From positions 1,754 to 65,753 of the forward strand of contig CP011214.1 in assembly GCA_001029755.1 (NCBI GenBank): 64,000 nt of DNA, in the 5' to 3' direction. Below the pieces are notes generated by a model. It ran no database searches, was not told the DNA's origin, and worked only from the letters and a program-made list of their open reading frames with translations. This document shows, in pieces, positions 1 through 64,000 of this stretch. How positions within the stretch are numbered: the stretch's first letter is position 1; each line of letters starts with the position of its first letter. The position numbers and the translations under genes are program-made. Source of the DNA: Candidatus Woesebacteria bacterium GW2011_GWF1_31_35 (GTDB lineage: Bacteria > Patescibacteriota > Microgenomatia > UBA8517).

Positions 1-607
1 AAGTTCCACCCAACCATGCTTTTATTTTTTCTTCAGGTTGACTATCATAAACCCTTGTTTTAGTATATCCAGGAGCAATCGCATTTACTAAAATCTTTGG
101 TGCAACAATCTTTGCAAATGTACGAGTAAAACTATTTACTCCAGCTTTAGAAACAGCATAGCCGACACTTCCCCCACCATATTCCCAACCTTTAATAGAA
201 GATGTATTAATTATTTTTCCTTCATCCATTATTTTTACAGCCATTTTAGAACACATCATTACCGAAGTTGTGTTTACATGTAGAAGTTTAAGTAGATCTT
301 CACTAGTTGCTGTTTCAAATGGAACGTATTCTGAAGGATTGGCTGCATTGTTAATTAAAATATCCAATTTACCAAATTTGCCTTTTACAAAATCAAATAG
401 GTTTTTTATTTCTTCATCTTTCTGTAAATCAACTTTAAATTTAAATCCGTTTTCTCCTAATTTACTTAAGGTTTCATTTGATCCGTCCTCATTTATGTTA
501 TAAGTAAAAACGATTTTACATCCTTCTTTCGCAAGAGCTATACATAAAGCTTTACCTATTCCACTACTACCACCGGTAACTACTGCAATTTTATTTTTTA
601 AATTCAT
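1..607 (-). CDS. SDR-family short-chain dehydrogenase/reductase (FabG-like); N-terminal part only, C-terminus lies beyond the window start
   Basis: The reverse-strand translation from an ATG at 607..605 reads MNLKNKIAVVTGGSSGIGKA... (TGxxxGxG Rossmann motif), with a later YAVSKAG (YxxxK catalytic motif). It is absent from the ORF track because it is truncated by the window edge. The track's plus-strand ORF 270..503 is its antisense shadow. Confidence 0.8.
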   Translation of the reverse strand, partial: MNLKNKIAVVTGGSSGIGKALCIALAKEGCKIVFTYNINEDGSNETLSKLGENGFKFKVDLQKDEEIKNLFDFVKGKFGKLDILINNAANPSEYVPFETATSEDLLKLLHVNTTSVMMCSKMAVKIMDEGKIINTSSIKGWEYGGGSVGYAVSKAGVNSFTRTFAKIVAPKILVNAIAPGYTKTRVYDSQPEEKIKAWLGGT

Positions 608-637
608 CTTTACAATAATAACATTTTTTAAATTATA

Positions 638-889
638 TTATTTATAAACTTCTTTTCTATGACCAAGTAATAGAATAGTTATCATTTTACCATCAATATC
701 ATATATCAAACGATAATCACCTATTCTTAATCTAAATGAACCCAATTTAAATTTTGTTAATCGTTTATTACTAAATAGAATTTCCTCTTTAGATATTAAA
801 TCTAATCTTTCAAGAATTTTCCTTTGGGTAGATTTATCTAATTTTTTTAATTGTCTTAATGCTTTTGTTTTGAATTCGTAAGAATACAC
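638..889 (-). CDS. Type II toxin, RelE/ParE (YoeB/RelE-like) family
   Basis: It is an 83 aa basic protein ending ...RLIYDIDGKMITILLLGHRKEVYK, which is typical RelE/ParE fold sequence. It lies immediately downstream of a Phd/YefM-like antitoxin in antitoxin-toxin order. Confidence 0.7.
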   Translation of the reverse strand: MYSYEFKTKALRQLKKLDKSTQRKILERLDLISKEEILFSNKRLTKFKLGSFRLRIGDYRLIYDIDGKMITILLLGHRKEVYK

Positions 890-896
890 AAATTAA

Positions 897-1178
897 TTAT
901 ATACCCAACATTTCTTTAACCACATCTGAAGAATAAGATCTTTTAGATTTTCTAGAAGAAGCAATAGCTTTTAAATAACTTGGACTAGAAAGAGCTTCCA
1001 TGTCCTCAATTAAAGATTCCCATATGTTATTTGGGATCAATACACCAAGAGGTTCCTGATTTCTCATCACTCTTACAAATTTACCTTTATCTTTTGCTCT
1101 TGCAAACAATTTTGTTATTCCTGCTTGAGCTTCCTGAACGGAAGCAAAAGATTCCATCCTAATTAATTGTTGAGTCAT
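897..1178 (-). CDS. Type II antitoxin, Phd/YefM family
   Basis: It is a 93 aa protein with a Phd/YefM-like N-terminus (...FVRVMRNQEPLGVLIPNNIWESLIEDME...). It is 8 bp upstream of the toxin gene. Confidence 0.65.
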   Translation of the reverse strand: MTQQLIRMESFASVQEAQAGITKLFARAKDKGKFVRVMRNQEPLGVLIPNNIWESLIEDMEALSSPSYLKAIASSRKSKRSYSSDVVKEMLGI

Positions 1179-1179
1179 A

Positions 1180-1206
1180 TGTCATAATTATGACATAATT
1201 ATGACA
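1180..1206. promoter_or_regulatory. Perfect 16-bp palindrome TGTCATAATTATGACA followed by a direct repeat of the half-site TAATTATGACA; putative autoregulatory operator of the Phd/RelE pair
   Basis: It is seen directly in the sequence, one nucleotide upstream of the antitoxin start codon (1178). Phd/YefM antitoxins classically bind palindromes that overlap their own promoter. Confidence 0.4.
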
Positions 1207-1210
1207 GGTG

Positions 1211-2050
1211 TCAAGAGGTTGTATACTTAAAGTAGGCAATGGGAAAATGAAGACTAGATAGAAAGCTCCAAAGGAATCCATTTACACCATCAAGTATCCC
1301 CAAGTGTCTAAAATATAAATTAAAAAATGTAAAAGTTGGTTTAATAAATATATAACTCAAAAATTCAGCTAAACCTTTTGAAACTTTTTTATCTTTTAAT
1401 TCTTTTGCATGTAAATCTGTATAACGATTCATTCTCCAAAAATATTTTTTTAAAGTTGGAGAATCAAAATGTAACAAATCATTATTTAACCAGCCTACTT
1501 TCCCATTAATTTCTATTTGTTCATGCACTGATTTTTGAGGAAACTTGGCAAAACCATTTTTAACAAGTCTTATTACCCCATCAGGATAAACACCTGCATG
1601 AATTAATGGTTTCCCTAAAAACATATTCCTTCTTGGTATAAAATACCCAGTTATTTCACCCCTATCTCTTCCTATTTTTCCATCTCTTTCTTCAATTAAC
1701 ATTTGGTGTCTTAAAAAAAGTTCGGAAGGTTTATTTTGTTTTAATTTATTAGTTATTACATCCTTTATTTCTTTTGAAAGTTCTGGAGTTAATGCTTCAT
1801 CAGCATCCATTTGTAAAATCCATTCATTTGAAGCTTTTTCTAATGCAATTTGTTTTGTTATATGAAAAATATCATGATGTGGTTCAAGATATACTTTTGC
1901 TCCAAAACTTTCTGCAATCTTTTTTGTTTTATCTTTAGAATATTCATCAACAATAATTATTTCATCTGCAATTGTCTTTACAGATTCTAAACATCTCCCA
2001 ATATTTTCTTCTTCGTTTCTTGTTGCAAGTACTACAGATAGTTTATTCAT
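1211..2050 (-). CDS. GT2 family glycosyltransferase
   Basis: The N-terminus reads LSVVLATRNEEENIGRCLESV...IIIVDEYSKDKT...MDADE (GT-A DxD architecture). Confidence 0.8.
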   Translation of the reverse strand: MNKLSVVLATRNEEENIGRCLESVKTIADEIIIVDEYSKDKTKKIAESFGAKVYLEPHHDIFHITKQIALEKASNEWILQMDADEALTPELSKEIKDVITNKLKQNKPSELFLRHQMLIEERDGKIGRDRGEITGYFIPRRNMFLGKPLIHAGVYPDGVIRLVKNGFAKFPQKSVHEQIEINGKVGWLNNDLLHFDSPTLKKYFWRMNRYTDLHAKELKDKKVSKGLAEFLSYIFIKPTFTFFNLYFRHLGILDGVNGFLWSFLSSLHFPIAYFKYTTS

Positions 2051-2052
2051 AT

Positions 2053-3372
2053 TTATTTAGCTATAATTCCTTTGATTTTAAAATAATCTGCAATTGACTT
2101 ATTAATCCAATCACTTTGATCTGATTTTGTTTGTGCATTAGCAACCAATCCAGCTTCTGGTAATTTATTTATGACAACTAATTCATCTTTACCAGAACTT
2201 GAAGCTTCTTTAATTTTTAAAATCATTTGATCAAAAGCTAAACTATAATTTCTTGCAATATAGACATCTCCACCTAAAGTAGAAGTTAAACTAAAAGAAG
2301 AAATAAAAAGAATAAATGAAAACAATAATGTCAATAATTTATTTTGCATTATACCTCTTGCATGCCAAGAAACAATAAAAACAGACATTAGTACTAAAAA
2401 CATTAAAGTAATATCTGACCTATCAGGTGGGAGCCTACCTAATGTTTTAAAGGCAGGGAAAACATAAAGAATACTTGCTATCACCAATAAACTTAAAATT
2501 GATCCTATGTTTAAATATATCTTTTCTTTATCAATATAAATCCTTTTATTAAATTGGCTAAATACGTACGATAAAACTGCAGTTAATGATGAAAGAAAAA
2601 TAATATTTTTAATAATTAAATAATAAAGTAGTTTTGGACCTTCTTGAACAGAATAAAAGATACTTCCTAATATATTCATCGAATCAGATCCTCCACCAAC
2701 TGCTCTTATACTATTTCCAGGTGACAAATAAACTATTAACAGAGAAGTTATTGATGAAATAAACATAATAAGTAAATATTTCTTCGATTTTTTGAAGATG
2801 AATACATAAACTAAACTTCCCAATAGTATTAAATTAACCATTAAACCAAATGTCTCATTTCCTCCGACCGCTAATAATGTAAATAAAAATACTAATAATA
2901 ATTTCTTTGAAGAAAGAGCCAGTAATATAAAAATAATTGGCCAAAGATAAGTTATGGTTCCTGAAAGCCAGTACCAAGTTTCCATTTTGTTAGGTGTAAT
3001 AAAATAAAGAGAAACTAAAGCCATGGATGATAATATATAAAGATAAACATTCTTTAATTTAAGATTTAAAAATGACCTGAAAAATGACAATAATGCGAAA
3101 AATAATAAAGAGAGAGTAATAATTGAAAAAAGAGAGGAATTTCCAGAATTAGAAGAATATGCTCCAAAGAAAGTTTGTAAAAATGTTGAGGTAAATCTTC
3201 CACTCCAAGACAGATACCAACTTAATTGCGCTTTCCAGAAACCTTGACTAAAAACCGTTGATCCATAGGCAAAATCATCAGCAGACATTCTATTAAATGG
3301 AATTATTGAAAAAATTTTTAAAAATCCCATTAAGGCTAATACTGACATTGAAAACCAAGCATATTTTTTCAT
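2053..3372 (-). CDS. Polytopic membrane protein, GT-C-like (acidic ADD motif in first external loop)
   Basis: It is 439 aa with at least 10 predicted hydrophobic helices. The motif ...NRMSADDFAYGS follows the first helix. Confidence 0.45.
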   Translation of the reverse strand: MKKYAWFSMSVLALMGFLKIFSIIPFNRMSADDFAYGSTVFSQGFWKAQLSWYLSWSGRFTSTFLQTFFGAYSSNSGNSSLFSIITLSLLFFALLSFFRSFLNLKLKNVYLYILSSMALVSLYFITPNKMETWYWLSGTITYLWPIIFILLALSSKKLLLVFLFTLLAVGGNETFGLMVNLILLGSLVYVFIFKKSKKYLLIMFISSITSLLIVYLSPGNSIRAVGGGSDSMNILGSIFYSVQEGPKLLYYLIIKNIIFLSSLTAVLSYVFSQFNKRIYIDKEKIYLNIGSILSLLVIASILYVFPAFKTLGRLPPDRSDITLMFLVLMSVFIVSWHARGIMQNKLLTLLFSFILFISSFSLTSTLGGDVYIARNYSLAFDQMILKIKEASSSGKDELVVINKLPEAGLVANAQTKSDQSDWINKSIADYFKIKGIIAK

Positions 3373-3377
3373 ATTAG

Positions 3378-5036
3378 TTAATTAGCTACTATTCTAAAGT
3401 ATTTAAAACTATTTGATCCATATATTTCTTTTACAATATTAGCTTCATTTGAAATTTCTTCAGGAGTCCCTACTAAAAGTGAGTTTGGATAAATTGGTCT
3501 CATCTCATCATATTTAATACTTAAAAAGTGATATTTGTCAAAATTTTTAACTGTTGAAAATCCATATCCATCTCTCGCTGTCAAAGTATGATTTTTTTGA
3601 AAAGTTAAAGGATCATACTTTGTATAGAAAAGAAATAGTATGTACGGTTGGTCATATCTATCAGTAACCACTATATTTTTATACTTATCTTTGTTTTCAT
3701 TAACATAAGTAACCAATTCTTTTAAACCATATTGACTAGAATATGGATATTCTTTTGCCATATGAACCCAATACATATGTTCATATCTTAAAAATCCCAA
3801 AATAGTAGCTACAGATATTAAAACTAACAATAAAATTCTTATTATTTTATTTTTATTTTTTGTTATTAAACCAATAATAGTCAGCAGTCCCAGGCTACTT
3901 ATAATAGTTAATGGTATTACCATGTTTTGAGCTCTAAGTGCGTGCGGTGATTGAAAAGTTAAAGCAGCTGCCATTGGTGCGATAATTAACCAATAAAATA
4001 TAAGTTTAATCGGCTTTTCTTTGAATCTTTTAATTAAAACTATAATTCCAACAGCTAAGAATAAAATATCGGTTAAATACATTTCCCCTGTTTCAGGAAC
4101 TTTATTTCTTTGAATGTCATCTCCTGATAAAAACAAGAATAAACCATGGAAGTGTTCACCCCAATTATCCATAAAAGCTAAACCATAATTAACTACTTTA
4201 TTATGAATTAACTTTGCAGGAAGACTCCTAAAATCACCATGTTCAGTTCTCTGTTCTTCAATTCTTGAAAGTGGTCCTGGATCTGCAAAAAGTCCTACCC
4301 CAGTGACTCTAGAAGATACAGCTCCCTTTGTGAAATCTAATATAAGAGGTATTAATAGTAAAAATGATACAGACAGGCTTATTATTATTACTTTAAGGTT
4401 CTTTTTAACAAATAAATCTCTAAAGTAGATTACCAACAGTCCTAAACCCAGTAGTGGAACTACAATTCTTGCAGCATGATATGTATATAAAGATAATATA
4501 AATGAAAAAAAGCTAAGTATTAAATAGTAAGCTTTTTCCCTGGTATTTATAAACTTAATAAATAACCAGGTTCCCAAAACTATAAAAAATGTAGCCAGAT
4601 TTACTTCCCAACCACCTCTACTAAAATGAATATGCCAAGGTGAGATTGCAAGCATACCACTTGTAATAAGTGCCAAATTTTCGTTTTCTTTAATATTTAA
4701 ATACTTTTTAAAAATCTCTAAAGTAAGATAATAGAGAACTAAAACTGTTAATACACCAGCAAAAGCTCCCGGAATTCTTACAGCCCACTCATTTAAACCT
4801 AATAATTTTACGAAAGGAATAACTGTATAAAAATAAAGCCCTGGTTTATAGTCATTAAATGATTGGAAATGGATAGGCCAAGAATTTCCATGTTCATCCA
4901 TTCCTGTTTTAATTAAAGAATATGCATTGTATCCAATAGCTGCCTCATCAGCGTTAAAGGCGGGGTAGGAATCAAGCCTCCAGAATCTTAATCCAAAAGC
5001 TAAGACAATAATTAAAATAAATAATAACTTTTTCAT
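3378..5036 (-). CDS. GT39/PMT/ArnT-like GT-C membrane glycosyltransferase (paralog 1)
   Basis: The N-terminus has ...NADEAAIGYNAYSLIKTGMDEHGNSWPIHFQSFNDYKPGLYFYT with the PMT/ArnT-family DE motif. It has many TM helices and a C-terminal soluble domain with ...YKNIVVTDRYDQPYILFLFYTKYDP. Confidence 0.8.
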   Translation of the reverse strand: MKKLLFILIIVLAFGLRFWRLDSYPAFNADEAAIGYNAYSLIKTGMDEHGNSWPIHFQSFNDYKPGLYFYTVIPFVKLLGLNEWAVRIPGAFAGVLTVLVLYYLTLEIFKKYLNIKENENLALITSGMLAISPWHIHFSRGGWEVNLATFFIVLGTWLFIKFINTREKAYYLILSFFSFILSLYTYHAARIVVPLLGLGLLVIYFRDLFVKKNLKVIIISLSVSFLLLIPLILDFTKGAVSSRVTGVGLFADPGPLSRIEEQRTEHGDFRSLPAKLIHNKVVNYGLAFMDNWGEHFHGLFLFLSGDDIQRNKVPETGEMYLTDILFLAVGIIVLIKRFKEKPIKLIFYWLIIAPMAAALTFQSPHALRAQNMVIPLTIISSLGLLTIIGLITKNKNKIIRILLLVLISVATILGFLRYEHMYWVHMAKEYPYSSQYGLKELVTYVNENKDKYKNIVVTDRYDQPYILFLFYTKYDPLTFQKNHTLTARDGYGFSTVKNFDKYHFLSIKYDEMRPIYPNSLLVGTPEEISNEANIVKEIYGSNSFKYFRIVAN

Positions 5037-6721
5037 TTAACTTCTATAATTCTAAATGCCGTATCCCTATTATTAAGATATTTAATTTCCTTAATTAGCC
5101 TAAACTCCTTTTCATCATTTGAGTCAGCTGGCGGAATACGAAGTGTATCTGCAACAAAAAGAGTTCCCCTATCTCCCCTATTTATAGACCAATCAATTGG
5201 ACCAAATTCAATATTGTCTAATTTTGTAATATAACCAACATCTCCAATGTACTCACTATTTACAAAACTTGTATTTTTTTGATATTTAGAAGGATCATAT
5301 TTTTGAAAAAATAGAAAGAAAATATATGGCTGTGCAAAACTTTGCTGAACAACAATTTTTTTGTAATTTCCTTGTATTGGTGTAATTGTCTCTACAACTT
5401 GTGAATAGCCATATGACCAAAGTTTGGAGTTGTGTGCTGAAACGTGTACAAAATAAGAATCTAAAAAGTAAGTTATGCTAACTAAATAAACCAAAAAGAC
5501 TATTGAGTAAAAATAAACTTTATATTTATTTTTGTTTATAAAGGTAATTAAACCACTAAGTCCAAATGTACAAATTATTATTAAAGGTATTGCCATATTA
5601 AAACTTCTAACTGCATGCACCTGATCACGTGACAAGACAGCAGGAAGAGGAGCTAATATTAGCCAAAAAAGAAAAAACAAATGTTCTTTCTTAAGCTTAT
5701 TTTTAAATATTTCAAAAAATCCTAAAATTAAAATTATTAAATCAGATAAAAGTAACATTCCTTGATAAGGTGCAGAATGCCTTAGATTTGAAAAATCTCC
5801 TTCGAAAAATAAAAACCTTCCTGAAAAATGATTAAACCAGCGTCCCATTATTCCCCGTTTAAAATTTAGATCTTCTGAATGGAATAGGTAATAACTTAAA
5901 CTTCCAATTTTCTCTTTTCCTTCATCAAGCATACTTTGTATGTATTCTTTAGGCCTTGGGTATGAAAAAACACTAAATACTTCAAGTCTTCCTGTTAAAC
6001 CAGTAAACATACTAAGAATTATTGGAGATGAAATTAATAGACCTAAAAGAAGCGATTGTGTTAAATATTTTTTTGGAAACTTAACTAAATCTTTAAAATA
6101 AAAAATTAATAAAAGTACTACCACCAAACCAGATGAAAGCTTTGCACCTTGGTAAGCTAAGAGTGTAAGAGCAAAGAAAAGAGAACTTATAATTAGGAAT
6201 TTATTCTTTTCTAGTGATTTAAGGAAAAAATAAATTCCTGCTAAAGTTAAAGTAAGTGACAAATTTACTTCCCACGCTCCACGAGAGAAATAAATAAGCC
6301 ATGGATTAAAAGCTCCTATAAAACCTGTAAATATGGCAAACTTTTTTCCAAAGAATCTATTTGCAATTAAATATATTAAATAAATTGAAATTACTCCAAA
6401 AATTGCAGAAGGTAAACGAACTGAAAATTCACTTAGACCTAAAACAGCAACAAATGGAACTGTCGTATAAATATATAGTCCAGGTTTATAATCCCCAAAT
6501 GATTTAAAAATTAAAGGCAAGGTTTTTCCATATTCATCTTTTCCTGTTTTCAAAATTGAATATGCGTTATACCCTAAGGAAGCTTCATCTGGAGTTAGAT
6601 GTGGAGGGATATTATCTAGGTTCCATACTCTAATAATTGCTGCCAATAAAATTATTAGCCACAATATATTTTTATTTAAAAGTTTAATTATTTTCATATA
6701 GTTCAAAGGCAACACTTCCAT
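5033..6721 (-). CDS. GT39/PMT/ArnT-like GT-C membrane glycosyltransferase (paralog 2)
   Basis: It carries TPDEASLGYNAYSILKTGKDEYGKTLPLIFKSFGDYKPGLYIY and the same C-terminal domain motif (QPYIFFLFFQKYDP). It overlaps the upstream gene by 4 bp. Confidence 0.8.
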   Translation of the reverse strand: MEVLPLNYMKIIKLLNKNILWLIILLAAIIRVWNLDNIPPHLTPDEASLGYNAYSILKTGKDEYGKTLPLIFKSFGDYKPGLYIYTTVPFVAVLGLSEFSVRLPSAIFGVISIYLIYLIANRFFGKKFAIFTGFIGAFNPWLIYFSRGAWEVNLSLTLTLAGIYFFLKSLEKNKFLIISSLFFALTLLAYQGAKLSSGLVVVLLLIFYFKDLVKFPKKYLTQSLLLGLLISSPIILSMFTGLTGRLEVFSVFSYPRPKEYIQSMLDEGKEKIGSLSYYLFHSEDLNFKRGIMGRWFNHFSGRFLFFEGDFSNLRHSAPYQGMLLLSDLIILILGFFEIFKNKLKKEHLFFLFWLILAPLPAVLSRDQVHAVRSFNMAIPLIIICTFGLSGLITFINKNKYKVYFYSIVFLVYLVSITYFLDSYFVHVSAHNSKLWSYGYSQVVETITPIQGNYKKIVVQQSFAQPYIFFLFFQKYDPSKYQKNTSFVNSEYIGDVGYITKLDNIEFGPIDWSINRGDRGTLFVADTLRIPPADSNDEKEFRLIKEIKYLNNRDTAFRIIEVK

Positions 6722-8360
6722 CCAAAAAATTAATTGTCTTTATTTTACTCCAATCTGCTGGAGCGTTTTTGGGACTTGTTACAAGAAGGCATTTTGCTTG
6801 CCTACAATCCACTATTCTTTTACTTTCTTGAATAAACTTATAACCTTCTTTAGGTATCTGCCAATCATTAACAAAATAGTATTTATCAAATCCATCAACC
6901 CAATACCAACCTGCTTGATAAAACCTATTTAAATTTTTATCATTCCTATACCAATTAGAATTAAATGCACTATAGAAAAGAATAAATTCATGCGGTTCTC
7001 CATATTTTTTAGTAATTATTATCTTTGCATAATTATCATTATTCTCTTTTATGTAACTAACTACTTCTAAATATCCATATTGCCAACTTTCGGAATATTT
7101 ATTTTTATAATCAGTAAAATATTTCATTAAATAATTTTCAAAAAATAAAAATAATATAACTACATATAAAAATATGAATAATAATCTATTTTTTCCTTTA
7201 ATTTTTTTAATAACATAGTTAACACCAAGCGAAGTTAAAATCATTGGTATTGGAAGCATAGTAATTGCACGTAATACATGTGGGTCTTCTCTAGTTAAAC
7301 TACTAGCAATTGGTCCTAATAAAATCCAAGATAAAAGTAAATAACTTTCTTTGGTTTTTAGTTTCAATAAATAAATAAACCCAATTATTAAAAATGGAAA
7401 ATTAATTAAATAAATAAGACCATTTTTTGGAAGACTAAATTGATAATTTGATCCACCTTCTAAAATCAAAAACTTCGGGGAAAAATGGCTAAAATAATTT
7501 TTAATAAATTCTTTCGAAAAATACGTAATTTTATTTGATAGTATTCTAGGGATTGGGTCAGGAGCCTTTATTTTTTTTCTTAATTCAATTATTTTATTTG
7601 TTGCCCCTTCATCTAATATTGCCACCTTAGAATACCTTGCAGATCCTGAAGAACTAACAAGTTGATAAAACATTGGAACAAAAAAAATTGCTAAGAAAAT
7701 TAGTATTTTTTTGGCTATAATTTTATTTCCTTCAAAAAAACCTTTAAATTCATTTTTATAAATTAATAATAAAGATAATAAAAATAACGGAGTAAAAATA
7801 CGATATGAGTTATATGTCCAAACAGTTAAGCTAAAGAAAAGCGTAGAAAATATTAAATACTTAACTTTTAAACTATTAATAAATTTAATAAGGAAATAAA
7901 CCCCTAAAATAAATAAGAATAAGGCTAAGTTAGCCTCAAAAGCAGGTCTTCCTAAAAAGAAAGTCCATGGTTCAATTGTAACCAAAAAAGCAGAAAACAA
8001 AGCTATCCTTTTATAACTTTTTACAAATTTAAGATTATCTTTTAAAAGTTCTACCATTAATAAATACGTTACCCAGATAGTTCCAATCCCAGCTAAAACT
8101 GAGGGTAATCTAACAGCAAAAGAATTAATTCCAAAGAAAAATTCTGAAATTGAAGTTAAATAAATATAAACAGGTAATTTAAAATCCCCATAAGCTTTAA
8201 AAATTAAAGGCATTATTTTCCCCCACTCATCTTTTCCTGAAGTTAGAATTGAAAAAGCATTATAACCATGACTAATTTCATCCCAATTTAAAGAAGGAGG
8301 GTTGGAATTTATAAACAAAAACCTTGTAACAACAGTTAAAATTAAAATTAAATAAATCAT
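6684..8360 (-). CDS. GT39/PMT/ArnT-like GT-C membrane glycosyltransferase (paralog 3)
   Basis: It carries NWDEISHGYNAFSILTSGKDEWGKIMPLIFKAYGDFKLPVYIY. It is polytopic. Confidence 0.8.
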   Translation of the reverse strand: MIYLILILTVVTRFLFINSNPPSLNWDEISHGYNAFSILTSGKDEWGKIMPLIFKAYGDFKLPVYIYLTSISEFFFGINSFAVRLPSVLAGIGTIWVTYLLMVELLKDNLKFVKSYKRIALFSAFLVTIEPWTFFLGRPAFEANLALFLFILGVYFLIKFINSLKVKYLIFSTLFFSLTVWTYNSYRIFTPLFLLSLLLIYKNEFKGFFEGNKIIAKKILIFLAIFFVPMFYQLVSSSGSARYSKVAILDEGATNKIIELRKKIKAPDPIPRILSNKITYFSKEFIKNYFSHFSPKFLILEGGSNYQFSLPKNGLIYLINFPFLIIGFIYLLKLKTKESYLLLSWILLGPIASSLTREDPHVLRAITMLPIPMILTSLGVNYVIKKIKGKNRLLFIFLYVVILFLFFENYLMKYFTDYKNKYSESWQYGYLEVVSYIKENNDNYAKIIITKKYGEPHEFILFYSAFNSNWYRNDKNLNRFYQAGWYWVDGFDKYYFVNDWQIPKEGYKFIQESKRIVDCRQAKCLLVTSPKNAPADWSKIKTINFLDGSVAFELYENN

Positions 8361-9937
8361 GGTTCAATTAATAGAAACGCTTCTTTTCCGTTTAAATAAT
8401 ATATTGTTTTTACAATTTTTCCCTTTTCTCTTGTCCCATCTAAAAAGTCCCAAGGAGAACCAATTAATAATACATTTTCTTTATTCATATAATCTTCTTG
8501 ATTTGGTCTTCTGAATTTAATCTCTGATCTATGATTTCCAGTCTCTAAAAAGAAATCCCTATCCCACTTACAATAAATTAAAACATAGAGATAAGGTAAA
8601 CCAGTATTTAAAGGCCCTTCTTCCCCAAAAGTATCTGTAATTACTATTTCTTTATATTTATCTATATTTTCACAAGCGTAAATAACAGCATCTTTATACC
8701 CATATTGCCAAGACTCAGAATAAAATCTTGGAAACTGTTTTGTGTAAATATCAAATAAATAAATAAAATTAACCAGAACTAATACAAAATAAATCAAAAC
8801 TACCTTTTTAAATTTAAATCTATTCAATAAGTATTCAAAACCAGAAGCCATAACTATTCCAAAAAAAGGAATCCATACCAAAGCTCTTAGGGGATGTTGT
8901 TCATTCATGGTTAGGGAAGCAGGAAACGGTCCTGCAAAAAACCAGAACAGGGCAAGTGATTTTAATTTGTTATTCTTTGATTTAGCTAAGTAATATATCC
9001 CTACTAAAAATAAGGGTAAATCTATTATCATTAATAAACCCAAATCAGGATATCCTGGAGGTGTAAATTGCATTCCTTTCCAAAACAAAAATCTTAAATC
9101 GTAGTAATTTAGATATTTACTCAACCAGTGACTGTAAACTAAATAGATATCATTGTTAAATAGCCTTTCACCCAAATTTTTATAATTTCCGTTGTGCATT
9201 ATTTTTACTAAAGAACTTTCTCTTAATATTGATGTTGAAAAAGCTCTTTGACTAATCGCAGGAGTGAAAAATGCGAGTTTAATAAAAGGAATTGCAAAAA
9301 TTAAAGTTATCAAAATAAACGTTATTATTTTTTTCTTGGGTTTAAAAATAAAGAAAAGAAAAATGACAATAAGTGGAACAAATAATCTTTCTGCATGATA
9401 TGACCAAACAGAAAGACTCATAAATACCGCTGCTAAAATTGCATTTAACATATTTTTATTTTTAGACCAGGAGATAAAAACTGTAGTACCCAAGACAAGA
9501 AAGAAAAGAGCCGTAACTGCCTCAAAAGAAGCTCTTGAAAAGTGTATATGCCAAGGTAAAATTGCTAACCAAAAACCTGCCAAGATAGAAGATTTAAAAG
9601 ACAATCCTAGATTAATTAACAATAAAATAAATACAACAACAGTTAGAGATCCTATCAGTGCTACTGGAAATCTAATTCCAAATTCATTTAAACCAAAGAC
9701 GGCAATTGATGGTACAGTTAAATAAATATTAACTGGTGGTTTATAATCACCCGCTGATCTAAAAGCTAAGGGTAATAACTCACCAAACTCGTCTCTGGCA
9801 GTTTTTAGGATTGAATATGCATTGTAACCAATAGCCACCTCATCCATTGAAAAAGACACTGGATATTTAGTTAAATTCCAAGTTCTTAAAAAGAATGCTA
9901 ACAGAAATATACTAATAATTATTAATTTTTTAGCCAT
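8357..9937 (-). CDS. GT39/PMT/ArnT-like GT-C membrane glycosyltransferase (paralog 4)
   Basis: It carries SMDEVAIGYNAYSILKTARDEFGELLPLAFRSAGDYKPPVNIY. Confidence 0.8.
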   Translation of the reverse strand: MAKKLIIISIFLLAFFLRTWNLTKYPVSFSMDEVAIGYNAYSILKTARDEFGELLPLAFRSAGDYKPPVNIYLTVPSIAVFGLNEFGIRFPVALIGSLTVVVFILLLINLGLSFKSSILAGFWLAILPWHIHFSRASFEAVTALFFLVLGTTVFISWSKNKNMLNAILAAVFMSLSVWSYHAERLFVPLIVIFLFFIFKPKKKIITFILITLIFAIPFIKLAFFTPAISQRAFSTSILRESSLVKIMHNGNYKNLGERLFNNDIYLVYSHWLSKYLNYYDLRFLFWKGMQFTPPGYPDLGLLMIIDLPLFLVGIYYLAKSKNNKLKSLALFWFFAGPFPASLTMNEQHPLRALVWIPFFGIVMASGFEYLLNRFKFKKVVLIYFVLVLVNFIYLFDIYTKQFPRFYSESWQYGYKDAVIYACENIDKYKEIVITDTFGEEGPLNTGLPYLYVLIYCKWDRDFFLETGNHRSEIKFRRPNQEDYMNKENVLLIGSPWDFLDGTREKGKIVKTIYYLNGKEAFLLIEP

Positions 9938-10515
9938 ATAACTCTTCCTATTATAAATAACATATACAAAACCGCCAATATTAAATATTTTCGATTTACA
10001 GATTTAGAAGCAATGTTAATATATATTAATAAAACAGGAAGAAGGAAGGCTAAATTTCTTTTACCAAGTAAAAATGTAAATAAAGATATTCCCAGTGTCC
10101 AAAAAATAAGTTTAAAGTTTCTATTTTTTATTAAGCTTATTAAACCCAAAACCCAAAATGGGAAAAGTATTCCTGCTATTGGTTCTACGCCAGAAGGTGA
10201 AAATCTAGTTCCATCTCCTGCCTGGAAATAAGGTCTAGGTGAGGTGTAACTTAAAAATGAGAAAAAGTTATCAAGCATTACATAGACTTTGTTATAATAA
10301 ATTTTTGATAATAAGTCTTCTTTTTCATTTCCAAAAGCATTCCACCTAACTTCTTGGATTTTCATAAGATTATCACTAGAAAAAATCGAACTAATATTTT
10401 TTTTGAAATATGAAGGTGCCATTTTCCATTCGAGTACTATACTTTTTAAATTAAATAAATTCCACCAAAATCCTGCTGTCAATATTATTAGTAATAGTGT
10501 TTTTTTATTCTTCAT
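9922..10515 (-). CDS. Short (197 aa) membrane ORF resembling only the central region of the GT39 paralogs; truncated paralog or possible pseudogene remnant
   Basis: The stretch ...SPRPYFQAGDGTRFSPSGVEPIAGILFPFWVLGLISLIKNRNFKL aligns by eye with YFSPSFLILDGPAETTYGMVKGFGVLSYIEIFGLFFLIINFKKFK of the paralog at 10528..11979. It lacks both the N-terminal DE-motif region and the C-terminal soluble domain. Confidence 0.4.
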   Translation of the reverse strand: MKNKKTLLLIILTAGFWWNLFNLKSIVLEWKMAPSYFKKNISSIFSSDNLMKIQEVRWNAFGNEKEDLLSKIYYNKVYVMLDNFFSFLSYTSPRPYFQAGDGTRFSPSGVEPIAGILFPFWVLGLISLIKNRNFKLIFWTLGISLFTFLLGKRNLAFLLPVLLIYINIASKSVNRKYLILAVLYMLFIIGRVIWLKN

Positions 10516-10527
10516 TTTTAAAAAAAA

Positions 10528-11979
10528 TTACTTGAATACGAACTTTCCAAGTTTATATTTTGGCATTTGATCCACCCAATTAACTCCAATTTCTTCAAAC
10601 TTCCAAAGTTTAGTTTCCTCTTGATAGAACTTGGGGTCAATCTTTCCTGCAAATGCAATATAAATATGAGGCTCTGAAAGTGTTTTAGAAACTATTATCT
10701 CATCAAATTTATCAGAATTATTAGTTATCTCAACTGCTTTTTCTAAATTACCTGAAAGCATACCGTCGGCTGATTTAGTTGGACTTTCAATTAAATATTT
10801 TTGAAAAAAGACAATAAAACCAAATAGAACAACTAGACCTAATAAGTATTTGACATTTTTGTTACTTTCTATTAATTTATAAATCCCTAACCCTGCTAAA
10901 ATTTGTAAAACAGGAATCATTGATATTGCTCGATTAGCAGCATAGCCTACTCCTGTTGATAAACTTGCTGGAAGTGGTGAAATTAAAAGCCATAATATTA
11001 AAAAATAAATAATTTTTTTGTCTTTAAATTTTTTAAAATTAATAATTAAAAAAAATAATCCAAATATTTCAATATAAGATAAAACTCCAAAACCTTTAAC
11101 CATTCCATAAGTTGTTTCGGCTGGACCATCTAAAATCAAAAAACTAGGAGAAAAGTATTGAAGATAATTATTTATAAATCTACTTATAACGACTTGGTAT
11201 TTATTATGAAGTAACTTTGCTAGAGTTGGGTTCATTCCATTTTGAATTAAAACAATTTTTGCCTTAGCACCATCTTCTAATGCACCACTGGTAATACTTC
11301 TTTCCGCGACTCTTGCACCAGCTCCTAGATTAAAGGTATAAATTGTTAATATTACAAACAATCCAAAAACTAATAGTGGTTTAAGTATTTTTTTAGATAA
11401 ATTGTTTTTAAAAAATACTAATAACAAAATTATTATTAAAGGTGTAATTAACTTGGCTGAATGATAAGTAAACATATTTACACCAAAGACAGTCATGGAT
11501 AAATAGTATTTTTCTACTAAAAATAAATAAATTCCCAAAGGAAGAAATAGTGTAATTAAATTGGCTTCAAACGCTCCTCTACTCATCATAATATGCCAAG
11601 GACTAATAGTTAGTAAAAACGCAATTAAAATACCATATTTTTTATCGGAAAAAAGTTTATTTGAAAGTAAGTACAAAACATAAACAGCTAAGGTACCAAT
11701 TAAAGCATTTGGAAGCCTTACTGCAAACTTAGTTAATCCAAATATAAAAACAGAAGGAATTGTTAAATAAGCATAAATAGGTGCTTTATAATCTCCAAAG
11801 GATTTTAGAACTAAAGGAAATGCATTCCCCCATTGGTCTTTACCTGTTTTTAAAATTGAATAAGCATCATATCCAAAAGAGGCTTCATCAGGCGTAAATC
11901 CTACTGGATATTTATCAAGTGCTACAACACGAAGAAGAAAAGATAAAGCTAAAATGAGAGGTAATATCCACTTTTTCAT
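10528..11979 (-). CDS. GT39/PMT/ArnT-like GT-C membrane glycosyltransferase (paralog 5)
   Basis: It carries TPDEASFGYDAYSILKTGKDQWGNAFPLVLKSFGDYKAPIYAY, and its C-terminus has SEPHIYIAFAGKIDPKFYQ. Confidence 0.8.
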   Translation of the reverse strand: MKKWILPLILALSFLLRVVALDKYPVGFTPDEASFGYDAYSILKTGKDQWGNAFPLVLKSFGDYKAPIYAYLTIPSVFIFGLTKFAVRLPNALIGTLAVYVLYLLSNKLFSDKKYGILIAFLLTISPWHIMMSRGAFEANLITLFLPLGIYLFLVEKYYLSMTVFGVNMFTYHSAKLITPLIIILLLVFFKNNLSKKILKPLLVFGLFVILTIYTFNLGAGARVAERSITSGALEDGAKAKIVLIQNGMNPTLAKLLHNKYQVVISRFINNYLQYFSPSFLILDGPAETTYGMVKGFGVLSYIEIFGLFFLIINFKKFKDKKIIYFLILWLLISPLPASLSTGVGYAANRAISMIPVLQILAGLGIYKLIESNKNVKYLLGLVVLFGFIVFFQKYLIESPTKSADGMLSGNLEKAVEITNNSDKFDEIIVSKTLSEPHIYIAFAGKIDPKFYQEETKLWKFEEIGVNWVDQMPKYKLGKFVFK

Positions 11980-13232
11980 TTAATCTCATTATATCGCGTG
12001 TAGAGCTTCAAGAGAAGGATAAACAATAAAAATCCTAAAATTCTTGGCATTAATCTGTCTCCAAATGATAAAAATGAAATAATTATATTTATCTTTGGAG
12101 TAAACCAAAAGTTATACATTCCTAATAAACTAATAGTTGTAATTAACCAATACTCCCAATTAGCTACAACGCCTGTTGTTAACAAAATGGTTAAATATGG
12201 GAAAAGTGGATAAAGATATCTTTCATGCATATTTGTCAAAAGCACAAAACTCGCAAAAGCTGTTAAAGCTAGCGTCCATGCAACTACTTTTAAATCACTA
12301 TTTTTATAAACTTTAAAAAGAAGTGGTATATAGGAAATAGTAAATAAAATATAACCCCAGATTTGATAGGTAAACCCAAAGAAAGGTAGAAAGTCTTTGA
12401 TTTCAACCGCAGAGTCCTTCACCCCAAAGATAGTTCCCCATAAATTAAATGCATTAGCAGTAACCACGTGTAATTGATCAATAAAAACTTTATCCTTATA
12501 AAGATAATAAAGCCAAAAGAAAGGTTCACCCTGTGAGAAAGGTAAGGTTATTAATGCAACCACAGTCAAAGACAACACTAATGACAAAATATACTTTTTG
12601 AAAGAATACTTTTGACGTATTGCAATAATTAAAAATATAGGAGCAAAAATTAAAAGGGAAGCTTTAATATAAATTGATAATACAAAGGCAATAATTGCAA
12701 ACAATAACTTTTTTTTATTGAGTAGATAAAATGCAAGAAGAGCAAAAAAATTAATCACTGAGTCATACTGTCCCCAAACTGATGAGTTATACCAAATAAC
12801 TGGGTTTATTAAAAAAATTAAACTTGCCCATTTTTTATTTGTCCATTTATAAATTAAATAGGCAATACCAAAATCCGCTAGAATGGCGGGGAGTTTAAGT
12901 ATGGCTGGATATAAATTTGTTTCAAAGAAAGTAATTACAATTGATGGAAATGCAGGAATTTTTGTATTAATTATCCAAAAGATGCCAAAGATAAATTCAA
13001 AAAATTTTCTAATCCCTGCAAACATATATATCGTCCCAGGAGGTTGATTTGGCCAAGTAAAATTCCAAACATTTTCTGTATAAAACTTTGCGGGACCATA
13101 CTGCCAAAACCTAATACCCCAATCAAAATGATTATTTAAATCAGGATGCCAAATTAAAAAGGATAATATAAGTCTAAAACAGAAAGCTACAAAAAAAATC
13201 CAAAATATCTTCGATCTAATTAGTTTTCGCAT
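11976..13232 (-). CDS. Polytopic membrane protein, GT-C-like (DUF2029/GT87-like); paralog of 13216..14472
   Basis: It is 418 aa. It shares the motif WYNSSVWGQYDS (versus WYNSSLWGQTES in its neighbour) and the C-terminal MHERYLYP (versus MHERYFYP). Confidence 0.5.
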   Translation of the reverse strand: MRKLIRSKIFWIFFVAFCFRLILSFLIWHPDLNNHFDWGIRFWQYGPAKFYTENVWNFTWPNQPPGTIYMFAGIRKFFEFIFGIFWIINTKIPAFPSIVITFFETNLYPAILKLPAILADFGIAYLIYKWTNKKWASLIFLINPVIWYNSSVWGQYDSVINFFALLAFYLLNKKKLLFAIIAFVLSIYIKASLLIFAPIFLIIAIRQKYSFKKYILSLVLSLTVVALITLPFSQGEPFFWLYYLYKDKVFIDQLHVVTANAFNLWGTIFGVKDSAVEIKDFLPFFGFTYQIWGYILFTISYIPLLFKVYKNSDLKVVAWTLALTAFASFVLLTNMHERYLYPLFPYLTILLTTGVVANWEYWLITTISLLGMYNFWFTPKINIIISFLSFGDRLMPRILGFLLFILLLKLYTRYNEIK

Positions 13233-14472
13233 AATCTTTTAAAAATAAATAGATTAGATAAATAAAAAATATCAGATTCAATGTTAGTAGAATTTTTTCA
13301 AAAAAATGATTCGAAAATATGCTAACCAATATATCAATTTTTGGTACCCACCAAAAATGATATAGGTTCAATAAATGCATTGTAGAAAAGAAGTAAAAAA
13401 GTTTCCTAATTTTTTTATCAGCTACAGCTACAGGAATCAAAAGAACCAAAACAGGGTAAAAATATCTTTCATGCATCCTTGGTAAAAACATGAATGCGAT
13501 AAATGATAAAATCGTTGCCATCAATAAAATAGACTTCGTTCCAAAATTCTTTTTTAGTAACAAAATAAATGGTGCAATAGCAGAAATGATATAAACTCCT
13601 TTTCCTAAAATATTTGCAGGTATTCCCAAAAATAGAGACGTATCAGGCCTATTATCAAAACCAAAAAATAATGCCCAAAAATTAAAGGCGTTGGCAACCA
13701 TATATCCAAGTACACCATTCAAACTTCTTAAATAAAATGATATTACCCATGTTAATAATCCATTTGGATGGAAAGGAAAATATAAACTAAGGATAAGAAT
13801 TAGAGAAAACAGCATACCAATAAATATTTCTTTAATTTTACCTTTCCTAAAAAGCCAATAAACAAATACAGGGAAAGCAAAAAACGCTGTTGGCTTAGTC
13901 AATAATGCCAAAGTATAAATAAGCATCGAACTTTTTAATTTTCCTTTATGAAGTAAATAAAACGCACCAATCATTGGAAGCGCAAAGATACTTTCTGTCT
14001 GTCCCCAAAGACTGGAGTTGTACCAAAAAACAGGAAAAAAGGCAAATATTTTGGCAGCCAAAAGTCCGGCTTTTTTATCTTTAAGATCTTTAGCAAAAAG
14101 ATATAAAACGTATATTATTCCTAAATCAGAAAATATTGCAGGTAGTTTGTTAAAAACATACCACCCCTGAGGTGATTCTAACCAGAAAATCAAATTTGAA
14201 GGGAAAATTTTAATGTTTACATTTAAAAACCAGACAACTTGCCAAAAGATATTGTGTAAAATACCTGTAAACCAAAAAAGATATGACGTCACTGGTGGAT
14301 AAATCGGTTGCGTGGCATTAGCAATATTATGATCATAAAAACCAGTTAATCCATTGGAAACTAGATCTCTTGTCCACCAATAAAAATCATTGACGTCTCC
14401 ATGATACCCTAAGAAAGAAACAACAAGTCTTAATAATAATGCCAGTAAAATTATCTTAAATATTTTTTTCAT
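13216..14472 (-). CDS. Polytopic membrane protein, GT-C-like (DUF2029/GT87-like); paralog of 11976..13232
   Basis: See the neighbouring paralog. The motif HGDVNDFYWW follows the first helix. Confidence 0.5.
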   Translation of the reverse strand: MKKIFKIILLALLLRLVVSFLGYHGDVNDFYWWTRDLVSNGLTGFYDHNIANATQPIYPPVTSYLFWFTGILHNIFWQVVWFLNVNIKIFPSNLIFWLESPQGWYVFNKLPAIFSDLGIIYVLYLFAKDLKDKKAGLLAAKIFAFFPVFWYNSSLWGQTESIFALPMIGAFYLLHKGKLKSSMLIYTLALLTKPTAFFAFPVFVYWLFRKGKIKEIFIGMLFSLILILSLYFPFHPNGLLTWVISFYLRSLNGVLGYMVANAFNFWALFFGFDNRPDTSLFLGIPANILGKGVYIISAIAPFILLLKKNFGTKSILLMATILSFIAFMFLPRMHERYFYPVLVLLIPVAVADKKIRKLFYFFSTMHLLNLYHFWWVPKIDILVSIFSNHFFEKILLTLNLIFFIYLIYLFLKDYAKTN

Positions 14473-14499
14473 GAAATATTAAATCTACTTGATTAATAA

Positions 14500-16218
14500 T
14501 CATTTTGCTTTTGTAAATAAGTAAAAAGCTGGTTCACCTGATGGAAATGCTATTGATTTAATCAAGGTCAGTCCATTTGGTTTTTTAGTAGGATCCATAA
14601 TCAGGTTCCAAGGAATTTCTTTTGCAGAAGCTAAATATAAATCTTTTTCTGTAATTACTTTTTCTAACCCATAAATTCCATTTTCATCTTTATTCGGAGA
14701 CCCAAAATAAAATTTACCGGTATGAGAAATTTTTCCAAAACCGGCAACTTCTACATCATTTCCTATAGGAAACTCTTTTTGCCAAAGAGAAGGTGGATAC
14801 TCATACCAACCAGCAAAAAATATCCAAGCAGGTTCATCTGCCATTGTAATTATTACTTTATCGTAATCTTTTTCAATTCCTTTAATGGTTTGGATTGATT
14901 CTTTCCAACCTGTGTGCCACCAACGTTCAGAATCCCAAGGATAGTGAATATAATATAAATGTAAGTAACTTCCAAACTCTAAAATTAAAATAGCAAAATA
15001 AATAATTATTACTATTTTTTTCATTTCAAATAACTTTTTAACTCCATATGAAATTAAAAATATTAGTGGTGGAAGAATCAAGATAAGACGAGTGGCATGA
15101 TTTCCGCCATCACGTGTTATGGAAGCCGGAATAATTCCTGCAATAATCCAAAATAGAATAAATAACTTTAATTTGAAATTTTGATTTTTGTCTGAAATAA
15201 ATAGAATTAAACCTAATATTATTGCAATAAATTCTACTTTATAAAATTCTCCTACCCCAGTTGACGAATGTCTTGGATTAGGATCTCCCTTGGCAAACAA
15301 AAATTCAACTGAAAGGCTTTCTAAAAAATTATTTGAAATAGTATTTCCCCAAAATACAAATTTATTATGCATTATCCTATCTAATAGTTTTGGAGATAAG
15401 CCAGTTCCAGTTTCACCTCTAAACCTACTATCTTGTAATCTTAATGTCCCCACTTCAGGTTCCACAATTGGATCTGAAAAAACACTTATATAATTAAATC
15501 TTTGTCCTCCACCAGAAAATAAAACTGCATAAGAAGTAATTCCGCCTAAAATTAAAAGAGTTATTAATGTATTTATTAAATATTTTTTTGGAAGAGAAAA
15601 TATTTCTTTCTTAAAAAAAATAATTAAAAATACTAAAAGAAAAGGAGTAAATAATTTCGCAGTACTATAAATTAATGGTGTTAAAACTAAAAGTCCTGCA
15701 GAAAGCCATAAATATTTCCCATTCTTCAAACTTTTAAAGAAGATATAAAGTCCAAAAAGTAAAAACGTTAATAACATTGTAACTTCAAAGCCAGTGCGGG
15801 AATATTGTAAATGCCAAGGATTAATTGCTAAAATTGCTGCTGAAATTAAACCCAAATTTTTATTATCAGTTAATTCTTTAATTAAAAGATAAATTCCTAA
15901 AATTCCTAATATCCCAAAAATGGCAGCAGGTAGACGAACACCTAAGGCGTTTATTCCAAAAATTGCTACGGTTGGAACTGCAGAGTATAGATATAAAGGT
16001 GTCCTCCATTCAGCTAAACTTTGAAAATGCAGTGGCATAAAATTTCCTGAATAATCTTTCCCTGTTTTTAAAATAGAATATGCATGATATCCAACATCTA
16101 ACTCGTCCCCAAAAAGTGAGACAGGATCAGAAGAAATCTTGTATAACCTCAAAAATGAAGCTACTAATAAAATTACTATTAATATGACGTTTTTAAAAAT
16201 TATCTTTTTCAAATTCAC
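14500..16218 (-). CDS. GT39/PMT/ArnT-like GT-C membrane glycosyltransferase (paralog 6)
   Basis: It carries FGDELDVGYHAYSILKTGKDYSGNFMPLHFQSLAEWRTPLYLY. It is polytopic with a C-terminal soluble domain. Confidence 0.75.
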   Translation of the reverse strand: MNLKKIIFKNVILIVILLVASFLRLYKISSDPVSLFGDELDVGYHAYSILKTGKDYSGNFMPLHFQSLAEWRTPLYLYSAVPTVAIFGINALGVRLPAAIFGILGILGIYLLIKELTDNKNLGLISAAILAINPWHLQYSRTGFEVTMLLTFLLFGLYIFFKSLKNGKYLWLSAGLLVLTPLIYSTAKLFTPFLLVFLIIFFKKEIFSLPKKYLINTLITLLILGGITSYAVLFSGGGQRFNYISVFSDPIVEPEVGTLRLQDSRFRGETGTGLSPKLLDRIMHNKFVFWGNTISNNFLESLSVEFLFAKGDPNPRHSSTGVGEFYKVEFIAIILGLILFISDKNQNFKLKLFILFWIIAGIIPASITRDGGNHATRLILILPPLIFLISYGVKKLFEMKKIVIIIYFAILILEFGSYLHLYYIHYPWDSERWWHTGWKESIQTIKGIEKDYDKVIITMADEPAWIFFAGWYEYPPSLWQKEFPIGNDVEVAGFGKISHTGKFYFGSPNKDENGIYGLEKVITEKDLYLASAKEIPWNLIMDPTKKPNGLTLIKSIAFPSGEPAFYLFTKAK

Positions 16219-16280
16219 ACTTAAATAATACCACTATTTTAGTAGTTTAATAATTTAAAGTTAAAAAATTTTAATAAGTT

Positions 16281-17171
16281 TTAAGAAAACATAGAAAGGA
16301 TTGCCTCATCACTAACTTTCCCTTCCTTAATCTCTTTCTTTCTAGCCTTTAAAACAATCTTAAGACGCATCAATGCCATGAAAACTACTCTTAAGTAACC
16401 AGGGTGTTTTAAACTTCTACTTAATAATCCTACAATGTGTTTTTTGATTAAATTTTTACTGTGAATATTTTTCCAAATTACTAATAATTGATTTCTTTCC
16501 TTTACTCTTCCAACATATTTTTGTGGAAGTTTTGATATTGTTGACTCATGATGATGGATACAATTACCATTTGGTTCCCAAAGATTAATATAGCCTCTTT
16601 TGATTGCTCTATAACCTAAATCTACATCTTCCCAATAAAAAGGAGATAATAATTTTTCATCCATACCACCTAGTTCTTTCCATAAAGATTTTCTAAATAA
16701 TCCACTTCCACCGCTAACATAAAGGCAGGGATGAAGTGCATTATCCTCTTTTCCCATGGCAAGTTGAATATATCCGTCTCCAAAATATCCTTTTTCATAT
16801 CCATAATCTTTTTCATGCAAAGAAACCGCAAATACTTTCTTATTATCAAAATGGGGCAAAGAAGACTCCAAAAAATTAACTTCTGGAATTACATCAATAT
16901 TTATAAGAAGAATCAAATCTCCAGTGGATGCTCTAACTCCTGTATTTACACTAGCTGAAAACCCTCTATTTTTGGTATGTTTTATAAGTTTAATTCTTCC
17001 TTTAAAATTTTGAGTTAAAAATGAAACACTATCATCCCAAGAACCATCATCAACAATAATAATTTCACAAATATTATTTTTAGGGTTATTAGAGGCAGCT
17101 AAAAGTATTGGAAGATTTTTCTCCAAGATAGTTTTACCGTTTAAACTAGGCATTACAACAGATACTTTCAT
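16281..17171 (-). CDS. GT2 family glycosyltransferase
   Basis: It carries VSVVMPSLNGKT...IIIVDDGSWDDS...INIDV. Confidence 0.8.
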   Translation of the reverse strand: MKVSVVMPSLNGKTILEKNLPILLAASNNPKNNICEIIIVDDGSWDDSVSFLTQNFKGRIKLIKHTKNRGFSASVNTGVRASTGDLILLINIDVIPEVNFLESSLPHFDNKKVFAVSLHEKDYGYEKGYFGDGYIQLAMGKEDNALHPCLYVSGGSGLFRKSLWKELGGMDEKLLSPFYWEDVDLGYRAIKRGYINLWEPNGNCIHHHESTISKLPQKYVGRVKERNQLLVIWKNIHSKNLIKKHIVGLLSRSLKHPGYLRVVFMALMRLKIVLKARKKEIKEGKVSDEAILSMFS

Positions 17172-17176
17172 ATTAT

Positions 17177-17848
17177 TTATTTTCTAACCTTTACCAAGTG
17201 TAACATTTTTAAATGAAATTTTTTATCCACTTCCACCTTAAAACCGGCTTTTTTACAAAGTGTAGGAAGAAAGTTTTCTCTATATGTTTGAATATGAGTA
17301 TCTTTCCATACCCAACCTCTTGGATAAAAGGTTAACCATAACCACCAAACTATTTTAAATAAATCATTATCAGAAGGAACTAAAAATACCCCAAAACCAT
17401 TTTTCTTTAATACTCTTTTAACTTCAAGTAATACTTTTAAAGGATTCTCAACATGTTCTAATACTTCCATAATATAAACAGCATCAAATTCATCTGATTT
17501 AAATTTGAGTTCCTGTGCATCCCCCACTATAAATTTCATTTTTTTATTTTTCTTCCAATGTTTCTTTGCCCAATTAATTGAAGTCTTAATTACATCAATA
17601 CCAATTAAAGAAGAAGCATTAGTTGCATCCAATATTACTTTTGAAAACATTCCATCTGCACATCCTATGTCTAAAACTTTATCGACAGGTTCTGATATTT
17701 TGGTTACTTCCTCAAACCTTCTTTTGTGCCAATATCTTTGAAAAATATCTACCTTTAAAGACTGATAATACCAATCAGCAGGAACATTCTCATGAAGTTC
17801 AACAGCTTTTGATTTTTTTTTAATTTTATTCACTTTAATATTTGACAT
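17177..17848 (-). CDS. Class I SAM-dependent methyltransferase
   Basis: It carries VLDIGCADGMF (motif I) ...FDAVYIMEVLEHVENP...LKKNGFGVF. Confidence 0.8.
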   Translation of the reverse strand: MSNIKVNKIKKKSKAVELHENVPADWYYQSLKVDIFQRYWHKRRFEEVTKISEPVDKVLDIGCADGMFSKVILDATNASSLIGIDVIKTSINWAKKHWKKNKKMKFIVGDAQELKFKSDEFDAVYIMEVLEHVENPLKVLLEVKRVLKKNGFGVFLVPSDNDLFKIVWWLWLTFYPRGWVWKDTHIQTYRENFLPTLCKKAGFKVEVDKKFHLKMLHLVKVRK

Positions 17849-18867
17849 ACATTTTTTTTAAAAAACTCATAACTATATTTTAAAGATGATTTTTTAGCTT
17901 CTGTTGAAATATCTTTATAAAGTCCACCTGTTTTTGTGATTTTTTCTGTAATCCTTATTAAATCTTTCTTATTTTGCCACAAAAAACCATTTTCACCACT
18001 AGTAATTATTTCTTTATAACCACCGGCATTATAAACAACAGGAACACATCCTGCTGACATGCTTTCAATTAAACTAATTCCAAAATGTTCTACTTTTTCA
18101 GGACTACTTGTTTCATTCACCTCGTAACCAGCAGCTGACCAAAAAAATTTGGATTTCCCATATATTTCTTTTAGTTTATTAAAATCAGGACTTTCTACAA
18201 ACTCAATATTAATATTTTTATTTAAAGTCTTTAATCTATTCAAATAGTTTCCAACACCAACTTCAATTCCACCTGCTAAAATTAATTTCCAATCAGTAAA
18301 ACCTTTCTCTTTTATTAAGTTTTTAAAAACATCAATTAAAATTTCATGACCTTTATTCTGAACAAGATTTGAAAATCTTCCGACATATAAAATTATATTT
18401 TCTTTTCTTTTAGATTTAATAGAAAGAATATCAACAGGTGGGTAAATAACCAAGCTATTAACTCCATATTCTTTATCAATCACTTTCTTTGTAAAATTTG
18501 AATTACAAATTATTTTATTAATCCTAAAAAGTTTCATCTTATTTAAAAGTGTTTTTCCGTTAACATTTTTAAAAGGAACTTGAAAATGAAGAAAATTAGT
18601 TCTAGCTCTTAATGTTGGAATACTTCCATCGCTTATCCAAAAACAAATATCATAGTTTTCACCCCTTTTGATATCATCAACAAAATTGATATTTTCCGAT
18701 AATTTAATACCGAATCGATTTTGTATTTTTTCTTTCATTGATTTATCTTTCCACTCAATATCAACGACATACCCCTCATCTGCCAAAACTTTAGCAAAAA
18801 ATATTGTGTATCTTTCCCCACCCCCAAGTGTATCTAGATACGGGTTGAAAATTGCTGCTTTTCCCAT
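17830..18867 (-). CDS. GT4 (GT-B fold) glycosyltransferase
   Basis: The C-terminal half has VEHFGISLIESMSAGCVPVV, an E-x7-E / EXFG-type GT4 motif. Confidence 0.75.
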   Translation of the reverse strand: MGKAAIFNPYLDTLGGGERYTIFFAKVLADEGYVVDIEWKDKSMKEKIQNRFGIKLSENINFVDDIKRGENYDICFWISDGSIPTLRARTNFLHFQVPFKNVNGKTLLNKMKLFRINKIICNSNFTKKVIDKEYGVNSLVIYPPVDILSIKSKRKENIILYVGRFSNLVQNKGHEILIDVFKNLIKEKGFTDWKLILAGGIEVGVGNYLNRLKTLNKNINIEFVESPDFNKLKEIYGKSKFFWSAAGYEVNETSSPEKVEHFGISLIESMSAGCVPVVYNAGGYKEIITSGENGFLWQNKKDLIRITEKITKTGGLYKDISTEAKKSSLKYSYEFFKKNVCQILK

Positions 18868-19565
18868 AATTTAGAATATGAAATTAACCTGCTGTAAACT
18901 TGATAGAATGCATATATTACTCCTAATGAACCATCCATAAAAGCCCTTTGTTTAAAAAATCTTAAATAAAATTCGCGACACCCTGCTGAAAAGAATCTAA
19001 AAATATTCATTTTAGGATGATTTGCGCTAAACATTAACTGTCCTTCAATTTCGGACCAATTATTTGTTTTATCTAACATTTCACTAATTGTTAGATCTTT
19101 ATGATGAATTATAGAATTATCAATTTTACCTAATTTTCCCTCAAATTCAGGTGTCTCATGAAGATCACCTTGCCATTTTTTAAAATTCTTCTTTAAAAAA
19201 AGTCTCTTTTGATAATCAGGATATTGTCCGCCATATTTAAATTCTTTACCAAAAATAATATTTTTCCTAGGTATTTTAAATCCCGTAAACATAATTTTTG
19301 GATTATTAATAATATTATTAATTTCTTTTTGTAAACTCGTGGTTACTTCTTCATCAGTATCAATGTAAAGAATCCAATCACCAATTGCTTTTTTATGTCC
19401 TAAGTTTCTCCATTCAGAAAAACTTCCCTGTTGGTTTTTTGTTTCAACTCGAACTATTTCGTCAGCCCATGAAACTGAATTTAGACATTTTTTAAATAAA
19501 CCATCATTAATTTTTTCTCCTACTAAAATAATTACTGAAATTTTCATTTTTTGCTGTTTAGCCAT
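18834..19565 (-). CDS. GT2-like glycosyltransferase
   Basis: It carries KISVIILVGEKINDGLFKKCLNSV...YIDTDEEV. Confidence 0.5.
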   Translation of the reverse strand: MAKQQKMKISVIILVGEKINDGLFKKCLNSVSWADEIVRVETKNQQGSFSEWRNLGHKKAIGDWILYIDTDEEVTTSLQKEINNIINNPKIMFTGFKIPRKNIIFGKEFKYGGQYPDYQKRLFLKKNFKKWQGDLHETPEFEGKLGKIDNSIIHHKDLTISEMLDKTNNWSEIEGQLMFSANHPKMNIFRFFSAGCREFYLRFFKQRAFMDGSLGVIYAFYQVYSRLISYSKLWEKQQFSTRI

Positions 19566-20494
19566 CTACCTGAACCAAATCGATGAAGATAATAATCAGT
19601 TACACCTTTTTTCTGCCATTCACGACCTGTAAATAAAAGTCTAATGCTATCTCTTAAAAGTGCAAACTTAGTCCTTAAACTTGAGTATCGAGATCCAAAG
19701 ATAAGTCTATTTCTAATTAAAAAATAATCATTTGAAGGACTTCCGGAATTTCCTGTACTTACTGAAACCATATGCCAAAGCTTTGTTTCTGGAGTATAGA
19801 CTACTCTGAAACCAGCTTTTTTAACTTGTTCTGAATAATCTGCATCTTCCCAATAAAGAAAAAATGTTTCATCCATTGTTCCAATTTTTTTAATAACTTC
19901 TTTAGTAATTAACATACAAGCCCCATTTGCAAAGTCTGTATCTTCAATTTTTTCATATTGACCTTTATCTACTTCATCAACTCCCCTATGTGATGAGTAA
20001 ACATTGTTTCTATCTAAAATTCCTCCTGCATACCAAATCACTTTCCCTTTTTCACTTTCCTTGTATCTATCCTTATGAAATTCAAACCCTGGAGCAAAAT
20101 ACATCTTGGGGGAGATTAATCCTATGGTTTTGTCTTTCTCAGCTAAAGAAACAATTTTAGTTAAAATATCTTCAGATAAGATCAAATCATTGTTCATTAA
20201 AATTACATAGTCAGCTCCACGTTTTATTGCATCTTTAATTCCATAATTATTTCCCCCAGCAAAACCCTTATTTGACCCAGTCTCGATAAATTTATAACCC
20301 ATATTGGAAAGTGTGTATTTTGAAAGTTCCTCTATAGTTTCATCCGTCGAACCATTATCAACAATAATCGTTTCAGCAATTAAACCTTTTGTATCAAGCT
20401 TGGATACATCTTTAAGTTGATCTTTAGTCATCTTGAGGGCATTCCAAGTTAAGATTACTATCGATACTTTAGGGATTTTGTTATTTTTAGCCAT
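19544..20494 (-). CDS. GT2 family glycosyltransferase
   Basis: It carries VSIVILTWNALKMT...IIVDNGSTDET...GFAGGNNYG...ILMNNDLIL. Confidence 0.8.
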   Translation of the reverse strand: MAKNNKIPKVSIVILTWNALKMTKDQLKDVSKLDTKGLIAETIIVDNGSTDETIEELSKYTLSNMGYKFIETGSNKGFAGGNNYGIKDAIKRGADYVILMNNDLILSEDILTKIVSLAEKDKTIGLISPKMYFAPGFEFHKDRYKESEKGKVIWYAGGILDRNNVYSSHRGVDEVDKGQYEKIEDTDFANGACMLITKEVIKKIGTMDETFFLYWEDADYSEQVKKAGFRVVYTPETKLWHMVSVSTGNSGSPSNDYFLIRNRLIFGSRYSSLRTKFALLRDSIRLLFTGREWQKKGVTDYYLHRFGSGRWLNSKK

Positions 20495-21369
20495 AATTTT
20501 TTAAAAAAGTTGGTACTTTCTAATATTTTTGAATTAATTATCCACCAAGAAAAATCTTTGTAAGATTTTTCAAATATTTCATGAACTTCGGTGATATCTA
20601 GTTTTTTCTTTTTAAAATCCTGTTTTTGCCACAGTTTTGAATAAAGAACGATTTCTGAAAATGCCTGTAATAGAGAAAGGTTTAACCCATGAAGACCATC
20701 TTTAAAGCCTTCCTCTGCAAAATATCTTCTTAAAAATTCTGCAGTTGGTTTAATTATTAAATCTTTCCAAGAAAACTCCACTCCTTTTTTATTTAATTCT
20801 CTTGCCTGAATGGTAGTATATCTATTCATCCTTGTAATATATTCTTCCAATGATGAATAGGTCTTATGTTTAATTGCTAATTCCTCACTACAGTCAATAT
20901 CCATGCCTTTCCCAGAAGTTACGGGGACAGAATGAATTATTTCGTTCCAAGAAACAGTTCCTTTTTTAAAAAACCTAATATTAAGGTCAGGCCACCAACC
21001 AGTATGCTTCATCCATTTACCAAAAATTATGTTACGACGAGGAATTCTATAGAAATTGGCCTGTGGCTCTTTAATTTCATTTTTAAGATAAATTTTTAAT
21101 GTTTCAGGTATTTCTTCATCAGCGTCTAAAATAAAAACCCATTCATACTTAGCCTTCTCAATTGCAAAATTTCTAGCAGGCTCAACATAACCTATTTTTT
21201 TATGCTTAAATACTCTTGCTTTAAATTTTTTAGCAATTTCTCTAGTTTGATCCGTTGACATCATGTCAACCACTACAATCTCATTTGCAAAGCCTTTTAG
21301 AGAAGAAAGGGCACGAGATAGCCTCTTTTCCTCATTATAAGTGTTAACTACGACAGAAATCTTAGCCAT
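20458..21369 (-). CDS. GT2 family glycosyltransferase
   Basis: It carries ISVVVNTYNEEKRLSRAL...VVVDMMSTDQT...ILDADEEI. Confidence 0.75.
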   Translation of the reverse strand: MAKISVVVNTYNEEKRLSRALSSLKGFANEIVVVDMMSTDQTREIAKKFKARVFKHKKIGYVEPARNFAIEKAKYEWVFILDADEEIPETLKIYLKNEIKEPQANFYRIPRRNIIFGKWMKHTGWWPDLNIRFFKKGTVSWNEIIHSVPVTSGKGMDIDCSEELAIKHKTYSSLEEYITRMNRYTTIQARELNKKGVEFSWKDLIIKPTAEFLRRYFAEEGFKDGLHGLNLSLLQAFSEIVLYSKLWQKQDFKKKKLDITEVHEIFEKSYKDFSWWIINSKILESTNFFKKLWLKITKSLKYR

Positions 21370-21397
21370 ACCCTTAATTGTATCAAAGAAGCCAAAA

Positions 21398-23008
21398 CTA
21401 TTCGACTTGGAATATATCTACAGAAGAATTTTCAAATATTTTAGTTATACCCAATTGTCCTTCTCCATAGAATGCCCTTTGGCCCTTTAACCAGTAAACA
21501 TATTTAATATTATTTACTTTTAAAAAGTTTTTAGCTTTTACTAAATCGGTTTCTTTATACCAACCTTGAATTTCTAAAAGTCTTTCTTTCCAGTTATATC
21601 CTAATATATCTAAATTGACTTCATCTTCTAAAGATACAGGTTTATTTGTATAGGCTGAAACATATGATGTTGAATCATATAAATAAAGTGGTCTTGGAGG
21701 GTTATTTATTGCATCTTTGGCTTTTTGACTATCAAAAGGATAAGTTAAAACAACACCAGTCGGTTTTTCTCTTAAATAACTTAAAGCAGAAAGTTCTTCT
21801 GGAGAAACTTTGGCAGGAGGTCTATTTGGAATATAAACATCTTTTAATGTTAAAAGGGTTGTTGGAATAGTTAAAAGAATAATTACTAACACAATATACT
21901 TTTTAGCTTTTGAGAGAACTATTCCAGATAAAATACTTGAAAAGAATAAAGAATAGTAAAAAAATTGAATAGTATTCCATGGAGTTCCCTTTTGCACAAA
22001 GAATGTAGGTATTAAAATACCGGCTAAAATAACGGAATAGAAAAATAGATCCATTTTCGTTAATTTAATTTTTCGTTTTAGTAGATTAAATAGAAAAATT
22101 ATTCTAGTTCCAAAATTTCCAACAATAAAAATTGTAAATGCTAAACCATAAGCTAAAATTCCTTTAATCCAAATATGTCCGGTTTTATATGTTGTCATTG
22201 CAGAATAAAATTTATCCCAACCTAATCTATCACTATAACTGGCCATTGTTTCTAAAAACCAAAATGGTTGCCAGGAAATCGAAGAAGTAGCTTCTTTATT
22301 AAAAGGAATAAATATTAAACTTGATATTAATAATGCTCCTATAAATATTTGAAAATAACCAGAAACAAGTAATGCTCCTAATACTAATAGCCCAGCATAA
22401 ACTTTAATTTGAATCAAAAGTCCAAAAAAAACAATTGCAAGTATTTTTTTATCTTTCAAAATAGCAATTAATCCTAATAAAATAAATATTAAAGACAGGG
22501 CAAACGGAGGATTTATTAAAGTTGAAATCCCTTGTTGTGACCAAAATGTTGATTCCCCTTTTCCTAAAATCCAAGATAAAGATCCGCCGAAATATACAAA
22601 GAACATTGAAAGAGTAGCCGATAACTTATTTTTTATCCAAATATTCACAAACTTATAAGTCAAAAGTCCAATTAATAATGCAAAAATTGGTGGAAGAATT
22701 TGAAAATATATTAAACTTATCGGAATTTTGGTTAATTTATTTATCAATACCAAAAGTAAATCAAAACCTATATGATAATTTTTTAAAAGCTCTCCAGAAA
22801 AAACAGAGTTTTCGAATGAACCTCTCGCTAAACCTTGGGAAAGAGCAATATGCCAAATTCCATCATGTCCATTTGGCCCCCAAAAACCTTGACCGAAGGA
22901 ATAATTAAGGCCACTTTTAACCATTGTCAAAGACAATGATAAAGATCCTAACAAAAGAATTGTTAGAAATAATATATTTCTTTTAATTTTCTGGCCAATA
23001 GTTTCCAT
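21398..23008 (-). CDS. Polytopic membrane protein with C-terminal extracytoplasmic domain, GT-C-like
   Basis: It is 536 aa with at least 10 hydrophobic helices followed by a roughly 150 aa soluble tail. No family-level motif is certain. Confidence 0.4.
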   Translation of the reverse strand: METIGQKIKRNILFLTILLLGSLSLSLTMVKSGLNYSFGQGFWGPNGHDGIWHIALSQGLARGSFENSVFSGELLKNYHIGFDLLLVLINKLTKIPISLIYFQILPPIFALLIGLLTYKFVNIWIKNKLSATLSMFFVYFGGSLSWILGKGESTFWSQQGISTLINPPFALSLIFILLGLIAILKDKKILAIVFFGLLIQIKVYAGLLVLGALLVSGYFQIFIGALLISSLIFIPFNKEATSSISWQPFWFLETMASYSDRLGWDKFYSAMTTYKTGHIWIKGILAYGLAFTIFIVGNFGTRIIFLFNLLKRKIKLTKMDLFFYSVILAGILIPTFFVQKGTPWNTIQFFYYSLFFSSILSGIVLSKAKKYIVLVIILLTIPTTLLTLKDVYIPNRPPAKVSPEELSALSYLREKPTGVVLTYPFDSQKAKDAINNPPRPLYLYDSTSYVSAYTNKPVSLEDEVNLDILGYNWKERLLEIQGWYKETDLVKAKNFLKVNNIKYVYWLKGQRAFYGEGQLGITKIFENSSVDIFQVE

Positions 23009-24638
23009 TTAAGTTAATTTTACTTGGTTCTTCATTCCATTCCAATCTTTTTGGAAGTGGACCAAATTGTTTTTCATTAAAATCAACTAAAATAATTGCA
23101 GGAAGACCATCTTTGTATCTAAAAACTTCAATAATTCTTCCCGCTTTCGGTACTTTATAACCAAAACAAACGTAAAGAGTGTTTTTTTGTCCAGTTGGAG
23201 GGCAATCATATGGCATGTTAAATATTAGTTTTTCAAATATGCCTTTTTTATTTATAAAATCGTTAGGATTTTCTTTTCCATAAAATAAAAATGGAACATA
23301 ATGACCTCTTGAAACAACAATCTTTTGATATCTATCTTTATAAGTTTTGTTAATAGATAAAACCATTTCTTTAAGTCCCACATCATTGTTCCACGGATGA
23401 TGATAAATTTTATGAACCGTGTATTGGTGAAAGAAAAAAATAAAATTACCAACATATAAAAACGCCAAGATTCCGATTACATATTTTTTGAACTTTTTTT
23501 GTTCAAATAAAAATCCAAAACCTACTCCGATTATTAGCGACAATGCATAAACCAAAAATACAGACCTTGTTATACTTCTTACTCCAACTATTGTTGCTGA
23601 AGCAAGTGGAGCCGAAAAAAGCATAATAAATGGCACTAAAATTAATTTATTTTTCTTAAGTTTTGAAAAAGCGTAAATTGAAATTAATAAAATTGGCAAT
23701 TCAATTAAAAAGATAAGACCTACTTTTGGTATCGAATGTCTTTCAGATGTAATACTTGTTTCCAAAAATAAAAAACTTGGATCAAAATATGAAAAGTATC
23801 TATTTGCAAAATCAAGGGAAAAAGAAGTAATTTTATTATGAATAATACGAGTAAGTAATAAATTAGTTCCAGCACTATTGTCTTCGGCTGCGTTTTCAAA
23901 AAGAGCTGGTTTATCTATAATTGTTAATATACTCTGAGACCTAGCTCTAGACTCAACAGGAACAAAAGAAATTATTACTGTAGTAAGTACTATTCCAAGA
24001 AGCATTAACAATTTTTTTGAAAACTGTCTATATAAAATAATTGTTAAAGTTAAAAATATTACAGGGATTAATATTCTATATGCTTGATATGAAAAAATTG
24101 CCAAAACAAATGGAACTAATGTTAATATGAAATTTCTAATATTTTTAGACTTAATAAATTTTAAGAAAAATGTTATTGCAAGAACTGTAAAAAACGCTCC
24201 CATTATGTTGCCATAGGAAACTCTAGAAAAATGAATGTGTGTTGGGTTAATTGCCAAAACAAAAGATGAAGCTAGTGCATAGGTTTTATTATTAAATATA
24301 GTCAGCGCTAAAAAATATATTGCTATTATTGATAAAGCACCGAAGACGGCAGAAGGAAATCTTGTAGTAAAAGTGTTTAACCCAAAAATTTTAACTATTG
24401 GGGCTACTGCATATGAATAAAGTCCATATTTATAATCCCCCACAGATTTAAAATAAATTGGAAATTTATTCCCATATTCATCTACACCAAAATTTGAAAG
24501 AGAATAACCATAATAACCTAAAGCCATTTCATCTTCATCAATTGCTTCAGGGTAAGTTTCCAGTTTCCAAAGTCGAAAAAATAGAGCTAGTAAAAATATT
24601 AATATTAAAATCCAATTTTTTTTCACTTTTGTCCCCAT
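22983..24638 (-). CDS. GT39/PMT/ArnT-like GT-C membrane glycosyltransferase (paralog 7)
   Basis: It carries IDEDEMALGYYGYSLSNFGVDEYGNKFPIYFKSVGDYKYGLYSY. Confidence 0.8.
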   Translation of the reverse strand: MGTKVKKNWILILIFLLALFFRLWKLETYPEAIDEDEMALGYYGYSLSNFGVDEYGNKFPIYFKSVGDYKYGLYSYAVAPIVKIFGLNTFTTRFPSAVFGALSIIAIYFLALTIFNNKTYALASSFVLAINPTHIHFSRVSYGNIMGAFFTVLAITFFLKFIKSKNIRNFILTLVPFVLAIFSYQAYRILIPVIFLTLTIILYRQFSKKLLMLLGIVLTTVIISFVPVESRARSQSILTIIDKPALFENAAEDNSAGTNLLLTRIIHNKITSFSLDFANRYFSYFDPSFLFLETSITSERHSIPKVGLIFLIELPILLISIYAFSKLKKNKLILVPFIMLFSAPLASATIVGVRSITRSVFLVYALSLIIGVGFGFLFEQKKFKKYVIGILAFLYVGNFIFFFHQYTVHKIYHHPWNNDVGLKEMVLSINKTYKDRYQKIVVSRGHYVPFLFYGKENPNDFINKKGIFEKLIFNMPYDCPPTGQKNTLYVCFGYKVPKAGRIIEVFRYKDGLPAIILVDFNEKQFGPLPKRLEWNEEPSKINLNGNYWPEN

Positions 24639-25519
24639 GCTTCAATTTCTCCTGTATATGCCTTAAAGGCAAAATCCTTTAATTTACTTCCATTTATAAT
24701 TTTAAGTAAATTTTCAAAAATAAATGGAGAATAATATTTAAGTCTATTTAATACATATTCGATACTTAATACATTGTAAGTTTTTCTAGTTTCTATATTT
24801 TTAAAACCAGCTTTCTCTAAAATTAATCTTAAAGATTTCTGGGAAAAATACATGATATGTTCTCCTGGTTTATAGTGATACCACAAAGGTCCAAGTAATT
24901 TATGCCATAAACCCCCAACATCCGGTGTAACAACTAAAACTAAACCATCCTTTTTTAAAACTTTGTGAACTAATTTCATTTCTATTAAGGGATCTTTAAT
25001 ATGTTCTATGACGTCTTGATAAGTGACAGCGTTAAAAGAATTAGGTTTAATGGTAGTTTTATCTAAAGTAGAATTTATTACATCTAAACCTCTTTTTTTT
25101 GCAAAATCATATGCAAATTTAGAAACTTCTAAACCCATTATATTTTTCCAACCTAATTTTCTTGCCCCATCTAAACAATCTCCCAAAGCAGAACCAACAT
25201 CTAATAATAATTCTTTTTTACCCAATTTTTTATATAATTTATTTAATCTGTCTGAAAAAGTTTTTCTATTTACTTTCATTCCTTCAAAATAATTTGCATA
25301 ACCCCCTTTTGGATTTTCATTTTGAAAATATGATTTATCGTATTGAGCTATGATATTCTCTGCAGGGTAAAAATCCCAAACCATGCTGCACTCATTACAT
25401 TTTGCTAATTTGTAACCACTCATGGCCCAATACTCAGAAGAGTTATTGTTTCCACATATCGGACAGGTATGTTTAATTCGTTTTACCATTTTGTATCCAT
25501 CTAGTACAAAAATCATCAT
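24623..25519 (-). CDS. Class I SAM-dependent methyltransferase with N-terminal Cys4 zinc ribbon
   Basis: It carries CPICGNNNS...CNECSMVW, then LLDVGSALGDCL...FNAVTYQDVIEHIKDP. Confidence 0.75.
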   Translation of the reverse strand: MMIFVLDGYKMVKRIKHTCPICGNNNSSEYWAMSGYKLAKCNECSMVWDFYPAENIIAQYDKSYFQNENPKGGYANYFEGMKVNRKTFSDRLNKLYKKLGKKELLLDVGSALGDCLDGARKLGWKNIMGLEVSKFAYDFAKKRGLDVINSTLDKTTIKPNSFNAVTYQDVIEHIKDPLIEMKLVHKVLKKDGLVLVVTPDVGGLWHKLLGPLWYHYKPGEHIMYFSQKSLRLILEKAGFKNIETRKTYNVLSIEYVLNRLKYYSPFIFENLLKIINGSKLKDFAFKAYTGEIEAWGQK

Positions 25520-27224
25520 TATTCATTTTCTCTATATTATAGTCTGACACCAGATGATTTCTGCGATATGTTGTCAGATTAGATTCTTCGCACAATTTAT
25601 CGTTATAAATTCTAAAAACTACACCAGAATCACTTTGATTTTGTATAACTACATAATTTTTGCCATTAAAATTACAATTGACCTTACTATCGAACATATA
25701 CGTTCCTTCTAAACTAGTTATTGGACAATTTTTGATGATAATAATGTTCCCAACAAAATAACTGTCTTTTTCCTTTGATAGTAATTTTTCTGTTTCTAAT
25801 ATTTTGTTTGAATAAAACAAATATTCATTAAATATTGAATATGGAGACGTTGTCACAACTACAACCTTTTGATTTAAATTATTTCTGGCTAAATAACTTG
25901 CAACAATTCTACCATTTAAAAAATTATTATCCTGTTGTTTTACTGGATATCTAAAAAAATAAAAAATCAAGAAATTAACAAATAAAGAGAAATAAATTAG
26001 AAAAACTGATATTGTAATAATTGATTTGTAATTCTTTTTTAAATTTTTGTACATGTATGTTAAACCTAGAGAGATTAGAATAATTAAAGCAGGAATTAAT
26101 AAAAATCCTCTATAAAAAAATGAATCTCCATGAAGACTTAATGCGGGAGGTATAGAAGAAACAATAAAAAGAGTAATTAGTAATGGAATGAGTTTTTTAT
26201 AATTGCTAATTCCATATATTCCAATAACGATAAATAAAAGATCTAATACATATATTAAACCATGGTCTTCAAATGTATACATTCCTCTAGCATCACCCTT
26301 CCAAAATAGAAAATCTGATGAAATCCAAGACATATATTTTTTGGAAAACTCTAATAAAGTAACTGTATATTTATTTATTAATACGTTTTTTAATGGGTAA
26401 TCAATCGAGGCTCTTCTGTATTCATTAACCTTATCTGAAAAATAATCTGCATTTAAAATTAATATCTCATCTTGGCTTCTGGCAGAAAATGTATTGAGGT
26501 TCAACTTTTTAGATACCCCAAAATAAATTCCTGCAAAAAGTATAAAGGAAAGCAAAAAAAAGATATAGATTTTTATATTACGTTTATTATTAATAAAATA
26601 ATGTATTATCAAAAGGACAGGTACTAATAATAGTAGTAATGGTTTCGCCCCAAAATACGAATAAAATGCTCCAACAAAAAATAATAACGAATAGAAAATT
26701 TTATATCCTTTAAATTTAAATAAGAAATACATACCTACAATAATTAGTAATAAAGAAAAAGGTGCTTCAGTAGGAACTCTTGAATATGCAAACATCCATG
26801 GATTAATAAAACCTATTAACAGAGTAAATATAATAATTATTTTTTCTTTAGTTAATTCAAACACCAAAAGAGACAAAAATATAATAGTAATAACATTTAT
26901 TATTACAAAAGGAATCCTAATATTTGTCAGATTAAGTTTACTAAAATAATAAAGGGGTGAAATCATTATTGATGGTAAACCCGCAATCCCAGCTTTTGTA
27001 TTATTACCAAAAATCATAGTTTTCCAACCAGTACCAGAAGAGTCGACCCCAAATAAACCAATCGTTTTTGCACTTAATGAGACTTCAACTTGATCTGCAT
27101 CCATTCCACCTGGAAATCTATCAATCCAAGTAAATCTTAATATTAATGAAAACAGAATTATTAATAACGGTATTATTAATAACTTATTTTTTACTAAATA
27201 TTGTTTTAAAACTTTTTTTAACAT
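25473..27224 (-). CDS. Polytopic membrane protein with C-terminal soluble domain, GT-C-like
   Basis: It is 583 aa. The motif FPGGMDADQVE follows the first helix. It has many TM helices. Confidence 0.45.
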   Translation of the reverse strand: MLKKVLKQYLVKNKLLIIPLLIILFSLILRFTWIDRFPGGMDADQVEVSLSAKTIGLFGVDSSGTGWKTMIFGNNTKAGIAGLPSIMISPLYYFSKLNLTNIRIPFVIINVITIIFLSLLVFELTKEKIIIIFTLLIGFINPWMFAYSRVPTEAPFSLLLIIVGMYFLFKFKGYKIFYSLLFFVGAFYSYFGAKPLLLLLVPVLLIIHYFINNKRNIKIYIFFLLSFILFAGIYFGVSKKLNLNTFSARSQDEILILNADYFSDKVNEYRRASIDYPLKNVLINKYTVTLLEFSKKYMSWISSDFLFWKGDARGMYTFEDHGLIYVLDLLFIVIGIYGISNYKKLIPLLITLFIVSSIPPALSLHGDSFFYRGFLLIPALIILISLGLTYMYKNLKKNYKSIITISVFLIYFSLFVNFLIFYFFRYPVKQQDNNFLNGRIVASYLARNNLNQKVVVVTTSPYSIFNEYLFYSNKILETEKLLSKEKDSYFVGNIIIIKNCPITSLEGTYMFDSKVNCNFNGKNYVVIQNQSDSGVVFRIYNDKLCEESNLTTYRRNHLVSDYNIEKMNNDDFCTRWIQNGKTN

Positions 27225-28647
27225 CCTGAATTAAAGATAACCCCATCATTGATACCATGGAAGTAGAATAAACAATTAAACCTACAAGAGCTAAAGTAAG
27301 CATAGAATTAATATTTAATGGTAGGTATCTTCTGATAATCAAGAGTGTTATACCCATGACAAAGGATCCTACAATTGGTTTAATCATGGAATTCATAATT
27401 GAAAAATTTACATATTTTTTTGCAACAATAATTGCAACCACTGATGAAAAACCAACTAAAGAGTAGCCTACTGATGCTCCAATTACTGAATATTTAATAG
27501 CTAAAAATGGAATAAAGGCCCAGGTTAAAACTGTCCACATAATCATTAAGTAAAATGTTATTTTGATTTTTCCAATTGCATTTAAAAGATTTGTCAATTG
27601 AGTTGTAGCTGCAGCAAAAAGAAAGTTAATTGAAATAAAAATTAGAGGAACAAGTGCTGGAATCCATTGATTATATCTAGGAACTATCCTAACTAAGATT
27701 GGAGCTAAAATTACTATTCCAACTAAACTTGGAAAAACTAAAAGACAGATAAAAAATATTGACCTTGTTACACTTTTTTCAAGGTCGGTTTTATGATCCT
27801 GCATTCTTGAAAATGCAGGAAAAGTCACACGAGTCACCGTATCCATAAAAAAGGTCAAAGGAAGTCTTGCTAATTTTTGAGCAAAGGAAAGTATTCCAAT
27901 GCCAACTGGACCAATTATTCCCCCTAGTATAATTGTCATCCCATCATCTTTAAAGGTTGCTAGAAATGTATTAATTTGAAAAGGAATACCAAATTTGAAA
28001 AGCCCCTTTAAAGTGTTTTTTGAAAAAGCAAGACCAGGTTTCCATGGTTGAAGTGCATAAATTGCAACAAGTCCTACCAATCCTCTTAATATTACTGCAA
28101 CAGTAAAGCTTTTTAATCCAAAACCTTTCATTGCTAAAATTACTAAAACAACGTTATATACAATTTGTTCCAGAATTTGTGGAAACACTAATTTAACAAA
28201 TTCAAGTTTTCTTTCAAGCAAAATTGAGGGAATACTTTTTAAAGAAGAGAAAATAAGTGATAAAGAAAGAGCATAGAGAAGTATTTGTCCATCATGAGTA
28301 AGTGAGTATTTTTGTACAAAAAATGGAGTTAAAAGAAAAACTATTCCAATTATTGTAAAGATTAATATTTGTTGAACAAAAAAAGTTGTCTTTAAATCAG
28401 TTTCTGTGGGGGTTTCTTTTTTCTGGATCAGTGCCGCAGCCAAACCAATGTCAGAAAAATAGACCAAAAAATTAATTATTGCACTAACAATTGCAAAAAC
28501 TCCAAATTCATATCCACCTAAATAGGCAAATAGAAAAAACTGTGCAACAAGACCAATAATCTGAAGTAAAAACGTTCTGCCAGTTAAAATGACAACTCCA
28601 CGTACAGATCTTTCTTTAACTGTCTCAATGCCTATTTCTTCTTCCAC
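27184..28647 (-). CDS. Wzx-type oligosaccharide flippase (MOP superfamily, Polysacc_synt-like)
   Basis: It is 487 aa with about 12-14 TM helices. Its N-terminus RGVVILTGRTFLLQIIGLVAQFFLFAYLGGYEFGVFAIVSAIINFLVYFSDIGLAAALIQKKE is typical of Wzx/RfbX. Confidence 0.7.
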   Translation of the reverse strand: MEEEIGIETVKERSVRGVVILTGRTFLLQIIGLVAQFFLFAYLGGYEFGVFAIVSAIINFLVYFSDIGLAAALIQKKETPTETDLKTTFFVQQILIFTIIGIVFLLTPFFVQKYSLTHDGQILLYALSLSLIFSSLKSIPSILLERKLEFVKLVFPQILEQIVYNVVLVILAMKGFGLKSFTVAVILRGLVGLVAIYALQPWKPGLAFSKNTLKGLFKFGIPFQINTFLATFKDDGMTIILGGIIGPVGIGILSFAQKLARLPLTFFMDTVTRVTFPAFSRMQDHKTDLEKSVTRSIFFICLLVFPSLVGIVILAPILVRIVPRYNQWIPALVPLIFISINFLFAAATTQLTNLLNAIGKIKITFYLMIMWTVLTWAFIPFLAIKYSVIGASVGYSLVGFSSVVAIIVAKKYVNFSIMNSMIKPIVGSFVMGITLLIIRRYLPLNINSMLTLALVGLIVYSTSMVSMMGLSLIQDVKKSFKTIFSKK

Positions 28648-30449
28648 TTCTTAAATTGTAGCATTAAATAGGCTCCAAGTCCTAGCCACGAAACAAGAGA
28701 GATTAAATTTGAAACTGTCCTTACAGGAGTATTTACAAATTTAGCTTCAACTGAATGTTTCCCACTAGGAACCTCTATCCACATTCTTCCCCATGTTTCT
28801 TCTTTTGGTACAAAATAATCTACCTCTTTTCCATCTATATATACTTTCCAGCCTGGAAACTTAAATATATTAATTCTGACTATTGATCCTGTTGTTTCAA
28901 TTTTAAATTTTGCAAAATTAGTTTTTTCTTCTGTATTGGTAATTTCACCCATACCATTAACTATTTCAGCTACTACCTTTTGGGGTTCTTTAGGAGCCGT
29001 TTCAGCCCAAATAGGTAGGTAATCATAAATTCCTGCAGTTTGCTGCATATCCCAAGCTACTCCCGAAAGTTTTTCCTCATCAGTTAACTTGCCCAGTTTC
29101 CCATGCTCTGGTAGAAAATAGTTCCAATTAAATAATATTACAAAAAATATTAATGCCGAAAGAAAATATTTATTTTTTACAAAGATAGTAATTGCACCAG
29201 CTAAAAATGAGAATGAAAAAATAACTATAGTTAGAAATCTCCAAGGAAATTGAACTAAAGCCAAAGGTGAGACCAATTTATAAATTGGTGTTGATTTATT
29301 GTGTGTCATAAAAACAGCAAACCAACCAACCAAAAATAAAAACAGTATCAGGTAGTCAGTAGTTTTTAAATTTTTTAATTTTATTTTTTTGTTTTTAACT
29401 AGATAAAAACCAATAAGCCAAAGAGCTAGAATTACTAAGGTAATAACCCAATGAACATGGCCAACCTGAAAAGGCATTCCGTCATCCTTTACTCCCCAAA
29501 CAGAAGGACCATATCCCCAAAACCTGGTTATTAAAAGTTGTTTGATACTTACAAAATGTGCAATGTATTCATAGTATCCAGTAAGTTGGGATTTTACTTG
29601 TGTAAATTTATTTTCAAATATTGCAGGTAATGAAAAATAAGATGAAAGACCTAAAGCTAAAATTCCACTTATTATTAGCTTAGGAATTATTTTAAAATTT
29701 TTCTCTTTCCACATCCAAAGAAGACACCAAAACCCAAATATTGGTGTAAAAATAATAACCATCAAGTTATGTGTAATTAAAAGTCCAAACCAAGAAAGAG
29801 CAAGTAATATTAACCACTTAATAGTTTCGTTTTTTTTCTTACTAATTAACTTATATGAGTATAGAAATATTAACGGAAAGAAAATTAATGCCCAAGCCTC
29901 ATTCATTGCTCCTCTCACATAAACATCAACTGAGTGGTATGGTGCCCAAATATAAAAGATTGCTGAAATAATTCCACCAAAACGATCAAAAAATTGTTTT
30001 GCTAAATAATACATTCCAATACCACTTGCGATTAAAGATAGTGCAAAAGTTAGTTTTACAGTTACAATAAATGAAAACCCTAATAATCTAAATATCTCCC
30101 CCACTAGATAGGGAAGTGGTGGATAAAAATTATAAAGTGGAAATCCAAAACCATATCCCATATCTGGTACCCATCTACAAGGAATTTGGAAATCTTTAAA
30201 ACACTTCTCCATTTCAAGTTGTCTCATTATTTGAAGGTCATCATGCATATTAAAATAACCTTTTTGAAAAAGAAGAGTACGAGATGCTAATAATCCGGCG
30301 ATTAAAACTACCATTATAGCTAAAAATTCTTTTGATTTAAATAAATTTTTAATAAATTTCATAGAAAATAAATTATATACCCTGCCAAATAAGACCAATA
30401 CCATCAATTTCTTTGTAAGAGACAATTCCATCAAATCCAGCAGGGACAA
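28632..30449 (-). CDS. Polytopic membrane protein (YfhO/DUF2206-like, GT-C-like). An alternative start at 30362 (MKFIKNLF...) would remove the 77-bp overlap with the upstream gene
   Basis: It is 605 aa. The motif NMHDDLQIMRQLE follows the first helix, followed by W-PD-GYGFGFPLYNFYPPLPY. Confidence 0.4.
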   Translation of the reverse strand: MSLLDLMELSLTKKLMVLVLFGRVYNLFSMKFIKNLFKSKEFLAIMVVLIAGLLASRTLLFQKGYFNMHDDLQIMRQLEMEKCFKDFQIPCRWVPDMGYGFGFPLYNFYPPLPYLVGEIFRLLGFSFIVTVKLTFALSLIASGIGMYYLAKQFFDRFGGIISAIFYIWAPYHSVDVYVRGAMNEAWALIFFPLIFLYSYKLISKKKNETIKWLILLALSWFGLLITHNLMVIIFTPIFGFWCLLWMWKEKNFKIIPKLIISGILALGLSSYFSLPAIFENKFTQVKSQLTGYYEYIAHFVSIKQLLITRFWGYGPSVWGVKDDGMPFQVGHVHWVITLVILALWLIGFYLVKNKKIKLKNLKTTDYLILFLFLVGWFAVFMTHNKSTPIYKLVSPLALVQFPWRFLTIVIFSFSFLAGAITIFVKNKYFLSALIFFVILFNWNYFLPEHGKLGKLTDEEKLSGVAWDMQQTAGIYDYLPIWAETAPKEPQKVVAEIVNGMGEITNTEEKTNFAKFKIETTGSIVRINIFKFPGWKVYIDGKEVDYFVPKEETWGRMWIEVPSGKHSVEAKFVNTPVRTVSNLISLVSWLGLGAYLMLQFKKWKKK

Positions 30450-31761
30450 TGACTGAAAATATTTTTGTCTCTTCTTTTTTAGGTGGAACGTCAGCTTTAA
30501 TTTTCAAATAATCAAAAATATATTTAAAACCAAACGCATCACCTAGTTTTGTTGTTAATGAAATTCCATAACCTTCTTTACCACCTTTTTCTATTATAAA
30601 TTTAGTAATCTCTTTTTTAGCACTTAAGTTATATAGCCTCTTTTGATCTTTTAAAGAAATAAGGTTTAGAAACAAAGCAATAATCAAAACAGTTATTATT
30701 AAAAATTTTCTTTTTAAGATTTGTTTAATAAATATGCCCAATAATAATATTAAAGAAGGAACTGTCATCATTAAATAGTATTCTGAGAATTTCCCCTGTT
30801 GAACATAAAAAAATATTGCTGGAATAGTAATTGTAAATAATAAAAGGAGTGAAAGATTTCTTTCTTTTTTGTTTAATAAAAGTTTAATACCGCTAACTAA
30901 AAGTAAGGCTAAAAATCCTTTTGAAATTATACTGTCTAATAAATTTATTTGTCTTGGATAAACAATTGAAGAAACATTATATGCAATAGTTTTTATTATC
31001 TTTCCAAGACCAGTAAAGTAATCTAATCCATCTCCTTTAAAAATTAATATAAATCTTTTAAGGTTTGTAAAATTATTAAATACATCAAAAGTAATATTTG
31101 GTAAAAGGCCTATAAATAAAATACCTAAAGACATCAATAGTATTTTAAGACTTGGTTTTTTAGGTTTTATAAGAATATAATAAATTAAAATTGATAATAA
31201 ACTTAAAAATATTCCAAAATGTGACTGGAATCCAACAATAAAACCTACAGCTAAAAATAAATAACCTAAATCATTTTTTATCGAAAGATATGCACCAGCT
31301 AAAAGAATTATTTGGGAAAGATAAAAAAGTGATGGAGCCCAAGGTATCTGGTCCCAAAAAATAAGTGATGATGAAATAGATACTAAAAATAAAAGAATAA
31401 ATGCTACTTTTTCATTTATAAAGTATTTGGCAAAAATAAAAATTGCTAAACAAGTTAAAATTCCTAAAGATACTGAAAGGTATACTCCAGAAACAGGATT
31501 GCCATGAGTTAATAATGCAAAAAAACTCCAAAGATAAATAAATCCTGGACCTATTGAAAAATTTCCAACAGAAGTAACAGGTCCTAATAAAACTAAATCT
31601 CCACTTAAAATATCTTTTGCTCTAAATGCTAACCATTCCTGATCAGCATCAAATAATGTCTTTGATTCAAGATTGTTAAGTCTTAAAAATAATCCAACAG
31701 TTAAAAGAAGTAAGACCAATAAAGTTTTATAATTTAGAAATCGTTTCATTTGTAATCTCAA
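30373..31761 (-). CDS. Polytopic membrane protein, GT-C-like
   Basis: It is 462 aa. The motif LFDADQEWLAFRAKD follows the first helix. Confidence 0.4.
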   Translation of the reverse strand: MRLQMKRFLNYKTLLVLLLLTVGLFLRLNNLESKTLFDADQEWLAFRAKDILSGDLVLLGPVTSVGNFSIGPGFIYLWSFFALLTHGNPVSGVYLSVSLGILTCLAIFIFAKYFINEKVAFILLFLVSISSSLIFWDQIPWAPSLFYLSQIILLAGAYLSIKNDLGYLFLAVGFIVGFQSHFGIFLSLLSILIYYILIKPKKPSLKILLMSLGILFIGLLPNITFDVFNNFTNLKRFILIFKGDGLDYFTGLGKIIKTIAYNVSSIVYPRQINLLDSIISKGFLALLLVSGIKLLLNKKERNLSLLLLFTITIPAIFFYVQQGKFSEYYLMMTVPSLILLLGIFIKQILKRKFLIITVLIIALFLNLISLKDQKRLYNLSAKKEITKFIIEKGGKEGYGISLTTKLGDAFGFKYIFDYLKIKADVPPKKEETKIFSVIVPAGFDGIVSYKEIDGIGLIWQGI

Positions 31762-33253
31762 ATAACATTAATGATTGATATGATCCATCTGGTCTAATTG
31801 CTTTTGGGTAAGCTGTAATAAGTTTTAAATTTAGATCTTTGTAATTTGCATTCATCCGTTCATTATTGGCAACTAAATAAGTTAAGTTACCAAATTTTCT
31901 AGATTCAATTAGTTGTGTTGGTACTTTATTTAACTCTAATCCAATACCTATGACCAAAACATTAGGATTTTTCTCAAAATTAATTTGCAATCCATCAGGT
32001 AATGTTCCAAAGTACCCTTCAGTTCCTACAACTATCTTACTACCAGGGTTATTAACTACCTCATCTTTTAAATATTTTGTAATTTCAGAAATTCCTTGTC
32101 CAGCAGTCCATCCTTCTAGATATTCTGCTCTCTCACCTCTAGGTAAATTTGCTTTTTCGGGGCTTACAAATAGCTTAAAATCAAACCAAATGCTATGAAA
32201 GGTAAAAATAACAAAAAGTAAAATCGCTAATTTACTTAATATTTTATCTTTGTTTAAAAATAATGATGAAACCAAAATTATAAAATATGGTAGGGTAAAA
32301 TAAACATATCTTGCAGTCATTGTCTTACTAAACTCGGCTGAAACAAATATTGGAAATAGCATCCAAATAGATAATATAAGTGCCTCTTTTTTGTATTTTT
32401 TCCAATTTGTAAAGTAACTTAATAACCAAGTGACAAAAATTGCCCATCCTCCATAAATAACGTAAAACTGTCTGATTCTATCTAAAAATGGTTTTAATGG
32501 ATCAAAAAATGAAGTTAAAATATGACTTACTGGATAAACATAATCCAAGTTCCTAATTGCTATCATTTGAAAGTTAGGACCAAGGCGAAGTATATTGTAA
32601 ATTCCAAAACCTATTAAATAAGTTGGAATTAAAAGTAAAATAAGTTTTACTAATTCTTTTTTAGATTTTGCAAAAATTAAACCTAATGGGACCATTAAAG
32701 AAAAGTAAAGAGCGGGAGATTTGGTGAGCCATGCTCCCCCAAGGAAAAAGCCTGTAATCATAGCAAGGTCTAATCTTTTAAATTTAACAGTTAATATTGA
32801 GAAAAATAATATCCAAACTCCAAAGAAAGATAGCATAGAATCAGCAAGAGCTATCCGATCATAAAATACACTGAAAGGAAAAATTGCATAAATAAAAGAA
32901 GAAATTAAAGAAACTTTAAATGATTTAAATAATAGATGTGATAATGCAAATATTCCAACTAATGTTCCAATTCCAAAAAAAACTGACACTATTCTTCCTG
33001 CAATTAAAGGGTTTGAAAATACTTTCAAAAAAGGAATCATAATCCACATAAATAAAGGTTGTTTTCCATCAGACAGTGGTAAGAATCTTAAAGTAGATTC
33101 TGATCTCATTACTTGTGCCCACCTAATATAAATTGCCTCATCGCAAAAAATAGGTAAACTAGTTAAATTGTAAATTCTGATTCCAAACCCAACCGCAATA
33201 ATTACCAAGAGTCCCAATATCACCCATCTCCATTCTTTAAATATTTTCTTCAT
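31727..33253 (-). CDS. GT39/ArnT-like GT-C membrane glycosyltransferase (divergent paralog)
   Basis: It carries IFCDEAIYIRWAQVM after TM1. It has an ArnT-like topology and a C-terminal soluble domain. Confidence 0.6.
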   Translation of the reverse strand: MKKIFKEWRWVILGLLVIIAVGFGIRIYNLTSLPIFCDEAIYIRWAQVMRSESTLRFLPLSDGKQPLFMWIMIPFLKVFSNPLIAGRIVSVFFGIGTLVGIFALSHLLFKSFKVSLISSFIYAIFPFSVFYDRIALADSMLSFFGVWILFFSILTVKFKRLDLAMITGFFLGGAWLTKSPALYFSLMVPLGLIFAKSKKELVKLILLLIPTYLIGFGIYNILRLGPNFQMIAIRNLDYVYPVSHILTSFFDPLKPFLDRIRQFYVIYGGWAIFVTWLLSYFTNWKKYKKEALILSIWMLFPIFVSAEFSKTMTARYVYFTLPYFIILVSSLFLNKDKILSKLAILLFVIFTFHSIWFDFKLFVSPEKANLPRGERAEYLEGWTAGQGISEITKYLKDEVVNNPGSKIVVGTEGYFGTLPDGLQINFEKNPNVLVIGIGLELNKVPTQLIESRKFGNLTYLVANNERMNANYKDLNLKLITAYPKAIRPDGSYQSLMLFEITNETISKL

Positions 33254-34077
33254 TTAAGTAGTTTATCTTTTTTTTCTTCAAAACGATATTTACTAATAAC
33301 TTTCCTTCTTGTTTTTCCTTCAATCTGTCTTCTCGCACTTCCAGCAATCCCCCCGCCTTCTCTTGCTACAATCCTATTTTGACTAAAATTTTGCGGTTTT
33401 TTACTTTCTGATATCTCAGTTGTTGCTGTTTCTGCTAACATATTTAAAACTAATTCTAAATTGGTCATATTATCTCTCAAATTCTCTTTCTTTAAACTTT
33501 TATATTTTTTATAATCCTTCGTTCGAAGTCCGGCCCAAGCAAATGTAATATCATCAGTTAATATTGCATATTCGTTTGAATTTTTAACACCTCGTTCATC
33601 CCATTCATTAGTCAAGTCTTTCCTAATTTCAATACTTTTAAGTCTTAAATCAACCCATGACTTTGTATAACCTTTTTTAAGATATGTAGCTAGAGCTCTT
33701 TGAATTGCTTTTTCTGGATCTTCTGTTTCTTCAATTCTTTCATAACCAACTCTTGCAAGCCACAATTTGAAAGGCTCTGCACTTGGAGAAGGAATTGATT
33801 GAATTAATCTTAGAATTATTTCAGTGTCTGCAACATCAGTAACACGCATTTTTCCATCAGACGCTATCATTTTCAAACCGTTACATTTTGTAACGGTTTC
33901 ATTGGACCCTTCGTTAAGCAATCTTTTTTTTAAAACTCTCCAATAAACTTGAGGATTTGAACTTGAAGTTAGAGCTAAAACAACATCTACAACAGAAAAA
34001 TACCATTTTTCTTTCTTCTCATTCCAATGTCTACGAATTTTATTTTGTTTAAATAAAACGACCTTATTTTTTTTCAT
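33250..34077 (-). CDS. DinD/RhuM-like (Bro-N / KilA-N-type DNA-binding) protein
   Basis: The N-terminus ...IRRHWNEKKEKWYFSVVDVVLALTSSSNPQVYWRVLKKRL resembles the Bro-N/ORF6N-type domain. The C-terminal half (...AIQRALATYLKKGYTKSWVDLRL...) resembles RhuM/DinD (COG3943) proteins. It overlaps both neighbours by 4 bp. Confidence 0.4.
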   Translation of the reverse strand: MKKNKVVLFKQNKIRRHWNEKKEKWYFSVVDVVLALTSSSNPQVYWRVLKKRLLNEGSNETVTKCNGLKMIASDGKMRVTDVADTEIILRLIQSIPSPSAEPFKLWLARVGYERIEETEDPEKAIQRALATYLKKGYTKSWVDLRLKSIEIRKDLTNEWDERGVKNSNEYAILTDDITFAWAGLRTKDYKKYKSLKKENLRDNMTNLELVLNMLAETATTEISESKKPQNFSQNRIVAREGGGIAGSARRQIEGKTRRKVISKYRFEEKKDKLLK

Positions 34078-35396
34078 CTTTTGTTTAATATCAGAATTTT
34101 ATCTCTATCTTTTGCAATTAAAGTATATTCCTTTGCATTGATTTTTTCCTCAGTTAGTCTCCAATCTCTGGTAATTAATAAAAATTCTTTTTGGCTATTA
34201 AAGGTCATCCTGATACCATCTCTACCCATAATTCTTTCTACTCTATCTTTTCCACTATAAAAAATTGCTTCTGGAACTGCATCATCATCAAGATATAAAG
34301 GCAAATTATATTCTTTTGATTTTGTAGAAAGTATATTTATATCTGAAATATATGCAGGTACATTAATTATTTCATACCAATTTCTTTTAATTTGATTCCA
34401 TGAAATTAACATAAACAAAATAAACATAAGAATATATTTGTATTTTTTTACAGTTAATTCGATTAAACCAAAAAAAACTAAAATCCAAAATGGATGTAGA
34501 GGTATTAAATGCCATATATGACCCTTATTAGAAAATGCGAAAGGCAACAAAAAAGTAATAATAAAAACAATTATTGGGAAATATTTTTTTCTAAAGAGTA
34601 AAAGACCAAAACCAAATGACAATATTCCCCACCAAAACCAATTTCCAATACCATTGTGTAAATATATTTTTGTTAACAAAATATTCTGCCAAATATTTGT
34701 ACCACTTTTATTACCCGGATACCCAATTGCAAAATATCTGCTAATCAAATCTGGGTTATTAAAATAATTAACAACAAACCAAGGCAAAACTATTATTAAA
34801 AATAATAAAAATGGAAAAAATAAATTCTTTAAAGTCACTTTCTTCCAAAGTATAATTATTAATGCTGGAATAATTGTAAATGGAACTAAAGTCTTAGTTA
34901 AGAAAAGAAACCCCAAGCTAACTGATAAAGGAATTAAATATGTAAAGTTTTTACTAGCTTTAATGCATAAATAAAATGAAAGAACAAATAAAAAGGTTAG
35001 TGGTACATCTAAGTTTCCCGATCTTGCTCTAAACAAAAACCAAGGAGAAGTAGCTAAGGAAATTGCAGCAAAAAAACCAGCCGATTTACCAAAGATCTCT
35101 CTTCCCAAAAGATAAAGAACAATTATCGTTAGAAAACCTAAAATTGCAGAGGGAAACCTTACTGAAAAATCACTTATTCCAAATATTTTATAAGCGATAT
35201 CTTGTAGCCAAAAACCAAACGGTGGATGGTCATAAAAAGCTCTTCCATTAAAACTTAAATTTAGTAAATCACCTTTTAAATAGATGTTTCTTGCAATAAC
35301 TCCATACCATGCTTCATCCCACGAAGAAAGAGATACAGCACTTAATTTATAAAAAAATACTGGTAGTAAAAAAAATAAAGAAAATAAGAGTATCAC
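34074..35396 (-). CDS. ArnT/PMT-like GT-C (GT39/GT83) membrane glycosyltransferase
   Basis: It carries SLSSWDEAWYGVIARNIYLKGDLLNLSFNGRAFYDHPPFGFWLQ, an ArnT-like first loop. Confidence 0.75.
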   Translation of the reverse strand: MILLFSLFFLLPVFFYKLSAVSLSSWDEAWYGVIARNIYLKGDLLNLSFNGRAFYDHPPFGFWLQDIAYKIFGISDFSVRFPSAILGFLTIIVLYLLGREIFGKSAGFFAAISLATSPWFLFRARSGNLDVPLTFLFVLSFYLCIKASKNFTYLIPLSVSLGFLFLTKTLVPFTIIPALIIILWKKVTLKNLFFPFLLFLIIVLPWFVVNYFNNPDLISRYFAIGYPGNKSGTNIWQNILLTKIYLHNGIGNWFWWGILSFGFGLLLFRKKYFPIIVFIITFLLPFAFSNKGHIWHLIPLHPFWILVFFGLIELTVKKYKYILMFILFMLISWNQIKRNWYEIINVPAYISDINILSTKSKEYNLPLYLDDDAVPEAIFYSGKDRVERIMGRDGIRMTFNSQKEFLLITRDWRLTEEKINAKEYTLIAKDRDKILILNKR

Positions 35397-36148
35397 TTTA
35401 TTTGATATTTTCCTGAAACCGCATTTAATTTTACTTTTAATAAATCTCTAAATCCTTCATATGAATCTTTAATTGGATTTACTTTTGTTCCCTCTTTATG
35501 ATGCCAATCAACAGGAACATCGCAAATTTTATATCCCAACTTATTGGCTACATATAAAATTTCCAAATCAAATCCAGCAGACACTGAAGCTCCTTGCATT
35601 TTTCCATTTTCTTTAAAAACTTTTAATCTTTTAAATATTTCTCTACTAGCTTCATTTTTAAAAGCTTTAAAACCACATTGTGTATCTTTGTATGGAAGTT
35701 GTAAAAATAAATATCTTAACAAAGAAAAACCATAAGCCATGATTTTTCTTACAATTGGAGCTCCCTCTCTTCCACTTCTAGAACCAATTACTACCTCGTA
35801 TCCTTCTTTAACTTTATTAATTACTTTTTCTACTTGATCAATCGGAGTTGCTTGATCCATATCAGTAAAAAGAACTATTTCTCCTTCTGCTTTAAGCATT
35901 CCTGTAATTACTGTTCTCCCTTTTCCTCTATGGGGTTCTTTTAGTACTTTAAACCCTACATGTTTTCTTGAAAACTCTTCTGCTATTTTCACTGTTTCAT
36001 CCATTGATCCGTCATCAACAACTATTACCTCCCAAGTATATTCTTGGCTTGATAAATAATCATGAACACTATCCAATACTCCTGTACGAAGATTGTATTC
36101 TTCGTTGTATGAAGGTATGACTACACTTAAATATGGTCTATTATTCAT
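35393..36148 (-). CDS. GT2 polyprenyl-phosphate sugar synthase (DPM1/ArnC-like)
   Basis: It carries LSVVIPSYNEEYNL...VIVVDDGSMDET...LFTDMDQATPIDQ. Confidence 0.8.
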   Translation of the reverse strand: MNNRPYLSVVIPSYNEEYNLRTGVLDSVHDYLSSQEYTWEVIVVDDGSMDETVKIAEEFSRKHVGFKVLKEPHRGKGRTVITGMLKAEGEIVLFTDMDQATPIDQVEKVINKVKEGYEVVIGSRSGREGAPIVRKIMAYGFSLLRYLFLQLPYKDTQCGFKAFKNEASREIFKRLKVFKENGKMQGASVSAGFDLEILYVANKLGYKICDVPVDWHHKEGTKVNPIKDSYEGFRDLLKVKLNAVSGKYQIK

Positions 36149-37629
36149 ATTCTAATTCTTCTTTGGACTATTATTCCTCCAAACTTAATTTCTTTTTCCA
36201 CCTTACCAATTCCTTTTTGCCTTGCTAGCCAAGCTTCAAGCCTATCAGGGTGTGGCGGATCCACCTCATATAAAGTATAGAGTAAATCAAACTTTTCTGT
36301 AAATTTAAGATTATCATTATTTCTAATATTTTTTTCCCATAAAAATAAGTAGTCATATGAGTAAGGAATTACAGGTGGAACATAGACATCAACATTAAAA
36401 TTATTACCAATTGAATCTTCATAAATCCAATTTATTGCTTCTAGCTGATTTTGAATAAATATTTCGTTAGAGTTATTAACGTTGGTTGTTAGTTTAATTT
36501 TTATTTGAATTAAATTTAATAAAATTAATAAGATGAACATTAAAACAATTCTTTTTGGACTAATTTTAAAAAAATAGGAAATTCCCCAAGAAAAAAATAG
36601 TACGAAAATTAAAAAATATCCTGTTAAATAATAATTATATAAATTTCCATAATTTCCTCTATATAATAAGTAACCTATTAATGGAATCCCTAAAAAAATT
36701 GCAAAAAGTTTACTAATTTCATTATTCTTTTTCAATTTTAATATTCCAAATAATGAAATAGTTAAAAATATACTAGCTATTAATATATTATTGTTAAATA
36801 TTAATGAACTTATAATATCCCATATTCTTTTTATTCTAGTTTGTAAAAATTGTAAGAAGTTAATTTCTATTTGACTATCCTTATGATTAGTAATTTGAAG
36901 CAAAATATTATTAAATAAAATATTTTCGTGTCTAAAATTAAAAATTACTTGTGGAAGAAAAGTTGTAATTAATAAACTTAATGATAAAACTGCAGTTAAT
37001 TTATTTAATTTTTTCTTTTGCCAAAAGCTAAAAATTAAAAGTATAGGTAAATAAAATATTGCACTAGCAAGTTCAAAGTGAAATGAAATCCCAACTAATA
37101 AAAACATTAATATCCAAAATATTGGTTTATTATCTTTTTCTTTTATAATTTTAATCATTAAATAGAAAATTAAAATTGATGTTAAATAAATCGGAGTAGG
37201 GTTTGATAACCACCTACTAGATAAAATTAAATAATTTGAAAATGATCCAATTAAAAGTGCTATAAAACCAACCACCTTTCCACCTATCTCTTCCCCTGAC
37301 TTATAAAGAAAAAATAAAGAAATTGTCACCAAAGATGATAGAAATATTGATGGAATTGCCGGATTTCCGTTGCCAATAAAATAAAATGGGGCAATTAAAT
37401 AATAATAAAATGGACCTAGAAATACTCCTTCAAGTCCAGTAACAGGTCCTATTAGAAAAAATTTATGGTTTTTTATTAATTCCCAAATAATTAACGCGTC
37501 TCTTCCTTGATCATAATGAAAATCCAACAAGTCTCCTATTCTATAAATTCTTAAGATAAATGCAAAGAGCAAAATTATTAGAATTAATAAATTCCACGGA
37601 GTAAATTGTTTTCTAAGATTTTTTAGCAT
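36145..37629 (-). CDS. Polytopic GT-C-like membrane protein; paralog of 38629..40116
   Basis: It carries FHYDQGRDALIIWELIKNHKFFLIGPVTGLEGVFLGPFYYYLIAPF, which matches LGDEGRDVIVVRNLLVKADPILIGPGTSIGSMYLGPLYYYFIAPF in 38629..40116. Confidence 0.5.
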   Translation of the reverse strand: MLKNLRKQFTPWNLLILIILLFAFILRIYRIGDLLDFHYDQGRDALIIWELIKNHKFFLIGPVTGLEGVFLGPFYYYLIAPFYFIGNGNPAIPSIFLSSLVTISLFFLYKSGEEIGGKVVGFIALLIGSFSNYLILSSRWLSNPTPIYLTSILIFYLMIKIIKEKDNKPIFWILMFLLVGISFHFELASAIFYLPILLIFSFWQKKKLNKLTAVLSLSLLITTFLPQVIFNFRHENILFNNILLQITNHKDSQIEINFLQFLQTRIKRIWDIISSLIFNNNILIASIFLTISLFGILKLKKNNEISKLFAIFLGIPLIGYLLYRGNYGNLYNYYLTGYFLIFVLFFSWGISYFFKISPKRIVLMFILLILLNLIQIKIKLTTNVNNSNEIFIQNQLEAINWIYEDSIGNNFNVDVYVPPVIPYSYDYLFLWEKNIRNNDNLKFTEKFDLLYTLYEVDPPHPDRLEAWLARQKGIGKVEKEIKFGGIIVQRRIRI

Positions 37630-38608
37630 ACTTTCTCACAACATCCAATACTTTTTCTGAAGCTTTTTCAAAAGACAATCCTTCTATTTTTGCAGCTGAT
37701 GCAATTTTATGACCTCCTCCACCAAGTTCTTTAGTAATAGCTGATGTATCAAAATCTGTTCGTCCTCTAAAACTAATTGTCATATATTTAGGTCGTTCTT
37801 CTACTCCTATAAATCCAAAATCTGTTCCTTTAACAATCGGAGCAAAAAGACTTGAAGATTTAGCCTTTACATCTTCTAAATCTCCACCTGTTTTATAGAC
37901 TTCATAAGGCACAAAAGACCAAACAAATCTTCTTTCTTTATCTATTTCCATTCTGGAAAGTACTTTTGAATAAAATTTCAAAATATCAAAATTTTCACTT
38001 CGATAAATTTTATTTACTACCATATTCTTATCAGCTCCAAGCTCCATAAGTTTAGAAACTATTAATAAAGTCTTAGAAGTAACGTTTGGATAAGCTAATG
38101 CGCCAGTATCTCCAATAATTGATGTCAATAAACATTCAGCAATTTTTTTGTCTAGTAATATTCCCCAATCTTTATATATATCAAAAAGAATTTCTCCTAC
38201 TGACGTAGCTTTACTATCTAAAAGTTTTATATCTCCAGTTAAAGTACTTATAAAATGATGGTCTATTACTATTGTGAAAATATCAGCTTTAAAAAAAATA
38301 TCTTTATCAATTAAGAGTGATAGATTCGGGGTATCTAAAGTAATAAATAATTCATATTCAGAAAAATCAAATTTTTCAAAATCAATTCCGACCTTTATAT
38401 CTTGATAACCTTTTAGATAATCTACTTGTCTAGTTACTTTTTTTGAAGGACAAATTACATCAACCTTTTTTCCCATATCTTCTAAAACCAGTTTCAACGA
38501 AAGAGTACTACCAATCCCATCCGGGTCTGCTCCTCTATGACAATTTAATAAAATTGTATTTGCTTTTTTTATTTTATCTAGAATTAATATTGATTCTTCG
38601 TAGTTCAT
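37613..38608 (-). CDS. DHH-family phosphoesterase (NrnA-like bifunctional oligoribonuclease/pAp phosphatase)
   Basis: It carries NCHRGADPDGIGSTLSL...IVIDHH... and a DHHA1-like C-terminus with GGGH. Confidence 0.75.
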   Translation of the reverse strand: MNYEESILILDKIKKANTILLNCHRGADPDGIGSTLSLKLVLEDMGKKVDVICPSKKVTRQVDYLKGYQDIKVGIDFEKFDFSEYELFITLDTPNLSLLIDKDIFFKADIFTIVIDHHFISTLTGDIKLLDSKATSVGEILFDIYKDWGILLDKKIAECLLTSIIGDTGALAYPNVTSKTLLIVSKLMELGADKNMVVNKIYRSENFDILKFYSKVLSRMEIDKERRFVWSFVPYEVYKTGGDLEDVKAKSSSLFAPIVKGTDFGFIGVEERPKYMTISFRGRTDFDTSAITKELGGGGHKIASAAKIEGLSFEKASEKVLDVVRKYAKKS

Positions 38609-38628
38609 AATTTATTTTTTAACTATGC

Positions 38629-40116
38629 TTATTTTGTATGAATTAACTTATATATTATAACTCCATCAACTTCCCACATACTATCAATCTTGCTCCAACC
38701 AAAATTAGCTACTTCTGCTTTTGACGAATGTGTTGGATCGCATTTTTTCTCCTCCATCTCACAAACTACGAAAAGTTGAGCTTTAACACTTTCTGGAATT
38801 TGTGGATCAATCTCAACCATCTTTGAATTTTCTTTTTCTAGAAAATACTGATATCCATCTTCATAATTTCTTTCAGCAACAACCGCGAAATTAAAAGCTT
38901 CTCCTAAAGATTTATTAATAATATCTTTAGAAACATTTTCACTTCTTTGAAGTTGTCTATTAGGACTAAATAGTATTGGACTATTTTTTAAATTAACAAA
39001 GACTAATATTAAAAATATTAAAATTGCTAATATTTTAAATTTAGTTTTATAAACAAATTGCAAAATAAAACCTAATAATATAAATAGTGCCGGAAATATA
39101 AATCCAAAATAATGATCATAAATGTGTTGTTTATATAATGCCAAACCTAAAAGTGCAAAGCCTAACCATATTATTAAAACCAGTAAGGGTTTATTAAATT
39201 GTTTTATTCTTTTTCTGACTGCAATAAACCACGCCAAAGATAAGATGATTAGAGGTGTAATAATTTTGCCAACAAGTAGATTTTTTCCTGTTAGAAGTGA
39301 TGTATTAATATCAACAAATATTGGATATACATTAGGTATAGCCTTCCAGGGTTTTATAGAAACAGTTTCTTGTCTTACTGTCAAAAATTTATAAAAAGCC
39401 TTGGTATTCATCCAATCATGTCTAATATCAAAAATAAAAAGGGGACTCATTAAAAATAAAAATACTGATCCGGCAATTAAAGTGTATTTAACCGGAACTT
39501 TAGAAATTAGCCAAAAAATAAATAGTACTGGAGCAAGAAGTAAACCTAAGTAATGGGATTGTAAAACAAAAGCATATGAAATCACTGTAACTATTAACCA
39601 ATTGTATTTTTTTTCTTTCCATACTTTCCAAATTGAATAAATAGAGAACAGTGCAAAAAAAGGCATAATATTAGGATTCCAGGATGACCTTGAATAAATA
39701 ATTACTACTGGAGAAATTGCATAAAGTATTGAAGAGAAAATTGAAGCAGTCTCTCCAAACCATTCTTTAGATACTTTATAAATTAGAAAAATTGTAATAA
39801 CACCTAAAAATGCAATCTCAACTGCAGGCCCAACTGGAGAAAAATTAAAAAGAAATAAAAAAGGTGCTATAAAATAATAATAAAGTGGGCCTAAGTACAT
39901 ACTTCCAATTGATGTTCCAGGACCTATTAAAATAGGGTCAGCCTTAACTAATAAATTCCTAACAACTATTACATCACGTCCTTCATCTCCTAAAAAGGTC
40001 ATAAACTCATTTATCTTATAAAGCCTTAAAAAGGCACCAACTAATAAAATTAATACCAATATCCAATTATTTTTTAACCAACTAATAATTCTTTTTTTCA
40101 TCTTAATTTTCTCCAA
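38629..40116 (-). CDS. Polytopic GT-C-like membrane protein; paralog of 36145..37629
   Basis: See 36145..37629. Confidence 0.5.
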   Translation of the reverse strand: MEKIKMKKRIISWLKNNWILVLILLVGAFLRLYKINEFMTFLGDEGRDVIVVRNLLVKADPILIGPGTSIGSMYLGPLYYYFIAPFLFLFNFSPVGPAVEIAFLGVITIFLIYKVSKEWFGETASIFSSILYAISPVVIIYSRSSWNPNIMPFFALFSIYSIWKVWKEKKYNWLIVTVISYAFVLQSHYLGLLLAPVLFIFWLISKVPVKYTLIAGSVFLFLMSPLFIFDIRHDWMNTKAFYKFLTVRQETVSIKPWKAIPNVYPIFVDINTSLLTGKNLLVGKIITPLIILSLAWFIAVRKRIKQFNKPLLVLIIWLGFALLGLALYKQHIYDHYFGFIFPALFILLGFILQFVYKTKFKILAILIFLILVFVNLKNSPILFSPNRQLQRSENVSKDIINKSLGEAFNFAVVAERNYEDGYQYFLEKENSKMVEIDPQIPESVKAQLFVVCEMEEKKCDPTHSSKAEVANFGWSKIDSMWEVDGVIIYKLIHTK

Positions 40117-40817
40117 AGTTTAAATAGATCTAAAAAACTTTTAATTATTACCTTAATATTTCTTCCCGTACCTTTTCCTTTAGTTCTTGGATAATGAGTT
40201 ACTGGAATTTCAATAATCTTGTAATTTGCTCTCTTTACTTTTATTAAAAACTCACTTGAAATAAAAGCTCCTCTTTCTGATTCTAATTTTGGAATTTTAT
40301 CAATTACTGATTTTGAAACTAATTTAAAACCACAATCAATATCATGAACATGAAGTCCAAAAAGAATCATAACAGCAAGTTCCCACATTCTAGAAGTTAT
40401 TATTTTAAACTTAGAAACCTGTCTTTTTTTATAATAACCAATAACTAAATCTGCATTTGTTTCTTTTTGTTTTTCTATAAACTTGGTAATCTCATTAAAA
40501 TCAAACTGTCCATCTGAATCAGTAAAGGCAACCCAAGAATATTTTGCATTATAAAAACCACTTTTAAGGCTCGCTCCATAACCTTTATTTTCATTGTGAG
40601 TTATTACTTTAATTCGAGAGTCCTTTGCTAGATTATTACTAATTTCTCCAGTTCTATCAGAAGATCCATCATTAACTATAATTATTTCCCAATTTTTAGC
40701 CACTTTTTCTAAGATTTTTTTAGTTTTTTCTACAGTTTCTTCAATACTACCTTCTTCATTAAAAGTGGGGAAAAAGACTGATAATTCATCAATTTTATAA
40801 TCATTCATAGATATCAA
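40098..40817 (-). CDS. GT2 polyprenyl-phosphate sugar synthase (DPM1/ArnC-like). The track start is a TTG codon; the first ATG is at about 40808
   Basis: It carries LSVFFPTFNEEGSI...IIIVNDGSSDRT...FTDSDGQFD. Confidence 0.8.
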   Translation of the reverse strand: MISMNDYKIDELSVFFPTFNEEGSIEETVEKTKKILEKVAKNWEIIIVNDGSSDRTGEISNNLAKDSRIKVITHNENKGYGASLKSGFYNAKYSWVAFTDSDGQFDFNEITKFIEKQKETNADLVIGYYKKRQVSKFKIITSRMWELAVMILFGLHVHDIDCGFKLVSKSVIDKIPKLESERGAFISSEFLIKVKRANYKIIEIPVTHYPRTKGKGTGRNIKVIIKSFLDLFKLWRKLR

Positions 40818-40857
40818 ATTCTACCACGAAAAGGTAGTTTTGTGATATGATTTAAGC

Positions 40858-42018
40858 GTGCAGAAGAAAATTTTAAAGATAACTATTTTAATATTATTAA
40901 CCATAATTCCTACTTTTTTGATCTGGATTCCATTTTTTGCCAGAGTTAAGTCTTTTTGGACTATTCCACTTCCCCAACAAGGAATGGCTACAATTGTCTC
41001 TAACTTTGATGGTCCACTTTATCTTATAATAGCCAAGACTTTTTATAACCCAGATTTAATTGGAGCAAATTATCAATTTCCACTATCAAATGAATACTAT
41101 TCAGCCCATTTTCCACTTTTTCCAATTTTTATTAAAACTTTTGCAATTTTTTTGGGACACCCCTATTCAATGCTTTTTGTAACCTTAATCTCCTCATTTT
41201 TAGCATTGTTTTTCTTCAACAAACATGCAAGAAAATTATTAGATAAAAATAATGCCATGTGGTTAACCTTTATTTTTGCGATTTTTCCTGCAAGATGGTT
41301 AATAGTAAGGTCGGTTGGTTCTCCTGAACCATTTTTCATTGCAGCAATCCTGGCTTCTACATATTTTTTTGGAAAGAAAAAATATATTTGGGCTGGAATT
41401 TGGGGAGCTTTAGCTCAAATGACCAAATCCCCTGGAATACTTTTATTTTTAGCTTACCTTATTCAAATTTCAATCCCGCATTTTAAAGAATTAGCCACAG
41501 GTGGAATAAAAAAATTTATATTAAAGCTGGATCTTAAAAATACCTATCCAATATTTTTTATACCACTAGGCCTTTTGGTTGTGTTTACAATTTATGGATT
41601 TACCTATGGCGATTTTTTCACCTATTTTAAATCAGGGGATAATATTCATCTTTTCTTCCCACCTTTTCAGATTTTTAATTTTTCAGCTCCTTGGGTAGGA
41701 ACTTTTTGGCTTGAAGAAATAATATTTATCTACACGATAGGAGTTTTAGGAGTTTATAAACTTTATCAAGAAAAATTATTTAATTATTTTTACTTTTCAT
41801 TAATATTTTTTATATCTTTACTATTCGTAGCTCACAGAGATTTATTAAGATATGCCCTTCCATTAATCCCTTTTTTAATTTTAGCCTTTAGAGAAACATT
41901 AATTAAAAAGGAATTTAAGATCGCTATGGCTGTTATTATAATTCCAATTTATCTTTATTCACTTGCTTTCATATCCCAAAATGCTATGCCAATTGCAAAT
42001 TGGGCTCCATTCCTATAA
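40858..42018 (+). CDS. Polytopic membrane protein (GT-C-like), GTG start; the only large plus-strand gene inside the glycosylation locus
   Basis: It is 386 aa with about 11 TM helices, and is divergent from 40098..40817. Confidence 0.4.
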   Translation: MQKKILKITILILLTIIPTFLIWIPFFARVKSFWTIPLPQQGMATIVSNFDGPLYLIIAKTFYNPDLIGANYQFPLSNEYYSAHFPLFPIFIKTFAIFLGHPYSMLFVTLISSFLALFFFNKHARKLLDKNNAMWLTFIFAIFPARWLIVRSVGSPEPFFIAAILASTYFFGKKKYIWAGIWGALAQMTKSPGILLFLAYLIQISIPHFKELATGGIKKFILKLDLKNTYPIFFIPLGLLVVFTIYGFTYGDFFTYFKSGDNIHLFFPPFQIFNFSAPWVGTFWLEEIIFIYTIGVLGVYKLYQEKLFNYFYFSLIFFISLLFVAHRDLLRYALPLIPFLILAFRETLIKKEFKIAMAVIIIPIYLYSLAFISQNAMPIANWAPFL

Positions 42019-42064
42019 TTCGATAGTGTTTGAGAGGAAAAATACTTTTAAAATATGCTCTTAT

Positions 42065-42274
42065 ATGGAAATTCCTAGGCATTGGAGACTAAAACAATCA
42101 AGGTACAATCTTTTGGGGGAAATGTGTCCCAATCCTGATTGCCAAGAATTTATATTTCCTCCTAGAGATGTCTGTCCAAACTGTAAAGGTGAGGCAAAAA
42201 TTAAACCTAATGAAATCAGTGGAGCAATATATGATAGAACTCTTAGATTAGCTGGTAGTACCAAGCAAGGCTAA
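42065..42274 (+). CDS. Short Zn-ribbon protein resembling the N-terminal part of DUF35 (thiolase/HMG-CoA-synthase-associated Zn-ribbon/OB-fold) proteins; probably truncated
   Basis: MEIPRHWRLKQSRYNLLGEMCPNPDCQEFIFPPRDVCPNCKG matches the DUF35_N pattern (PRFWR...RY.L.G.KC..C....FPPR..CP.C). The ORF stops about 25 aa later, before any OB-fold. The true start is an internal ATG of track ORF 41963..42274. Confidence 0.35.
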   Translation: MEIPRHWRLKQSRYNLLGEMCPNPDCQEFIFPPRDVCPNCKGEAKIKPNEISGAIYDRTLRLAGSTKQG

Positions 42275-43105
42275 ATTTAATTCTGATACTTGTTCATATA
42301 TTTTGTCTTCATCTTTTATATATTCATTATATTTAGTAATTATTTCTTTTACCCCAGATCTAACAACTTCTTTTGATAATAAAATTTCTTTAGAAGAAAT
42401 AAACGAATGGTCTTTGACCTTAAAACTTGAAAAATCATTTGAATTTAAAAAATTATCAGAAATTTCCAAATGATATACAGAAACTTTAATATCAGCGATA
42501 GAAAGATGCATAAAAGGCTTTGGATTTTCAGGAATAATCTCAGTTGGGATATTTTTATTAACTGCCAATTCTGAATATACTTCTTGTTGAAGCACTCTTA
42601 ATATTGACGTCTTTGGATCTTCACTATCACTTGAATAGGTCATTGGTAAAGTTTTAGATCCTGTAGGTTTTCCTAATTCTATCTTTGGTGGAGTTATATC
42701 CTCACCCATTAAGATACTGTTTTTCTGATTCTTAGGTGTAATTACTAAAGCTGTACCAAATCTTCTGGTTACTCCAGTTTTTACATTATGTAGGATTCTA
42801 TGCATTGTAGAAAGAGAAGTTTTAAATGATGGAGGAAGCTTTTTAAAAAGTCTTTCCATTGGAATTTGATTGTCTGAAAGAAGTGTTAAAAAAGTTAAAG
42901 TTTCAGATAATTTACTATTAGGTCCTGCTGATTTAATAATCCCCCATCTTTTAATTAAATGGTGCATTCCAGGATATGATATTGGTAAATCATAATTAGT
43001 AACCCTAAAAACTTCATCAACCGAACCATATTTAAGATAAAGTCTAATTATATTTTTGTAAAAATCATTTTCTCTTTCTCTAATTTCTGTTTCTTGAAAC
43101 ATCAT
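42248..43105 (-). CDS. Hypothetical protein
   Basis: It is a 285 aa soluble ORF in a consistent coding frame. No family was recognised. Confidence 0.4.
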   Translation of the reverse strand: MMFQETEIRERENDFYKNIIRLYLKYGSVDEVFRVTNYDLPISYPGMHHLIKRWGIIKSAGPNSKLSETLTFLTLLSDNQIPMERLFKKLPPSFKTSLSTMHRILHNVKTGVTRRFGTALVITPKNQKNSILMGEDITPPKIELGKPTGSKTLPMTYSSDSEDPKTSILRVLQQEVYSELAVNKNIPTEIIPENPKPFMHLSIADIKVSVYHLEISDNFLNSNDFSSFKVKDHSFISSKEILLSKEVVRSGVKEIITKYNEYIKDEDKIYEQVSELNLALLGTTS

Positions 43106-43121
43106 ATGAGTGAAGATATTA

Positions 43122-44243
43122 CTACTTTTTCTTCCAAATTACCTTTGTATACATAAGGTAGTTATATGGTAAGACTAGAAATGCAACAACAAAAGCAAGA
43201 ACTAAAAAGTCGTACTTTTCTCCAACTAATTTTGTCCCAATTGGTCCTGCAATTGATTGAATAATTAAAGCCCCTGCTGAAGTTAAATTAAATTGTAAAA
43301 ACTTTAAAACTATCGCCTTTACGCCTTTAATTTCACTATCTTTAAATGTCCAAATATTATTAAAAATATAATTGTTAAAAATTGCAAGCTCTGTTGATAA
43401 AAGCCAAACTAAAACTTCTGTTAATCCTAAATTTCTAAATACTCTTAAAAATATAAAATTAACAATAAACCCAGTTCCTCCAACTATTCCAAACTTTATA
43501 ATTTTTTGTTTATCTTTTATTCCTAAAATAATTGCAACTTTAAAAGTTGAAATCATTTCTTTAGGATTAAACTTTGATTTTTCCATTGTACGAGGTGCAA
43601 ATTCCAAAGGAACTTCAACTGTTTTTTTAGAAAGTTTTATTGATTGATATAAAAGATCTACTTTATAAGCAAATCTAGTAGGTTCCATTAATTTTTCAAG
43701 CTTAATTTTATCAAGCACCCCTTTTACTCTAGTTAGTCTAAAACCAGTAGTTAAATCATGAAGAGATGGTTTAAGTAAAACTAACCTAATAAAAAGATTA
43801 CCAAAAAAACTTACAGCTTTTCGAGATAGCGCCCATTCTTTTGGAACAGATCCTCCTTTAACATAACGGCTTCCAATACAATAATCAGCACCACTTAAAT
43901 ATGCCTCTACCATTGGTTTAACAAATCTTGGAGGATGTTGAAAATCAGCATCCATTTCCATTACAGCATCAGCATTGAGTTTTTCCATTGCAAATTGCAT
44001 TCCTCTAATATAAGCCCAACCTAATCCTTCCTTTTGTTTTTGAAGTAAATGTAAGTTTTTATATTTAGATTGATATCCTTCTACCTTTTTTCCTGTTCCG
44101 TCTGGAGAATAATCGTCAACTATCAAAAGATGCATATCAGCATCTTTTATCTTTGGAAATTCTTCTCCAAAAAGAGCTTCAATCATCCTCCCAATATTTT
44201 CTGCCTCGTTATAGGCAGGCATTACTATTACTATCTTTTGCAT
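43122..44243 (-). CDS. GT2 polyprenyl-phosphate sugar synthase fused to a C-terminal GtrA-like 4-TM domain (GtrB-GtrA-type fusion)
   Basis: The N-terminus has IVIVMPAYNEAENIGRMIEAL...LIVDDYSPDGT...MDADFQHPP. The C-terminus GIVGGTGFIVNFIFLRVF...ELAIFNNYIFNNIWTF is GtrA-like. Confidence 0.7.
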   Translation of the reverse strand: MQKIVIVMPAYNEAENIGRMIEALFGEEFPKIKDADMHLLIVDDYSPDGTGKKVEGYQSKYKNLHLLQKQKEGLGWAYIRGMQFAMEKLNADAVMEMDADFQHPPRFVKPMVEAYLSGADYCIGSRYVKGGSVPKEWALSRKAVSFFGNLFIRLVLLKPSLHDLTTGFRLTRVKGVLDKIKLEKLMEPTRFAYKVDLLYQSIKLSKKTVEVPLEFAPRTMEKSKFNPKEMISTFKVAIILGIKDKQKIIKFGIVGGTGFIVNFIFLRVFRNLGLTEVLVWLLSTELAIFNNYIFNNIWTFKDSEIKGVKAIVLKFLQFNLTSAGALIIQSIAGPIGTKLVGEKYDFLVLAFVVAFLVLPYNYLMYTKVIWKKK

Positions 44244-44288
44244 ATTAAATTAAACTTTATCATCTTAAACTGGTAAAATACAAGAGAC

Positions 44289-44939
44289 ATGTTAAAAATC
44301 GATATAATTACACTTTTTTCAAAAATGTTTGTTGGTCCATTAAATGAATCAATTATGTGGAGAGCGCAAGATAAAAAATTTATTGAGTTAAACATAGTTG
44401 ACCTAAGACAATTTGGAATAACAGAAAGAAAAACTGTAGACAATAGACCATATGGGGGTGGTGCTGGAATGATTTTAAGAATTGATGTAATTGATAATTG
44501 TCTTAAATCAATTAAGGCAAAACCAAAAACTAAAGATACCAAAATTGTTCTTTTAGATGCTGGGGGAGAAAAGTTTACCCAAAAGAAAGCTTATGAATAT
44601 TCTAGTTTAAAAAGACTGATTTTAATTTGTGGCCATTATGAAGGAATTGATCACAGGGTTCATGAAAATTTAGTAGACGAAATAATATCAATTGGAGATT
44701 ATGTTTTAACAGGTGGGGAAATTCCTGCTATGGTTGTTGCAGATACAGTAACAAGATTGGTTCCTGGAGTTATTAAAGAAAAATCTTTGAAAGAAGAATC
44801 TTTTTCAGATTCTTTAGAAGAAGTGACTGAATACCCCCAATATACTAGACCAGAAATATATAAAAACTTAAAAGTACCGAGTGTTCTATTAACTGGAAAT
44901 CATAAAAAAATTGATAAATGGAGAAAAATAAAGAAATAA
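44289..44939 (+). CDS. trmD: tRNA (guanine37-N1)-methyltransferase
   Basis: It carries IDIITLFSKMFVGPL...DNRPYGGGAGMIL...LICGHYEGIDHRV...SIGDYVLTGGE, canonical TrmD motifs. Confidence 0.9.
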   Translation: MLKIDIITLFSKMFVGPLNESIMWRAQDKKFIELNIVDLRQFGITERKTVDNRPYGGGAGMILRIDVIDNCLKSIKAKPKTKDTKIVLLDAGGEKFTQKKAYEYSSLKRLILICGHYEGIDHRVHENLVDEIISIGDYVLTGGEIPAMVVADTVTRLVPGVIKEKSLKEESFSDSLEEVTEYPQYTRPEIYKNLKVPSVLLTGNHKKIDKWRKIKK

Positions 44940-44944
44940 ATCTT

Positions 44945-45856
44945 TTAAACTTTACTTCTTTTTATAAACTCATCAACCATTTCTCTCCAGGTTTTAAATT
45001 TAATTCCTAATTTTTCTTGAGTAATTTCAGTCTTTAAACCTCCAAGTCTTGAACGTGGAGTTCGTCCTTCTACTTTTAAAAATTCTTCCATTGATCCTTT
45101 TTGAACAACATTAGTAACTCCCCTAGCTTTTTCAAGTAAATAACTAACAAATTCAAATGGAGTTGTAGTATCAGATGAAACAACATGATAAATTCCAGTT
45201 TGTTTAATTTCGATAATTTTTTCTAATGCCGGAGTTAAATCGTCAATCAAAAGAGGTGTTAAAATTTGATCTGTAAAAATTGGGAATAATTTTCCTTCAT
45301 CAAAGAGTTTTAAATAACTTTTTGCGTAATCTAACTTCAAATCACAATTTTCTCCATAAAAAGGATATGCGATTCTAACAATTGCATACTTACATCCTGA
45401 ATTTCTAACTACAAACTCAGATCTATTTTTAGTCCATCCATACCAACCCATTTTTTCAGTTAATTTGTCAGGTGTTAATGATCTTTCGGAATATGGACCA
45501 GGATAATCAGAGGTTCCATTGAAAACAAAGTCAGTCGAAATTTGTATTAAAAATTTATTATATTTTTTACATGCTTTTGCTAAATTTTCAGGACCATCCA
45601 CATTTAATCTATAACAAAAACCATTTTCATCTCCTCTTTCTTTTTCAGCTACATCAACATTAGTAAAACCAGCAAAGTTAACAACTGCATCAAAATTATC
45701 TTTTTCCATTTCAAAAAAATCATTAACTATCTTTTCATCAGTTATGTCTAATTCAATTTCATTTGGAGCCACCTTTCTATTAGATAAAATAGATGAAGCA
45801 AATTTAGAACCCACTAAGCCGGAAGATCCAATTATAAGTAACTTTTTCATATTCAT
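44945..45856 (-). CDS. rmlD: dTDP-4-dehydrorhamnose reductase
   Basis: It carries an N-terminal LLIIGSSGLVGSKF Rossmann motif and the Y-x3-K motif YGWTK. It sits in an rml gene cluster. Confidence 0.75.
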   Translation of the reverse strand: MNMKKLLIIGSSGLVGSKFASSILSNRKVAPNEIELDITDEKIVNDFFEMEKDNFDAVVNFAGFTNVDVAEKERGDENGFCYRLNVDGPENLAKACKKYNKFLIQISTDFVFNGTSDYPGPYSERSLTPDKLTEKMGWYGWTKNRSEFVVRNSGCKYAIVRIAYPFYGENCDLKLDYAKSYLKLFDEGKLFPIFTDQILTPLLIDDLTPALEKIIEIKQTGIYHVVSSDTTTPFEFVSYLLEKARGVTNVVQKGSMEEFLKVEGRTPRSRLGGLKTEITQEKLGIKFKTWREMVDEFIKRSKV

Positions 45857-46431
45857 TTAAATTTATCTGGAAAAAGTTCTCTTAATTTAGGATTGTTTTG
45901 ATCACGTTCTGAAAGAATTGGGTTATCAACTGGCCATTTTATAGCAAGGTCTGGATCATCCCATGCAACCCCTTTGGCTTTTGCATCGTCCCAATATTCA
46001 TCAATTAAATAAAAATAATGCATCATCTCGTTCCCAAGTGTACAGATTGAATTACCAATTCCACCAGAAGGCAGGAATAATGCCTGCCTTGGGGAATCTT
46101 CTTTTGTATTATCAATTGTTATATATTCTACTTTTCCAAAAGTAGAAGATTCTGGTCTCAAATCCACAATTGGAGCATATAGAATTCCAGTTACAGGATA
46201 AATTAATTTATTCCAATCTTCACTATGAACTGCCTTAATTACTCCTGGTTTTATATAGGCATGTGTCCACTGGACAGGATTAAACTCAATGCCTGTTGCT
46301 GCCTTTAATTCTTCTTTATTATAAGGCTCATGAAGAAATCCTCGACTATCACCCAAGATTGGTCTTTGAATCAAAACAACCCCATCAATTGAAGTCTTGA
46401 TAATATGTTTCTCTGGATCAAATCTCATCAT
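45853..46431 (-). CDS. rmlC: dTDP-4-dehydrorhamnose 3,5-epimerase (cupin)
   Basis: It is a 192 aa RmlC-like cupin with RGFLHEPYN. It overlaps rmlD by 4 bp. Confidence 0.75.
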   Translation of the reverse strand: MMRFDPEKHIIKTSIDGVVLIQRPILGDSRGFLHEPYNKEELKAATGIEFNPVQWTHAYIKPGVIKAVHSEDWNKLIYPVTGILYAPIVDLRPESSTFGKVEYITIDNTKEDSPRQALFLPSGGIGNSICTLGNEMMHYFYLIDEYWDDAKAKGVAWDDPDLAIKWPVDNPILSERDQNNPKLRELFPDKFK

Positions 46432-46447
46432 ACTTATAAATATGATT

Positions 46448-47035
46448 TTAGTTTAAATTGGTGTTAATTTCAACGAGGTTATTAGTTTTTTCTAATAAAT
46501 TTTGAAAATATTCTTTACCATCATCAGTATTTTCCTCAGGTGCCCAACTGGCAAACTCCTTATCAGTTTCTGCTATATATCCACCCTTTGCCTGCCTTTT
46601 TGACTCCAATATTACAAATGGCTCATCAGATATGATAGTATGCCAAATATTTGGTCTTATTGTAACAATGTTTTTTCCCACTTCTGACAACTTAACAACT
46701 TTATTAACTTTTCCATCATCATCAAACATGACAACTGAAGCTTTTCCTTTTAATAGTCTAAAAGATTCTGTTTTTTCAAGCTCATTATGTTTATGGGGTC
46801 TAACATAGTTCTCGGTAGAAATTGCATTAATCATTAAGTGTTGTTCTGCCTTAAGTGAATCATGAATTCTAAAAATAAATCTTCCTCTTTCAGAAACCTT
46901 GGCAATTCCTAATGCTAAATTTGCTAAATCTTTTGAAAGATAATCGCCTTTGTGTGATTTAATATATTTATCTAAATCAACAGCAGAAGGTATTGATCCA
47001 TCAAAATCTTTTTTAATTGAATCCAGAGGTTCCAT
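46448..47035 (-). CDS. WbuC-like cupin-fold protein
   Basis: It is 195 aa with His-rich cupin-like motifs (PHKHNE...). It lies within a nucleotide-sugar operon. Confidence 0.4.
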   Translation of the reverse strand: MEPLDSIKKDFDGSIPSAVDLDKYIKSHKGDYLSKDLANLALGIAKVSERGRFIFRIHDSLKAEQHLMINAISTENYVRPHKHNELEKTESFRLLKGKASVVMFDDDGKVNKVVKLSEVGKNIVTIRPNIWHTIISDEPFVILESKRQAKGGYIAETDKEFASWAPEENTDDGKEYFQNLLEKTNNLVEINTNLN

Positions 47036-47051
47036 TTTTAAATTAAAGAAA

Positions 47052-47930
47052 TTATTTACCAGAACGAATTAAGCCTAATTCCTCACGAGCAAAATTAACT
47101 GATTCAGCAACCATTGCATCAGGAGTTCTAAAAACATCTATCCGAACTGCCATTTTGCCAAAAAGTTTCTCACCTTCCTGTTTTATTTCATCCCCCACTC
47201 TTTCAAATTTTGAAAAACCTACTCCTACCAAACTAGCAACACTTGCCCTATTAAACGATTTTTTATCAAAAACAGGTTTATCTATGGCTATTCCAGCTTC
47301 TTCCATTGCCTCTCTTTTTGCAACATCTTCAGTTGTATCTCCTACAAATTGTGCAAAACCACCAGGTACTGTTAAAAACCACATACCTGTTTTCAATGCT
47401 TTGTATTCTTCAATTTCTTTAGGATCAGTTAGATTATCTGGAATGATTATTTTTGCATCCCAAGCAGCTGGTCTCCATTGCCAAAAACAATGGACATAAT
47501 AGTCATCATTAATTTTTTCAATTGGGGCAACTAAAGATCCTGGAGTTGCAATACCTGTTCTTGTGTCTAACTTTCCATCTTGCCACAAAAGACCATCATT
47601 AAGATAGTTGATAAGATTTCCCTCAGTATCATACTCTACAACGGCGTAGTGTTGTACTGAACCAAAGTTTGGATTTTTTAATCCAGAGTTATCAATATTC
47701 CAACCAATACCCTTTTTCTTTTCATTTTCAGAATTATGATTGTCAATAAAATCATTAATCCAATCCTTTATTAATGTAACTGGTAGTAAAGTTTGCCTTG
47801 GTCTTTCTATTGGCTCGGAAGGAAGAACATCATAATATGAAACCTCCCCAATTTTAAAATTAGGCTCAATAGAAATCGTTTTCCTATTTTCAGAACTATA
47901 TTTTTCAATAGGTAATTTAACTTCTACCAT
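47052..47930 (-). CDS. Nudix hydrolase with a roughly 170 aa N-terminal domain
   Basis: It has a Nudix-box-like segment GGFAQFVGDTTEDVAKREAMEEAGIAI (REx2EExGI). Confidence 0.6.
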   Translation of the reverse strand: MVEVKLPIEKYSSENRKTISIEPNFKIGEVSYYDVLPSEPIERPRQTLLPVTLIKDWINDFIDNHNSENEKKKGIGWNIDNSGLKNPNFGSVQHYAVVEYDTEGNLINYLNDGLLWQDGKLDTRTGIATPGSLVAPIEKINDDYYVHCFWQWRPAAWDAKIIIPDNLTDPKEIEEYKALKTGMWFLTVPGGFAQFVGDTTEDVAKREAMEEAGIAIDKPVFDKKSFNRASVASLVGVGFSKFERVGDEIKQEGEKLFGKMAVRIDVFRTPDAMVAESVNFAREELGLIRSGK

Positions 47931-47986
47931 ATTTGTGTATTTTACTTAAAAAAATGAATCTAGTCAAGACTACAGGGTGTATTTTA

Positions 47987-49903
47987 TTAAAGTTTCAACC
48001 CTTTAATTTCCATGAGATTAAGGCGTGTTAATGCCGAAAGAAAGTATGCATCATCACATTTATTAATTAAATCAGAAAGTTTTTCAATAGGCCAAAGAAC
48101 TATTCCCTCATCTTCTTCAAATTTATCTCCTTTTTTGACATCTGTATAAAGTTCATTTGAAAGATCAACAACAATTGCATATAAATTAGGTTTATTGTTT
48201 GTCATACCGGAATCAGGGTTGAGTCTTCCTAAAGAAATTATTTGATCTAAAACAGCATCATTATTCGCAACACTTAAATTTAAATCTTTTTGTAAAGACC
48301 TAACTATAAAATCCAAAACTGACTCATTTAGGGTTGGAAGTCCTCCTGGAAGAGTGTATTCAATTGCTCCTGTTGGAAATTTTAATTCTCTTTGTGTCGC
48401 CAAATGTGTAATTTCTCCCCTTCTTTTAATCAAAACTAATAGTTTTGCACCTGATTTGGGTCCCCAACCCCAAGAATAGTACCCTTCCATTCTTTTCTCT
48501 TTCTTGGTATTTTCAACTTCAAACCAAGATCCAATACCATATATCCCATATTTTGGATCTCCATGTTCAATTTTTTCTAGGCTTAGGATAGTGTCCCCAT
48601 CTAAATGGTCTTCTCTTCCTGCTAAATCTTCAACATAACCAAAAGTTGAAGGGTTAATTCCTAGAGATTTAATTTCCTTTTTAATTTTCTCTGAACTATT
48701 TTGGTACCATTTTTTACTTTCCAGATTTCTAATAACAATTTCATATCTAATTAGATTTTGTTCAACAAAATGTTTCTCGGTATCAATTTTTCCTACAGAA
48801 CTAGCTACACCCTTGCTATCATCATTTTTTTCAACTTTTCCGAAAACAAATTTAGTTTTACCCGATTCTCTATCAAGAGAGATATAGGCTGAAATAGTCT
48901 TTGAAGAATCCATTATCATTGCTTTCCTTTTAAGAAGAGGTCTCCACCAATCTTGGTTTTCCCTATACCATTTGATTGTTTCTTTTAACCCTTCATTAAA
49001 ATCATCTCTTCCAATTTTTGGCTTCCAACCTAATTCTTCTATAATTTTTGTAGCATCAATTGCGTATCTTCTATCATTACTATGGCGATCAGAAACGTTA
49101 CGAATCATATTTTCATTAGCACCATATAGATTAACTATCTTTTTAGCAATATAACCATTACTTCTGTCATTATTAGATCCCACTAAATATGTTTCTCCCT
49201 TTTTACCTTTTTCTAAAATTAATTCAATTGCAGAGGAATGATCTCTGGTATGAATCCAATCTCTGACATTTCTACCATCTCCATGAAGTGGAACTTTAAT
49301 ATTGTCAATTAGATTACAAATAACTATTGGTGCAAACTTTTCAGGAAATTGAAATGGTCCATAATTATTTGAACAGTTTGAAATTGTAATATACATTTTA
49401 GTTTTTTCATAAAAATCCATAACAATCCTATCTGCTTCAGCTTTTGACAATGCATATAAATTATCAGGTCTTGGAGAATATGGAGTTTTTTCAGTAAATT
49501 TAAGATCTGAATCTAAAGGAAGTTCTCCGTAAACTTCATCAGTTGATATTTGATGGAACCTGGTAACTCCTGCTTTTTCTGCTTCTTCCAGTAAAGTTAA
49601 TGTTCCATGAACATTTGTTTGCCAATAAGTTGAAGGATCAAAAACAGATCTATCAACATGACTTTCAGCAGCAAAATGAACCAAAGTGTCAACCCCCTTT
49701 AAGCTTTCTGAAACTATTTTTCTGTTATTGATATCTCCTTCAATAAACTCAATTTTTTTTGAAATTGGTCGAAGTGTTTCAAAATTTCCAGCATAGGTTA
49801 ACGAATCCAATACTTTAATTTTATCTTTAGGATGTTTTTCTAGCCAATAATAGGTAAAATTTGAACCAATGAATCCTGCACCCCCTGTTATTAAAATATT
49901 CAT
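47987..49903 (-). CDS. rmlB: dTDP-glucose 4,6-dehydratase fused to a roughly 300 aa C-terminal degenerate Nudix-like domain
   Basis: The N-terminal 330 aa are canonical RmlB (MNILITGGAGFIGSNF...YxxxK...). The C-terminal extension contains KLLVLIKRRGEITHLATQRELKFPTGAIEYTLPGGLPTLNESVLDFIVRSLQKDLNL, a Nudix-box pattern with RE changed to RS and EE changed to KD. Confidence 0.75.
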   Translation of the reverse strand: MNILITGGAGFIGSNFTYYWLEKHPKDKIKVLDSLTYAGNFETLRPISKKIEFIEGDINNRKIVSESLKGVDTLVHFAAESHVDRSVFDPSTYWQTNVHGTLTLLEEAEKAGVTRFHQISTDEVYGELPLDSDLKFTEKTPYSPRPDNLYALSKAEADRIVMDFYEKTKMYITISNCSNNYGPFQFPEKFAPIVICNLIDNIKVPLHGDGRNVRDWIHTRDHSSAIELILEKGKKGETYLVGSNNDRSNGYIAKKIVNLYGANENMIRNVSDRHSNDRRYAIDATKIIEELGWKPKIGRDDFNEGLKETIKWYRENQDWWRPLLKRKAMIMDSSKTISAYISLDRESGKTKFVFGKVEKNDDSKGVASSVGKIDTEKHFVEQNLIRYEIVIRNLESKKWYQNSSEKIKKEIKSLGINPSTFGYVEDLAGREDHLDGDTILSLEKIEHGDPKYGIYGIGSWFEVENTKKEKRMEGYYSWGWGPKSGAKLLVLIKRRGEITHLATQRELKFPTGAIEYTLPGGLPTLNESVLDFIVRSLQKDLNLSVANNDAVLDQIISLGRLNPDSGMTNNKPNLYAIVVDLSNELYTDVKKGDKFEEDEGIVLWPIEKLSDLINKCDDAYFLSALTRLNLMEIKGLKL

Positions 49904-50781
49904 TTTAAATCGAGAGTTTTTAGATACTCTCTAAAATCACCATTTAGATCTTTGTGTTTTAGAGCGAACTCAACAACAGTTTTTAGATATTCCAATTTAT
50001 TACCTGTGTCATAGTAAACTCCGTTTTCAATTTCACAAGCATATATTGGAATTCCTTGTTTTCTTAAGACATTAATTGCATCAACTAACCATATTTCTCC
50101 ACCCTTGGAAGGTTTTAGGTCTCTTAATGCTGGAAAAATTTCGGGAGGTAAAATATAGGCTCCATGTGTAGCTAAATTGGAAGGAGCTTCTTCAGGAAGT
50201 GGTTTTTCAATTATTTCTTTAATCTTAAAGACTCTATCCTCAACTGGTTCCAAGTCTGCAATGCCATATCTTGATAGTCTATCTTTAGACTCAATCCTAA
50301 CCCCAGAGATAACAACTCCTCCATATTTTTCATATACTTTCATCATTTGTTGTAGTCTTGGAGGATTAGAACTAATAAATTCATCGCCCCAAAGGACTGC
50401 AAAACTTTCCTTCCCTATAACAGACTCAGCAGATAAAACTGGGGTTCCATTACCATAAAGGCCTTTCTGTCTTACATATATAAAATTAGCCATTTCAGCA
50501 ATTCTTTTAACTTCTTCCAAGAGCTTTTCTTTGCCACCTTGAATAAGATTATTAATTAAATCGGCATTTGGCATATCGAAATGATCTTCAATTGCTCTTT
50601 TTGAAGAACCAGTAACAATTACAATGTCTTTAATTCCACTCTCAACAGCTTCTTCAACAACATATTGAATAACAGGTTTATCTACGATTGGAAGCATTTC
50701 CTTTGGCATAGCTTTAGTTTGGGGTAGAAATCTAGTTCCAAAGCCTGCTGCGGGTATTACTGCCTTTGTTACCTTTTTCAT
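49900..50781 (-). CDS. galU: Sugar-1-phosphate nucleotidyltransferase of the GalU (UTP-glucose-1-phosphate uridylyltransferase) type
   Basis: KAVIPAAGFGTRFLPQTKAMPKEMLPIVDKPVIQYVVEEAVESGIKDIVIVTG matches the GalU signature rather than short-form RmlA. Confidence 0.7.
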   Translation of the reverse strand: MKKVTKAVIPAAGFGTRFLPQTKAMPKEMLPIVDKPVIQYVVEEAVESGIKDIVIVTGSSKRAIEDHFDMPNADLINNLIQGGKEKLLEEVKRIAEMANFIYVRQKGLYGNGTPVLSAESVIGKESFAVLWGDEFISSNPPRLQQMMKVYEKYGGVVISGVRIESKDRLSRYGIADLEPVEDRVFKIKEIIEKPLPEEAPSNLATHGAYILPPEIFPALRDLKPSKGGEIWLVDAINVLRKQGIPIYACEIENGVYYDTGNKLEYLKTVVEFALKHKDLNGDFREYLKTLDLK

Positions 50782-50827
50782 AAGCTTAGCTTGTCTTTCA
50801 TATAGGGTACTTGTGATTATACAGAAC

Positions 50828-51088
50828 CTAACCTCTTAAAATCAATGATAGGATCATAACAAGACCTAAAATTGCAACAGCTACGTATTCTAAAATTACG
50901 GAAAGGTATATATCTTTATGAATTACATGATGAATTATTCCCCAAGAAACATATGATCCGGCTAATGCAATAGCTACTCCAATTTGAAAACTTTTATCAT
51001 ATGAGAATAAATAAAATCCTAAAACTCCTGCAAAAAATATTGCAAATAAAGAAATATAGTGAGGTATATGTTTTTTAAATGATTTCAT
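50828..51088 (-). CDS. Small membrane protein (86 aa, 2-3 TM)
   Basis: It is a hydrophobic ORF in an operonic position. Confidence 0.35.
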   Translation of the reverse strand: MKSFKKHIPHYISLFAIFFAGVLGFYLFSYDKSFQIGVAIALAGSYVSWGIIHHVIHKDIYLSVILEYVAVAILGLVMILSLILRG

Positions 51089-51120
51089 ATTAATTTTTAA
51101 AAAATTTTATTTATAAATGT

Positions 51121-52080
51121 TTATAATATTTTACCTGCTTTTAAGATTAAAATAATTGCCATAATCATACCTAAAAATGATACATGAGCAAAACTTCTGC
51201 CTGCAATTCTAGCAATACCTTTTTTTGATACAAAAAAACTATCAACCAAAAATACCACCACCAAAAGTCCCACAACACTTAAAGATATTGCCCTAGTTGT
51301 TGCAAATGGAGATATTATAAATTGTTGTATTTTTGATGTAGTAAAAATAGCCTCAACAGTAGAAACAGGTGAAGCTATTGCAATAATCGGAATTGGAGAA
51401 CTAGTTGGAGAAATAGTCGCAGCAATAGTAGGCTTTATTGTTGGTTTAATAGTTGGATTATCATTTATAGGATTGTTGGCAGCTACAGGCTGGGCAATAT
51501 TATCAACATAGGTTGATCCAAAAAATTGAACTATTATAGTTGTATCAACTCCAGCTAAATCTCCTTCAACTACCCCAATCCCAATTTCTTTGTATTTTGA
51601 ATTTAAAATATTTTCCCTATGAGTTGGGGAATTCATCCAAGCATCAACTGCAGAAGAAGCACTACTAAAGTCTCTTGCTAAATTTTCACCAGCGTATCTA
51701 TATCTATAACCAGCACTTGTAAAAAAACTCCAAGGCTGTGTTCCATCTGGAGCTATATGTGCCCAATAATCCTTTATAATCATATCATTTCCCTTAGATT
51801 GGGCAGCTACAGAAAGTGTTCCATTTAATGTTAATGAAGGTAAGCCTGCTTGGGCTCTTTTTTCGTTTGTAAGCCTTATAATTTCATCAGGTGAGATCTG
51901 GGAGGCATATCCTAAGATAGATGGACCCAATTTAGGTATAAAATTTAAAACAGCTTGGAAAAGAATAAAAAATGAGGCTAAAACTAATAAACCACTTGGA
52001 TGTAAAATTTTAGCCTTGTGGTTATTACTTGCTCGAGGCAAAAATAAATGAAGTGTTTTTTCTATAAAATCCATACACAT
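51121..52080 (-). CDS. CAP/SCP/PR-1 domain protein with Pro/Thr-rich linker (PTIKPTIKPTI) and C-terminal TM anchor
   Basis: It carries ...AAQSKGNDMIIKDYWAHIAPDGTQPWSFFTSAGYRYRYAGENLARDFSS...WMNSPTHRENIL. Confidence 0.65.
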   Translation of the reverse strand: MCMDFIEKTLHLFLPRASNNHKAKILHPSGLLVLASFFILFQAVLNFIPKLGPSILGYASQISPDEIIRLTNEKRAQAGLPSLTLNGTLSVAAQSKGNDMIIKDYWAHIAPDGTQPWSFFTSAGYRYRYAGENLARDFSSASSAVDAWMNSPTHRENILNSKYKEIGIGVVEGDLAGVDTTIIVQFFGSTYVDNIAQPVAANNPINDNPTIKPTIKPTIAATISPTSSPIPIIAIASPVSTVEAIFTTSKIQQFIISPFATTRAISLSVVGLLVVVFLVDSFFVSKKGIARIAGRSFAHVSFLGMIMAIILILKAGKIL

Positions 52081-52129
52081 TCATCATATCTTTTCGATTA
52101 GGAGAATTCAATCATTCTTCAATGAAAGT

Positions 52130-53509
52130 TTAGTTATTTTCAAACAAAATTGTTGGAGATGGTTCAGGACTTGGAGACGGACTTAGTGTCGGTGTTGGAA
52201 AAACTTCTGGAATAGGCGTAGGTGATGGACTTGAACTTGATTCAGATTCTACAGTTTGTGTAGAAAAAGAAGAAATTAAATCTTCTTCTGAAAGATTTGT
52301 ATATCCTGGTGTTCCATAATTATTTCCTTCAATATCCCAATATTTAGTACTATTGCAAGCAATATTTGTACAGGTATGCCATCCAGATGATAGATCACTA
52401 TTTCTTTCCATAGACTGTTCGACAGTTGCCGGCGAAGTATGTGTACCAGCAACCCATGACCCCATAGGGGTTTGGTCAATAATATTACCTGAAGCATCCT
52501 TAAGTATTAATTGCTCCCCAGGACTTTTAGTCAAATGTAGACTACTATCAATTTGATCTACTACCAATGAATGACTCAACGCAGATTTATCATCTATTGA
52601 TGCATAATGACTTAGAAGAAAATAACCATTAGCTTCAATCTTTCCATTTAAAATTATTTCGTTAGGGCCAGGACCTGCACCATAAAGTTTCCAGCCCGTT
52701 ATATCAATAACTTCATTAGTAGTATTTCTTAGTTCTATCCATTTATCTAATTCATGTACAGTTGAACCCATCCACATTATTTCATTAATAACAACACTCC
52801 CTATAACATCAGGTGTTGACCAATTACTAGTCGCTGAAAAAGTACTACCCCCAATTACAGCCACATCAGAAAAATAAGCATTTATAGGTTTGATTTGAAA
52901 AAGACCGAATCCTAATAAAAAGTAAATAAGTAACAAATCAATGGGTTTGTTTTTATGCAATTTTTCAGATTCTTCATATTTTTTTTCTACTTCTTTTTCA
53001 ATTGTCTTTTTAATATTTAATAATTCACTAATAATAATGAGAAGGGCAGGTAAAACCACCAAAAGACCAAAACCTAAAGGTTTTTTTATCCAAACAGATA
53101 AATAACCTAAAAAGGGTAAGGAAAAAATAACTTTACCTTTTATTTGAAATGAAGAAATTTCAGCAATATCTTCAATACTATTAGCATCCCCTTTTGTTTT
53201 AAAGACAGTCTCACCATTCTTCTTTTCAACTGCTACCAATCGGTGAGTAATTGATACGTTTGGATCTTCTGCTGAAATATATGTAATAATCTCTCCTTTT
53301 TTTAAAATTTCAGGATCAACTTTTTGAGTAAAAACTACTGAACCTACTTTGATTGCAGGTTCCATCGAACCGGACATGACTCTTAAAACTTGAAAGCTCT
53401 TAATTGGGTTAAAAGCAGTAAAAACCAACAATAAAACTATCGAAATCAAAACAACAGTTAATAACCATTGAAAAATATTAATTATTTTTTTTAATATATT
53501 TTTAAGCAT
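52130..53509 (-). CDS. sipW: SipW-type (archaeal/eukaryotic-type S26) signal peptidase I fused to a C-terminal lamin-tail domain (LTD) and Pro/Ser-rich tail
   Basis: The N-terminus has a TM helix then ...LRVMSGSMEPAIKVGSVVF...ITHRLVAV...GDAN (SipW/Sec11-like Ser/His). The C-terminus has VVINEIMWMGSTVHELDKWIELRNTTNEVIDITGWKLYG (LTD pattern), then SPSPTPIPEVFPTPTLSPSPSPEPSP. Confidence 0.7.
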   Translation of the reverse strand: MLKNILKKIINIFQWLLTVVLISIVLLLVFTAFNPIKSFQVLRVMSGSMEPAIKVGSVVFTQKVDPEILKKGEIITYISAEDPNVSITHRLVAVEKKNGETVFKTKGDANSIEDIAEISSFQIKGKVIFSLPFLGYLSVWIKKPLGFGLLVVLPALLIIISELLNIKKTIEKEVEKKYEESEKLHKNKPIDLLLIYFLLGFGLFQIKPINAYFSDVAVIGGSTFSATSNWSTPDVIGSVVINEIMWMGSTVHELDKWIELRNTTNEVIDITGWKLYGAGPGPNEIILNGKIEANGYFLLSHYASIDDKSALSHSLVVDQIDSSLHLTKSPGEQLILKDASGNIIDQTPMGSWVAGTHTSPATVEQSMERNSDLSSGWHTCTNIACNSTKYWDIEGNNYGTPGYTNLSEEDLISSFSTQTVESESSSSPSPTPIPEVFPTPTLSPSPSPEPSPTILFENN

Positions 53510-53526
53510 ATTTAAAACCTTTTATA

Positions 53527-53569
53527 AGTTACCCAAATCAGACCTATATTCTAGGCCCTTTCTGGGTAA
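53527..53569 (-). promoter_or_regulatory. Compound inverted repeat (GTTACCCA ... TGGGTAAC enclosing CCTA-tattc-TAGG) between the TasA-like gene and sipW; possible attenuator/partial terminator
   Basis: It was seen in the sequence. On the transcribed strand it is followed by an A/T-rich stretch, but there is no clean U-run. Confidence 0.25.
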
Positions 53570-53591
53570 CCTAAAAAACCTCAAACATAGT

Positions 53592-54227
53592 TTAAGGTGT
53601 TTGTACAAGGCCAAATACCGCATTCATGGTAACACTATCTCCTTGTATACTATTCCCTGCAGTAGTAGGAATTGACCACTCAATTTTAACACTGGCTGTT
53701 GTATTCATTTCCCCAACACTTTCACCAATCATTGGACCAAGTGTATAAGGACCATTGAATTGATCAACAGTACCATTTAAACCAGTATCTACAAAAAAAC
53801 CATTATGATCACCATCATAATAAACACGGAAATTTAAAACTCCAGCAAGATCACTCCAACCAGAAGTTCTATTTAAATCAATTGTTGCATTGCCATTAAT
53901 AGTACCATCATTCGCAATGTCTATTATTTGTACTCTAGTATCACCTGGTTTTAAATTATTTAGACCTGCCTGAGCCATAAAGTTATCATAACCTATCCCA
54001 ATTGTTGTATCCAAATAAGTTCTATAATCAGTACTAGAAATATCAAATCCATCAACCCAATTATAAGTGGCTGATCTTGGATCTTGATCTATCTTAAGAT
54101 CCATAGTTCCAGAAGAGAAAGTGGTTCCAAGAATTGACGCTGTATCACTAAAATAAGCAACTGTAGCAGTTGTTACTCCAGCGATAACCAAAGCAATCAT
54201 TGTTAGACTTAATAATATTTTTTTCAT
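53592..54227 (-). CDS. Secreted TasA/camelysin-like protein with SipW-cognate-class signal peptide
   Basis: The N-terminus MKKILLSLTMIALVIAGVTTATVAYFSDTASILGTTFSSGTMDLKI matches the SipW-cognate signal pattern (..GATGAYFSDTE...NTF.AGTLDL). A strong SD (AAGGAGGTGA) lies upstream. It is adjacent to sipW. Confidence 0.65.
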   Translation of the reverse strand: MKKILLSLTMIALVIAGVTTATVAYFSDTASILGTTFSSGTMDLKIDQDPRSATYNWVDGFDISSTDYRTYLDTTIGIGYDNFMAQAGLNNLKPGDTRVQIIDIANDGTINGNATIDLNRTSGWSDLAGVLNFRVYYDGDHNGFFVDTGLNGTVDQFNGPYTLGPMIGESVGEMNTTASVKIEWSIPTTAGNSIQGDSVTMNAVFGLVQTP

Positions 54228-54440
54228 GTTTTTTAATTATTCACCTCCTTTCATATATCCAAAAGAAATATGGAGAATTTTTAAAAAAAGAGTAATATCC
54301 TGAAGAAAAACAGGCTTTTCATCAACTGACAATGTATTTAACATACCAGTCATGAAACAAAGCCTTTTGGGGACAGTCAAAAAGTTAATTACAATATACA
54401 CTAACCATTAGAATAGTTGTCAAGTAGTATCCGTGTTATG

Positions 54441-54965
54441 TTATTGTAATCTATATGAAATAAATTGTCTGGGTTCACCAAACATTTGAACAATTACAGT
54501 ACGTGTCTGACCATTTACTACTCCAGTTGCTAAAGCTATTCCAGTTTCTTTGTAACGATTAGAAAGAAGGTTTTGTTTATGAGTAGGTGATGCTAACCAC
54601 GCACCTATTAAAGATCCAGTATCACCATAATCTCTCCCTAAATTTTCTCCAGCTAATCTACCTCTATATCCTGTTGCTAATATAAATTTCCAAGGAGTAG
54701 CCCCAGTTGTTGGATTATTATGAGCCCAATAACCATAGGAAATTAAATCTTGTGCTTTTCGTTGTGCAGCTAAAGTTAATAAATTATTTTTCTTTAAAGC
54801 TAATTGTCCATTTTGGATACGTGTCTGATTTACTTCATTATAAACATTTTCAACAGAAAGACCTGAAGCCTTTACTAAATTGGGTATAGCTAAAAATACA
54901 AATGCAAAAATAAAAATAGCACTTGAGATAATTATGCTTTTAAAAAAGTTATTCTTGTTCATCAA
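54441..54965 (-). CDS. CAP/SCP/PR-1 domain secreted protein
   Basis: It carries ...AAQRKAQDLISYGYWAHNNPTTGATPWKFILATGYRGRLAGENLGRDYGD...WLASPTHKQNLL. It has an N-terminal signal/TM. Confidence 0.65.
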   Translation of the reverse strand: MMNKNNFFKSIIISSAIFIFAFVFLAIPNLVKASGLSVENVYNEVNQTRIQNGQLALKKNNLLTLAAQRKAQDLISYGYWAHNNPTTGATPWKFILATGYRGRLAGENLGRDYGDTGSLIGAWLASPTHKQNLLSNRYKETGIALATGVVNGQTRTVIVQMFGEPRQFISYRLQ

Positions 54966-54970
54966 TGTAA

Positions 54971-55036
54971 GTGTGAAGATTAGTGAAGTAGCTTGCGTGA
55001 TGAGATAACTGACAAAAATATGTCAAAAAATGCAAA
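54971..55036. repeat. Copy 1 of a roughly 65-bp direct repeat carrying GTGAAGAT...TTGCGTGAT...AACTGACAAAAATATGTCAAAAAATG (TGACA-N6-TGTCA palindrome)
   Basis: It aligns by eye at roughly 75% identity with copy 2 (about 55189..55263). It lies in the 5' region of the CAP gene 54441..54965. Confidence 0.4.
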
Positions 55037-55062
55037 GTTTATTACTATCTATTTGTCCTTTT

Positions 55063-55158
55063 TTACTCTCCCAACATGTTTGGCTTAGATGGAATAATTG
55101 CCAAAGCAGCAAATACACCTAAAATATAGCCAACTGTAACCAATGCAAAATAAATCAT
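55063..55158 (-). CDS. Possible 31 aa single-TM micro-protein (MIYFALVTVGYILGVFAALAIIPSKPNMLGE)
   Basis: It is an ORF between the two repeat copies. It is hydrophobic, has no convincing SD, and is below the track size cutoff. Confidence 0.2.
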   Translation of the reverse strand: MIYFALVTVGYILGVFAALAIIPSKPNMLGE

Positions 55159-55188
55159 AATAATTATATTTTTTCTAACTTACTACTA

Positions 55189-55263
55189 TTGTGAAGATAA
55201 TTAAAATAGGTTGCGTGATAAACAAACTGACAAAAAATAGTCAAAATTGACAAAAAATGATAC
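55189..55263. repeat. Copy 2 of the roughly 65-bp direct repeat (…TTGCGTGATAAACAAACTGACAAAAAATAGTCAAAATTGACAAAAAATG), containing a TTGACA -35-like hexamer; immediately upstream of the plus-strand regulator gene
   Basis: See copy 1. Confidence 0.4.
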
Positions 55264-55276
55264 CATATGCTCCTAA

Positions 55277-56476
55277 ATGTCAAAACTTGAAAAATTAGTA
55301 GTCACCAAACAATATCTTGATGCCGAAAATAAGTGGGGACAAATACTTAATAATGGAGAAAGTCTTTCAATCCTATTTCCCCCTGTTTCAGATTGCCAAC
55401 GTAGAATTAGCCAATTTATTAGTGAACACAACAATGAATTTCTATTCTCAGAAGTAAACCCCCTTGATCTAGCTACTGAAGAATTAATTGACCTTGAAGC
55501 AAGTTTACTGATTCAAGCTAGGTTATTGTCTGAATTTAAAAAATTCCAAAGTTTTGAATCTTTAATTCATCATTTAGATAAAAACAAACGGCATTTAATA
55601 ATAACCTGTCCACTAGCTGATTTTTTGTTTACTCAAAAAGGCAAACAATATCTATCTTTAATTCAAAAAATTATTTTTCAATATACACCAACTCTTACTT
55701 GTTTTTTAGCATTTGAGACTGACATTATTCACCCTGATAATGCTGAATTGGTACGTAATTACCACATGCTTTTTCAACATATTGGTTATTACCCACTTTA
55801 CTCATCTACTGATACATCCACCTTTATTAATTATCTATGTCTAAAATGGGAAATTAAAATAAAAACAAAGGTTAAACAAGAAATTATTGAAAAATGTGGT
55901 GGATATTTTTGGTTAGTAAAAGAGGCTTTAAGACAAATTCGTGATAATGGTTCTTGGGAGATAAACTCAGAATCTTTCCAATATCGTTTGCAAACAATCG
56001 CCCAATCTTTAAAAGAGAGTGAATATATAACTATCGCCAAAATCTTAAGTAAAAGCCGTGGATTTGATGATGTTCAATTACACAGCAGAAAATATCTACA
56101 AAAGATAGGATTATTAGATAATAAATTCAATTTAACTGTCCCACTTTTAAAAGATACAATAATTAAGCTTGGAGCAAGTAAAAGAAAACTTATACTTATC
56201 AAAAATGAAATCTTTTTAAACCAAGTGCCTGTTAGTAATTTCTTTTCTCGAAAGGAATTCCGCATTATTAAATTACTTTTATCTCGCGAAGGAGAAACTG
56301 TCACTCGTGACGAAATTGCAGATGTAATTTGGTTAATGGATGTTAAGGAAAAATATTCAGAATGGGCAATTGATCAATTAGTTAAAAGATTACGAAATCG
56401 TTTGTCAGAACTTTTAATACCAAAAACAGTATTACGTTCTGTTCGTGGAAAAGGATATTGCTATGTTCAATCATGA
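55277..56476 (+). CDS. Transcriptional regulator with C-terminal OmpR/PhoB-type winged-helix DNA-binding domain and a roughly 300 aa N-terminal domain of unknown (possibly degenerate P-loop-like) fold
   Basis: The C-terminus FSRKEFRIIKLLLSREGETVTRDEIADVIW...AIDQLVKRLRNRL...VRGKGYCY is a trans_reg_C signature. The N-terminal region has no receiver-domain residues and no Walker A motif. Confidence 0.6.
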   Translation: MSKLEKLVVTKQYLDAENKWGQILNNGESLSILFPPVSDCQRRISQFISEHNNEFLFSEVNPLDLATEELIDLEASLLIQARLLSEFKKFQSFESLIHHLDKNKRHLIITCPLADFLFTQKGKQYLSLIQKIIFQYTPTLTCFLAFETDIIHPDNAELVRNYHMLFQHIGYYPLYSSTDTSTFINYLCLKWEIKIKTKVKQEIIEKCGGYFWLVKEALRQIRDNGSWEINSESFQYRLQTIAQSLKESEYITIAKILSKSRGFDDVQLHSRKYLQKIGLLDNKFNLTVPLLKDTIIKLGASKRKLILIKNEIFLNQVPVSNFFSRKEFRIIKLLLSREGETVTRDEIADVIWLMDVKEKYSEWAIDQLVKRLRNRLSELLIPKTVLRSVRGKGYCYVQS

Positions 56477-58457
56477 AATAGAAATAAATATTGACCAAAA
56501 TAAAGAATCGCAAAATGATAGGGGTAATCTTTTTTCTTTATTAAAAAGAAATATATTAATAAATACAATTAAAGAAAACCCTGGCAGTTGTAATTTACCA
56601 GAAGTCGTCGAAAACATATTAAAAGAAACTCTAATTTTTCCCCAAACTGAAAAGGTAGAATTAACAGGAAGTTTGGCCAGATTTGCGATTGGATTTGGTT
56701 CAATGGAAAGACACAATCAAGGAAAAGATGGTGCGAGTAAATTACTAAGAGAGGTTAATATTTCAACAAATAAAAATAATTTTGAAAACAATCCATGGAA
56801 AAACATTATTACTGATCTTTCTGAAAGTGATTTGGATATGGATACTTGTTTTTATTTTAGACCAGGTTATTCATTATTGGATTTATATAATTCATTGGAA
56901 GAAAAACACAAAGATTCTAACAATTTAAAGGTAGAAAAAACAGATATTATTAGCACTTTTTCATTTAATCTAATGGATAACTTTCAACTAGCCATTACTC
57001 ATGAACCAATTATCACTAACCCTGGACTTAATAAATTAACTATTGATATATCTTACAAACCAGTAAATGAAGATTATAAACAAATCATGCATATTGATGT
57101 TAGTGAATCCCCGATAGATGCAGAAAAAGCAAGAAGACAAAAAAGACATGGTGGCAGAACTACAAAATCGCAAGATAGAGGTCGTCTAACATTAAAAATA
57201 GAAAATAAAAAAATAATTTATGAGGTAACAAATGAAGCTAAAATGGCACTTAAGGGGAGAGAGAGAATTAGTACTTCTGGAAAAAATATGAAAGATATTT
57301 TTGAATTATCACTGCGTTCCTTGCGAATAAGATTAATTCATACACCTGATGATCTTTCTATTAAAATAAATCATCTTTTCCCACTTTTCGATTCTAAAAG
57401 TTTATTTTCAATTAGAAAAAATGTTCAAGAATATGTATCAACAAATAATAACAAGTTGACTACAAAAGAAATGTCTCTTCCTTTAAAAGACTTAATTTTA
57501 TGTTTTAACTACGATCCATATATCACATTACATTTCTTGCAAGATAGTAATTTTTATTTATTATTTCCAGGACTAAATAATATTACTTCCAAGGGTTGGC
57601 GTAATTTATATTTGAGCGATTGGTTAAATCTAACAACCGTTGATGGTAATTTTTTAGAACCTGACAAAAGATCGTTAAATAGTTTAGTTAAAGATCAAGA
57701 TGAATATAGTAAGAGAAATTTATCCAATGGATTCATTTCAATACTACACGCAATTAGTGAATTAAAATATCCTAAAAAAGAATTTGATTTAATGAATTCT
57801 TTTAATTACTTTGATACATCAAAGATAGTTGAATTTAATCAAGAAAGAATAAAATCAAATAAACCTACTAAAGCTATTTCTTACCTTTTAAATTTCTTTA
57901 ATGGTGGTCTAACTGAAATAGAAATTCAAAGACTTTATAATTTATATTCAGATAAAAAAATTGAGACTGAAGAATTTAGAAAAGTATTGCGTGAACTTAA
58001 ATTGGAATCAAAAATAGATAAACAATTACGTACAGTAAACATCCAAGGAAGAAAAAGATCAGTAATCTTATATGGTTTAAGAACTGTAAAATCACAAAAC
58101 CCGTTACAATTAGATAATTTAATAGATAAAACTAGTGAAGTTACAAAGCATCCATGTTTAGATCGTGCTAATGAATACTTGATTAAAAACTTTAAAAATT
58201 TAGAATTTAATGATAAAACCATAACTTTAAAAAGTATTCATAACTTTCTAAAAAGTAATGGAGTATTAACCTTAGAAGCGCTTAGATCATTTTCTTACAA
58301 AGATTTTTCAGATTTTTATAATAAATATAATAACGAAGAAAAAAATAAATTAAATCAAGGAAACTTTCAGATTTATTGCAGAGGCCTTCAAATTATTTCT
58401 GAAGATGTTTTAAGATATCCACTATTTTCAAATTATTTACGTTTAGATAAAAAATAG
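56445..58457 (+). CDS. Large hypothetical protein (670 aa), translationally coupled to the upstream regulator
   Basis: It overlaps the regulator by 32 bp. It is soluble and K/N-rich. GS...SDLDMD segments are at best a weak nucleotidyltransferase-like hint. No family was recognised. Confidence 0.45.
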   Translation: MEKDIAMFNHEIEINIDQNKESQNDRGNLFSLLKRNILINTIKENPGSCNLPEVVENILKETLIFPQTEKVELTGSLARFAIGFGSMERHNQGKDGASKLLREVNISTNKNNFENNPWKNIITDLSESDLDMDTCFYFRPGYSLLDLYNSLEEKHKDSNNLKVEKTDIISTFSFNLMDNFQLAITHEPIITNPGLNKLTIDISYKPVNEDYKQIMHIDVSESPIDAEKARRQKRHGGRTTKSQDRGRLTLKIENKKIIYEVTNEAKMALKGRERISTSGKNMKDIFELSLRSLRIRLIHTPDDLSIKINHLFPLFDSKSLFSIRKNVQEYVSTNNNKLTTKEMSLPLKDLILCFNYDPYITLHFLQDSNFYLLFPGLNNITSKGWRNLYLSDWLNLTTVDGNFLEPDKRSLNSLVKDQDEYSKRNLSNGFISILHAISELKYPKKEFDLMNSFNYFDTSKIVEFNQERIKSNKPTKAISYLLNFFNGGLTEIEIQRLYNLYSDKKIETEEFRKVLRELKLESKIDKQLRTVNIQGRKRSVILYGLRTVKSQNPLQLDNLIDKTSEVTKHPCLDRANEYLIKNFKNLEFNDKTITLKSIHNFLKSNGVLTLEALRSFSYKDFSDFYNKYNNEEKNKLNQGNFQIYCRGLQIISEDVLRYPLFSNYLRLDKK

Positions 58458-59347
58458 AAATAAAGAACTGGGAGAACAATTATTAGAGTAATAATTCCAA
58501 GTGTTATTTTAGTTCTATCCTTCGCAAATTTAACTACCTTTCCAATAATTCCATTGGGAGTTTCTGTTGCAGATGGATTATTAATAGTTTCAAGATTTGC
58601 TTCCTCACCCAACACCTGTCCAGTACCTTCTTTAGGAAGTACTGTAACCTTACCAGATCCATTTTGAGATGGAACAGGTGTTATAACTGTAACAGTTGTA
58701 CTTCCATCCCCTACTAAACTTGATGAATTATCTGCTTTATCTAAAGCTCTTAATGCATAAAAGTAAGTTTTGTTAAAATCTGGTGTATGTTCATCATAGG
58801 TCATATCAGAATTTGAAGATCCTGATATTCTAGCAATTTCATGTTGGTTATCTGCTGAAAAGTCTACAGTCTCTCCTCTATAAATAACTACTTTTGAAAA
58901 ATCAGTGTCATTAGGATTTATCCAATGAATTTTAAAATCATCACTATCAATTGTATCTTTATAATAACCAGTTACAGGTGATGGTCCTGAAATATCATAG
59001 AAAGAACTTGTTTCATCTGTAGCACCAGAAATTTCTACTTTAAAATAGTATTTTGTTTGATCACTAACTTGTGAACTTGTAACTTCAACTTGGCCAGAAG
59101 CTCCATTTATAATTGGACCTAATGTTACATAACTTCCACCCTCTTTTCTGTAATAAAACTGAGCTGAAATACTTGTTGGATCACTAGTTACTGCAGAATA
59201 TGAAAGTTTAAAATTATTTGTATTAAAGTAACTTGGAAGTTTACTTATTGAAACCTCAGGTGTTATTTCTGCAACAGCTGGTCTAACCAAAAGTCCTAGA
59301 CCTAATAATAAAGAGATTAAAAATGTTATAACTTTACTTTTTTGCAT
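58433..59347 (-). CDS. Secreted, C-terminally membrane-anchored protein with two Fn3-like beta-sandwich domains
   Basis: It has the signal peptide MQKSKVITFLISLLLGLGLLVRPAVA, Fn3-like segments (...FKIHWINPNDTDFSKVVIYRGETVDF...), and a C-terminal TM helix plus KRK. Confidence 0.5.
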   Translation of the reverse strand: MQKSKVITFLISLLLGLGLLVRPAVAEITPEVSISKLPSYFNTNNFKLSYSAVTSDPTSISAQFYYRKEGGSYVTLGPIINGASGQVEVTSSQVSDQTKYYFKVEISGATDETSSFYDISGPSPVTGYYKDTIDSDDFKIHWINPNDTDFSKVVIYRGETVDFSADNQHEIARISGSSNSDMTYDEHTPDFNKTYFYALRALDKADNSSSLVGDGSTTVTVITPVPSQNGSGKVTVLPKEGTGQVLGEEANLETINNPSATETPNGIIGKVVKFAKDRTKITLGIITLIIVLPVLYFYFLSKRK

Positions 59348-62300
59348 ATTTTCTATTTATATAAATCCCTATACCCAACATTGTAAGTGCCATTATAATC
59401 CATAGAGTATCACTTCCTGTATCGGGTAATTCTATAGAAGCTCCTAAAACTTGTCCCAATAGATTTCCACCATAACCTATTCCTGTTCCTATAACTACAC
59501 TTGAATTAGCTACATTACATTCAATAGTTTCTAAACTTTCTTCTCTTTCTTCTGACCCAATTGTTCCTTTACAAGTTGCAAAGTTTTTATATGATGATCC
59601 TTGAAATACACTTGATAACACTTTTGCTTTGTAGGTAATTTTAATTTCCTGACCACTTATTATGTCTCCAATACTCCATTTCAAAACGCCTGAGGTTATT
59701 GTCGGATCTGAGGTTGACACATCATTTATTAAGCTAGATCCTGAAACATATTCAAAACCACCAGGTAAAATATCAATTACTTCCAAGTTATTAATTGTTA
59801 CATTACCAGTATTTTTAACTTTTAAAGTATAAATTACTTCATCGCCAATTCTTGCTCCAAATAATTTATCATTACTTTTTTCAATCTTAACCTCTTTTGA
59901 TGGTACAAATCCAAAATCTGCTGCATCAAAGTTTGCCCCAGAGACAACTGCAATTGGACCATATGGATCGGTTGTAGTTGGTGCATATCCTGTAGGTACT
60001 GTTAAATCAACAACATCAACCCAATAATTACCTGGTAAAAGATTGGTAAATAGATATATACCTGATCCATCCGTTGTAGTTGATCCTACTAATATATCAG
60101 CCTCACCTAAATCTTGAATTCCATCACCATTATCTAAATAAAGATCAGTCTGAACTCCAGAAATTCCAGGTTCTCCAACATCTTGAATTCCATTACCATT
60201 ATAATCAGTCCAAACAAAGTCTCCAATTTCTGCAAGTTTGAAATTACCAAAATTTTGCACTACATTGTTATTATTTTGAGGTACATTAACAAAGTGACAA
60301 TTAGGATCTGTTGGATATGTTTGTGTCCAACCTGTCTTTAATTCCTCACAAACTTTATATGTAGCTGGGAATAGATGATTAAACCAATACCATCCTAAAT
60401 CAGAGCCAATAGTTGTGTCAGTTGTGGTTGTTTTTACTAACTTTGTATAATCGTTTGTCCCATTATCCCAACCATATAAATTAATAGCCCAATTACCAAG
60501 TGGATTGTCATCAATATTTTCAATTCCATTTCCATCTTTATCTTCCCATTTATATCCGTGAATTGAACCATTTGGAGTATTTATAAATGTACAAATTATA
60601 GTTTCACCTTCTCCTAGAATTATTCCATTTACACTATCTAAATTATCATATGTACCTTTAAAAGTTTCTCCTAATTTACAATAAGCGGTAACTAAATCGT
60701 ATCCATCTTGTTTAGATTCAATTGCCAAATATTCTCCAGTTTTAATATCATCAGTTATATTTTCTCCATTCAAATCAGTTGTAAGTGGAGATGGATCTTC
60801 TGTGTCAGTACTGTTTCCATTTATATCAATAACCCAACCAACACCCGGTGTTTGATCTGAAGTAGTAGTAATATAACCATCTTCATCAATAATTTTCTTT
60901 ACTTCAATTTTTCCTAAATCTCTCGTATTTGTAACTGTACAAGTTTTATTTTCTCCCAAAGCTATGGATCCATCGCAATCATCTGAGAATGATGATGTAT
61001 ATCCTGTGACAACATCCTCGGAAACAATATAACTTCCTACATCCAAAGAAGCTGTTGTTCCAGCTGAAGATCCTGGGAAAGAATCCTCACTTACATTGTC
61101 TCCATCTATATACATTGTAAAGTCGCCAGATACTTTTGCACTACTTCCTACAACATTTTTGACAACTGTTAAATGTGGAGTTTTGTCATCATTATGAATT
61201 GTACAAGTAACATTTTCTCCTTCATCTAGTGTTAAACTTCCACCTAATACACTAGGACACTTACTATCACCTGTAATATTTACAAAATTATATCCTTCCA
61301 AAACTGTCTCATTTAGAGAGATTGAAGTATTAGCATCAACTGTAGTTGTGGATCCTGAAAGTACCAAATTTCCTCCAACCATTAAACTAAAATCATCTGG
61401 ATTTGCGTCCCCACCATTGTCATTTGTTACATCTTTAATAAGTGTAATTGTTGGGGCTATATCATTATTAGTTATCGTGCATGTTGCAGTTCCACCATTT
61501 GGAATAACTACATCAGTACAGTTATTATATCCGGTTGAATATCCTGAAACTGATGGCTCAACTACTGAATATGTTCCGGCATTAACATTTAAATCATTCT
61601 GACCGTCAGATTCAAATGCAACAGCTGTTCCACCATTTACTTTAAATGTAAAATTACCATATGTTTCATTTCCACCATTATCTTTTACGAGAACTTTTTT
61701 AACAATTAAGGTAGCTGATTGATCATCATTTGTAATAGTACAAGTTACATTACTATTAGCAGAAAGGGTTAAATTATCATTTACTAAATTTCCACCAGTA
61801 CATGACCAAGAACTTGCAGAATATCCAACTGGACCTGATTCTGAAAGAGAATATTGTTTATTTGCTAAAATTTTACCAGTAATTGAAGGTCCATTTCCTT
61901 GAACTTTTAATGAGTTAGAATCATATATTGCAGAGAGTTCCCAATCAGAAGGTTCTTTGGTTCCACCACTATTATTGTTTACAACTTTTTCTAAAGTTAA
62001 AGTTGCTGTGTCAATTGCATTACAAAGAGTAATGTTAGTATCAACATCTTTATTTACTGTGACTGTTACGGGAAGCGTAATTCCTTCAGGAGTATTACAA
62101 GAATATCCTGTACTCCCTGTAGTAAACCATCCAACAAAATGATAATCAGAAACATCATCATTCTCGGTAACAGTGTGGGTTACTCCAGTTATAGTAGTTT
62201 CAATGCCACTTACAGTAGAGCCCATGCTATACGCTTGACTTGTGTCAACTTTAAAAGAAAAACCTAAAGTATTAGCTTGACTATTACCACCTTCAAATGT

Positions 62301-64000
62301 GTTGTCTCCATCACTATCAACTTTTTTATTAACTGTTACACTTCCAGTATCTCGAGTATTTGTAAATGTACAAGTTCCACCACTTTCTGTAACATCTAAA
62401 GAAGCAGTTGAACCTACAAATGTAGGACAAACTCCACCAGTTGAAGTTAATGTGTATCCTAATACAGAACTTGTTTCCTCAACTGTATATGATCCTGTAT
62501 TAAGTAAGGCACTATCTTCATCATGTAAACCACCTTGAACAAGATTTGTTATATTTTTGAAAATTGTAAATGTCCAATCAGAATCATTTGCAGTGCCTCC
62601 AATAAATATTTTATCAAAGAAAATATTCCCTGTTTTTCGAGTATTGTAGATTGTACAAGTAACATTATCTCCTGCAGAAAGATTTACTTCTCCATTAGCA
62701 CAATTTGAAGAATATGATATGTTGTAATCAGAAAGGCTTGTATCAGTTCCGGCAGTTTCACTAACTTGATATTGACCGGCGTTTAATATTAATGATCCTG
62801 TTGTACCTCCATCACCAACATTGGAAGCATAAACAGTAGATCCTATTAGAAGATTGAATTTACCAGGATCATTTGATGGAGTTAAATCTTTTATCACAGT
62901 TAATTTTGGATATTTAAAATTATTGAATGTACAAGTTACTGTTTCTCCCAAAGAAAGTGAAATATTATTAATAGAACTACCATCATTACAGGTTGCTGAT
63001 GTTAAATCCCAACCAGTGAGTTCATCTTCAACCAATGAATAATTCCCCGCTGAGAGTGGGCCACTATCATATGGTGTATCTAAATCATTTAATTGAAATG
63101 AATCAACTAAATTAGTAGATTTTGAGAGTGTAAAATCAAATTTTTGAGGATCTTCCAAAGGATTTGTCACTTTATCTACAATTATTTTTCCTGGAATATC
63201 ATCATTTGTAATAGTACAAATAATATCTTGTCCAGGATTTAAAGTAACTGTTCCACCAAGACTAGTTGGGCAACCAGTTCCTGCAATAGAAGTGAAAGAA
63301 TAACCAGCAAGTCCTGCCTCATTAATAGCATATTCCTTATTTGCATCAACTGAATACTTTTGTCCAGAATTTGCAGCTACCCCACCAATAGTTAGACCAA
63401 AATCATTAACTCCTGCAGTTCCACCATTATCTTTAATTACATTTTTAATTAAAGTAATAGTTGGGGCAATATCATCATTTGTAATAGTGCATGATTTAGT
63501 ATCTCCTAATCCAAGAGTGATTGATCCATTAGAAGCACAATTACCACTAATTGTCCCTGTATATCCTTCCTGATCTGTTTCAGAAATAATATAGGTACCT
63601 ACATTAAATCCATTTTCAATTCCACTTATTACACCAGTGTTATCAACAAAAAGTGGGAAATCACTAATTTCTTTGTTTCCACCATTGTCATTAACAACAA
63701 CTTTTATAACCGTCAATTTTGGTTGAATGTCGTTATTTGTAATAGTACAAGTTGTTATTTGATCAGTAACCACAGTAACATTTGTACAATTATCATAAGT
63801 AGTTGCATAACCAGAAACACCCGGTTCAATCACACTATAAGTTCCAGGAACAACTGTTAAATCATTTGTTCCACCTGTTTCAAATGCAATTAAACTTCCT
63901 CCATTTACTTGGAATGAAAAATCAGAGGCAACTTTTGTACCCCCGTTATTATTATTAACCACTTTAGTAACTCTAAGTGTTCCTTGACTATGTTTATTGT
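59334..64000 (-). CDS. Giant LPXTG-anchored surface protein (>1540 aa; N-terminus outside the window) built from more than 12 repeated roughly 100 aa prealbumin/SpaA-like two-Cys domains plus a DUF11-type domain
   Basis: The C-terminus ...ELPDTGSDTLWIIMALTMLGIGIYINRKYAKK is an LPXTG motif plus TM plus basic tail. The repeats carry K-rich first strands (TLIKNVIKDNGG / TVIKVVVNDNGG) and C-x15-20-CTITNDD ends. Near the C-terminus VKIEKSNDKLFGARIGDEVIYTLKVKNTGNVTINNLEVIDILPGGFEYV is DUF11-like. The ORF is open to the window end. Confidence 0.75.
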   Translation of the reverse strand, partial: NKHSQGTLRVTKVVNNNNGGTKVASDFSFQVNGGSLIAFETGGTNDLTVVPGTYSVIEPGVSGYATTYDNCTNVTVVTDQITTCTITNNDIQPKLTVIKVVVNDNGGNKEISDFPLFVDNTGVISGIENGFNVGTYIISETDQEGYTGTISGNCASNGSITLGLGDTKSCTITNDDIAPTITLIKNVIKDNGGTAGVNDFGLTIGGVAANSGQKYSVDANKEYAINEAGLAGYSFTSIAGTGCPTSLGGTVTLNPGQDIICTITNDDIPGKIIVDKVTNPLEDPQKFDFTLSKSTNLVDSFQLNDLDTPYDSGPLSAGNYSLVEDELTGWDLTSATCNDGSSINNISLSLGETVTCTFNNFKYPKLTVIKDLTPSNDPGKFNLLIGSTVYASNVGDGGTTGSLILNAGQYQVSETAGTDTSLSDYNISYSSNCANGEVNLSAGDNVTCTIYNTRKTGNIFFDKIFIGGTANDSDWTFTIFKNITNLVQGGLHDEDSALLNTGSYTVEETSSVLGYTLTSTGGVCPTFVGSTASLDVTESGGTCTFTNTRDTGSVTVNKKVDSDGDNTFEGGNSQANTLGFSFKVDTSQAYSMGSTVSGIETTITGVTHTVTENDDVSDYHFVGWFTTGSTGYSCNTPEGITLPVTVTVNKDVDTNITLCNAIDTATLTLEKVVNNNSGGTKEPSDWELSAIYDSNSLKVQGNGPSITGKILANKQYSLSESGPVGYSASSWSCTGGNLVNDNLTLSANSNVTCTITNDDQSATLIVKKVLVKDNGGNETYGNFTFKVNGGTAVAFESDGQNDLNVNAGTYSVVEPSVSGYSTGYNNCTDVVIPNGGTATCTITNNDIAPTITLIKDVTNDNGGDANPDDFSLMVGGNLVLSGSTTTVDANTSISLNETVLEGYNFVNITGDSKCPSVLGGSLTLDEGENVTCTIHNDDKTPHLTVVKNVVGSSAKVSGDFTMYIDGDNVSEDSFPGSSAGTTASLDVGSYIVSEDVVTGYTSSFSDDCDGSIALGENKTCTVTNTRDLGKIEVKKIIDEDGYITTTSDQTPGVGWVIDINGNSTDTEDPSPLTTDLNGENITDDIKTGEYLAIESKQDGYDLVTAYCKLGETFKGTYDNLDSVNGIILGEGETIICTFINTPNGSIHGYKWEDKDGNGIENIDDNPLGNWAINLYGWDNGTNDYTKLVKTTTTDTTIGSDLGWYWFNHLFPATYKVCEELKTGWTQTYPTDPNCHFVNVPQNNNNVVQNFGNFKLAEIGDFVWTDYNGNGIQDVGEPGISGVQTDLYLDNGDGIQDLGEADILVGSTTTDGSGIYLFTNLLPGNYWVDVVDLTVPTGYAPTTTDPYGPIAVVSGANFDAADFGFVPSKEVKIEKSNDKLFGARIGDEVIYTLKVKNTGNVTINNLEVIDILPGGFEYVSGSSLINDVSTSDPTITSGVLKWSIGDIISGQEIKITYKAKVLSSVFQGSSYKNFATCKGTIGSEEREESLETIECNVANSSVVIGTGIGYGGNLLGQVLGASIELPDTGSDTLWIIMALTMLGIGIYINRKYAKK

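Follow-up and report, generated by a model that had tools for sequence, protein, structure and literature searches.

A conserved, GT-C-rich locus of Candidatus Woesebacteria as a candidate pathway for cell-envelope glycan synthesis

Introduction

The cwps/Wps system of Lactococcus comprises WpsA/B, WpsC-F, the Wzx protein WpsG and the GT-C enzymes WpsI/WpsJ, and its initiation is GtrB-like, on polyprenyl monophosphate (PMC9574508). Side-chain GT-C systems determine phage receptors in Gram-positive bacteria (PMC9574508), and Caldicellulosiruptor needs a bacterial GT39 enzyme to glycosylate its secreted proteins (PMC6151902).

Here we describe a locus of Candidatus Woesebacteria, a groundwater organism with a tiny genome. 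Its 43 kb of co-directional genes encode sugar-transferring enzymes almost throughout, and it may represent a greatly expanded counterpart of the Lactococcus system. It lies in a stretch of 64,000 nucleotides, hereafter the window, for which a previous sequence-only reading had proposed a machine building or transferring glycans on the outer face of the membrane from lipid-linked donors. Its assignment to Patescibacteria was correct.

Results

Organization of the locus

Thirty-five ORFs were found at positions 1211-44243 (ORF listing and gene table). All but one of these, 34 in total, run on the minus strand, the plus-strand exception being g33 (40858-42018). Taking the longest-ORF starts, neighbouring genes overlap at 23 of the 34 junctions, some of these overlaps being shorter than listed because NCBI gene calls on a near-identical contig place the starts of g20, g23, g24, g31 and g32 slightly later. 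The co-directional and overlapping arrangement that had been described is thus confirmed. A hydropathy scan of the 35 ORFs recovered the expected 19 polytopic membrane proteins (g02-g06, g08-g11, g18, g19, g21, g23-g25, g27, g29, g31 and g33) in addition to the Wzx flippase. These 19 proteins occupy 28.8 of the 43.0 kb (67%), and all their ORFs are intact with the family invariant residues kept. Pfam searches also agreed with the previous counts of eight GT2s (g01, g12, g15, g16, g17, g28, g32 and g35, the score of g15 being exactly at the cut-off), one GT4 (g14), two SAM methyltransferases (g13 and g20) and a Wzx protein (g22). Three genes of the locus that are not related to glycosylation, g26 (Bro-N), g30 (DHH/DHHA1) and the matchless g34, had not been mentioned.

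1211..2050, minus strand: g01, GT2 at the distal end of the locus (Pfam Glycos_transf_2, 63 bits)
2053..3372, minus strand: g02, DUF6056-family GT-C-fold membrane glycosyltransferase, MSADDF after TM1
3378..9937, minus strand: g03, g04, g05 and g06, tandem paralogs of GT-C family F1, PMT/PMT_2-like, 526-562 aa
9922..10515, minus strand: g07, fragment of an F1 paralog, 197 aa
10528..11979, minus strand: g08, F1 paralog, 483 aa (PMT_2 32 bits, PMT 24.6 bits)
11976..14472, minus strand: g09 and g10, ALG6/Gpi18-like GT-C tandem pair, 418 aa each
14500..16218, minus strand: g11, conserved F1 member (Pfam PMT_2, 50 bits)
16281..21369, minus strand: g12-g17, cytoplasmic assembly block, in map order GT2, SAM methyltransferase, GT4, GT2, GT2, GT2 (Pfam)
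21398..23008, minus strand: g18, GT-C family, fold resembling STT3/AglB oligosaccharyltransferases
22983..27224, minus strand: g19, F1 GT-C; g20, SAM methyltransferase; g21, distant F1 GT-C
27184..28647, minus strand: g22, Wzx-type flippase (Polysacc_synt_3 180 bits, Polysacc_synt 92 bits)
28632..33253, minus strand: g23, PTPS_related/PMT_2-related GT-C; g24, relative of g31; g25, PMT_2
33250..34077, minus strand: g26, Bro-N domain protein (Pfam, 32 bits), not a glycosylation enzyme
34074..35396, minus strand: g27, ArnT-like PMT_2 GT-C (Pfam PMT_2, 94 bits)
35393..36148, minus strand: g28, polyprenyl-phosphate sugar synthase-like GT2 (Pfam GT2, 97 bits)
36145..40116, minus strand: g29, PMT_2; g30, DHH/DHHA1 phosphoesterase; g31, PMT_2 (Pfam)
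40098..40817, minus strand: g32, ArnC/DPM1-like GT2 (Pfam GT2, 112 bits)
40858..42018, plus strand: g33, probable GT-C (PMT_2 22 bits, cut-off 26.1)
42248..43105, minus strand: g34, 285 aa protein, no Pfam or NCBIfam match
43122..44243, minus strand: g35, DPMS-type GT2 fused to a GtrA/DPMS transmembrane domain
44945..50781, minus strand: dTDP-L-rhamnose block: RmlD, RmlC, WbuC cupin, 292 aa ORF, RmlB-like 638 aa fusion, RmlA

Eighteen of the 19 polytopic proteins are GT-C superfamily members

The GT-C identity of the polytopic proteins, which had been staked beforehand on HMM or structure matches, holds for 18 of the 19. Eleven score at or above the Pfam gathering threshold for PMT or PMT_2, g02 was placed through Pfam DUF6056 and g18 by a structural match only. 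The placement of g09, g10, g21, g23 and g24 came from BLAST or hhalign, and these five are also tied in through their homologs, by the GT-C Pfam matches and the names of these. The remaining protein, g33, is probably a GT-C; it matches the NCBIfam model AZOBR_p60025 ('cell surface glycopolymer formation') with 41 bits and gave an hhalign probability of at most 60%.

Within family F1, g03-g06 share 28-36% full-length identity, score at or above the Pfam cut-off for PMT or PMT_2 and each combine a DE motif behind TM1 with a soluble C-terminal domain; D30, D47, R87 and R140 are invariant in the F1 alignment A1. BLAST links g08 to other F1 members and g21 to g05 (E 5e-22). The g09/g10 pair (32-33% identity), itself devoid of Pfam matches, aligns with the PMT_2 group (hhalign 96% probability, E 1.5e-9), and its homologs are named 'Gpi18-like mannosyltransferase', some matching Alg6_Alg8, PIG-U, ALG3 or GT87. 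The weak PTPS_related score of g23 (20.8 bits) is accompanied by an alignment of its family with that of g31 (hhalign 96.9%, E 1.5e-10), to which g24 is related by BLAST (E 2e-14), and g25 matches PMT_2 with 37 bits. A further GT-C fragment, the 197 aa g07 at 9922-10515, had been overlooked. It lacks a Pfam match, is probably a decayed F1 copy, and corresponds to residues 259-412 of g11 in BLAST and to columns 241-377 of the F1 profile in hhalign (probability 90%).

All 15 acidic motif strings quoted earlier were found in the polytopic proteins, at ORF residues 24-67; their spacing was corrected, since they lie about 5-15 residues past the end of TM1 and not 30-45. Exceptions to the D[DE] pattern are g09/g10 (HPDLNN/HGDVND), g18 (GHDGIWH) and g23 (NMHDD), and g33 shows no clear motif. 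The solved ArnT sequence 5EZM is matched by g27 (phmmer E 7.6e-18) in an alignment that takes in the catalytic-loop DE motif, the WDEAWY of g27 being set over PDEGRY, which we take to be the periplasmic-loop Asp55 motif of ArnT. This homology, together with K/R-rich N termini, supports the prediction that the motif faces outward. Pfam detected neither a MIR nor a PMT_4TMC domain in the 19 proteins, which are therefore not strict PMT-family members.

Orthologs of g18 follow the Wzx flippase gene in most loci

The flippase g22 has 13 predicted TM segments. The polytopic protein g18 falls into none of the Pfam or NCBIfam families, its closest structural matches being STT3/AglB oligosaccharyltransferases; the WWDYG motif is absent and at the sequence level g18 matched neither STT3 nor PglB nor AglB. 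Orthologs of g18 are 46-67% identical across Microgenomates. In 67 of 80 loci the ortholog has Wzx directly upstream, the two ORFs overlapping in 62 of these 67. One metagenomic protein is a Wzx-g18 fusion with a further soluble domain in between. Fold similarity and gene position suggest that g18 may transfer or polymerise the flipped oligosaccharide.

Lipid-donor GT2s and neighbouring genes

The description of three GT2s as DPM1/ArnC-like holds insofar as the best NCBIfam models of g28, g32 and g35 are polyprenyl-phosphate hexose transferase models (DPhHxTase, PgfS, ArnC, AglJ, PpgS), but their scores are far below the equivalog cut-offs, so that action on polyprenyl phosphate is suggested at the family level. 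Dolichyl-P hexose transferase, PgfS and AglJ head the matches of g28, none of them reaching its cut-off, and g32 is best matched by ArnC (PRK10714; 85 bits, below cut-off); g35 combines Pfam Glycos_transf_2 (91 bits) and GtrA_DPMS_TM (52 bits). The position of g28 is conserved across loci, and this gene is a candidate for the initiating enzyme of the conserved core. Among the window proteins, Pfam gave no match to a phosphoglycosyl transferase, Wzy, Wzz, LCP or ABC exporter family, which fits initiation by a GtrB-like GT2 on polyprenyl monophosphate as in Lactococcus, although the gene for a priming phosphoglycosyl transferase could lie in another part of the genome. With neither an LCP ligase nor a polyrhamnose ABC exporter in the window, a rhamnan backbone of the Lactococcus type is hypothetical here.

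Just past the end of the locus, at 44945-50781, are dTDP-rhamnose genes that the sequence-only reading had left out (Pfam RmlD_sub_bind 159 bits, dTDP_sugar_isom 121, GDP_Man_Dehyd/Epimerase 231 and NTP_transferase 97; NCBIfam WbuC 100 bits for the cupin). This block probably supplies sugar to the locus. As to the surface proteins at 58-64 kb proposed as substrates, their Ser/Thr richness was verified (21% Ser+Thr for g49 and g50, about 10% for most window genes), while their tie to the locus is proximity only.

These data bear on an alternative in which the targets are proteins. With polyprenyl-phosphate sugars as donors, the PMT_2/GT39-like GT-Cs would add O-glycans to proteins that are secreted or exposed at the surface (S-layer, pilins, the SpaA-like adhesin g50), and g18 would serve as an oligosaccharyltransferase placing the Wzx-flipped oligosaccharide on protein en bloc. 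The archaeal Agl pathway offers a parallel: AglJ initiates on a monophosphate lipid, cytoplasmic GTs and a methyltransferase come next, and a flippase, AglB and finally an outside GT-C follow. Both AglJ and the halobacterial dolichyl-P hexose transferase rank among the top NCBIfam matches of g28, g32 and g35. Pfam PMT and PMT_2 are named after protein O-mannosyltransferases, the Caldicellulosiruptor GT39 enzyme is a precedent (PMC6151902), and the Ser/Thr-rich proteins are encoded 14 kb away. We nevertheless consider this alternative unlikely. The true-PMT domains are found in none of the 19 proteins, g18 has neither WWDYG nor any STT3 sequence signal, polysaccharide loci more typically have adjoining rml genes and numerous cytoplasmic GTs, and g49 and g50 are linked by position alone. 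Moreover, we know of no protein-glycosylation system requiring about 19 GT-C enzymes.

PimE, AftA, AftB and AftD are among the structural matches of g02 and g18, which recalls a membrane-anchored lipoglycan (cf. mycobacterial LM/LAM or glycosylated lipoteichoic acid), whose lipid anchor would be extended outside by successive GT-Cs using polyprenyl-phosphate sugars. To our knowledge, only the mycobacterial AG/LAM pathways have comparably many GT-C paralogs; the lack of an LCP wall ligase in the window and the presence of YfhO-type GT-C genes (LTA-glycosylation family) in related genomes' version of the locus point the same way. However, the window holds no genes for phosphatidylinositol or glycolipid-anchor synthesis, and the conserved Wzx and cytoplasmic GT module favours a preassembled lipid-linked oligosaccharide over purely stepwise growth outside. 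A lipoglycan is thus distinctly improbable, and it is not mutually exclusive with our preferred reading, a cell-surface sugar polymer.

The core of the locus is conserved across Microgenomates

The synteny comparison proposed for other Patescibacteria showed that the core order (PMT_2, GtrB-like GT2, PMT_2, g23, Wzx, g18, three GT2s, GT4, methyltransferase) is kept in about 80 Microgenomates species. At least two GT2s and a GT4 are downstream of g18 in 64 of 75 loci, the PMT_2, DHH, PMT_2 arrangement is seen again in many genomes, and a g26-type Bro-N gene was found again in other loci. The GT-C array, described as extraordinary, is indeed remarkable, but it is a Microgenomates-wide feature and not peculiar to this genome. 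Orthologs of g11 occupy the equivalent position in other Microgenomates (median identity 52%, 19 loci), unlike the F1 copies g03-g08, for which the syntenic windows from other species contain no close ortholog. The g19-g21 genes form an insertion between Wzx and g18 in this lineage, absent from most other loci.

The tandemly amplified GT-C families vary by lineage, with seven copies of F1 here and g23-like genes triplicated elsewhere (e.g. loci L009, L016, L051 and L072). The paralogs could accordingly be a repertoire of which few members are used at once, lineage-specific tandem duplication and loss diversifying the surface glycan against phages or to match hosts. The decayed g07, the ortholog pattern of g03-g08 and g11, and the role of Gram-positive side-chain GT-C systems in setting phage receptors (PMC9574508) are in line with this scenario. 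Against it, all 19 ORFs are intact with invariant residues, and identities of 27-36% denote old paralogs, not recent duplicates, which leaves it only a slim chance. It concerns evolution and regulation, and is compatible with the synthesis of a surface polymer.

Discussion

The GT-C placements and the lipid-donor GT2s support the proposed outer-face machine using lipid-linked donors. Gene content, gene order and the family and fold assignments are as observed above; taking gene content and homology as the basis, we infer donors, step order and acceptor as follows. A GtrB/DPM1-like GT2, most likely g28, would load the first sugar onto polyprenyl phosphate at the inner membrane face. The GT2s g17, g16, g15 and g12, the GT4 g14 and the methyltransferase g13 would then produce a lipid-linked oligosaccharide from nucleotide sugars, among them dTDP-rhamnose provided by the neighbouring rml genes. 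This oligosaccharide would be carried to the outer face by the Wzx flippase g22 and transferred or polymerised onto the acceptor by the oligosaccharyltransferase-like g18. The other GtrB/DPMS-like GT2s, g32 and the protein g35 with a GtrA-type membrane domain fused to it, may generate polyprenyl-phosphate monosaccharides, with which about 17 other GT-Cs (PMT_2/ArnT-like, ALG6-like, DUF6056) would elongate, branch and decorate the glycan outside the membrane.

The product is most likely a complex cell-surface sugar polymer built outside the membrane, and the acceptor most likely a wall-associated rhamnose-containing polysaccharide. Taken together, we see an even chance that the organism makes its cell-envelope glycan mainly through this locus, which would be a multi-component transmembrane glycosylation pathway in greatly expanded form.

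Organization and gene content of the locus

The locus (1211-44243) consists of 35 ORFs, g01 to g35 by coordinate, 34 of which lie on the minus strand, g33 being the sole plus-strand ORF. When longest-ORF starts are used, 23 of the 34 ORF junctions are overlapping; the NCBI start calls are somewhat later for a few genes. A hydropathy scan identified 19 polytopic proteins besides the Wzx flippase, whose genes span 28.8 of the 43.0 kb. Pfam searches recovered the other components named by the sequence-only reading, namely eight GT2s (g01, g12, g15, g16, g17, g28, g32 and g35), one GT4 (g14), two SAM methyltransferases (g13 and g20) and the Wzx flippase (g22), and the rmlA-D and wbuC genes adjoin the locus. 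G+C content is about 29% across the whole window, in which neither tRNAs nor Rfam RNAs were detected. On NCBI contig DATDSE010000019.1 (assembly GCA_035291365.1) an identical g27 is encoded. Scanning 1-20 kb for promoters and terminators gave results no better than on shuffled sequence, which are thus uninformative on operon structure. The following genes stand out from the glycosyltransferase complement or flank it.

Individual features in and around the locus
About 1-637, minus strand: short-chain dehydrogenase, cut by the window start, beyond the distal locus end
638-889, minus strand: ParE-family toxin, beyond the distal locus end
897-1178, minus strand: Phd/YefM-like antitoxin, below the Pfam cut-off
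9922-10515, minus strand: g07, 197 aa, matching only columns 241-377 (the middle third) of the profile of F1, the PMT/PMT_2-like paralog family
33250-34077, minus strand: g26, Bro-N protein within the locus
37613-38608, minus strand: g30, DHH/DHHA1 phosphoesterase, NrnA-like
Inside the locus: g34, 285 aa protein without family assignment
47987-49903, minus strand: RmlB-like dehydratase fusion, 638 aa

From its partial profile match, g07 is probably the remnant of an eighth F1 paralog. The C-terminal ~330 aa of the RmlB-like fusion had no Pfam match even at E <= 1. Bro-N is a domain typical of phage and viral regulators, and g26 sits amid glycosylation genes. A Bro-N gene was also seen in five syntenic loci of other Microgenomates (L026, L032, L040, L044 and L062), and it adjoins a g25-type PMT_2 gene in L032, L040 and L044. 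A mobile-element or prophage origin, suggested by Bro-N and by the ParE and Phd genes at the edge, was rejected because G+C is uniform and gene order is kept across about 80 species.

Past the locus, the regions 51121-54965 and 58433-63962 encode secreted or surface proteins: two CAP-domain proteins, a camelysin/TasA-like protein, a protein that combines a lamin-tail domain with a weak signal-peptidase match, and a SpaA/SdrD/DUF11-repeat protein of 1542 aa that has a C-terminal TM helix and contains 21% Ser+Thr. Proximity is the only link between these downstream proteins and the glycosylation genes.

GT-C assignment of the 19 membrane proteins

All 19 polytopic proteins had been read as GT-C glycosyltransferases; this assignment was supported for 18 of them, and g33 is a probable GT-C. 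Kyte-Doolittle analysis gave 5-11 hydrophobic segments per protein at a threshold of 1.6, or 8-12 at 1.4, in keeping with the polytopic, ~8-13 TM helix topology of GT-Cs. In their AlphaFold models, g18 and g02 form helical bundles with the GT-C fold of the superfamily. Eleven proteins (g03, g04, g05, g06, g08, g11, g19, g25, g27, g29 and g31) reached the PMT/PMT_2 gathering score, g05 exactly at the Pfam cut-off, so that the locus matches an established GT-C family at the profile level. Seven of them (g03, g04, g05, g06, g08, g11 and g19) form F1, with 27-36% identity over their full length in all-vs-all BLAST, and g21 is a distant member (E 5e-22); g09 and g10 form a pair, and g24, g29 and g31 a further group.

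BLAST and profile comparison linked g21, g24, g09/g10 and g23 transitively to GT-C families. Without a Pfam match of their own, g09/g10 aligned with the PMT_2 group at an hhalign probability of 96%, and their homologs are named 'Gpi18-like mannosyltransferase', some of them matching Alg6_Alg8, PIG-U, ALG3 or GT87. The g23 and g31 families were linked at 96.9% probability. The protein g02 matches DUF6056, a family whose Pfam clan was not confirmed, and its GT-C status therefore rests on the fold. For g33, the PMT_2 score of 22 bits was below the cut-off, hhalign gave at most 60%, and a weak match was found to an NCBIfam model for 'cell surface glycopolymer formation'. When g18 and g02 were compared as single sequences with the other paralog groups by hhalign, no link emerged, and the g02 and g18 family profiles were paired at only 72%. 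Against PDB chains, the F1 profile produced nothing useful (ArnT, E 0.16) and the g09/g10 and g18 profiles no meaningful match; only g27, as a single sequence, matched ArnT.

Every motif string quoted in the sequence-only reading was found in the proteins. Their placement 30-45 residues after the first TM helix had to be corrected, since they lie about 5-15 residues past it, at residues 24-67. A D[DE]/DxD-type motif was present at this distance in 14 of the 19 proteins; variant Asp motifs, each invariant within its family, occur in g09/g10, g18 and g23, and g33 has none. This corresponds to the acidic residue or modified DxD of the first extracytoplasmic loop of GT-Cs, the orientation being deduced from ArnT homology and K/R-rich N termini. 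The best evidence comes from g27, which aligned with the ArnT sequence of 5EZM at E 7.6e-18, placing SSWDEAWY over ArnT VGPDEGRY; the PDEGRY loop is presumably the periplasmic-loop Asp55 motif of the solved structure. By this homology the acidic motifs would form an outward-facing catalytic loop, with which the short K/R-rich N termini agree.

The PMT/PMT_2 matches were confined to the N-terminal core, and neither MIR nor PMT_4TMC, the accessory domains of PMTs in the strict sense (GT39), was matched at E <= 0.01 in any of the 19 proteins, which makes them PMT_2/ArnT-like enzymes and not PMTs proper. The likeness to the ArnT/ArnC system (GT83) extends from the aligned DE motif of g27 to g32, whose best NCBIfam match is ArnC, and to the adjacency of GT2 and GT-C genes. 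In contrast to that system, the window shows no genes for ArnA, ArnB or ArnD. Lipid A synthesis is not known from Patescibacteria, and the acceptor must therefore differ.

Conservation of the locus across Microgenomates

Relatives of g18, a GT-C of the locus (21398-23008, minus strand), were detected in 261 genome stretches; 80 loci were retrieved with flanks of up to 10 kb per side, and window genes were assigned to their ORFs by phmmer. By title the loci come from Microgenomates, among them Woese-, Blackburn-, Ames- and Shapirobacteria, except that many co-assembly or TPA MAGs (L006, L011, L013, L015 and others) bear the title 'uncultured Gammaproteobacteria bacterium', which appears to be a mislabel. 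Synteny in other Patescibacteria was thereby borne out, the core order being kept in about 80 Microgenomates species: PMT_2, DHH, PMT_2, GtrB-like GT2, g25-like PMT_2, g23-like, Wzx and g18, followed by three GT2s, GT4, a variable slot, methyltransferase, two GT2s and F1. The variable slot is often occupied by a YfhO-type GT-C and a PMT_2. In 67 of the 80 loci Wzx directly precedes the g18 ortholog, the two ORFs overlapping in 62 of these 67, and in 78 it lies upstream within three ORFs; in 64 of 75 loci g18 is followed by at least two GT2s and a GT4. Wzx and g18 are separated in this genome by an insertion of g19, g20 and g21.

The 58 loci longer than 20 kb have a median of 6.5 GT-C-like ORFs (range 3-10), which make up 49% of the DNA. 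This genome carries seven F1 copies and one fragment, and the amplified GT-C families differ between lineages. Clear positional orthologs were found for g11 (median 52% identity), and none for the g03-g08 arm within the syntenic windows. Taken together, the synteny indicates that the super-locus is a deeply conserved group core with a lineage-specific GT-C expansion. Such amplification, together with the decayed copy g07, would also fit a variation repertoire in place of an assembly line; this explanation seems very improbable to us, as all copies are intact and old, and it would be compatible with the stepwise pathway proposed below.

Several other differences between the loci were observed. 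Three tandem full-length g23-like genes occur elsewhere, against one in this genome, and in related genomes an ORF of 725-790 aa follows GT4, with none at that place here. The copies of the latter in L003 and L004 have a Pfam YfhO match. The DHH/DHHA1 gene between two PMT_2 genes is kept in many genomes (L002, L003, L005, L016 and others).

Tandem g23-like genes and ORFs after GT4 in related loci
L009, 2983-8067: tandem g23-like genes
L016, 16385-21218: tandem g23-like genes
L051, 2132-7198: tandem g23-like genes
L072, 1093-6048: tandem g23-like genes
L003, 15286-17463: ORF after GT4
L004, 13162-15393: ORF after GT4
L009, 15182-17515: ORF after GT4
L072, 15226-17598: ORF after GT4

An OST-like GT-C family encoded next to Wzx

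The g18 protein is identical to A2422_02600, a 'hypothetical protein' of Candidatus Woesebacteria RIFOXYC1_FULL_31_51 (Microgenomates, Patescibacteria). Its family, with 46-67% identity across the Microgenomates group and 1522 clusters at 50% identity (E <= 1e-3, in a library of 1.84 billion proteins), is not represented in Pfam or NCBIfam. Invariant positions include GFWGxNGHDGxWH (D49), E152-S153, PFWFLETM (E253), D260-R261, R302, E461-D462 and an RPP directly past the last TM helix. When the g18 model was submitted to Foldseek, the top eight matches were STT3/AglB structures (E 6.6e-8 to 1.9e-6), followed by DPY19 and PglB and then by ArnT only at 6.5e-4. STT3 and AglB are the best predicted-fold matches for the TM core as well as for the C-terminal globular domain, and g18 thus combines a GT-C core with an OST-type C-terminal domain.

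The sequence hallmarks of OSTs, the WWDYG motif and membership in Pfam STT3, were not found: WWDYG is absent from g18 and from the family consensus, and none of the 43 sequences of the g18 alignment matched Pfam STT3. An hmmsearch with the family against all PDB sequences found nothing, and alignment of the g18 profile with C. lari PglB (sequence checked against 3RCE) was not significant (hhalign probability 0.3%), so that the OST likeness is structural only and g18 is not a demonstrable member of GT66. From the model and the gene order we conclude that g18 has a predicted OST-like fold and would be functionally coupled to Wzx.

Many g18 relatives (P0263, P0268, P0280, P0283, P0294 and P0303 among them) are 900-1160 aa or longer; they begin with a signal-anchored soluble domain of 350-450 aa, in which motifs such as NPVRG.DFW and ATWL.R.D occur. 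This domain matched no Pfam family and no window protein. The 1000-1160 aa relatives were considered as Wzx-g18 fusions, which was rejected, as only P0303 contains Wzx. In P0303 (1639 aa), Wzx, the soluble domain and g18 form one chain.

In Haloferax, the Agl pathway starts with a monophosphate-lipid GT2, continues with cytoplasmic GTs and a methyltransferase, and is completed by a Wzx-like flippase, a GT-C transferase and a DPMS-fed outside GT-C. The locus parallels this logic, including AglJ-like matches of its donor GT2s, and has far more GT-Cs than any Agl cluster. Glycosylation of proteins, perhaps of the Agl type with g18 acting as oligosaccharyltransferase, would fit the g18 fold and has a precedent in a bacterial GT39 required for the glycosylation of secreted proteins (PMC6151902). 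We regard it as unlikely, given that WWDYG and the PMT accessory domains are absent and that the need for some 19 GT-C enzymes is left unexplained. A broader proposal, which we offer as speculative and rather unlikely, is that g18 founds a new, WWDYG-less branch of the STT3 fold and together with Wzx moves an oligosaccharide en bloc to protein or wall, the other ~18 GT-Cs remodeling it outside; the acceptor would then be an S-layer, pilin or adhesin protein, or the wall.

Donor enzymes and proposed pathway

Three polyprenyl-phosphate sugar synthase-like GT2s share the locus with Wzx and the GT-Cs, an indirect hint that the latter may use lipid-phosphate-linked sugar donors. The best NCBIfam matches of g28, g32 and g35 are halobacterial dolichyl-P hexose transferase, PgfS, ArnC, AglJ and PpgS, at 65-85 bits, far below the equivalog cut-offs of 375-529, and g35 has a DPMS-type GT2 plus GtrA_DPMS_TM architecture in Pfam. 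GtrA- or Wzx-type flippase and GT-Cs are thus encoded together, as in three- and four-component systems (g22, g35 and adjacent GT-Cs; about 80 species). No window protein matched Bac_transf, Glycos_transf_4 (MraY/WecA), Wzy_C/O-antigen polymerase or Wzz at E <= 0.01, nor were phosphoglycosyl transferase, Wzy, Wzz, LCP or polysaccharide ABC-exporter families matched. The PGT, Wzy and Wzz/PCP set of a classical Wzx/Wzy pathway is accordingly missing from the window, and its genes could lie elsewhere.

The closest scheme is that of Lactococcus, where WpsA/B make C55-P-GlcNAc, cytoplasmic extension is carried out by WpsC-F and flipping by the Wzx-type WpsG, and the GT-Cs WpsI and WpsJ polymerise and transfer the flipped glycan, while separately encoded GtrB-like/GT-C pairs add single sugars outside (PMC9574508). 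WpsI/WpsJ are encoded in the cwps cluster and the Csd GT-Cs in separate gene pairs (PMC9574508). Both the Lactococcus system (WpsA-J with CsdAB/CD/EF) and Streptococcus GacI-L lead to rhamnose-rich wall polysaccharides (PMC9574508, PMC8035078). The locus resembles these systems in a putative GtrB-like GT2 initiation on polyprenyl monophosphate, predicted cytoplasmic GT2/GT4 elongation, a Wzx-type flippase, GT-Cs that would polymerise or transfer the flipped glycan and attach single sugars outside, and adjacent rml genes, with no phosphoglycosyl transferase required. It differs from Lactococcus in its 19 GT-C genes in one array, in g18 next to Wzx, a distinct non-Pfam family with an OST-like periplasmic domain, in the lack of RgpA-F type rhamnan genes, ABC exporter and LCP ligase in the window, and in its host, a Patescibacterium with a ~1 Mb genome (complete Woesebacteria chromosomes among its relatives are 0.8-0.9 Mb).

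From the observed gene content, families, folds and synteny, we infer donors, step order and acceptor by analogy with Lactococcus. The GT2 g28 would initiate the lipid-linked glycan, which g12-g17 would extend and methylate with dTDP-rhamnose from the adjoining rmlA-D and wbuC; g22 would flip it, g18 would transfer or polymerise the flipped glycan, and the remaining GT-Cs would elaborate it outside the membrane using polyprenyl-phosphate sugars from g32 and g35. We judge the chances that a Lactococcus-like scheme applies to the locus to be evenly balanced.

The mycobacterial AG/LAM enzymes (EmbA-C, AftA-D, PimE and MptA-C) also comprise many GT-Cs that act serially outside the membrane and receive their donors from GT2/DPMS-type polyprenyl-phosphate sugar synthases, and structural matches in the locus include AftA, AftB, AftD and PimE. 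The mycobacterial genes are however scattered over the genome and belong to GT53, GT85, GT87 and GT89, whereas a single operon-like array dominated by PMT_2-like enzymes, and devoid of decaprenyl-phosphoarabinose synthesis genes, is found here. Assembly of a LAM-like lipoglycan would fit the PimE and Aft matches and the lack of an LCP ligase in the window; genes for anchor synthesis are missing there, and we consider it quite unlikely.

Discussion

Extracytoplasmic multi-component glycosylation with GT-Cs is well known. What is new here is its scale, with a single array of 19 GT-C genes that fill two thirds of 43 kb, the conservation of its core across a whole CPR lineage, and an OST-like GT-C family outside Pfam and NCBIfam encoded directly after Wzx. 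In full-text literature searches of incomplete coverage we found no earlier account of GT-C arrays, or of OST-like enzymes, from CPR/Microgenomates, which, given that coverage, is weak evidence of novelty; one search returned Gram-positive precedents only. The g18 family is a target of particular interest, diverged PMT_2, ALG6-like and DUF6056 enzymes could widen the known acceptor and donor specificity of GT-Cs, and the enzymes of the locus are candidate parts for glyco-engineering. If g18 does define a WWDYG-less STT3-fold branch, an archaeal- or eukaryote-style pathway of assembly, flipping, transfer and then trimming or extension outside would be a core trait of a major CPR lineage.

Very small genomes are typical of Patescibacteria (CPR), in which many biosynthetic pathways are missing and which presumably live attached to other cells. 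To our knowledge almost nothing has been established about their envelope chemistry. In a genome sized like those of its relatives, a ~43 kb glycosylation locus, two thirds of it GT-C, would amount to roughly 4-5% of the DNA. The synteny of the core across Woese-, Blackburn-, Ames- and Shapirobacteria implies a central role in the biology of these organisms for a complex glycan elaborated outside the membrane, which may serve, for example, in attachment, host recognition or phage defence.

Follow-up and report, generated by a model that had tools for sequence, protein, structure and literature searches.

The array at positions 3378-16218 of the window (the whole 64,000-nucleotide stretch of contig CP011214.1 analysed here), the central part of an operon conserved among Microgenomates (Woesebacteria), is best read, on balance, as a non-redundant battery of GT-C glycosyltransferases of the PMT_2/ArnT-PMT clan, which would transfer sugars from polyprenyl phosphate onto a surface acceptor. 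This reading draws on homology, fold, catalytic-residue conservation, synteny and divergence pattern, all observed here, and from it we infer the type of donor, the acceptor and the role of the C-terminal domain. The system is uncharacterised yet mechanistically ordinary, and lies within known GT-C biology. The genes of the array, in its own order, and two related genes outside it are as follows.

14500-16218, minus strand: GT-C paralog of 572 aa, first of the array, orthogroup '14500' (Pfam PMT_2, 4e-13)
13216-14472, minus strand: polytopic membrane protein of 418 aa, interleaved in the array (32% identity to 11976-13232)
11976-13232, minus strand: polytopic membrane protein of 418 aa, second of the interleaved pair (paralog of 13216-14472)
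10528-11979, minus strand: GT-C paralog of 483 aa with truncated C-terminal domain, orthogroup '10528' (Pfam PMT_2/PMT)
9922-10515, minus strand: small membrane protein of 197 aa, homologous only to the middle part of the paralogs
8357-9937, minus strand: GT-C paralog of 526 aa, orthogroup '8357' (Pfam PMT, 2e-7)
6684-8360, minus strand: GT-C paralog of 558 aa, orthogroup '6684' (Pfam PMT_2)
5033-6721, minus strand: GT-C paralog of 562 aa, structure modelled (AF2, Foldseek best match ArnT)
3378-5036, minus strand: GT-C paralog of 552 aa, last of the array, orthogroup '3378' (Pfam PMT, 4e-10)
22983-24638, minus strand: seventh GT-C paralog with the shared C-terminal domain, outside the tandem block (Pfam PMT, 5e-12)
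25473-27224, minus strand: eighth, divergent paralog of 583 aa, sharing the TM core (BLASTP)

The preliminary description of this DNA had recognised six paralogs in the array and a seventh at 22983-24638, and all seven open reading frames were found to be real at these coordinates and to be true PMT/PMT_2 homologs by Pfam and BLASTP. Each was matched by Pfam PMT and/or PMT_2 within the N-terminal ~230 aa, at or above the gathering threshold in PMT (PF02366; scores 24.6-46.4, threshold 22.7), PMT_2 (PF13231; scores 26.1-50.2, threshold 26.1), or both; PF02366 was matched by 6 of 7, and 8357-9937 passed PMT alone, not PMT_2. Pairwise identity among the seven was 27-36% over ~450-575 aa (BLASTP, E 1e-40 to 4e-92), with 22983-24638 at 27-33% to the others, and the N-terminal block described as common, (T/S)PDE..GYNAYS..KTGKDE.G..P..FKSFGDYK, was present in the alignment. 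The eighth paralog was retrieved at 24-28% identity (BLASTP, E to 2e-26 over ~470 aa), with no Pfam match found. Neighbouring genes overlap by 4, 38 (14 with an M9 start), 4, 16, 4 and 17 bp, the start of 5033-6721 probably being M9, giving 554 aa; the described overlaps of 4-38 bp thus hold, but the translational coupling drawn from them does not follow, since overlaps alone are insufficient and no consistent Shine-Dalgarno motif was seen. For the interleaved pair, a Pfam search with 13216-14472 gave no match, 11976-13232 weakly matched NCBIfam 'AZOBR_p60025 cell surface glycopolymer formation protein' (E 1e-4, below cut-off), and one or two such genes occur in each related locus covering that position.

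The structure of 5033-6721 was predicted with AF2 (pLDDT 89, pTM 0.89) and searched with Foldseek, giving ArnT (5ezm) as the top match over the full length (E 6.7e-8, TMq 0.54), followed by STT3/PglB/AglB, ALG9/12, Pmt4 and AftA/B, all at a probability of 1.00, with 6p25 (Pmt1-Pmt2) and 7bvf (EmbA-EmbB) also among the fold matches. By this model the paralogs belong to the GT-C superfamily (ArnT/PMT/STT3-like fold class). Eleven TM helices, with the N-terminus inside and the C-terminus and its domain outside, are predicted, and the alternation of short K+R-rich loops with outer loops in 8 of 8 paralogs fits this; the second large outer loop spans ~86 aa in the model. All eight paralogs keep D30, D47, R87, R140, Y186 and R368 (3378 numbering), E31 is present in seven and replaced by Q in 25473-27224, and the acidic residues, including invariant D30 and D47, sit in the first extracytoplasmic loop; the loop-1 Asp is D45 in 5033-6721.

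ArnT (GT83; 5ezm/5f15; undecaprenyl-phosphate-L-Ara4N:lipid A transferase) takes a polyprenyl-phosphate monosaccharide as donor, and has 13 TM helices and a C-terminal periplasmic domain. It is the best full-length structural match to the paralogs and the sole PDB sequence match, a marginal one confined to the TM region (E 0.008). The paralogs end in a predicted outer domain, and the 5ezm alignment spans both proteins; however, 11 TM helices are predicted for them, not 13, and the isolated C-domain does not retrieve ArnT. Among equivalogs, that of ArnT (NF009784) was hit by 22983-24638 only, which scored 16.7 bits where the cut-off is 567, and Agl23 (TIGR03663) scored 20-62 bits, over the N-terminal ~200 aa only, against a cut-off of 126.

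Further genes of the locus are as follows.

1211-2050, minus strand: GT2 glycosyltransferase closing the conserved operon (Pfam Glycos_transf_2, 4e-17)
2053-3372, minus strand: DUF6056/GT_STM0557_N-type membrane protein (GtrC-like GT-C), after the array (Pfam PF19528, 1e-21)
16281-17171, minus strand: GT2, upstream of the array (Pfam)
17177-17848, minus strand: SAM methyltransferase, upstream of the array (Pfam)
27184-28647, minus strand: Wzx/MOP-type flippase candidate (Pfam Polysacc_synt_3, 7e-53)
35393-36148, minus strand: small GT2, candidate polyprenyl-phosphate sugar synthase (NCBIfam)
43122-44243, minus strand: GT2 with GtrA/DPMS TM fusion, candidate polyprenyl-phosphate sugar synthase (Glycos_transf_2, 8e-26; GtrA_DPMS_TM, 8e-14)

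In related loci (L numbers), orthologs of 1211-2050 (52-70%) directly follow the 3378-type gene in L001, L002, L004, L006, L007 and L011, orthologs of 16281-17171 and 17177-17848 lie upstream of the 14500-type gene in L004, L005, L007 and L011, and 2053-3372 has an ortholog at the same place in L011. The best NCBIfam matches of 35393-36148 were dolichyl-P hexose transferase, PgfS, AglJ and ArnC, all below cut-offs, and a second small GT2 similar to it lies at 40098-40817. The window also encodes rmlA-D, a rhamnosyltransferase-like GT2 and, in the same 42 kb as the array, roughly ten further GT-C-like proteins. Candidates for GT-A, flippase and GT-C are all in the window, but they are 10-30 kb away from the array, and the GT2s score below every equivalog cut-off.

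The same logic of GT-A synthase, flippase and GT-C operates in Gram-positive systems (CsbB/GtlA + GtcA + YfhO/GtlB; GacI/K/L on rhamnan), where the multi-component scheme, including rhamnan decoration, is established, with PMT_2-type GT-Cs (GtlB) and rhamnose polysaccharides as acceptors both on record (PMC8035078). In those systems each modification has a single GT-C, whereas here a fixed series of paralogs stands in one operon, which the GT-A and flippase candidates do not adjoin. By analogy with ArnT, PMT, GtlB and Emb/Aft, the two ArnC/DPM1-like GT2s encoded in the locus would load the carriers in the cytoplasm, the carriers would be flipped across, and each paralog would take a single sugar from its polyprenyl-phosphate carrier at the membrane's outer face. 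The first outer loop would carry the invariant Asp(-Glu) catalytic motif, there would be a second, large outer loop, a family-specific alpha/beta domain of ~130 aa would lie outside the membrane, and the sugar would go to an acceptor at the cell surface, most likely a wall glycan that contains rhamnose, or a surface glycoprotein. Together, the paralogs probably build or decorate a cell-surface glycan.

A bolder extension, which we put forward only tentatively and consider rather doubtful, would make the locus an assembly line for a CPR-specific envelope glycopolymer, built almost wholly on the outer face from polyprenyl-phosphate sugars, with the C-terminal domain as an undescribed acceptor-recognition module and the 197-aa protein as a dedicated partner subunit. 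So read, it would be the Microgenomates counterpart of mycobacterial arabinan/mannan synthesis.

CPR/Patescibacteria have genomes of ~1 Mb and depend on hosts; to our knowledge next to nothing has been learned of their surface chemistry, yet it must mediate attachment. More than 40 kb of glycosyltransferases acting outside the membrane, in an order fixed across the sampled Microgenomates, suggests a complex, conserved surface glycan. Mycobacterial EmbC-EmbA-EmbB and AftA-D differ in that the array has six to eight members against three, and in that no sequence similarity between them and the array was detected; Emb and AftD are also much larger, with carbohydrate-binding modules of known type. 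A literature search for GT39/PF13231 glycosyltransferases or mannosyltransferases in Patescibacteria, CPR, Woesebacteria or Microgenomates returned nothing relevant.

The paralogs might instead be PMTs (GT39) in the strict sense, that is, protein O-glycosyltransferases acting on Ser/Thr of different secreted or surface proteins and not on a polysaccharide, which we judge unlikely. The PF02366 matches, the Asp-Glu motif of loop 1 and the predicted 11-TM, N-in/C-out topology all fit PMTs (Pmt1/2/4, bacterial Pmt), Pmt4 and Pmt1/2 are among the fold matches, many orthologs are labelled 'glycosyltransferase family 39 protein' by NCBI, and the window codes for several secreted or surface proteins (a 1542-aa SpaA-domain protein, a TasA/camelysin-like protein and CAP-domain proteins). 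However, the MIR domain, which defines loop 5 of eukaryotic PMTs, is missing from the large loop, as is PMT_4TMC (no match to either in the paralogs at E <= 0.01), and the paralogs bear a C-terminal globular domain that PMTs do not have. ArnT and the OST catalytic subunits outrank PMTs as structural matches, the alignment to Pmt1/2 covering ~270 columns (E ~2e-3) and that to ArnT the full length. Six to eight fixed paralogs accompanied in one operon by GT2s, a methyltransferase and other GT-C-like proteins resemble stepwise glycan assembly, and the rml genes and Wzx-like flippase suggest a polysaccharide.

The C-terminal domain of 5033-6721 and its equivalents in the other paralogs lie at these coordinates.

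5036-5443, minus strand: C-terminal alpha/beta domain of 5033-6721, predicted extracytoplasmic, residues 427-562 (AF2 pLDDT 88)
3381-3761, 6687-7109, 8360-8734, 10531-10785 (partial), 14503-14943 and 22986-23411: equivalent C-domain segments

A common C-terminal soluble domain had been proposed, with non-homology of these regions named as the finding that would speak against it, and leave-one-out profiles (each built from the other six) showed all seven to be homologous at E 1e-29 to 4e-8, the weakest being 22983-24638 (E 4e-8). Its length, given earlier as roughly 150 aa, was measured at 125-147 aa, and ~85 aa in 10528-11979, and the accompanying motif K(I/V)(I/V)(I/V)...QPYI.FLF..KYDP..YQ is clean in 3378 and 5033 only, and degenerate in the others. 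The C-domain profile gave no match in the C-terminal region of 25473-27224, where homology is not detectable, and a six-frame search of the window found no copies beyond the seven. The domain occurs in 2302 representative clusters, at or near the C-terminus in 150 of the 150 matches listed, under generic names ('ArnT-like glycosyltransferase') from which no taxonomic range could be read. Searches with it gave no match in Pfam and, as a sequence profile, none in PDB; Foldseek with the isolated domain, the structural comparison proposed earlier, reached a best E of 0.5 against PDB and did not retrieve ArnT. On these PDB results, kinship to ArnT's periplasmic domain, or to any other domain of solved structure, was set aside. 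The claim that ArnT has no such domain was mistaken as regards architecture, since ArnT carries a periplasmic domain at its C-terminus (PMC8306577) and is the best full-length structural match; what stands is that the searches found no sequence similarity, and weak fold similarity at most, to any solved domain. The domain would contribute to specificity, and could merit structural work and an entry of its own in Pfam.

Orthologs of 10528-11979 are 545-610 aa long in L001-L007 and 493 aa in L011, and tblastn with ortholog tails found no remnant; because of this, and because L011 also has the short form, a frameshift or assembly error was rejected. The 9922-10515 protein matches A1 columns 241-377 (hhalign, probability 90%, E 1.4e-6), corresponding to the outer loop and following TM helices of the paralogs, and was ruled out as a pseudogene fragment because a 198-aa ortholog, 67% identical, holds the same position in L011/L013. 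The conserved half protein and the conserved C-domain-truncated member would suit obligate hetero-oligomers in the manner of Pmt1-Pmt2 or EmbA-EmbB, with 10528-11979, 9922-10515 and 25473-27224 as non-catalytic scaffolds or acceptor-binding subunits, and with gene order and overlaps serving co-assembly. Neighbours do overlap by 4-38 bp in a fixed order, 6p25 and 7bvf are precedents, and a possible need of small GT-Cs for partner proteins has been raised (PMC8035078). We nevertheless hold this to be quite improbable: the loop-1 Asp and other invariant residues are kept in 8 of 8 full-length paralogs, so none of them looks dead. Hetero-oligomers would in any case be compatible with the battery of surface glycosyltransferases favoured here, and not exclusive of it.

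Alignment and phylogeny, as the preliminary description had recommended, confirmed homology of the paralogs, and the tree, computed with a fast distance routine, gave orthogroup bootstraps of 90-100. Five paralogs are matched one to one by orthologs at 41-63% identity in seven other Woesebacteria/Microgenomates genomes, in single copy per genome and in unchanged order, and an eighth, closer contig (L011) holds orthologs of six paralogs in the same order, 60-72% identical. By orthogroup, '14500' shows 50-61% identity in L001 and L004-L007 (bootstrap 100) and 67% in L011, '10528' a bootstrap of 98, '6684' 43-53% in L001-L007 (bootstrap 90) and '3378' 49-63% (bootstrap 100); 5033-6721 has more than 100 orthologs at 60-94% (bootstrap 100), and 8357-9937 more than 100 at 47-72% in Woesebacteria, Shapirobacteria and Microgenomates. 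Because of the one-to-one orthogroups, the shared gene order and the Shapirobacteria orthologs of 8357-9937, the array is an old, fixed operon and not a recent expansion. A lineage-specific, fairly recent tandem duplication series still diversifying is rejected by synteny and tree as extremely improbable, for although the genes are adjacent, homologous and on one strand, the paralogs are only 27-36% identical to one another against the ortholog identities above, and the deep branches between orthogroups were left unresolved (bootstrap 19-48); the repeated tandem duplication first described stands for the deep past only.

The duplications would thus predate the divergence of these genomes, with the order kept fixed afterwards, and therefore each paralog probably differs in linkage or acceptor. 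Specificity would be set by the large outer loop together with the C-terminal domain. The one-to-one orthogroups offer a ready enzyme set for heterologous expression. Divergence into paralog-specific roles, as proposed earlier, is plausible in that the outer loop and C-domain vary most between paralogs, yet are conserved within orthogroups, the ratio of between-paralog to within-orthogroup identity being 0.45-0.46 in these two regions and 0.62-0.68 in the TM modules.

The window has a G+C content of 26–33% and carries almost all of its genes on the minus strand, and the nearest matches among database proteins bear the labels Candidatus Woesebacteria or Patescibacteria. Positions ~1200 to 50800 form a single very large cell-envelope glycosylation region. 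The seven GT-C ORFs named in the preliminary description were present at exactly the positions reported (3378-5036, 5033-6721, 6684-8360, 8357-9937, 10528-11979 and 14500-16218 in the array, and 22983-24638 outside it), and all seven matched Pfam PMT (PF02366) and/or PMT_2 (PF13231) in their first ~230 residues. All-against-all BLASTP gave pairwise identities of 27–36% over nearly full length (E 1e-40 to 4e-92). The N-terminal block quoted earlier was visible in the multiple alignment, with D30, D47, R87, P89, P133, R140, Y186 and R368 invariant (3378-5036 numbering). The C-terminal regions, proposed to be shared, are homologous, a profile from any six finding the seventh (E 1e-29 to 4e-8), adjacent genes overlap as described, and the observation as a whole was confirmed as a real feature. 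For 5033-6721 (minus strand), the first ATG gives 562 aa and most orthologs have ~554 aa; translation probably begins at M9 (position 6697), which would leave an overlap with 6684-8360 of 14 bp instead of 38. ORF 25473-27224 is an eighth paralog of the membrane core, more divergent than the others (E to 2e-26); it had no Pfam match, and its C-terminal region was not matched by the profile of the common C-terminal extracytoplasmic domain (C-domain).

The protein 5033-6721 was modelled using AlphaFold2 with 61 aligned sequences (pLDDT 89, pTM 0.89). In a Foldseek search of the PDB, the top match was ArnT of Cupriavidus metallidurans (E 6.7e-8), aligned over the full length of both, followed by STT3/PglB/AglB, ALG9/ALG12, Pmt4, AftB/AftA and Pmt1/2; the sole sequence-level match was also ArnT, and was marginal (E 0.008). 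Topology was derived by combining model helices with the charge of connecting loops in all eight paralogs, where short loops of 23–49% K+R alternated with loops of 0–17%. The predicted arrangement has 11 TM helices and an inside N-terminus, and would place outside the membrane the first loop, which bears the DE motif, a large loop of ~86 aa and the C-terminal domain.

The C-domain extends 125–147 aa past the last TM helix, and modelled alone it was a compact alpha/beta domain (pLDDT 88). It had no match in Pfam or, by sequence, in the PDB, and the best Foldseek hit reached only E 0.5. Its profile found 2302 representative clusters at E ≤1e-3 among 1.84 billion, and in 150 of the 150 matches listed the domain lay at or near the C-terminus, in proteins of about 520–600 aa or gene fragments; the module is specific to the family and widespread, and no database model represents it. 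In ArnT, a membrane part of 13 helices is followed by a periplasmic domain at the C-terminus whose sequence is poorly conserved (PMC8306577), so the claim that ArnT lacks a domain of this sort was incorrect, and the architecture of the paralogs is ArnT-like; the C-domain is likened to that of ArnT by architecture, and homology could not be shown.

By Pfam and fold, the paralogs belong to the PMT_2/GT-C clan. They differ from ArnT proper (equivalog score 16.7 bits vs 567) and from Agl23 (at most 62 bits vs 126). Public annotation calls them 'glycosyltransferase family 39 protein' or 'ArnT family glycosyltransferase', and no description of the array or C-domain was found in the literature searched. 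In function, the closest analogy to the whole array is offered by the GT-C paralogs of the mycobacterial embCAB/aft set; the enzymes are of a well-known kind, here in an uncharacterised variant that forms an unusually large, conserved battery.

Scanning a single genome for each species gave seven loci (L001-L007) from other Woesebacteria/Microgenomates genomes, including some mislabelled MAGs. Three MAGs, L003, L005 and L006, carry a syntenic Woesebacteria-type array under the record title 'uncultured Gammaproteobacteria bacterium', probably a taxonomic mislabel. With orthogroups named by the start coordinate of the window gene, every whole-block locus had the identical order of 14500-type, one or two 11976/13216-type membrane proteins, 10528-, 6684-, 5033- and 3378-type, and the ortholog of the GT2 1211-2050; extra genes were inserted in individual loci, and L003 and L005 are contig-truncated, showing covered parts only. 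Across the seven loci, identity to window proteins was 41–63% for orthologs vs 26–38% for the next-best paralog. A neighbour-joining tree of 42 proteins resolved five orthogroups (bootstrap 90–100), none with more than one member in any genome, and the branches linking them had bootstraps of only 19–48. No ortholog of 8357-9937 lay in the flanks of the seven loci; a database search found >100, at 47–72% identity, one of them named Candidatus Shapirobacteria. A closer contig, L011, has the whole window arrangement, including the 8357-type protein and a DUF6056 protein. Since the order is the same, orthologs are closer than paralogs and L011 repeats the arrangement, the array was duplicated only in the deep past. 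A recent tandem duplication series is refuted; by conserved order and orthogroups, the array is today a fixed operon of distinct genes, and it is on duplication age, as on ArnT, that the earlier interpretation needs correcting. In L006, a 1118-aa ORF (6597-9953) is an apparent fusion of a 28632-30449-type (PTPS_related) membrane protein and a 6684-type GT-C, which in L004 are encoded by two genes side by side (6683-8374 and 8371-10038).

The C-domain of 10528-11979 (minus strand) ends after about 85 residues, the last ~60–70 being gone, and no frameshifted remnant of the lost piece was found downstream. This type is short in the window (483 aa) and in L011 (7949-9430, 493 aa), vs 545–610 aa in L001-L007. 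Between two paralogs lies a 197-aa membrane protein (9922-10515, minus strand), whose homology to the paralogs is confined to their middle part, i.e. the large outer loop and following helices (hhalign probability 90%). Its ortholog (198 aa, 67% identical), in L011 (9420-10016) and a further related contig, L013 (139-735), is directly upstream of the 8357-type gene. Since both recur in L011, neither the truncated gene nor the small ORF is an error; both are conserved, and the small ORF could encode a partner subunit. Also interleaved in the array are:

11976-13232, minus strand, polytopic membrane protein, 418 aa
13216-14472, minus strand, polytopic membrane protein, 418 aa

The two are 32% identical, without a Pfam match, and one or two genes of this type occupy the same position in every related locus covering it; they may represent a further unrecognised GT-C-like family.

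Identity within orthogroups was compared with identity between paralogs, per region, for the five orthogroups.

Identity by region (within orthogroups; between paralogs; ratio)
First outer loop: 0.79; 0.50; 0.63
N-terminal membrane module: 0.56; 0.38; 0.68
C-terminal TM bundle: 0.43; 0.26; 0.62
Large outer loop: 0.54; 0.24; 0.45
C-domain: 0.51; 0.23; 0.46

Within orthogroups the large outer loop and C-domain are constrained like the rest, yet they are the most diverged between paralogs, the pattern to be expected if they have paralog-specific functions, e.g. acceptor recognition. The suggestion that the C-domain binds acceptors agrees with this divergence, which is no proof of it. Reasoning by analogy, we lean towards each paralog being an active, non-redundant GT-C that, on the outer side of the membrane, would take a monosaccharide from a polyprenyl-phosphate carrier and transfer it to an acceptor at the cell surface. 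Catalysis would fall to the invariant loop-1 Asp, conserved Arg/Tyr would hold the carrier phosphate, as the corresponding ArnT residues suggest (PMC8306577), and the large loop and C-domain would select the acceptor. A strict PMT role for the paralogs, as protein O-glycosyltransferases, is unlikely, the MIR and PMT_4TMC domains of classical PMTs being absent; obligate hetero-oligomers with some non-catalytic members, an arrangement compatible with active GT-Cs as the main model, are slightly less likely still.

The glycosylation region also encodes further PMT_2-type GT-Cs without the C-domain:

31727-33253, PMT_2-type GT-C
34074-35396, PMT_2-type GT-C
36145-37629, PMT_2-type GT-C
38629-40116, PMT_2-type GT-C
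40858-42018, PMT_2-type GT-C

A Bro-N domain protein, of a kind typical of phage or mobile elements, lies between GT-C genes of this cluster (33250-34077, minus strand). Also encoded here are a DUF6056/GT_STM0557_N protein, a PTPS_related membrane protein, several other polytopic proteins, a candidate Wzx-type flippase, two methyltransferases, a GT4 and at least eight GT2s. Of the GT2s, three are most like polyprenyl-phosphate sugar synthases (ArnC, dolichyl-P hexose transferase, PgfS, AglJ, PpgS), all below family cut-offs, and one of these three candidates is fused to a GtrA/DPMS membrane domain. rmlA-D for dTDP-rhamnose are present with a rhamnosyltransferase-like GT2. The RmlB-like dTDP-glucose 4,6-dehydratase ORF (47987-49903, minus strand) encodes 638 aa, about twice the usual RmlB length, with Pfam matches confined to the first ~300 residues. 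Multi-component transmembrane glycosylation systems are known for Gram-positive wall polymers, rhamnans included (PMC8035078), and candidates for their parts are found among the genes of this locus.

The 1542-aa protein encoded at 59334-63962 (minus strand) carries eight prealbumin-like SpaA_2 domains together with SdrD_B and DUF11; it is a large protein of the surface or adhesin type and may be a substrate for glycosylation. At 51121-54965 (minus strand), genes for secreted proteins form a cluster that resembles a SipW-TasA-type module: two encode CAP-domain proteins sharing 44% identity, one a fusion of a signal peptidase S26 with a lamin-tail domain, and one a camelysin/TasA-like (Peptidase_M73) protein.

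Follow-up and report, generated by a model that had tools for sequence, protein, structure and literature searches.

The window analyzed here is a stretch of 64,000 nucleotides from Candidatus Woesebacteria bacterium GW2011_GWF1_31_35 (contig CP011214.1). All six ORFs that an earlier note had named in it exist at their given coordinates on the minus strand, and the domains and motifs assigned to them (Pfam matches, GDEGRD and DQGRD loops) were confirmed. The relevant genes are as follows.

27184 to 30449, minus strand: 605-aa polytopic membrane protein (PTPS_related; Mem605) and a Wzx-type flippase, by Pfam; conserved downstream partners
30373 to 31761, minus strand: GT-C-462, third member of the GT-C-a/b subfamily, by BLASTP
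31727 to 33253, minus strand: GT-C-508, PMT_2-type (5e-9) with a conserved DE loop
33250 to 34077, minus strand: Bro-N/DinD-like gene (Bro-N, 1.5e-7)
34074 to 35396, minus strand: GT-C-c, ArnT/PMT-like (PMT_2 and PMT), an accessory gene at its position
35393 to 36148, minus strand: GT2b, Glycos_transf_2
36145 to 37629, minus strand: GT-C-b, paralog of GT-C-a, PMT_2, YDQGRD loop
37613 to 38608, minus strand: standalone, cytoplasmic DHH/DHHA1 phosphoesterase (Pfam DHH and DHHA1)
38629 to 40101, minus strand: GT-C-a, 490 aa, PMT_2
40098 to 40808, minus strand: GT2a, 236 aa from the ATG at 40808, Glycos_transf_2
40858 to 42018, plus strand: 386-aa polytopic membrane protein, weakly GT-C-like, divergently transcribed; a conserved cluster member
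43122 to 44243, minus strand: predicted third lipid-sugar synthase, a DPMS-type GT2 fused to a GtrA-like 4-TM domain

The longest ORF of GT2a begins with a TTG at 40817. Three independent gene callers start GT2a at 40808 and GT-C-a at the ATG at 40101, and because of the latter start the overlap of the two genes is a 4-nt ATGA, not the 19 nt given by the longest-ORF coordinates. The overlaps reported earlier are present, with the length of this one corrected. GT-C-b and GT2b also share an ATGA, and GT2b and GT-C-c share a GTGA. However, overlaps occur at almost all gene junctions between 40808 and 27184, so that an overlap singles out no pair.

Both GT2 proteins match Pfam Glycos_transf_2 (E = 3e-32 for GT2a and 1e-27 for GT2b), and no TM segment was found in either. 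The closest PDB sequences of GT2a are ArnC (7e-19, residues 9-216), PfDPMS and GtrB. Those of GT2b are PfDPMS (5e-16) and GtrB (8e-14), with PDB-level alignments to DPMS and GtrB that stop at about residue 167. Other GT2s in the PDB match either protein only within the N-terminal 100 residues or so. In NCBIfam, GT2a matches ArnC best, and GT2b best matches dolichyl-phosphate hexose transferase (full length, 1.6e-19). Since every NCBIfam equivalog score falls far under its cut-off, no sugar can be assigned. Homologs 68-75% identical to GT2b carry the name Dol-P beta-glucosyltransferase at NCBI and JGI. On this family placement, GT2a is a predicted polyprenyl-phosphate sugar synthase of the ArnC/DPMS/GtrB-like kind without a TM segment, and GT2b is a predicted polyprenyl-phosphate hexose synthase of the ALG5 or "dolichyl-phosphate beta-glucosyltransferase" type. 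Both group with the ArnC/DPMS/GtrB synthases and not with processive or soluble-acceptor GT2s, in agreement with the earlier note.

Among the GT-C proteins, GT-C-a and GT-C-b match PMT_2 with E values of 4e-12 and 1e-7, and GT-C-c matches PMT_2 (1e-26) and PMT (2e-11), reaching only 56 bits against the ArnT equivalog model, whose cut-off is 567. The AF2 model of GT-C-a (pLDDT 86) predicts a GT-C fold, in line with the earlier note: its nearest solved structure is ArnT (5ezm/5f15, TM 0.61-0.63), and the next matches are other GT-C enzymes. GT-C-a carries the loop FLGDEGRD after TM1, in which GDEGRD is invariant across 29 orthologs, and its C-terminal alpha/beta domain, which includes two Cys, is conserved as well. 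GT-C-b carries FHYDQGRD, with DQGRD at least 90% conserved in 62 orthologs, and the motif of GT-C-508 is F.DEaIY. Orthologs of GT-C-a occur in more than 500 genomes at 45-65% identity, and those of GT-C-b in 62 of 80 related loci. The two membrane proteins, of about 495 aa, are paralogous, as had been proposed, with 31% identity over 238 aa in the N-terminal half. GT-C-462, which has about 11-15 hydrophobic segments, matches GT-C-a at 4e-14 and GT-C-b at 3e-8 (BLASTP). GT-C-c, which the earlier note mentions after the second pair, turned out to be an accessory gene that only 4 of the 80 loci carry. The adjacent Bro-N/DinD-like gene shares 68-86% identity with copies in loci where the genes on either side are about 50% identical. 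It is probably a mobile insertion, which together with GT-C-c parts GT2b from GT-C-508, its usual neighbor.

GT2a and GT-C-a form a real unit. Upstream sequence was available for 77 loci of the related-genome set, and in all of them the GT-C-a ortholog is paired with a GT2, directly upstream in 70 and fused in the remaining 7. The upstream gene is a GT2a ortholog in 61 loci. In the other 9 the slot is filled by a different TM-less DPMS-like GT2, so that the slot is conserved beyond the gene itself. Fused GT2/GT-C-a proteins make up at least nine clusters at 50% identity, including proteins from Daviesbacteria and Beckwithbacteria, and one fused homolog stands alone on a contig of 72.6% GC. At the fusion junction, the C-terminal helix of the GT2 runs straight into TM1. 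One natural fusion (P0004), 74-82% identical to the window pair, was modeled with pLDDT 87 and pTM 0.87, and its top 16 structural matches are ArnC, DPMS and GtrB, after which comes ArnT. By homology to GT-C enzymes, and given the Lys/Arg-rich N-terminus, the GT2 part of the fusion would lie on the inner side of the membrane and the GT-C catalytic side outside. The linkage of loader and attacher is thus tight enough for repeated fusion into one protein. A correlation of distance matrices singled out neither GT2a with GT-C-a (r 0.51) nor any partner of GT2b (r 0.48-0.61).

The region forms part of a larger gene cluster that is conserved among Microgenomates. The order of the cluster is retained across 80 loci, which come from Woese-, Ames-, Blackburn-, Collier- and Shapirobacteria and in which GT-C-508, Mem605 and Wzx follow one another. 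The third synthase (Pfam GT2 and GtrA_DPMS_TM) is present in 59 loci and matches PfDPMS (5mlz) at 1.4e-42, covering the TM domain and the MDADFQHPP motif. The 386-aa protein occurs in 67 loci at 39-75% identity; its matches to PMT_2 (2e-4) and to AZOBR_p60025, "cell surface glycopolymer formation" (1e-10), are both under cut-offs. In total, the cluster contains three lipid-sugar synthases, at least six GT-C enzymes, Wzx and rhamnose genes. Neither a priming phosphoglycosyltransferase nor an LCP ligase was seen in the window. This composition is similar to that of the multi-component systems that glycosylate Gram-positive wall polysaccharides on the extracytoplasmic side. There, CsdAB, CsdCD and CsdEF are adjacent GT-A/GT-C pairs sharing one flippase, and rhamnan is the substrate of GacI/J/K/L (PMC9574508). 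GacI, which lacks a TM segment, requires a membrane partner, as was argued partly from fusions (bioRxiv 10.1101/180810).

We consider it fairly likely that the region forms the middle of a cluster assembling or decorating a cell-envelope glycan outside the membrane, by the following mechanism. Three GT2s at the cytoplasmic face, GT2a (ArnC-like), GT2b (Dol-P-glucose-synthase-like) and the DPMS-GtrA fusion, would each charge polyprenyl phosphate with a sugar taken from a nucleotide sugar. The lipid-linked monosaccharides would then be flipped across the membrane and consumed at the outer face by a set of GT-C enzymes bearing the D-E/Q acidic loop after the first transmembrane helix. The anchor-less GT2a would act as a physical unit with GT-C-a, to which it is translationally coupled here and, in several lineages, fused as a single protein. 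The adjacent rml genes and Wzx point to a wall polysaccharide that contains rhamnose as the probable acceptor. The most economical parse of the gene order is "synthase first, then its transferases". Module 1 would run GT2a, GT-C-a, (DHH), GT-C-b and module 2 GT2b, (accessory GT-C-c), GT-C-508, a grouping different from the two GT2 and GT-C pairs of the earlier note. From gene order and paralogy, GT-C-b may use the donor made by GT2a, and GT-C-508 that made by GT2b.

The DHH gene had been described as coupled between two glycosylation units and as unusual company there. Its position is conserved and the association is real: 42 of 63 loci have the gene between GT-C-a and GT-C-b, as do all 3 homologs that were sampled independently. 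However, it overlaps only its downstream neighbor GT-C-b, by 17 nt (in the window and two of the three sampled homologs), and lies 20 nt from GT-C-a. The protein is an intact enzyme of the NrnA/TmPDE/CnpB (pApA-phosphodiesterase) type; its closest PDB matches are TmPDE (3e-25), NrnA and Rv2837c, and its catalytic motifs reach at least 95% conservation across 118 homologs. It might be a working part of the pathway, clearing an NDP by-product or a sugar-linked phosphate, or linking c-di-AMP/pApA signaling to envelope synthesis. The conserved position, overlap and motifs, tandem duplicates at the same spot in three loci (L008, L009 and L058), and relatives such as the pApA and c-di-AMP phosphodiesterases TmPDE and Rv2837c all speak for such a role. 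We nevertheless find it doubtful, because the gene is missing from about one third of otherwise intact clusters, to which it is dispensable, its evolutionary distances show almost no correlation with those of the glycosylation genes (r -0.00 to 0.45), and both its sequence features and its source annotations match ordinary NrnA-type enzymes. We know of no three-component glycosylation system with a DHH enzyme. The unrelated housekeeping gene trmD likewise lies within the cluster. Most likely, the DHH protein takes no part in glycosylation and is the organism's phosphodiesterase of the NrnA/pApA type, carried along in the operon.

The acceptors could also be proteins, with PMT-like O-glycosylation of surface or membrane proteins as in the actinobacterial Ppm1/Pmt or streptococcal GtrB/Pgf systems. 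All the GT-C proteins match Pfam PMT_2 or PMT, the cluster holds a genuine DPMS homolog, PgfS is among the top NCBIfam matches of GT2b and of the DPMS-like gene, and large surface proteins are encoded nearby. As a precedent, streptococcal GT-C enzymes are reported to glycosylate Ser/Thr-rich regions (PMC12041528). However, PMT_2 is broad and also spans glycan- and lipid-directed GT-C enzymes, and the bacterial Pmt equivalog model scores only 22 bits against a cut-off of 800, with GT-C-c alone. The dTDP-rhamnose (rml) genes, Wzx and a block of cytoplasmic GT2/GT4 enzymes are typical surroundings of a polysaccharide locus, and the many GT-C paralogs better fit stepwise glycan building. Protein acceptors therefore seem unlikely, and we favor the wall polysaccharide.

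According to the earlier note, GT2a with GT-C-a and GT2b with GT-C-b are two paralogous self-contained units, each with its own sugar or linkage. Such units would have arisen by module duplication. The GT-C proteins and the GT2s are indeed paralogs, and both junctions show a 4-nt overlap. The first pair stood, but the second is not specifically supported, nor is the equivalence of the two. GT2b directly follows GT-C-b in only 24 of 63 loci; another membrane glycosyltransferase gene intervenes in 34, GT2b is retained without GT-C-b in 5, and GT-C-508 directly follows GT2b in 50. The order on the coding strand is also reversed, GT-C-b preceding GT2b, and a fusion in this order would place the GT2 after a C-terminal domain that lies outside the membrane by homology to GT-C-a. 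No fused GT2b was found among its best 120 homologs. GT2a and GT2b are 27% identical over their full length and belong to separate ortholog families (40-75% identity each), so that any duplication would be ancient and not modular. Finally, the same conserved cluster holds, besides the third synthase, at least four further GT-C genes, and neither pair includes a flippase. Two equivalent units are thus quite improbable, and the parse into synthases followed by their transferases is preferred.

It is very improbable that GT2a and GT2b are ordinary GT2s extending a lipid-pyrophosphate-linked oligosaccharide or another cytoplasmic acceptor, placed next to GT-C genes by operon packing: although equivalog scores are under cut-offs, several other GT2 genes of that kind lie in the window and packing is tight throughout, over the full domain the best matches in both sequence and fold are to polyprenyl-phosphate glycosyltransferases only, repeated in-frame fusion to a GT-C would hardly be expected of an enzyme with no part in the GT-C reaction, and the slot upstream of GT-C-a always holds a DPMS/ArnC-like GT2, even when the lineage changes.

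The logic of a loader inside and an attacher outside the membrane is already well known. What is notable in this cluster is that one such pair has repeatedly been fused.

The genes considered here lie in a region of about 29% GC (the whole window), in which nearly all genes between 1 and about 47000 are on the minus strand. Glycan synthesis is the theme of these genes, which include at least 14 GT-C-like membrane proteins, several cytoplasmic GT2 and GT4 enzymes, methyltransferases, a Wzx flippase and the dTDP-rhamnose genes. The GT2/GT-C genes below are therefore only one part of a far larger island.

43122-44243, minus strand: third synthase, a DPMS-type GT2 fused to a GtrA-like transmembrane (TM) domain
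40098-40808 (longest ORF to 40817), minus strand: GT2a, Glycos_transf_2 domain (Pfam)
38629-40101 (to 40116 as first described), minus strand: GT-C-a, PMT_2 domain (Pfam); 20-nt gap to the DHH gene
37613-38608, minus strand: DHH phosphoesterase, DHH and DHHA1 domains (Pfam); 17-nt overlap with GT-C-b
36145-37629, minus strand: GT-C-b, PMT_2 domain; ATGA overlap with GT2b
35393-36148, minus strand: GT2b, Glycos_transf_2 domain; GTGA overlap with GT-C-c
34074-35396, minus strand: GT-C-c, PMT_2 domain
33250-34077, minus strand: Bro-N / DinD-like gene
31727-33253, minus strand: GT-C-508, a further GT-C gene

The six ORFs from GT2a to GT-C-c are present as the earlier note described them, with the domains it had assigned. 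The overlap it reported between GT2a and GT-C-a also exists, but GT-C-a starts at the ATG at 40101 according to gene callers in three data sources, so that the overlap is ATGA. All remaining junctions down to Wzx overlap too; overlap is the rule in this operon, and therefore it is no marker of pairs. Promoters and terminators were scanned for in 33000-44400, with shuffled sequence as comparison. Promoter-like sites were no commoner than in shuffled sequence, and one candidate with an extended -10 lies upstream of GT2a. No terminator-like sites were found on the coding strand of 33000-40808, which hints weakly at one long transcript.

A scan of a genome collection found GT-C-a orthologs in more than 500 species, and the 80 loci retained, with flanks of 10 kb, belong to Woese-, Ames-, Blackburn-, Collier- and Shapirobacteria; their ORFs were called and labelled by BLASTP against the window proteins. 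A single order is conserved over these loci, genes in brackets being present in part of them: trmD(-), DPMS-GtrA, [285-aa protein], 386-aa membrane protein(-), GT2a, GT-C-a, [DHH], GT-C-b, [extra GT-C], GT2b, [GT-C-c], GT-C-508, 605-aa membrane protein, Wzx, 536-aa membrane protein and cytoplasmic GT2s. L004, L006, L007, L010 and many other loci are titled 'uncultured Gammaproteobacteria' or 'Alphaproteobacteria' though they carry the Microgenomates cluster at 45-63% identity, and these titles are probably placeholder or wrong taxon labels.

The earlier note had drawn two self-contained units, GT2a with GT-C-a and GT2b with GT-C-b. Its observation is confirmed and its interpretation is partly right: the first unit is real, but the second is not specifically supported. 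A GT2 gene is adjacent or fused to GT-C-a in all 77 loci with upstream sequence, lying immediately upstream in 70 and fused in frame in 7. Five further fused proteins were found among GT-C-a homologs, and an exhaustive search with one fusion gave nine or more clusters of fused proteins (50% identity level), including Beckwithbacteria proteins and Daviesbacteria proteins such as OGE72423.1, annotated just as hypothetical or glycosyltransferase. In every fusion, TM1 of the GT-C follows directly on the C-terminal amphipathic helix of the GT2. Frameshifts or gene-calling errors were rejected as an explanation of these proteins, which are uninterrupted ORFs in seven independent assemblies and at least nine protein clusters with one common junction. 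One natural fusion, P0004, is 82% identical to GT2a and 76% to GT-C-a of the window. Its model (pLDDT 87, pTM 0.87) has ArnC, DPMS and GtrB as Foldseek neighbours for the first 230 residues (top 16 matches) and ArnT for the remainder; on this model P0004 would be, in effect, a natural ArnC-ArnT-like single chain.

The position upstream of GT-C-a is itself maintained. In nine loci (L021, L030, L053, L056, L057, L064, L066, L075 and L081) the GT2a slot is filled by another TM-less DPMS-like GT2 family, with 56-76% identity among its members, 27-32% identity to GT2a and DPMS as best PDB match (1.4e-20). These loci are scattered over the GT-C-a tree. A more distant case is a 736-aa fused GT2/GT-C-a homolog (L091, 8001-10211; 37% identical) on a contig of 72.6% GC, among genes for an AraC-type regulator, LarB/LarC-like proteins and hemerythrin and with no other glycan genes as neighbours. 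Precomputed Pfam gives this protein PMT_2 only, so its GT2 half may be degenerate.

The surroundings of GT2b are different. Among the 63 loci with enough downstream sequence, GT2b follows GT-C-b directly in 24, is separated from it by at least one more membrane glycosyltransferase gene in 34 and is kept without GT-C-b in 5. By comparison, a GT-C-508 ortholog comes directly after GT2b in 50 of the 63. In the window this adjacency is interrupted by GT-C-c, found at this position in only 4 of 80 loci, and by the Bro-N gene. Between genomes the Bro-N gene shares 68-86% identity, against about 50% for the GT-C genes that flank it, and in L049 it is on the other strand in a different place; it looks like a mobile gene that lands repeatedly in the glycan cluster. 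No fused GT2b was found among its 120 best homologs. Co-evolution of each GT2 with its adjacent GT-C, proposed in the earlier note as a sign of pairing, did not single out any specific pair by distance-matrix correlation over up to 80 loci; mirror-tree correlations among all glycosylation genes are 0.4-0.8 (r) and uninformative on pairing. The neighbour counts fit an order in which each synthase would be followed by its GT-C enzymes. Module 1 would then consist of GT2a followed by GT-C-a and GT-C-b, paralogs with a common D-E/Q-G-R-D loop, and module 2 of GT2b followed by GT-C-508 and, in the window, GT-C-c.

With regard to enzyme class, GT2a and GT2b are paralogs (27% identical) that both exceed the cut-off of Pfam PF00535, with DSD and DMD, respectively, as the DxD motif. 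The closest solved relatives of GT2a are ArnC (E 7e-19, residues 9-216), P. furiosus DPMS and GtrB, and its first-ranked NCBIfam model is ArnC. Those of GT2b are DPMS (5e-16), GtrB and ArnC in a PDB alignment that stops at residue 167, and its first-ranked NCBIfam model, matched at full length, is the haloarchaeal dolichyl-phosphate hexose transferase; many homologs of GT2b at 68-75% identity are named dolichyl-phosphate beta-glucosyltransferase by NCBI and JGI. Thus, the comparison with DPM1-, ArnC- and GtrB-type families suggested by the earlier note gives lipid-phosphate sugar synthases as the closest relatives over the catalytic domain, and not the processive or soluble-acceptor enzymes raised there as the alternative. 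All remaining GT2s match at E about 1e-8 or weaker and only over the N-terminal, nucleotide-binding half. Sequence comparison supports assignment of GT2a, and more weakly of GT2b, to the polyprenyl-phosphate sugar synthase class without supporting a particular sugar, all scores against function-specific (equivalog) models being far under the cut-offs. The model of a fused GT2a/GT-C-a ortholog contains a GT-A domain. No TM or hydrophobic segments were found in either GT2. For GT2a, fusion to GT-C-a is a plausible membrane anchor; for GT2b no anchor was identified. The third synthase, just beyond the region described earlier, is a DPMS homolog including the GtrA-like membrane domain.

The GDEGRD and HYDQGRD loops pointed out in GT-C-a and GT-C-b are real and conserved. 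In an alignment of 29 GT-C-a orthologs (mean column identity 62%) GDEGRD is invariant, as is D39-E40, immediately after TM1. The N-terminus of GT-C-a is rich in Lys and Arg and the acidic loop comes directly after the first helix; because of the homology with ArnT, PglB and PMT, this loop would be placed outside the membrane. A sequence profile of GT-C-a gave no PDB match at E<0.01, so a fold comparison was needed. The AlphaFold model from the 29-sequence alignment (pLDDT 86, pTM 0.87) has ArnT, one of the structures proposed for comparison, at the top of its Foldseek PDB matches (E 2e-7, TM 0.61-0.63), followed by AglB, ALG12, STT3, PglB, Pmt4, AftD and Emb proteins, and all 24 matches with E <=0.001 are GT-C enzymes. 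GT-C-a is a polytopic member of the GT-C superfamily, and its first loop, predicted to be extracytoplasmic, carries an acidic D-x motif. GT-C-b, 31% identical to GT-C-a over the N-terminal 238 residues, would also be a GT-C enzyme from this identity and its PMT_2 match; a third member of this subfamily is at 30373-31761. The PMT_2 matches of GT-C-a, GT-C-b and GT-C-c are above the cut-off of a broad family that is not function-specific. Orthology to ArnT (GT83) was rejected, as NCBIfam NF009784 is matched only by GT-C-c (56 bits against a cut-off of 567) and by neither GT-C-a nor GT-C-b; the likeness of GT-C-a to ArnT appears to be at the fold level only. Orthology to protein O-mannosyltransferases (GT39) was rejected too, the bacterial Pmt model NF058602 being matched only by GT-C-c (22 bits against 800).

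The DHH gene does lie between two GT-C genes, as the earlier note remarked, and the slot between GT-C-a and GT-C-b is occupied by it in 42 of 63 loci. The same slot also holds all of the three homologs that were sampled separately (48-51% identity), two with the identical 17-nt overlap, and in L008, L009 and L058 the gene is tandemly duplicated or triplicated there. The protein is cytoplasmic and has two domains, DHH and DHHA1; Candidatus Woesebacteria bacterium RIFOXYC1_FULL_31_51 encodes one of 100% identity. The closest solved relatives of the DHH protein are TmPDE (3e-25), SH1221, Rv2837c/CnpB and NrnA. Over 118 homologs, DHH motifs I-IV and the DHHA1 GGGH (D28, D30, D92, D116-H117-H118, D167, R281, R283, G297-H300) are at least 95% conserved. 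NrnA is the name given to the homologs by PGAP and JGI, and the NrnA equivalog level (NF053633) is not reached (60.5 bits against 350); therefore the substrate could be nanoRNA, pAp, pApA or c-di-AMP. About one third of the clusters lack the gene, CP055308.1 being one complete genome without it in the cluster, and its evolutionary distances show no parallel with the distances of the glycosylation genes. More probably than a pathway component, the gene product is a housekeeping phosphodiesterase that travels with the operon. Compared with NrnA, TmPDE and CnpB, the DHH protein has the same two-domain architecture, all DHH motifs, R-x-R and GGGH, and differs in being fixed inside a glycan operon, overlapping a GT-C gene and sometimes tandemly duplicated.

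Two flippase-type sequences occur in the cluster, the GtrA-like domain fused to the third synthase and the Wzx gene at 27184-28647, and neither can be assigned to the products of GT2a or GT2b. GT2a and GT-C-a might form a minimal self-sufficient transmembrane glycosylation machine, in which the first transferase helix carries the synthase, by docking or by fusion, and the polyprenyl-phosphate sugar passes straight from the synthase to the GT-C membrane domain; this domain, itself or as a complex, would move the sugar across the bilayer without a separate flippase. The recurrent single-polypeptide forms and the lone fused homolog on the high-GC contig are compatible with such a machine and do not demonstrate it; we consider it improbable.

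The acceptor context consists of rml genes, Wzx and cytoplasmic GT2/GT4 genes. Within about 40 kb (2053-42018) there are at least 14 GT-C-like glycosyltransferase genes, in a genome probably smaller than 1 Mb. A seven-member GT-C paralog family, with mutual identity of 27-36%, is found at 3378, 5033, 6684, 8357, 10528, 14500 and 22983, and 25473-27224 is a distant relative of it. Three membrane proteins are without family match even at E=1: the paralogous 418-aa proteins of 11976-13232 and 13216-14472 (32% identical), and the 536-aa protein of 21398-23008, with about 13 TM segments, which has a conserved place beside Wzx in related loci and might act as a polymerase or ligase. Pfam scans at lenient thresholds matched none of the unassigned membrane proteins in the window, so no Wzy, ligase or priming enzyme can be named. 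The soluble 285-aa protein of 42248-43105, also without family match, is conserved in about one third of loci, where its gene separates the DPMS gene from that of the 386-aa membrane protein, and a small zf-ChsH2-like ORF (41963-42274) is called on the opposite strand in source assemblies. Further along, a 638-aa protein (47987-49903) has a dTDP-glucose/GDP-mannose 4,6-dehydratase-type domain in its first 300 residues or so and no family match in the other 330 or so; its relatives come in forms of about 335 or 640 aa. Two paralogous CAP-domain proteins (51121-52080 and 54441-54965; 44% identical) and a 1542-aa protein (59334-63962) with at least eight SpaA-type prealbumin-fold repeats and SdrD_B and DUF11 domains are probably surface proteins adjoining the glycan island.

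The kind of system is already known, and its basic logic is textbook for the wall polysaccharides that Gram-positive bacteria make. Within the three- and four-component Csd, Gac and Gtr systems of extracytoplasmic glycosylation, as would be the case here, a GT-A/GT2 enzyme makes a C55-P-monosaccharide inside and a polytopic GT-C transfers the sugar outside; the two genes are adjacent, several pairs per genome are possible, the flippase is shared or encoded apart (GtrA- or Wzx-type), and rml genes and rhamnan are associated (PMC9574508). For example, L. lactis CsdAB, CsdCD and CsdEF are adjacent GT-A/GT-C gene pairs with one GtrA-type flippase, CflA, common to all, and S. pyogenes GacI/J/K/L has a Wzx-type flippase (PMC9574508). 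The short GT2 GacI depends on the membrane protein GacJ, and gene fusions are part of its authors' argument (10.1101/180810). In contrast, the membrane partner of GT2a here is apparently the GT-C itself, with recurrent GT2/GT-C fusions, and no GacJ/DUF2304 homolog was seen. Moreover, synthases and GT-Cs do not come in equal numbers (3 against at least 6), and the cluster is conserved superphylum-wide rather than strain-variable.

The donor-then-transfer logic of ArnC/ArnT is also shared: GT2a matches ArnC best in both sequence and fold, and GT-C-a matches ArnT best in fold. However, equivalog scores are far under the cut-offs (85 against 529 bits; 56 against 567 bits), GT2a is without the C-terminal TM helices of ArnC, and no other arn-type genes are among the family matches of the 50 window ORFs of at least 100 aa. 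Lipid A is not expected in these bacteria. In the actinobacterial polyprenyl-phosphate-mannose system (Ppm1, PpgS/Rv3632/Rv3779) one or few TM-less GT2 synthases likewise feed many GT-Cs that build a wall-associated glycan outside, and the synthase is anchored via a membrane partner or fusion. Ppm1 is anchored by domain fusion. PpgS/Rv3632 is a synthase with a membrane partner (cited in 10.1101/180810). The fusion partner here is instead the GT-C that would use the lipid-linked sugar, rather than an Lnt-like or DUF2304 protein, and to Emb, Aft and Mpt enzymes there are weak fold matches without sequence-level orthology. Finally, the third synthase aligns with P. furiosus DPMS (PDB 5mlz) over both the catalytic and GtrA-like TM domains (E 1.4e-42, DAD.QHPP motif), whereas GT2a and GT2b have just the catalytic domain in common with it (E 1e-14 to 5e-16). 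Literature searches on CPR/Microgenomates GT-C clusters and GT2/GT-C fusions found no description of them, a weak sign of novelty.

As a variant of this kind of system, the GT2a/GT-C-a unit, coupled and fused, and the cluster conserved in Microgenomates seem to be new. The natural fusions, in which donor synthase and transferase form a single chain, are attractive for structures of lipid-sugar passage from a cytoplasmic synthase to an outward-facing GT-C; in eukaryotes, flipping of Dol-P-Man and Dol-P-Glc between synthase and GT-C is still unresolved. Candidate-phyla-radiation bacteria are almost uncultured and their envelopes chemically unknown. Woese-, Ames-, Blackburn-, Collier-, Shapiro-, Davies- and Beckwithbacteria share the cluster at 45-75% identity, with three lipid-sugar synthases and many GT-Cs packed into genomes smaller than 1 Mb. 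Because of this broad conservation and packing, it is a strong candidate for the main wall or surface glycopolymer pathway of these bacteria, and it may serve as a lineage marker.
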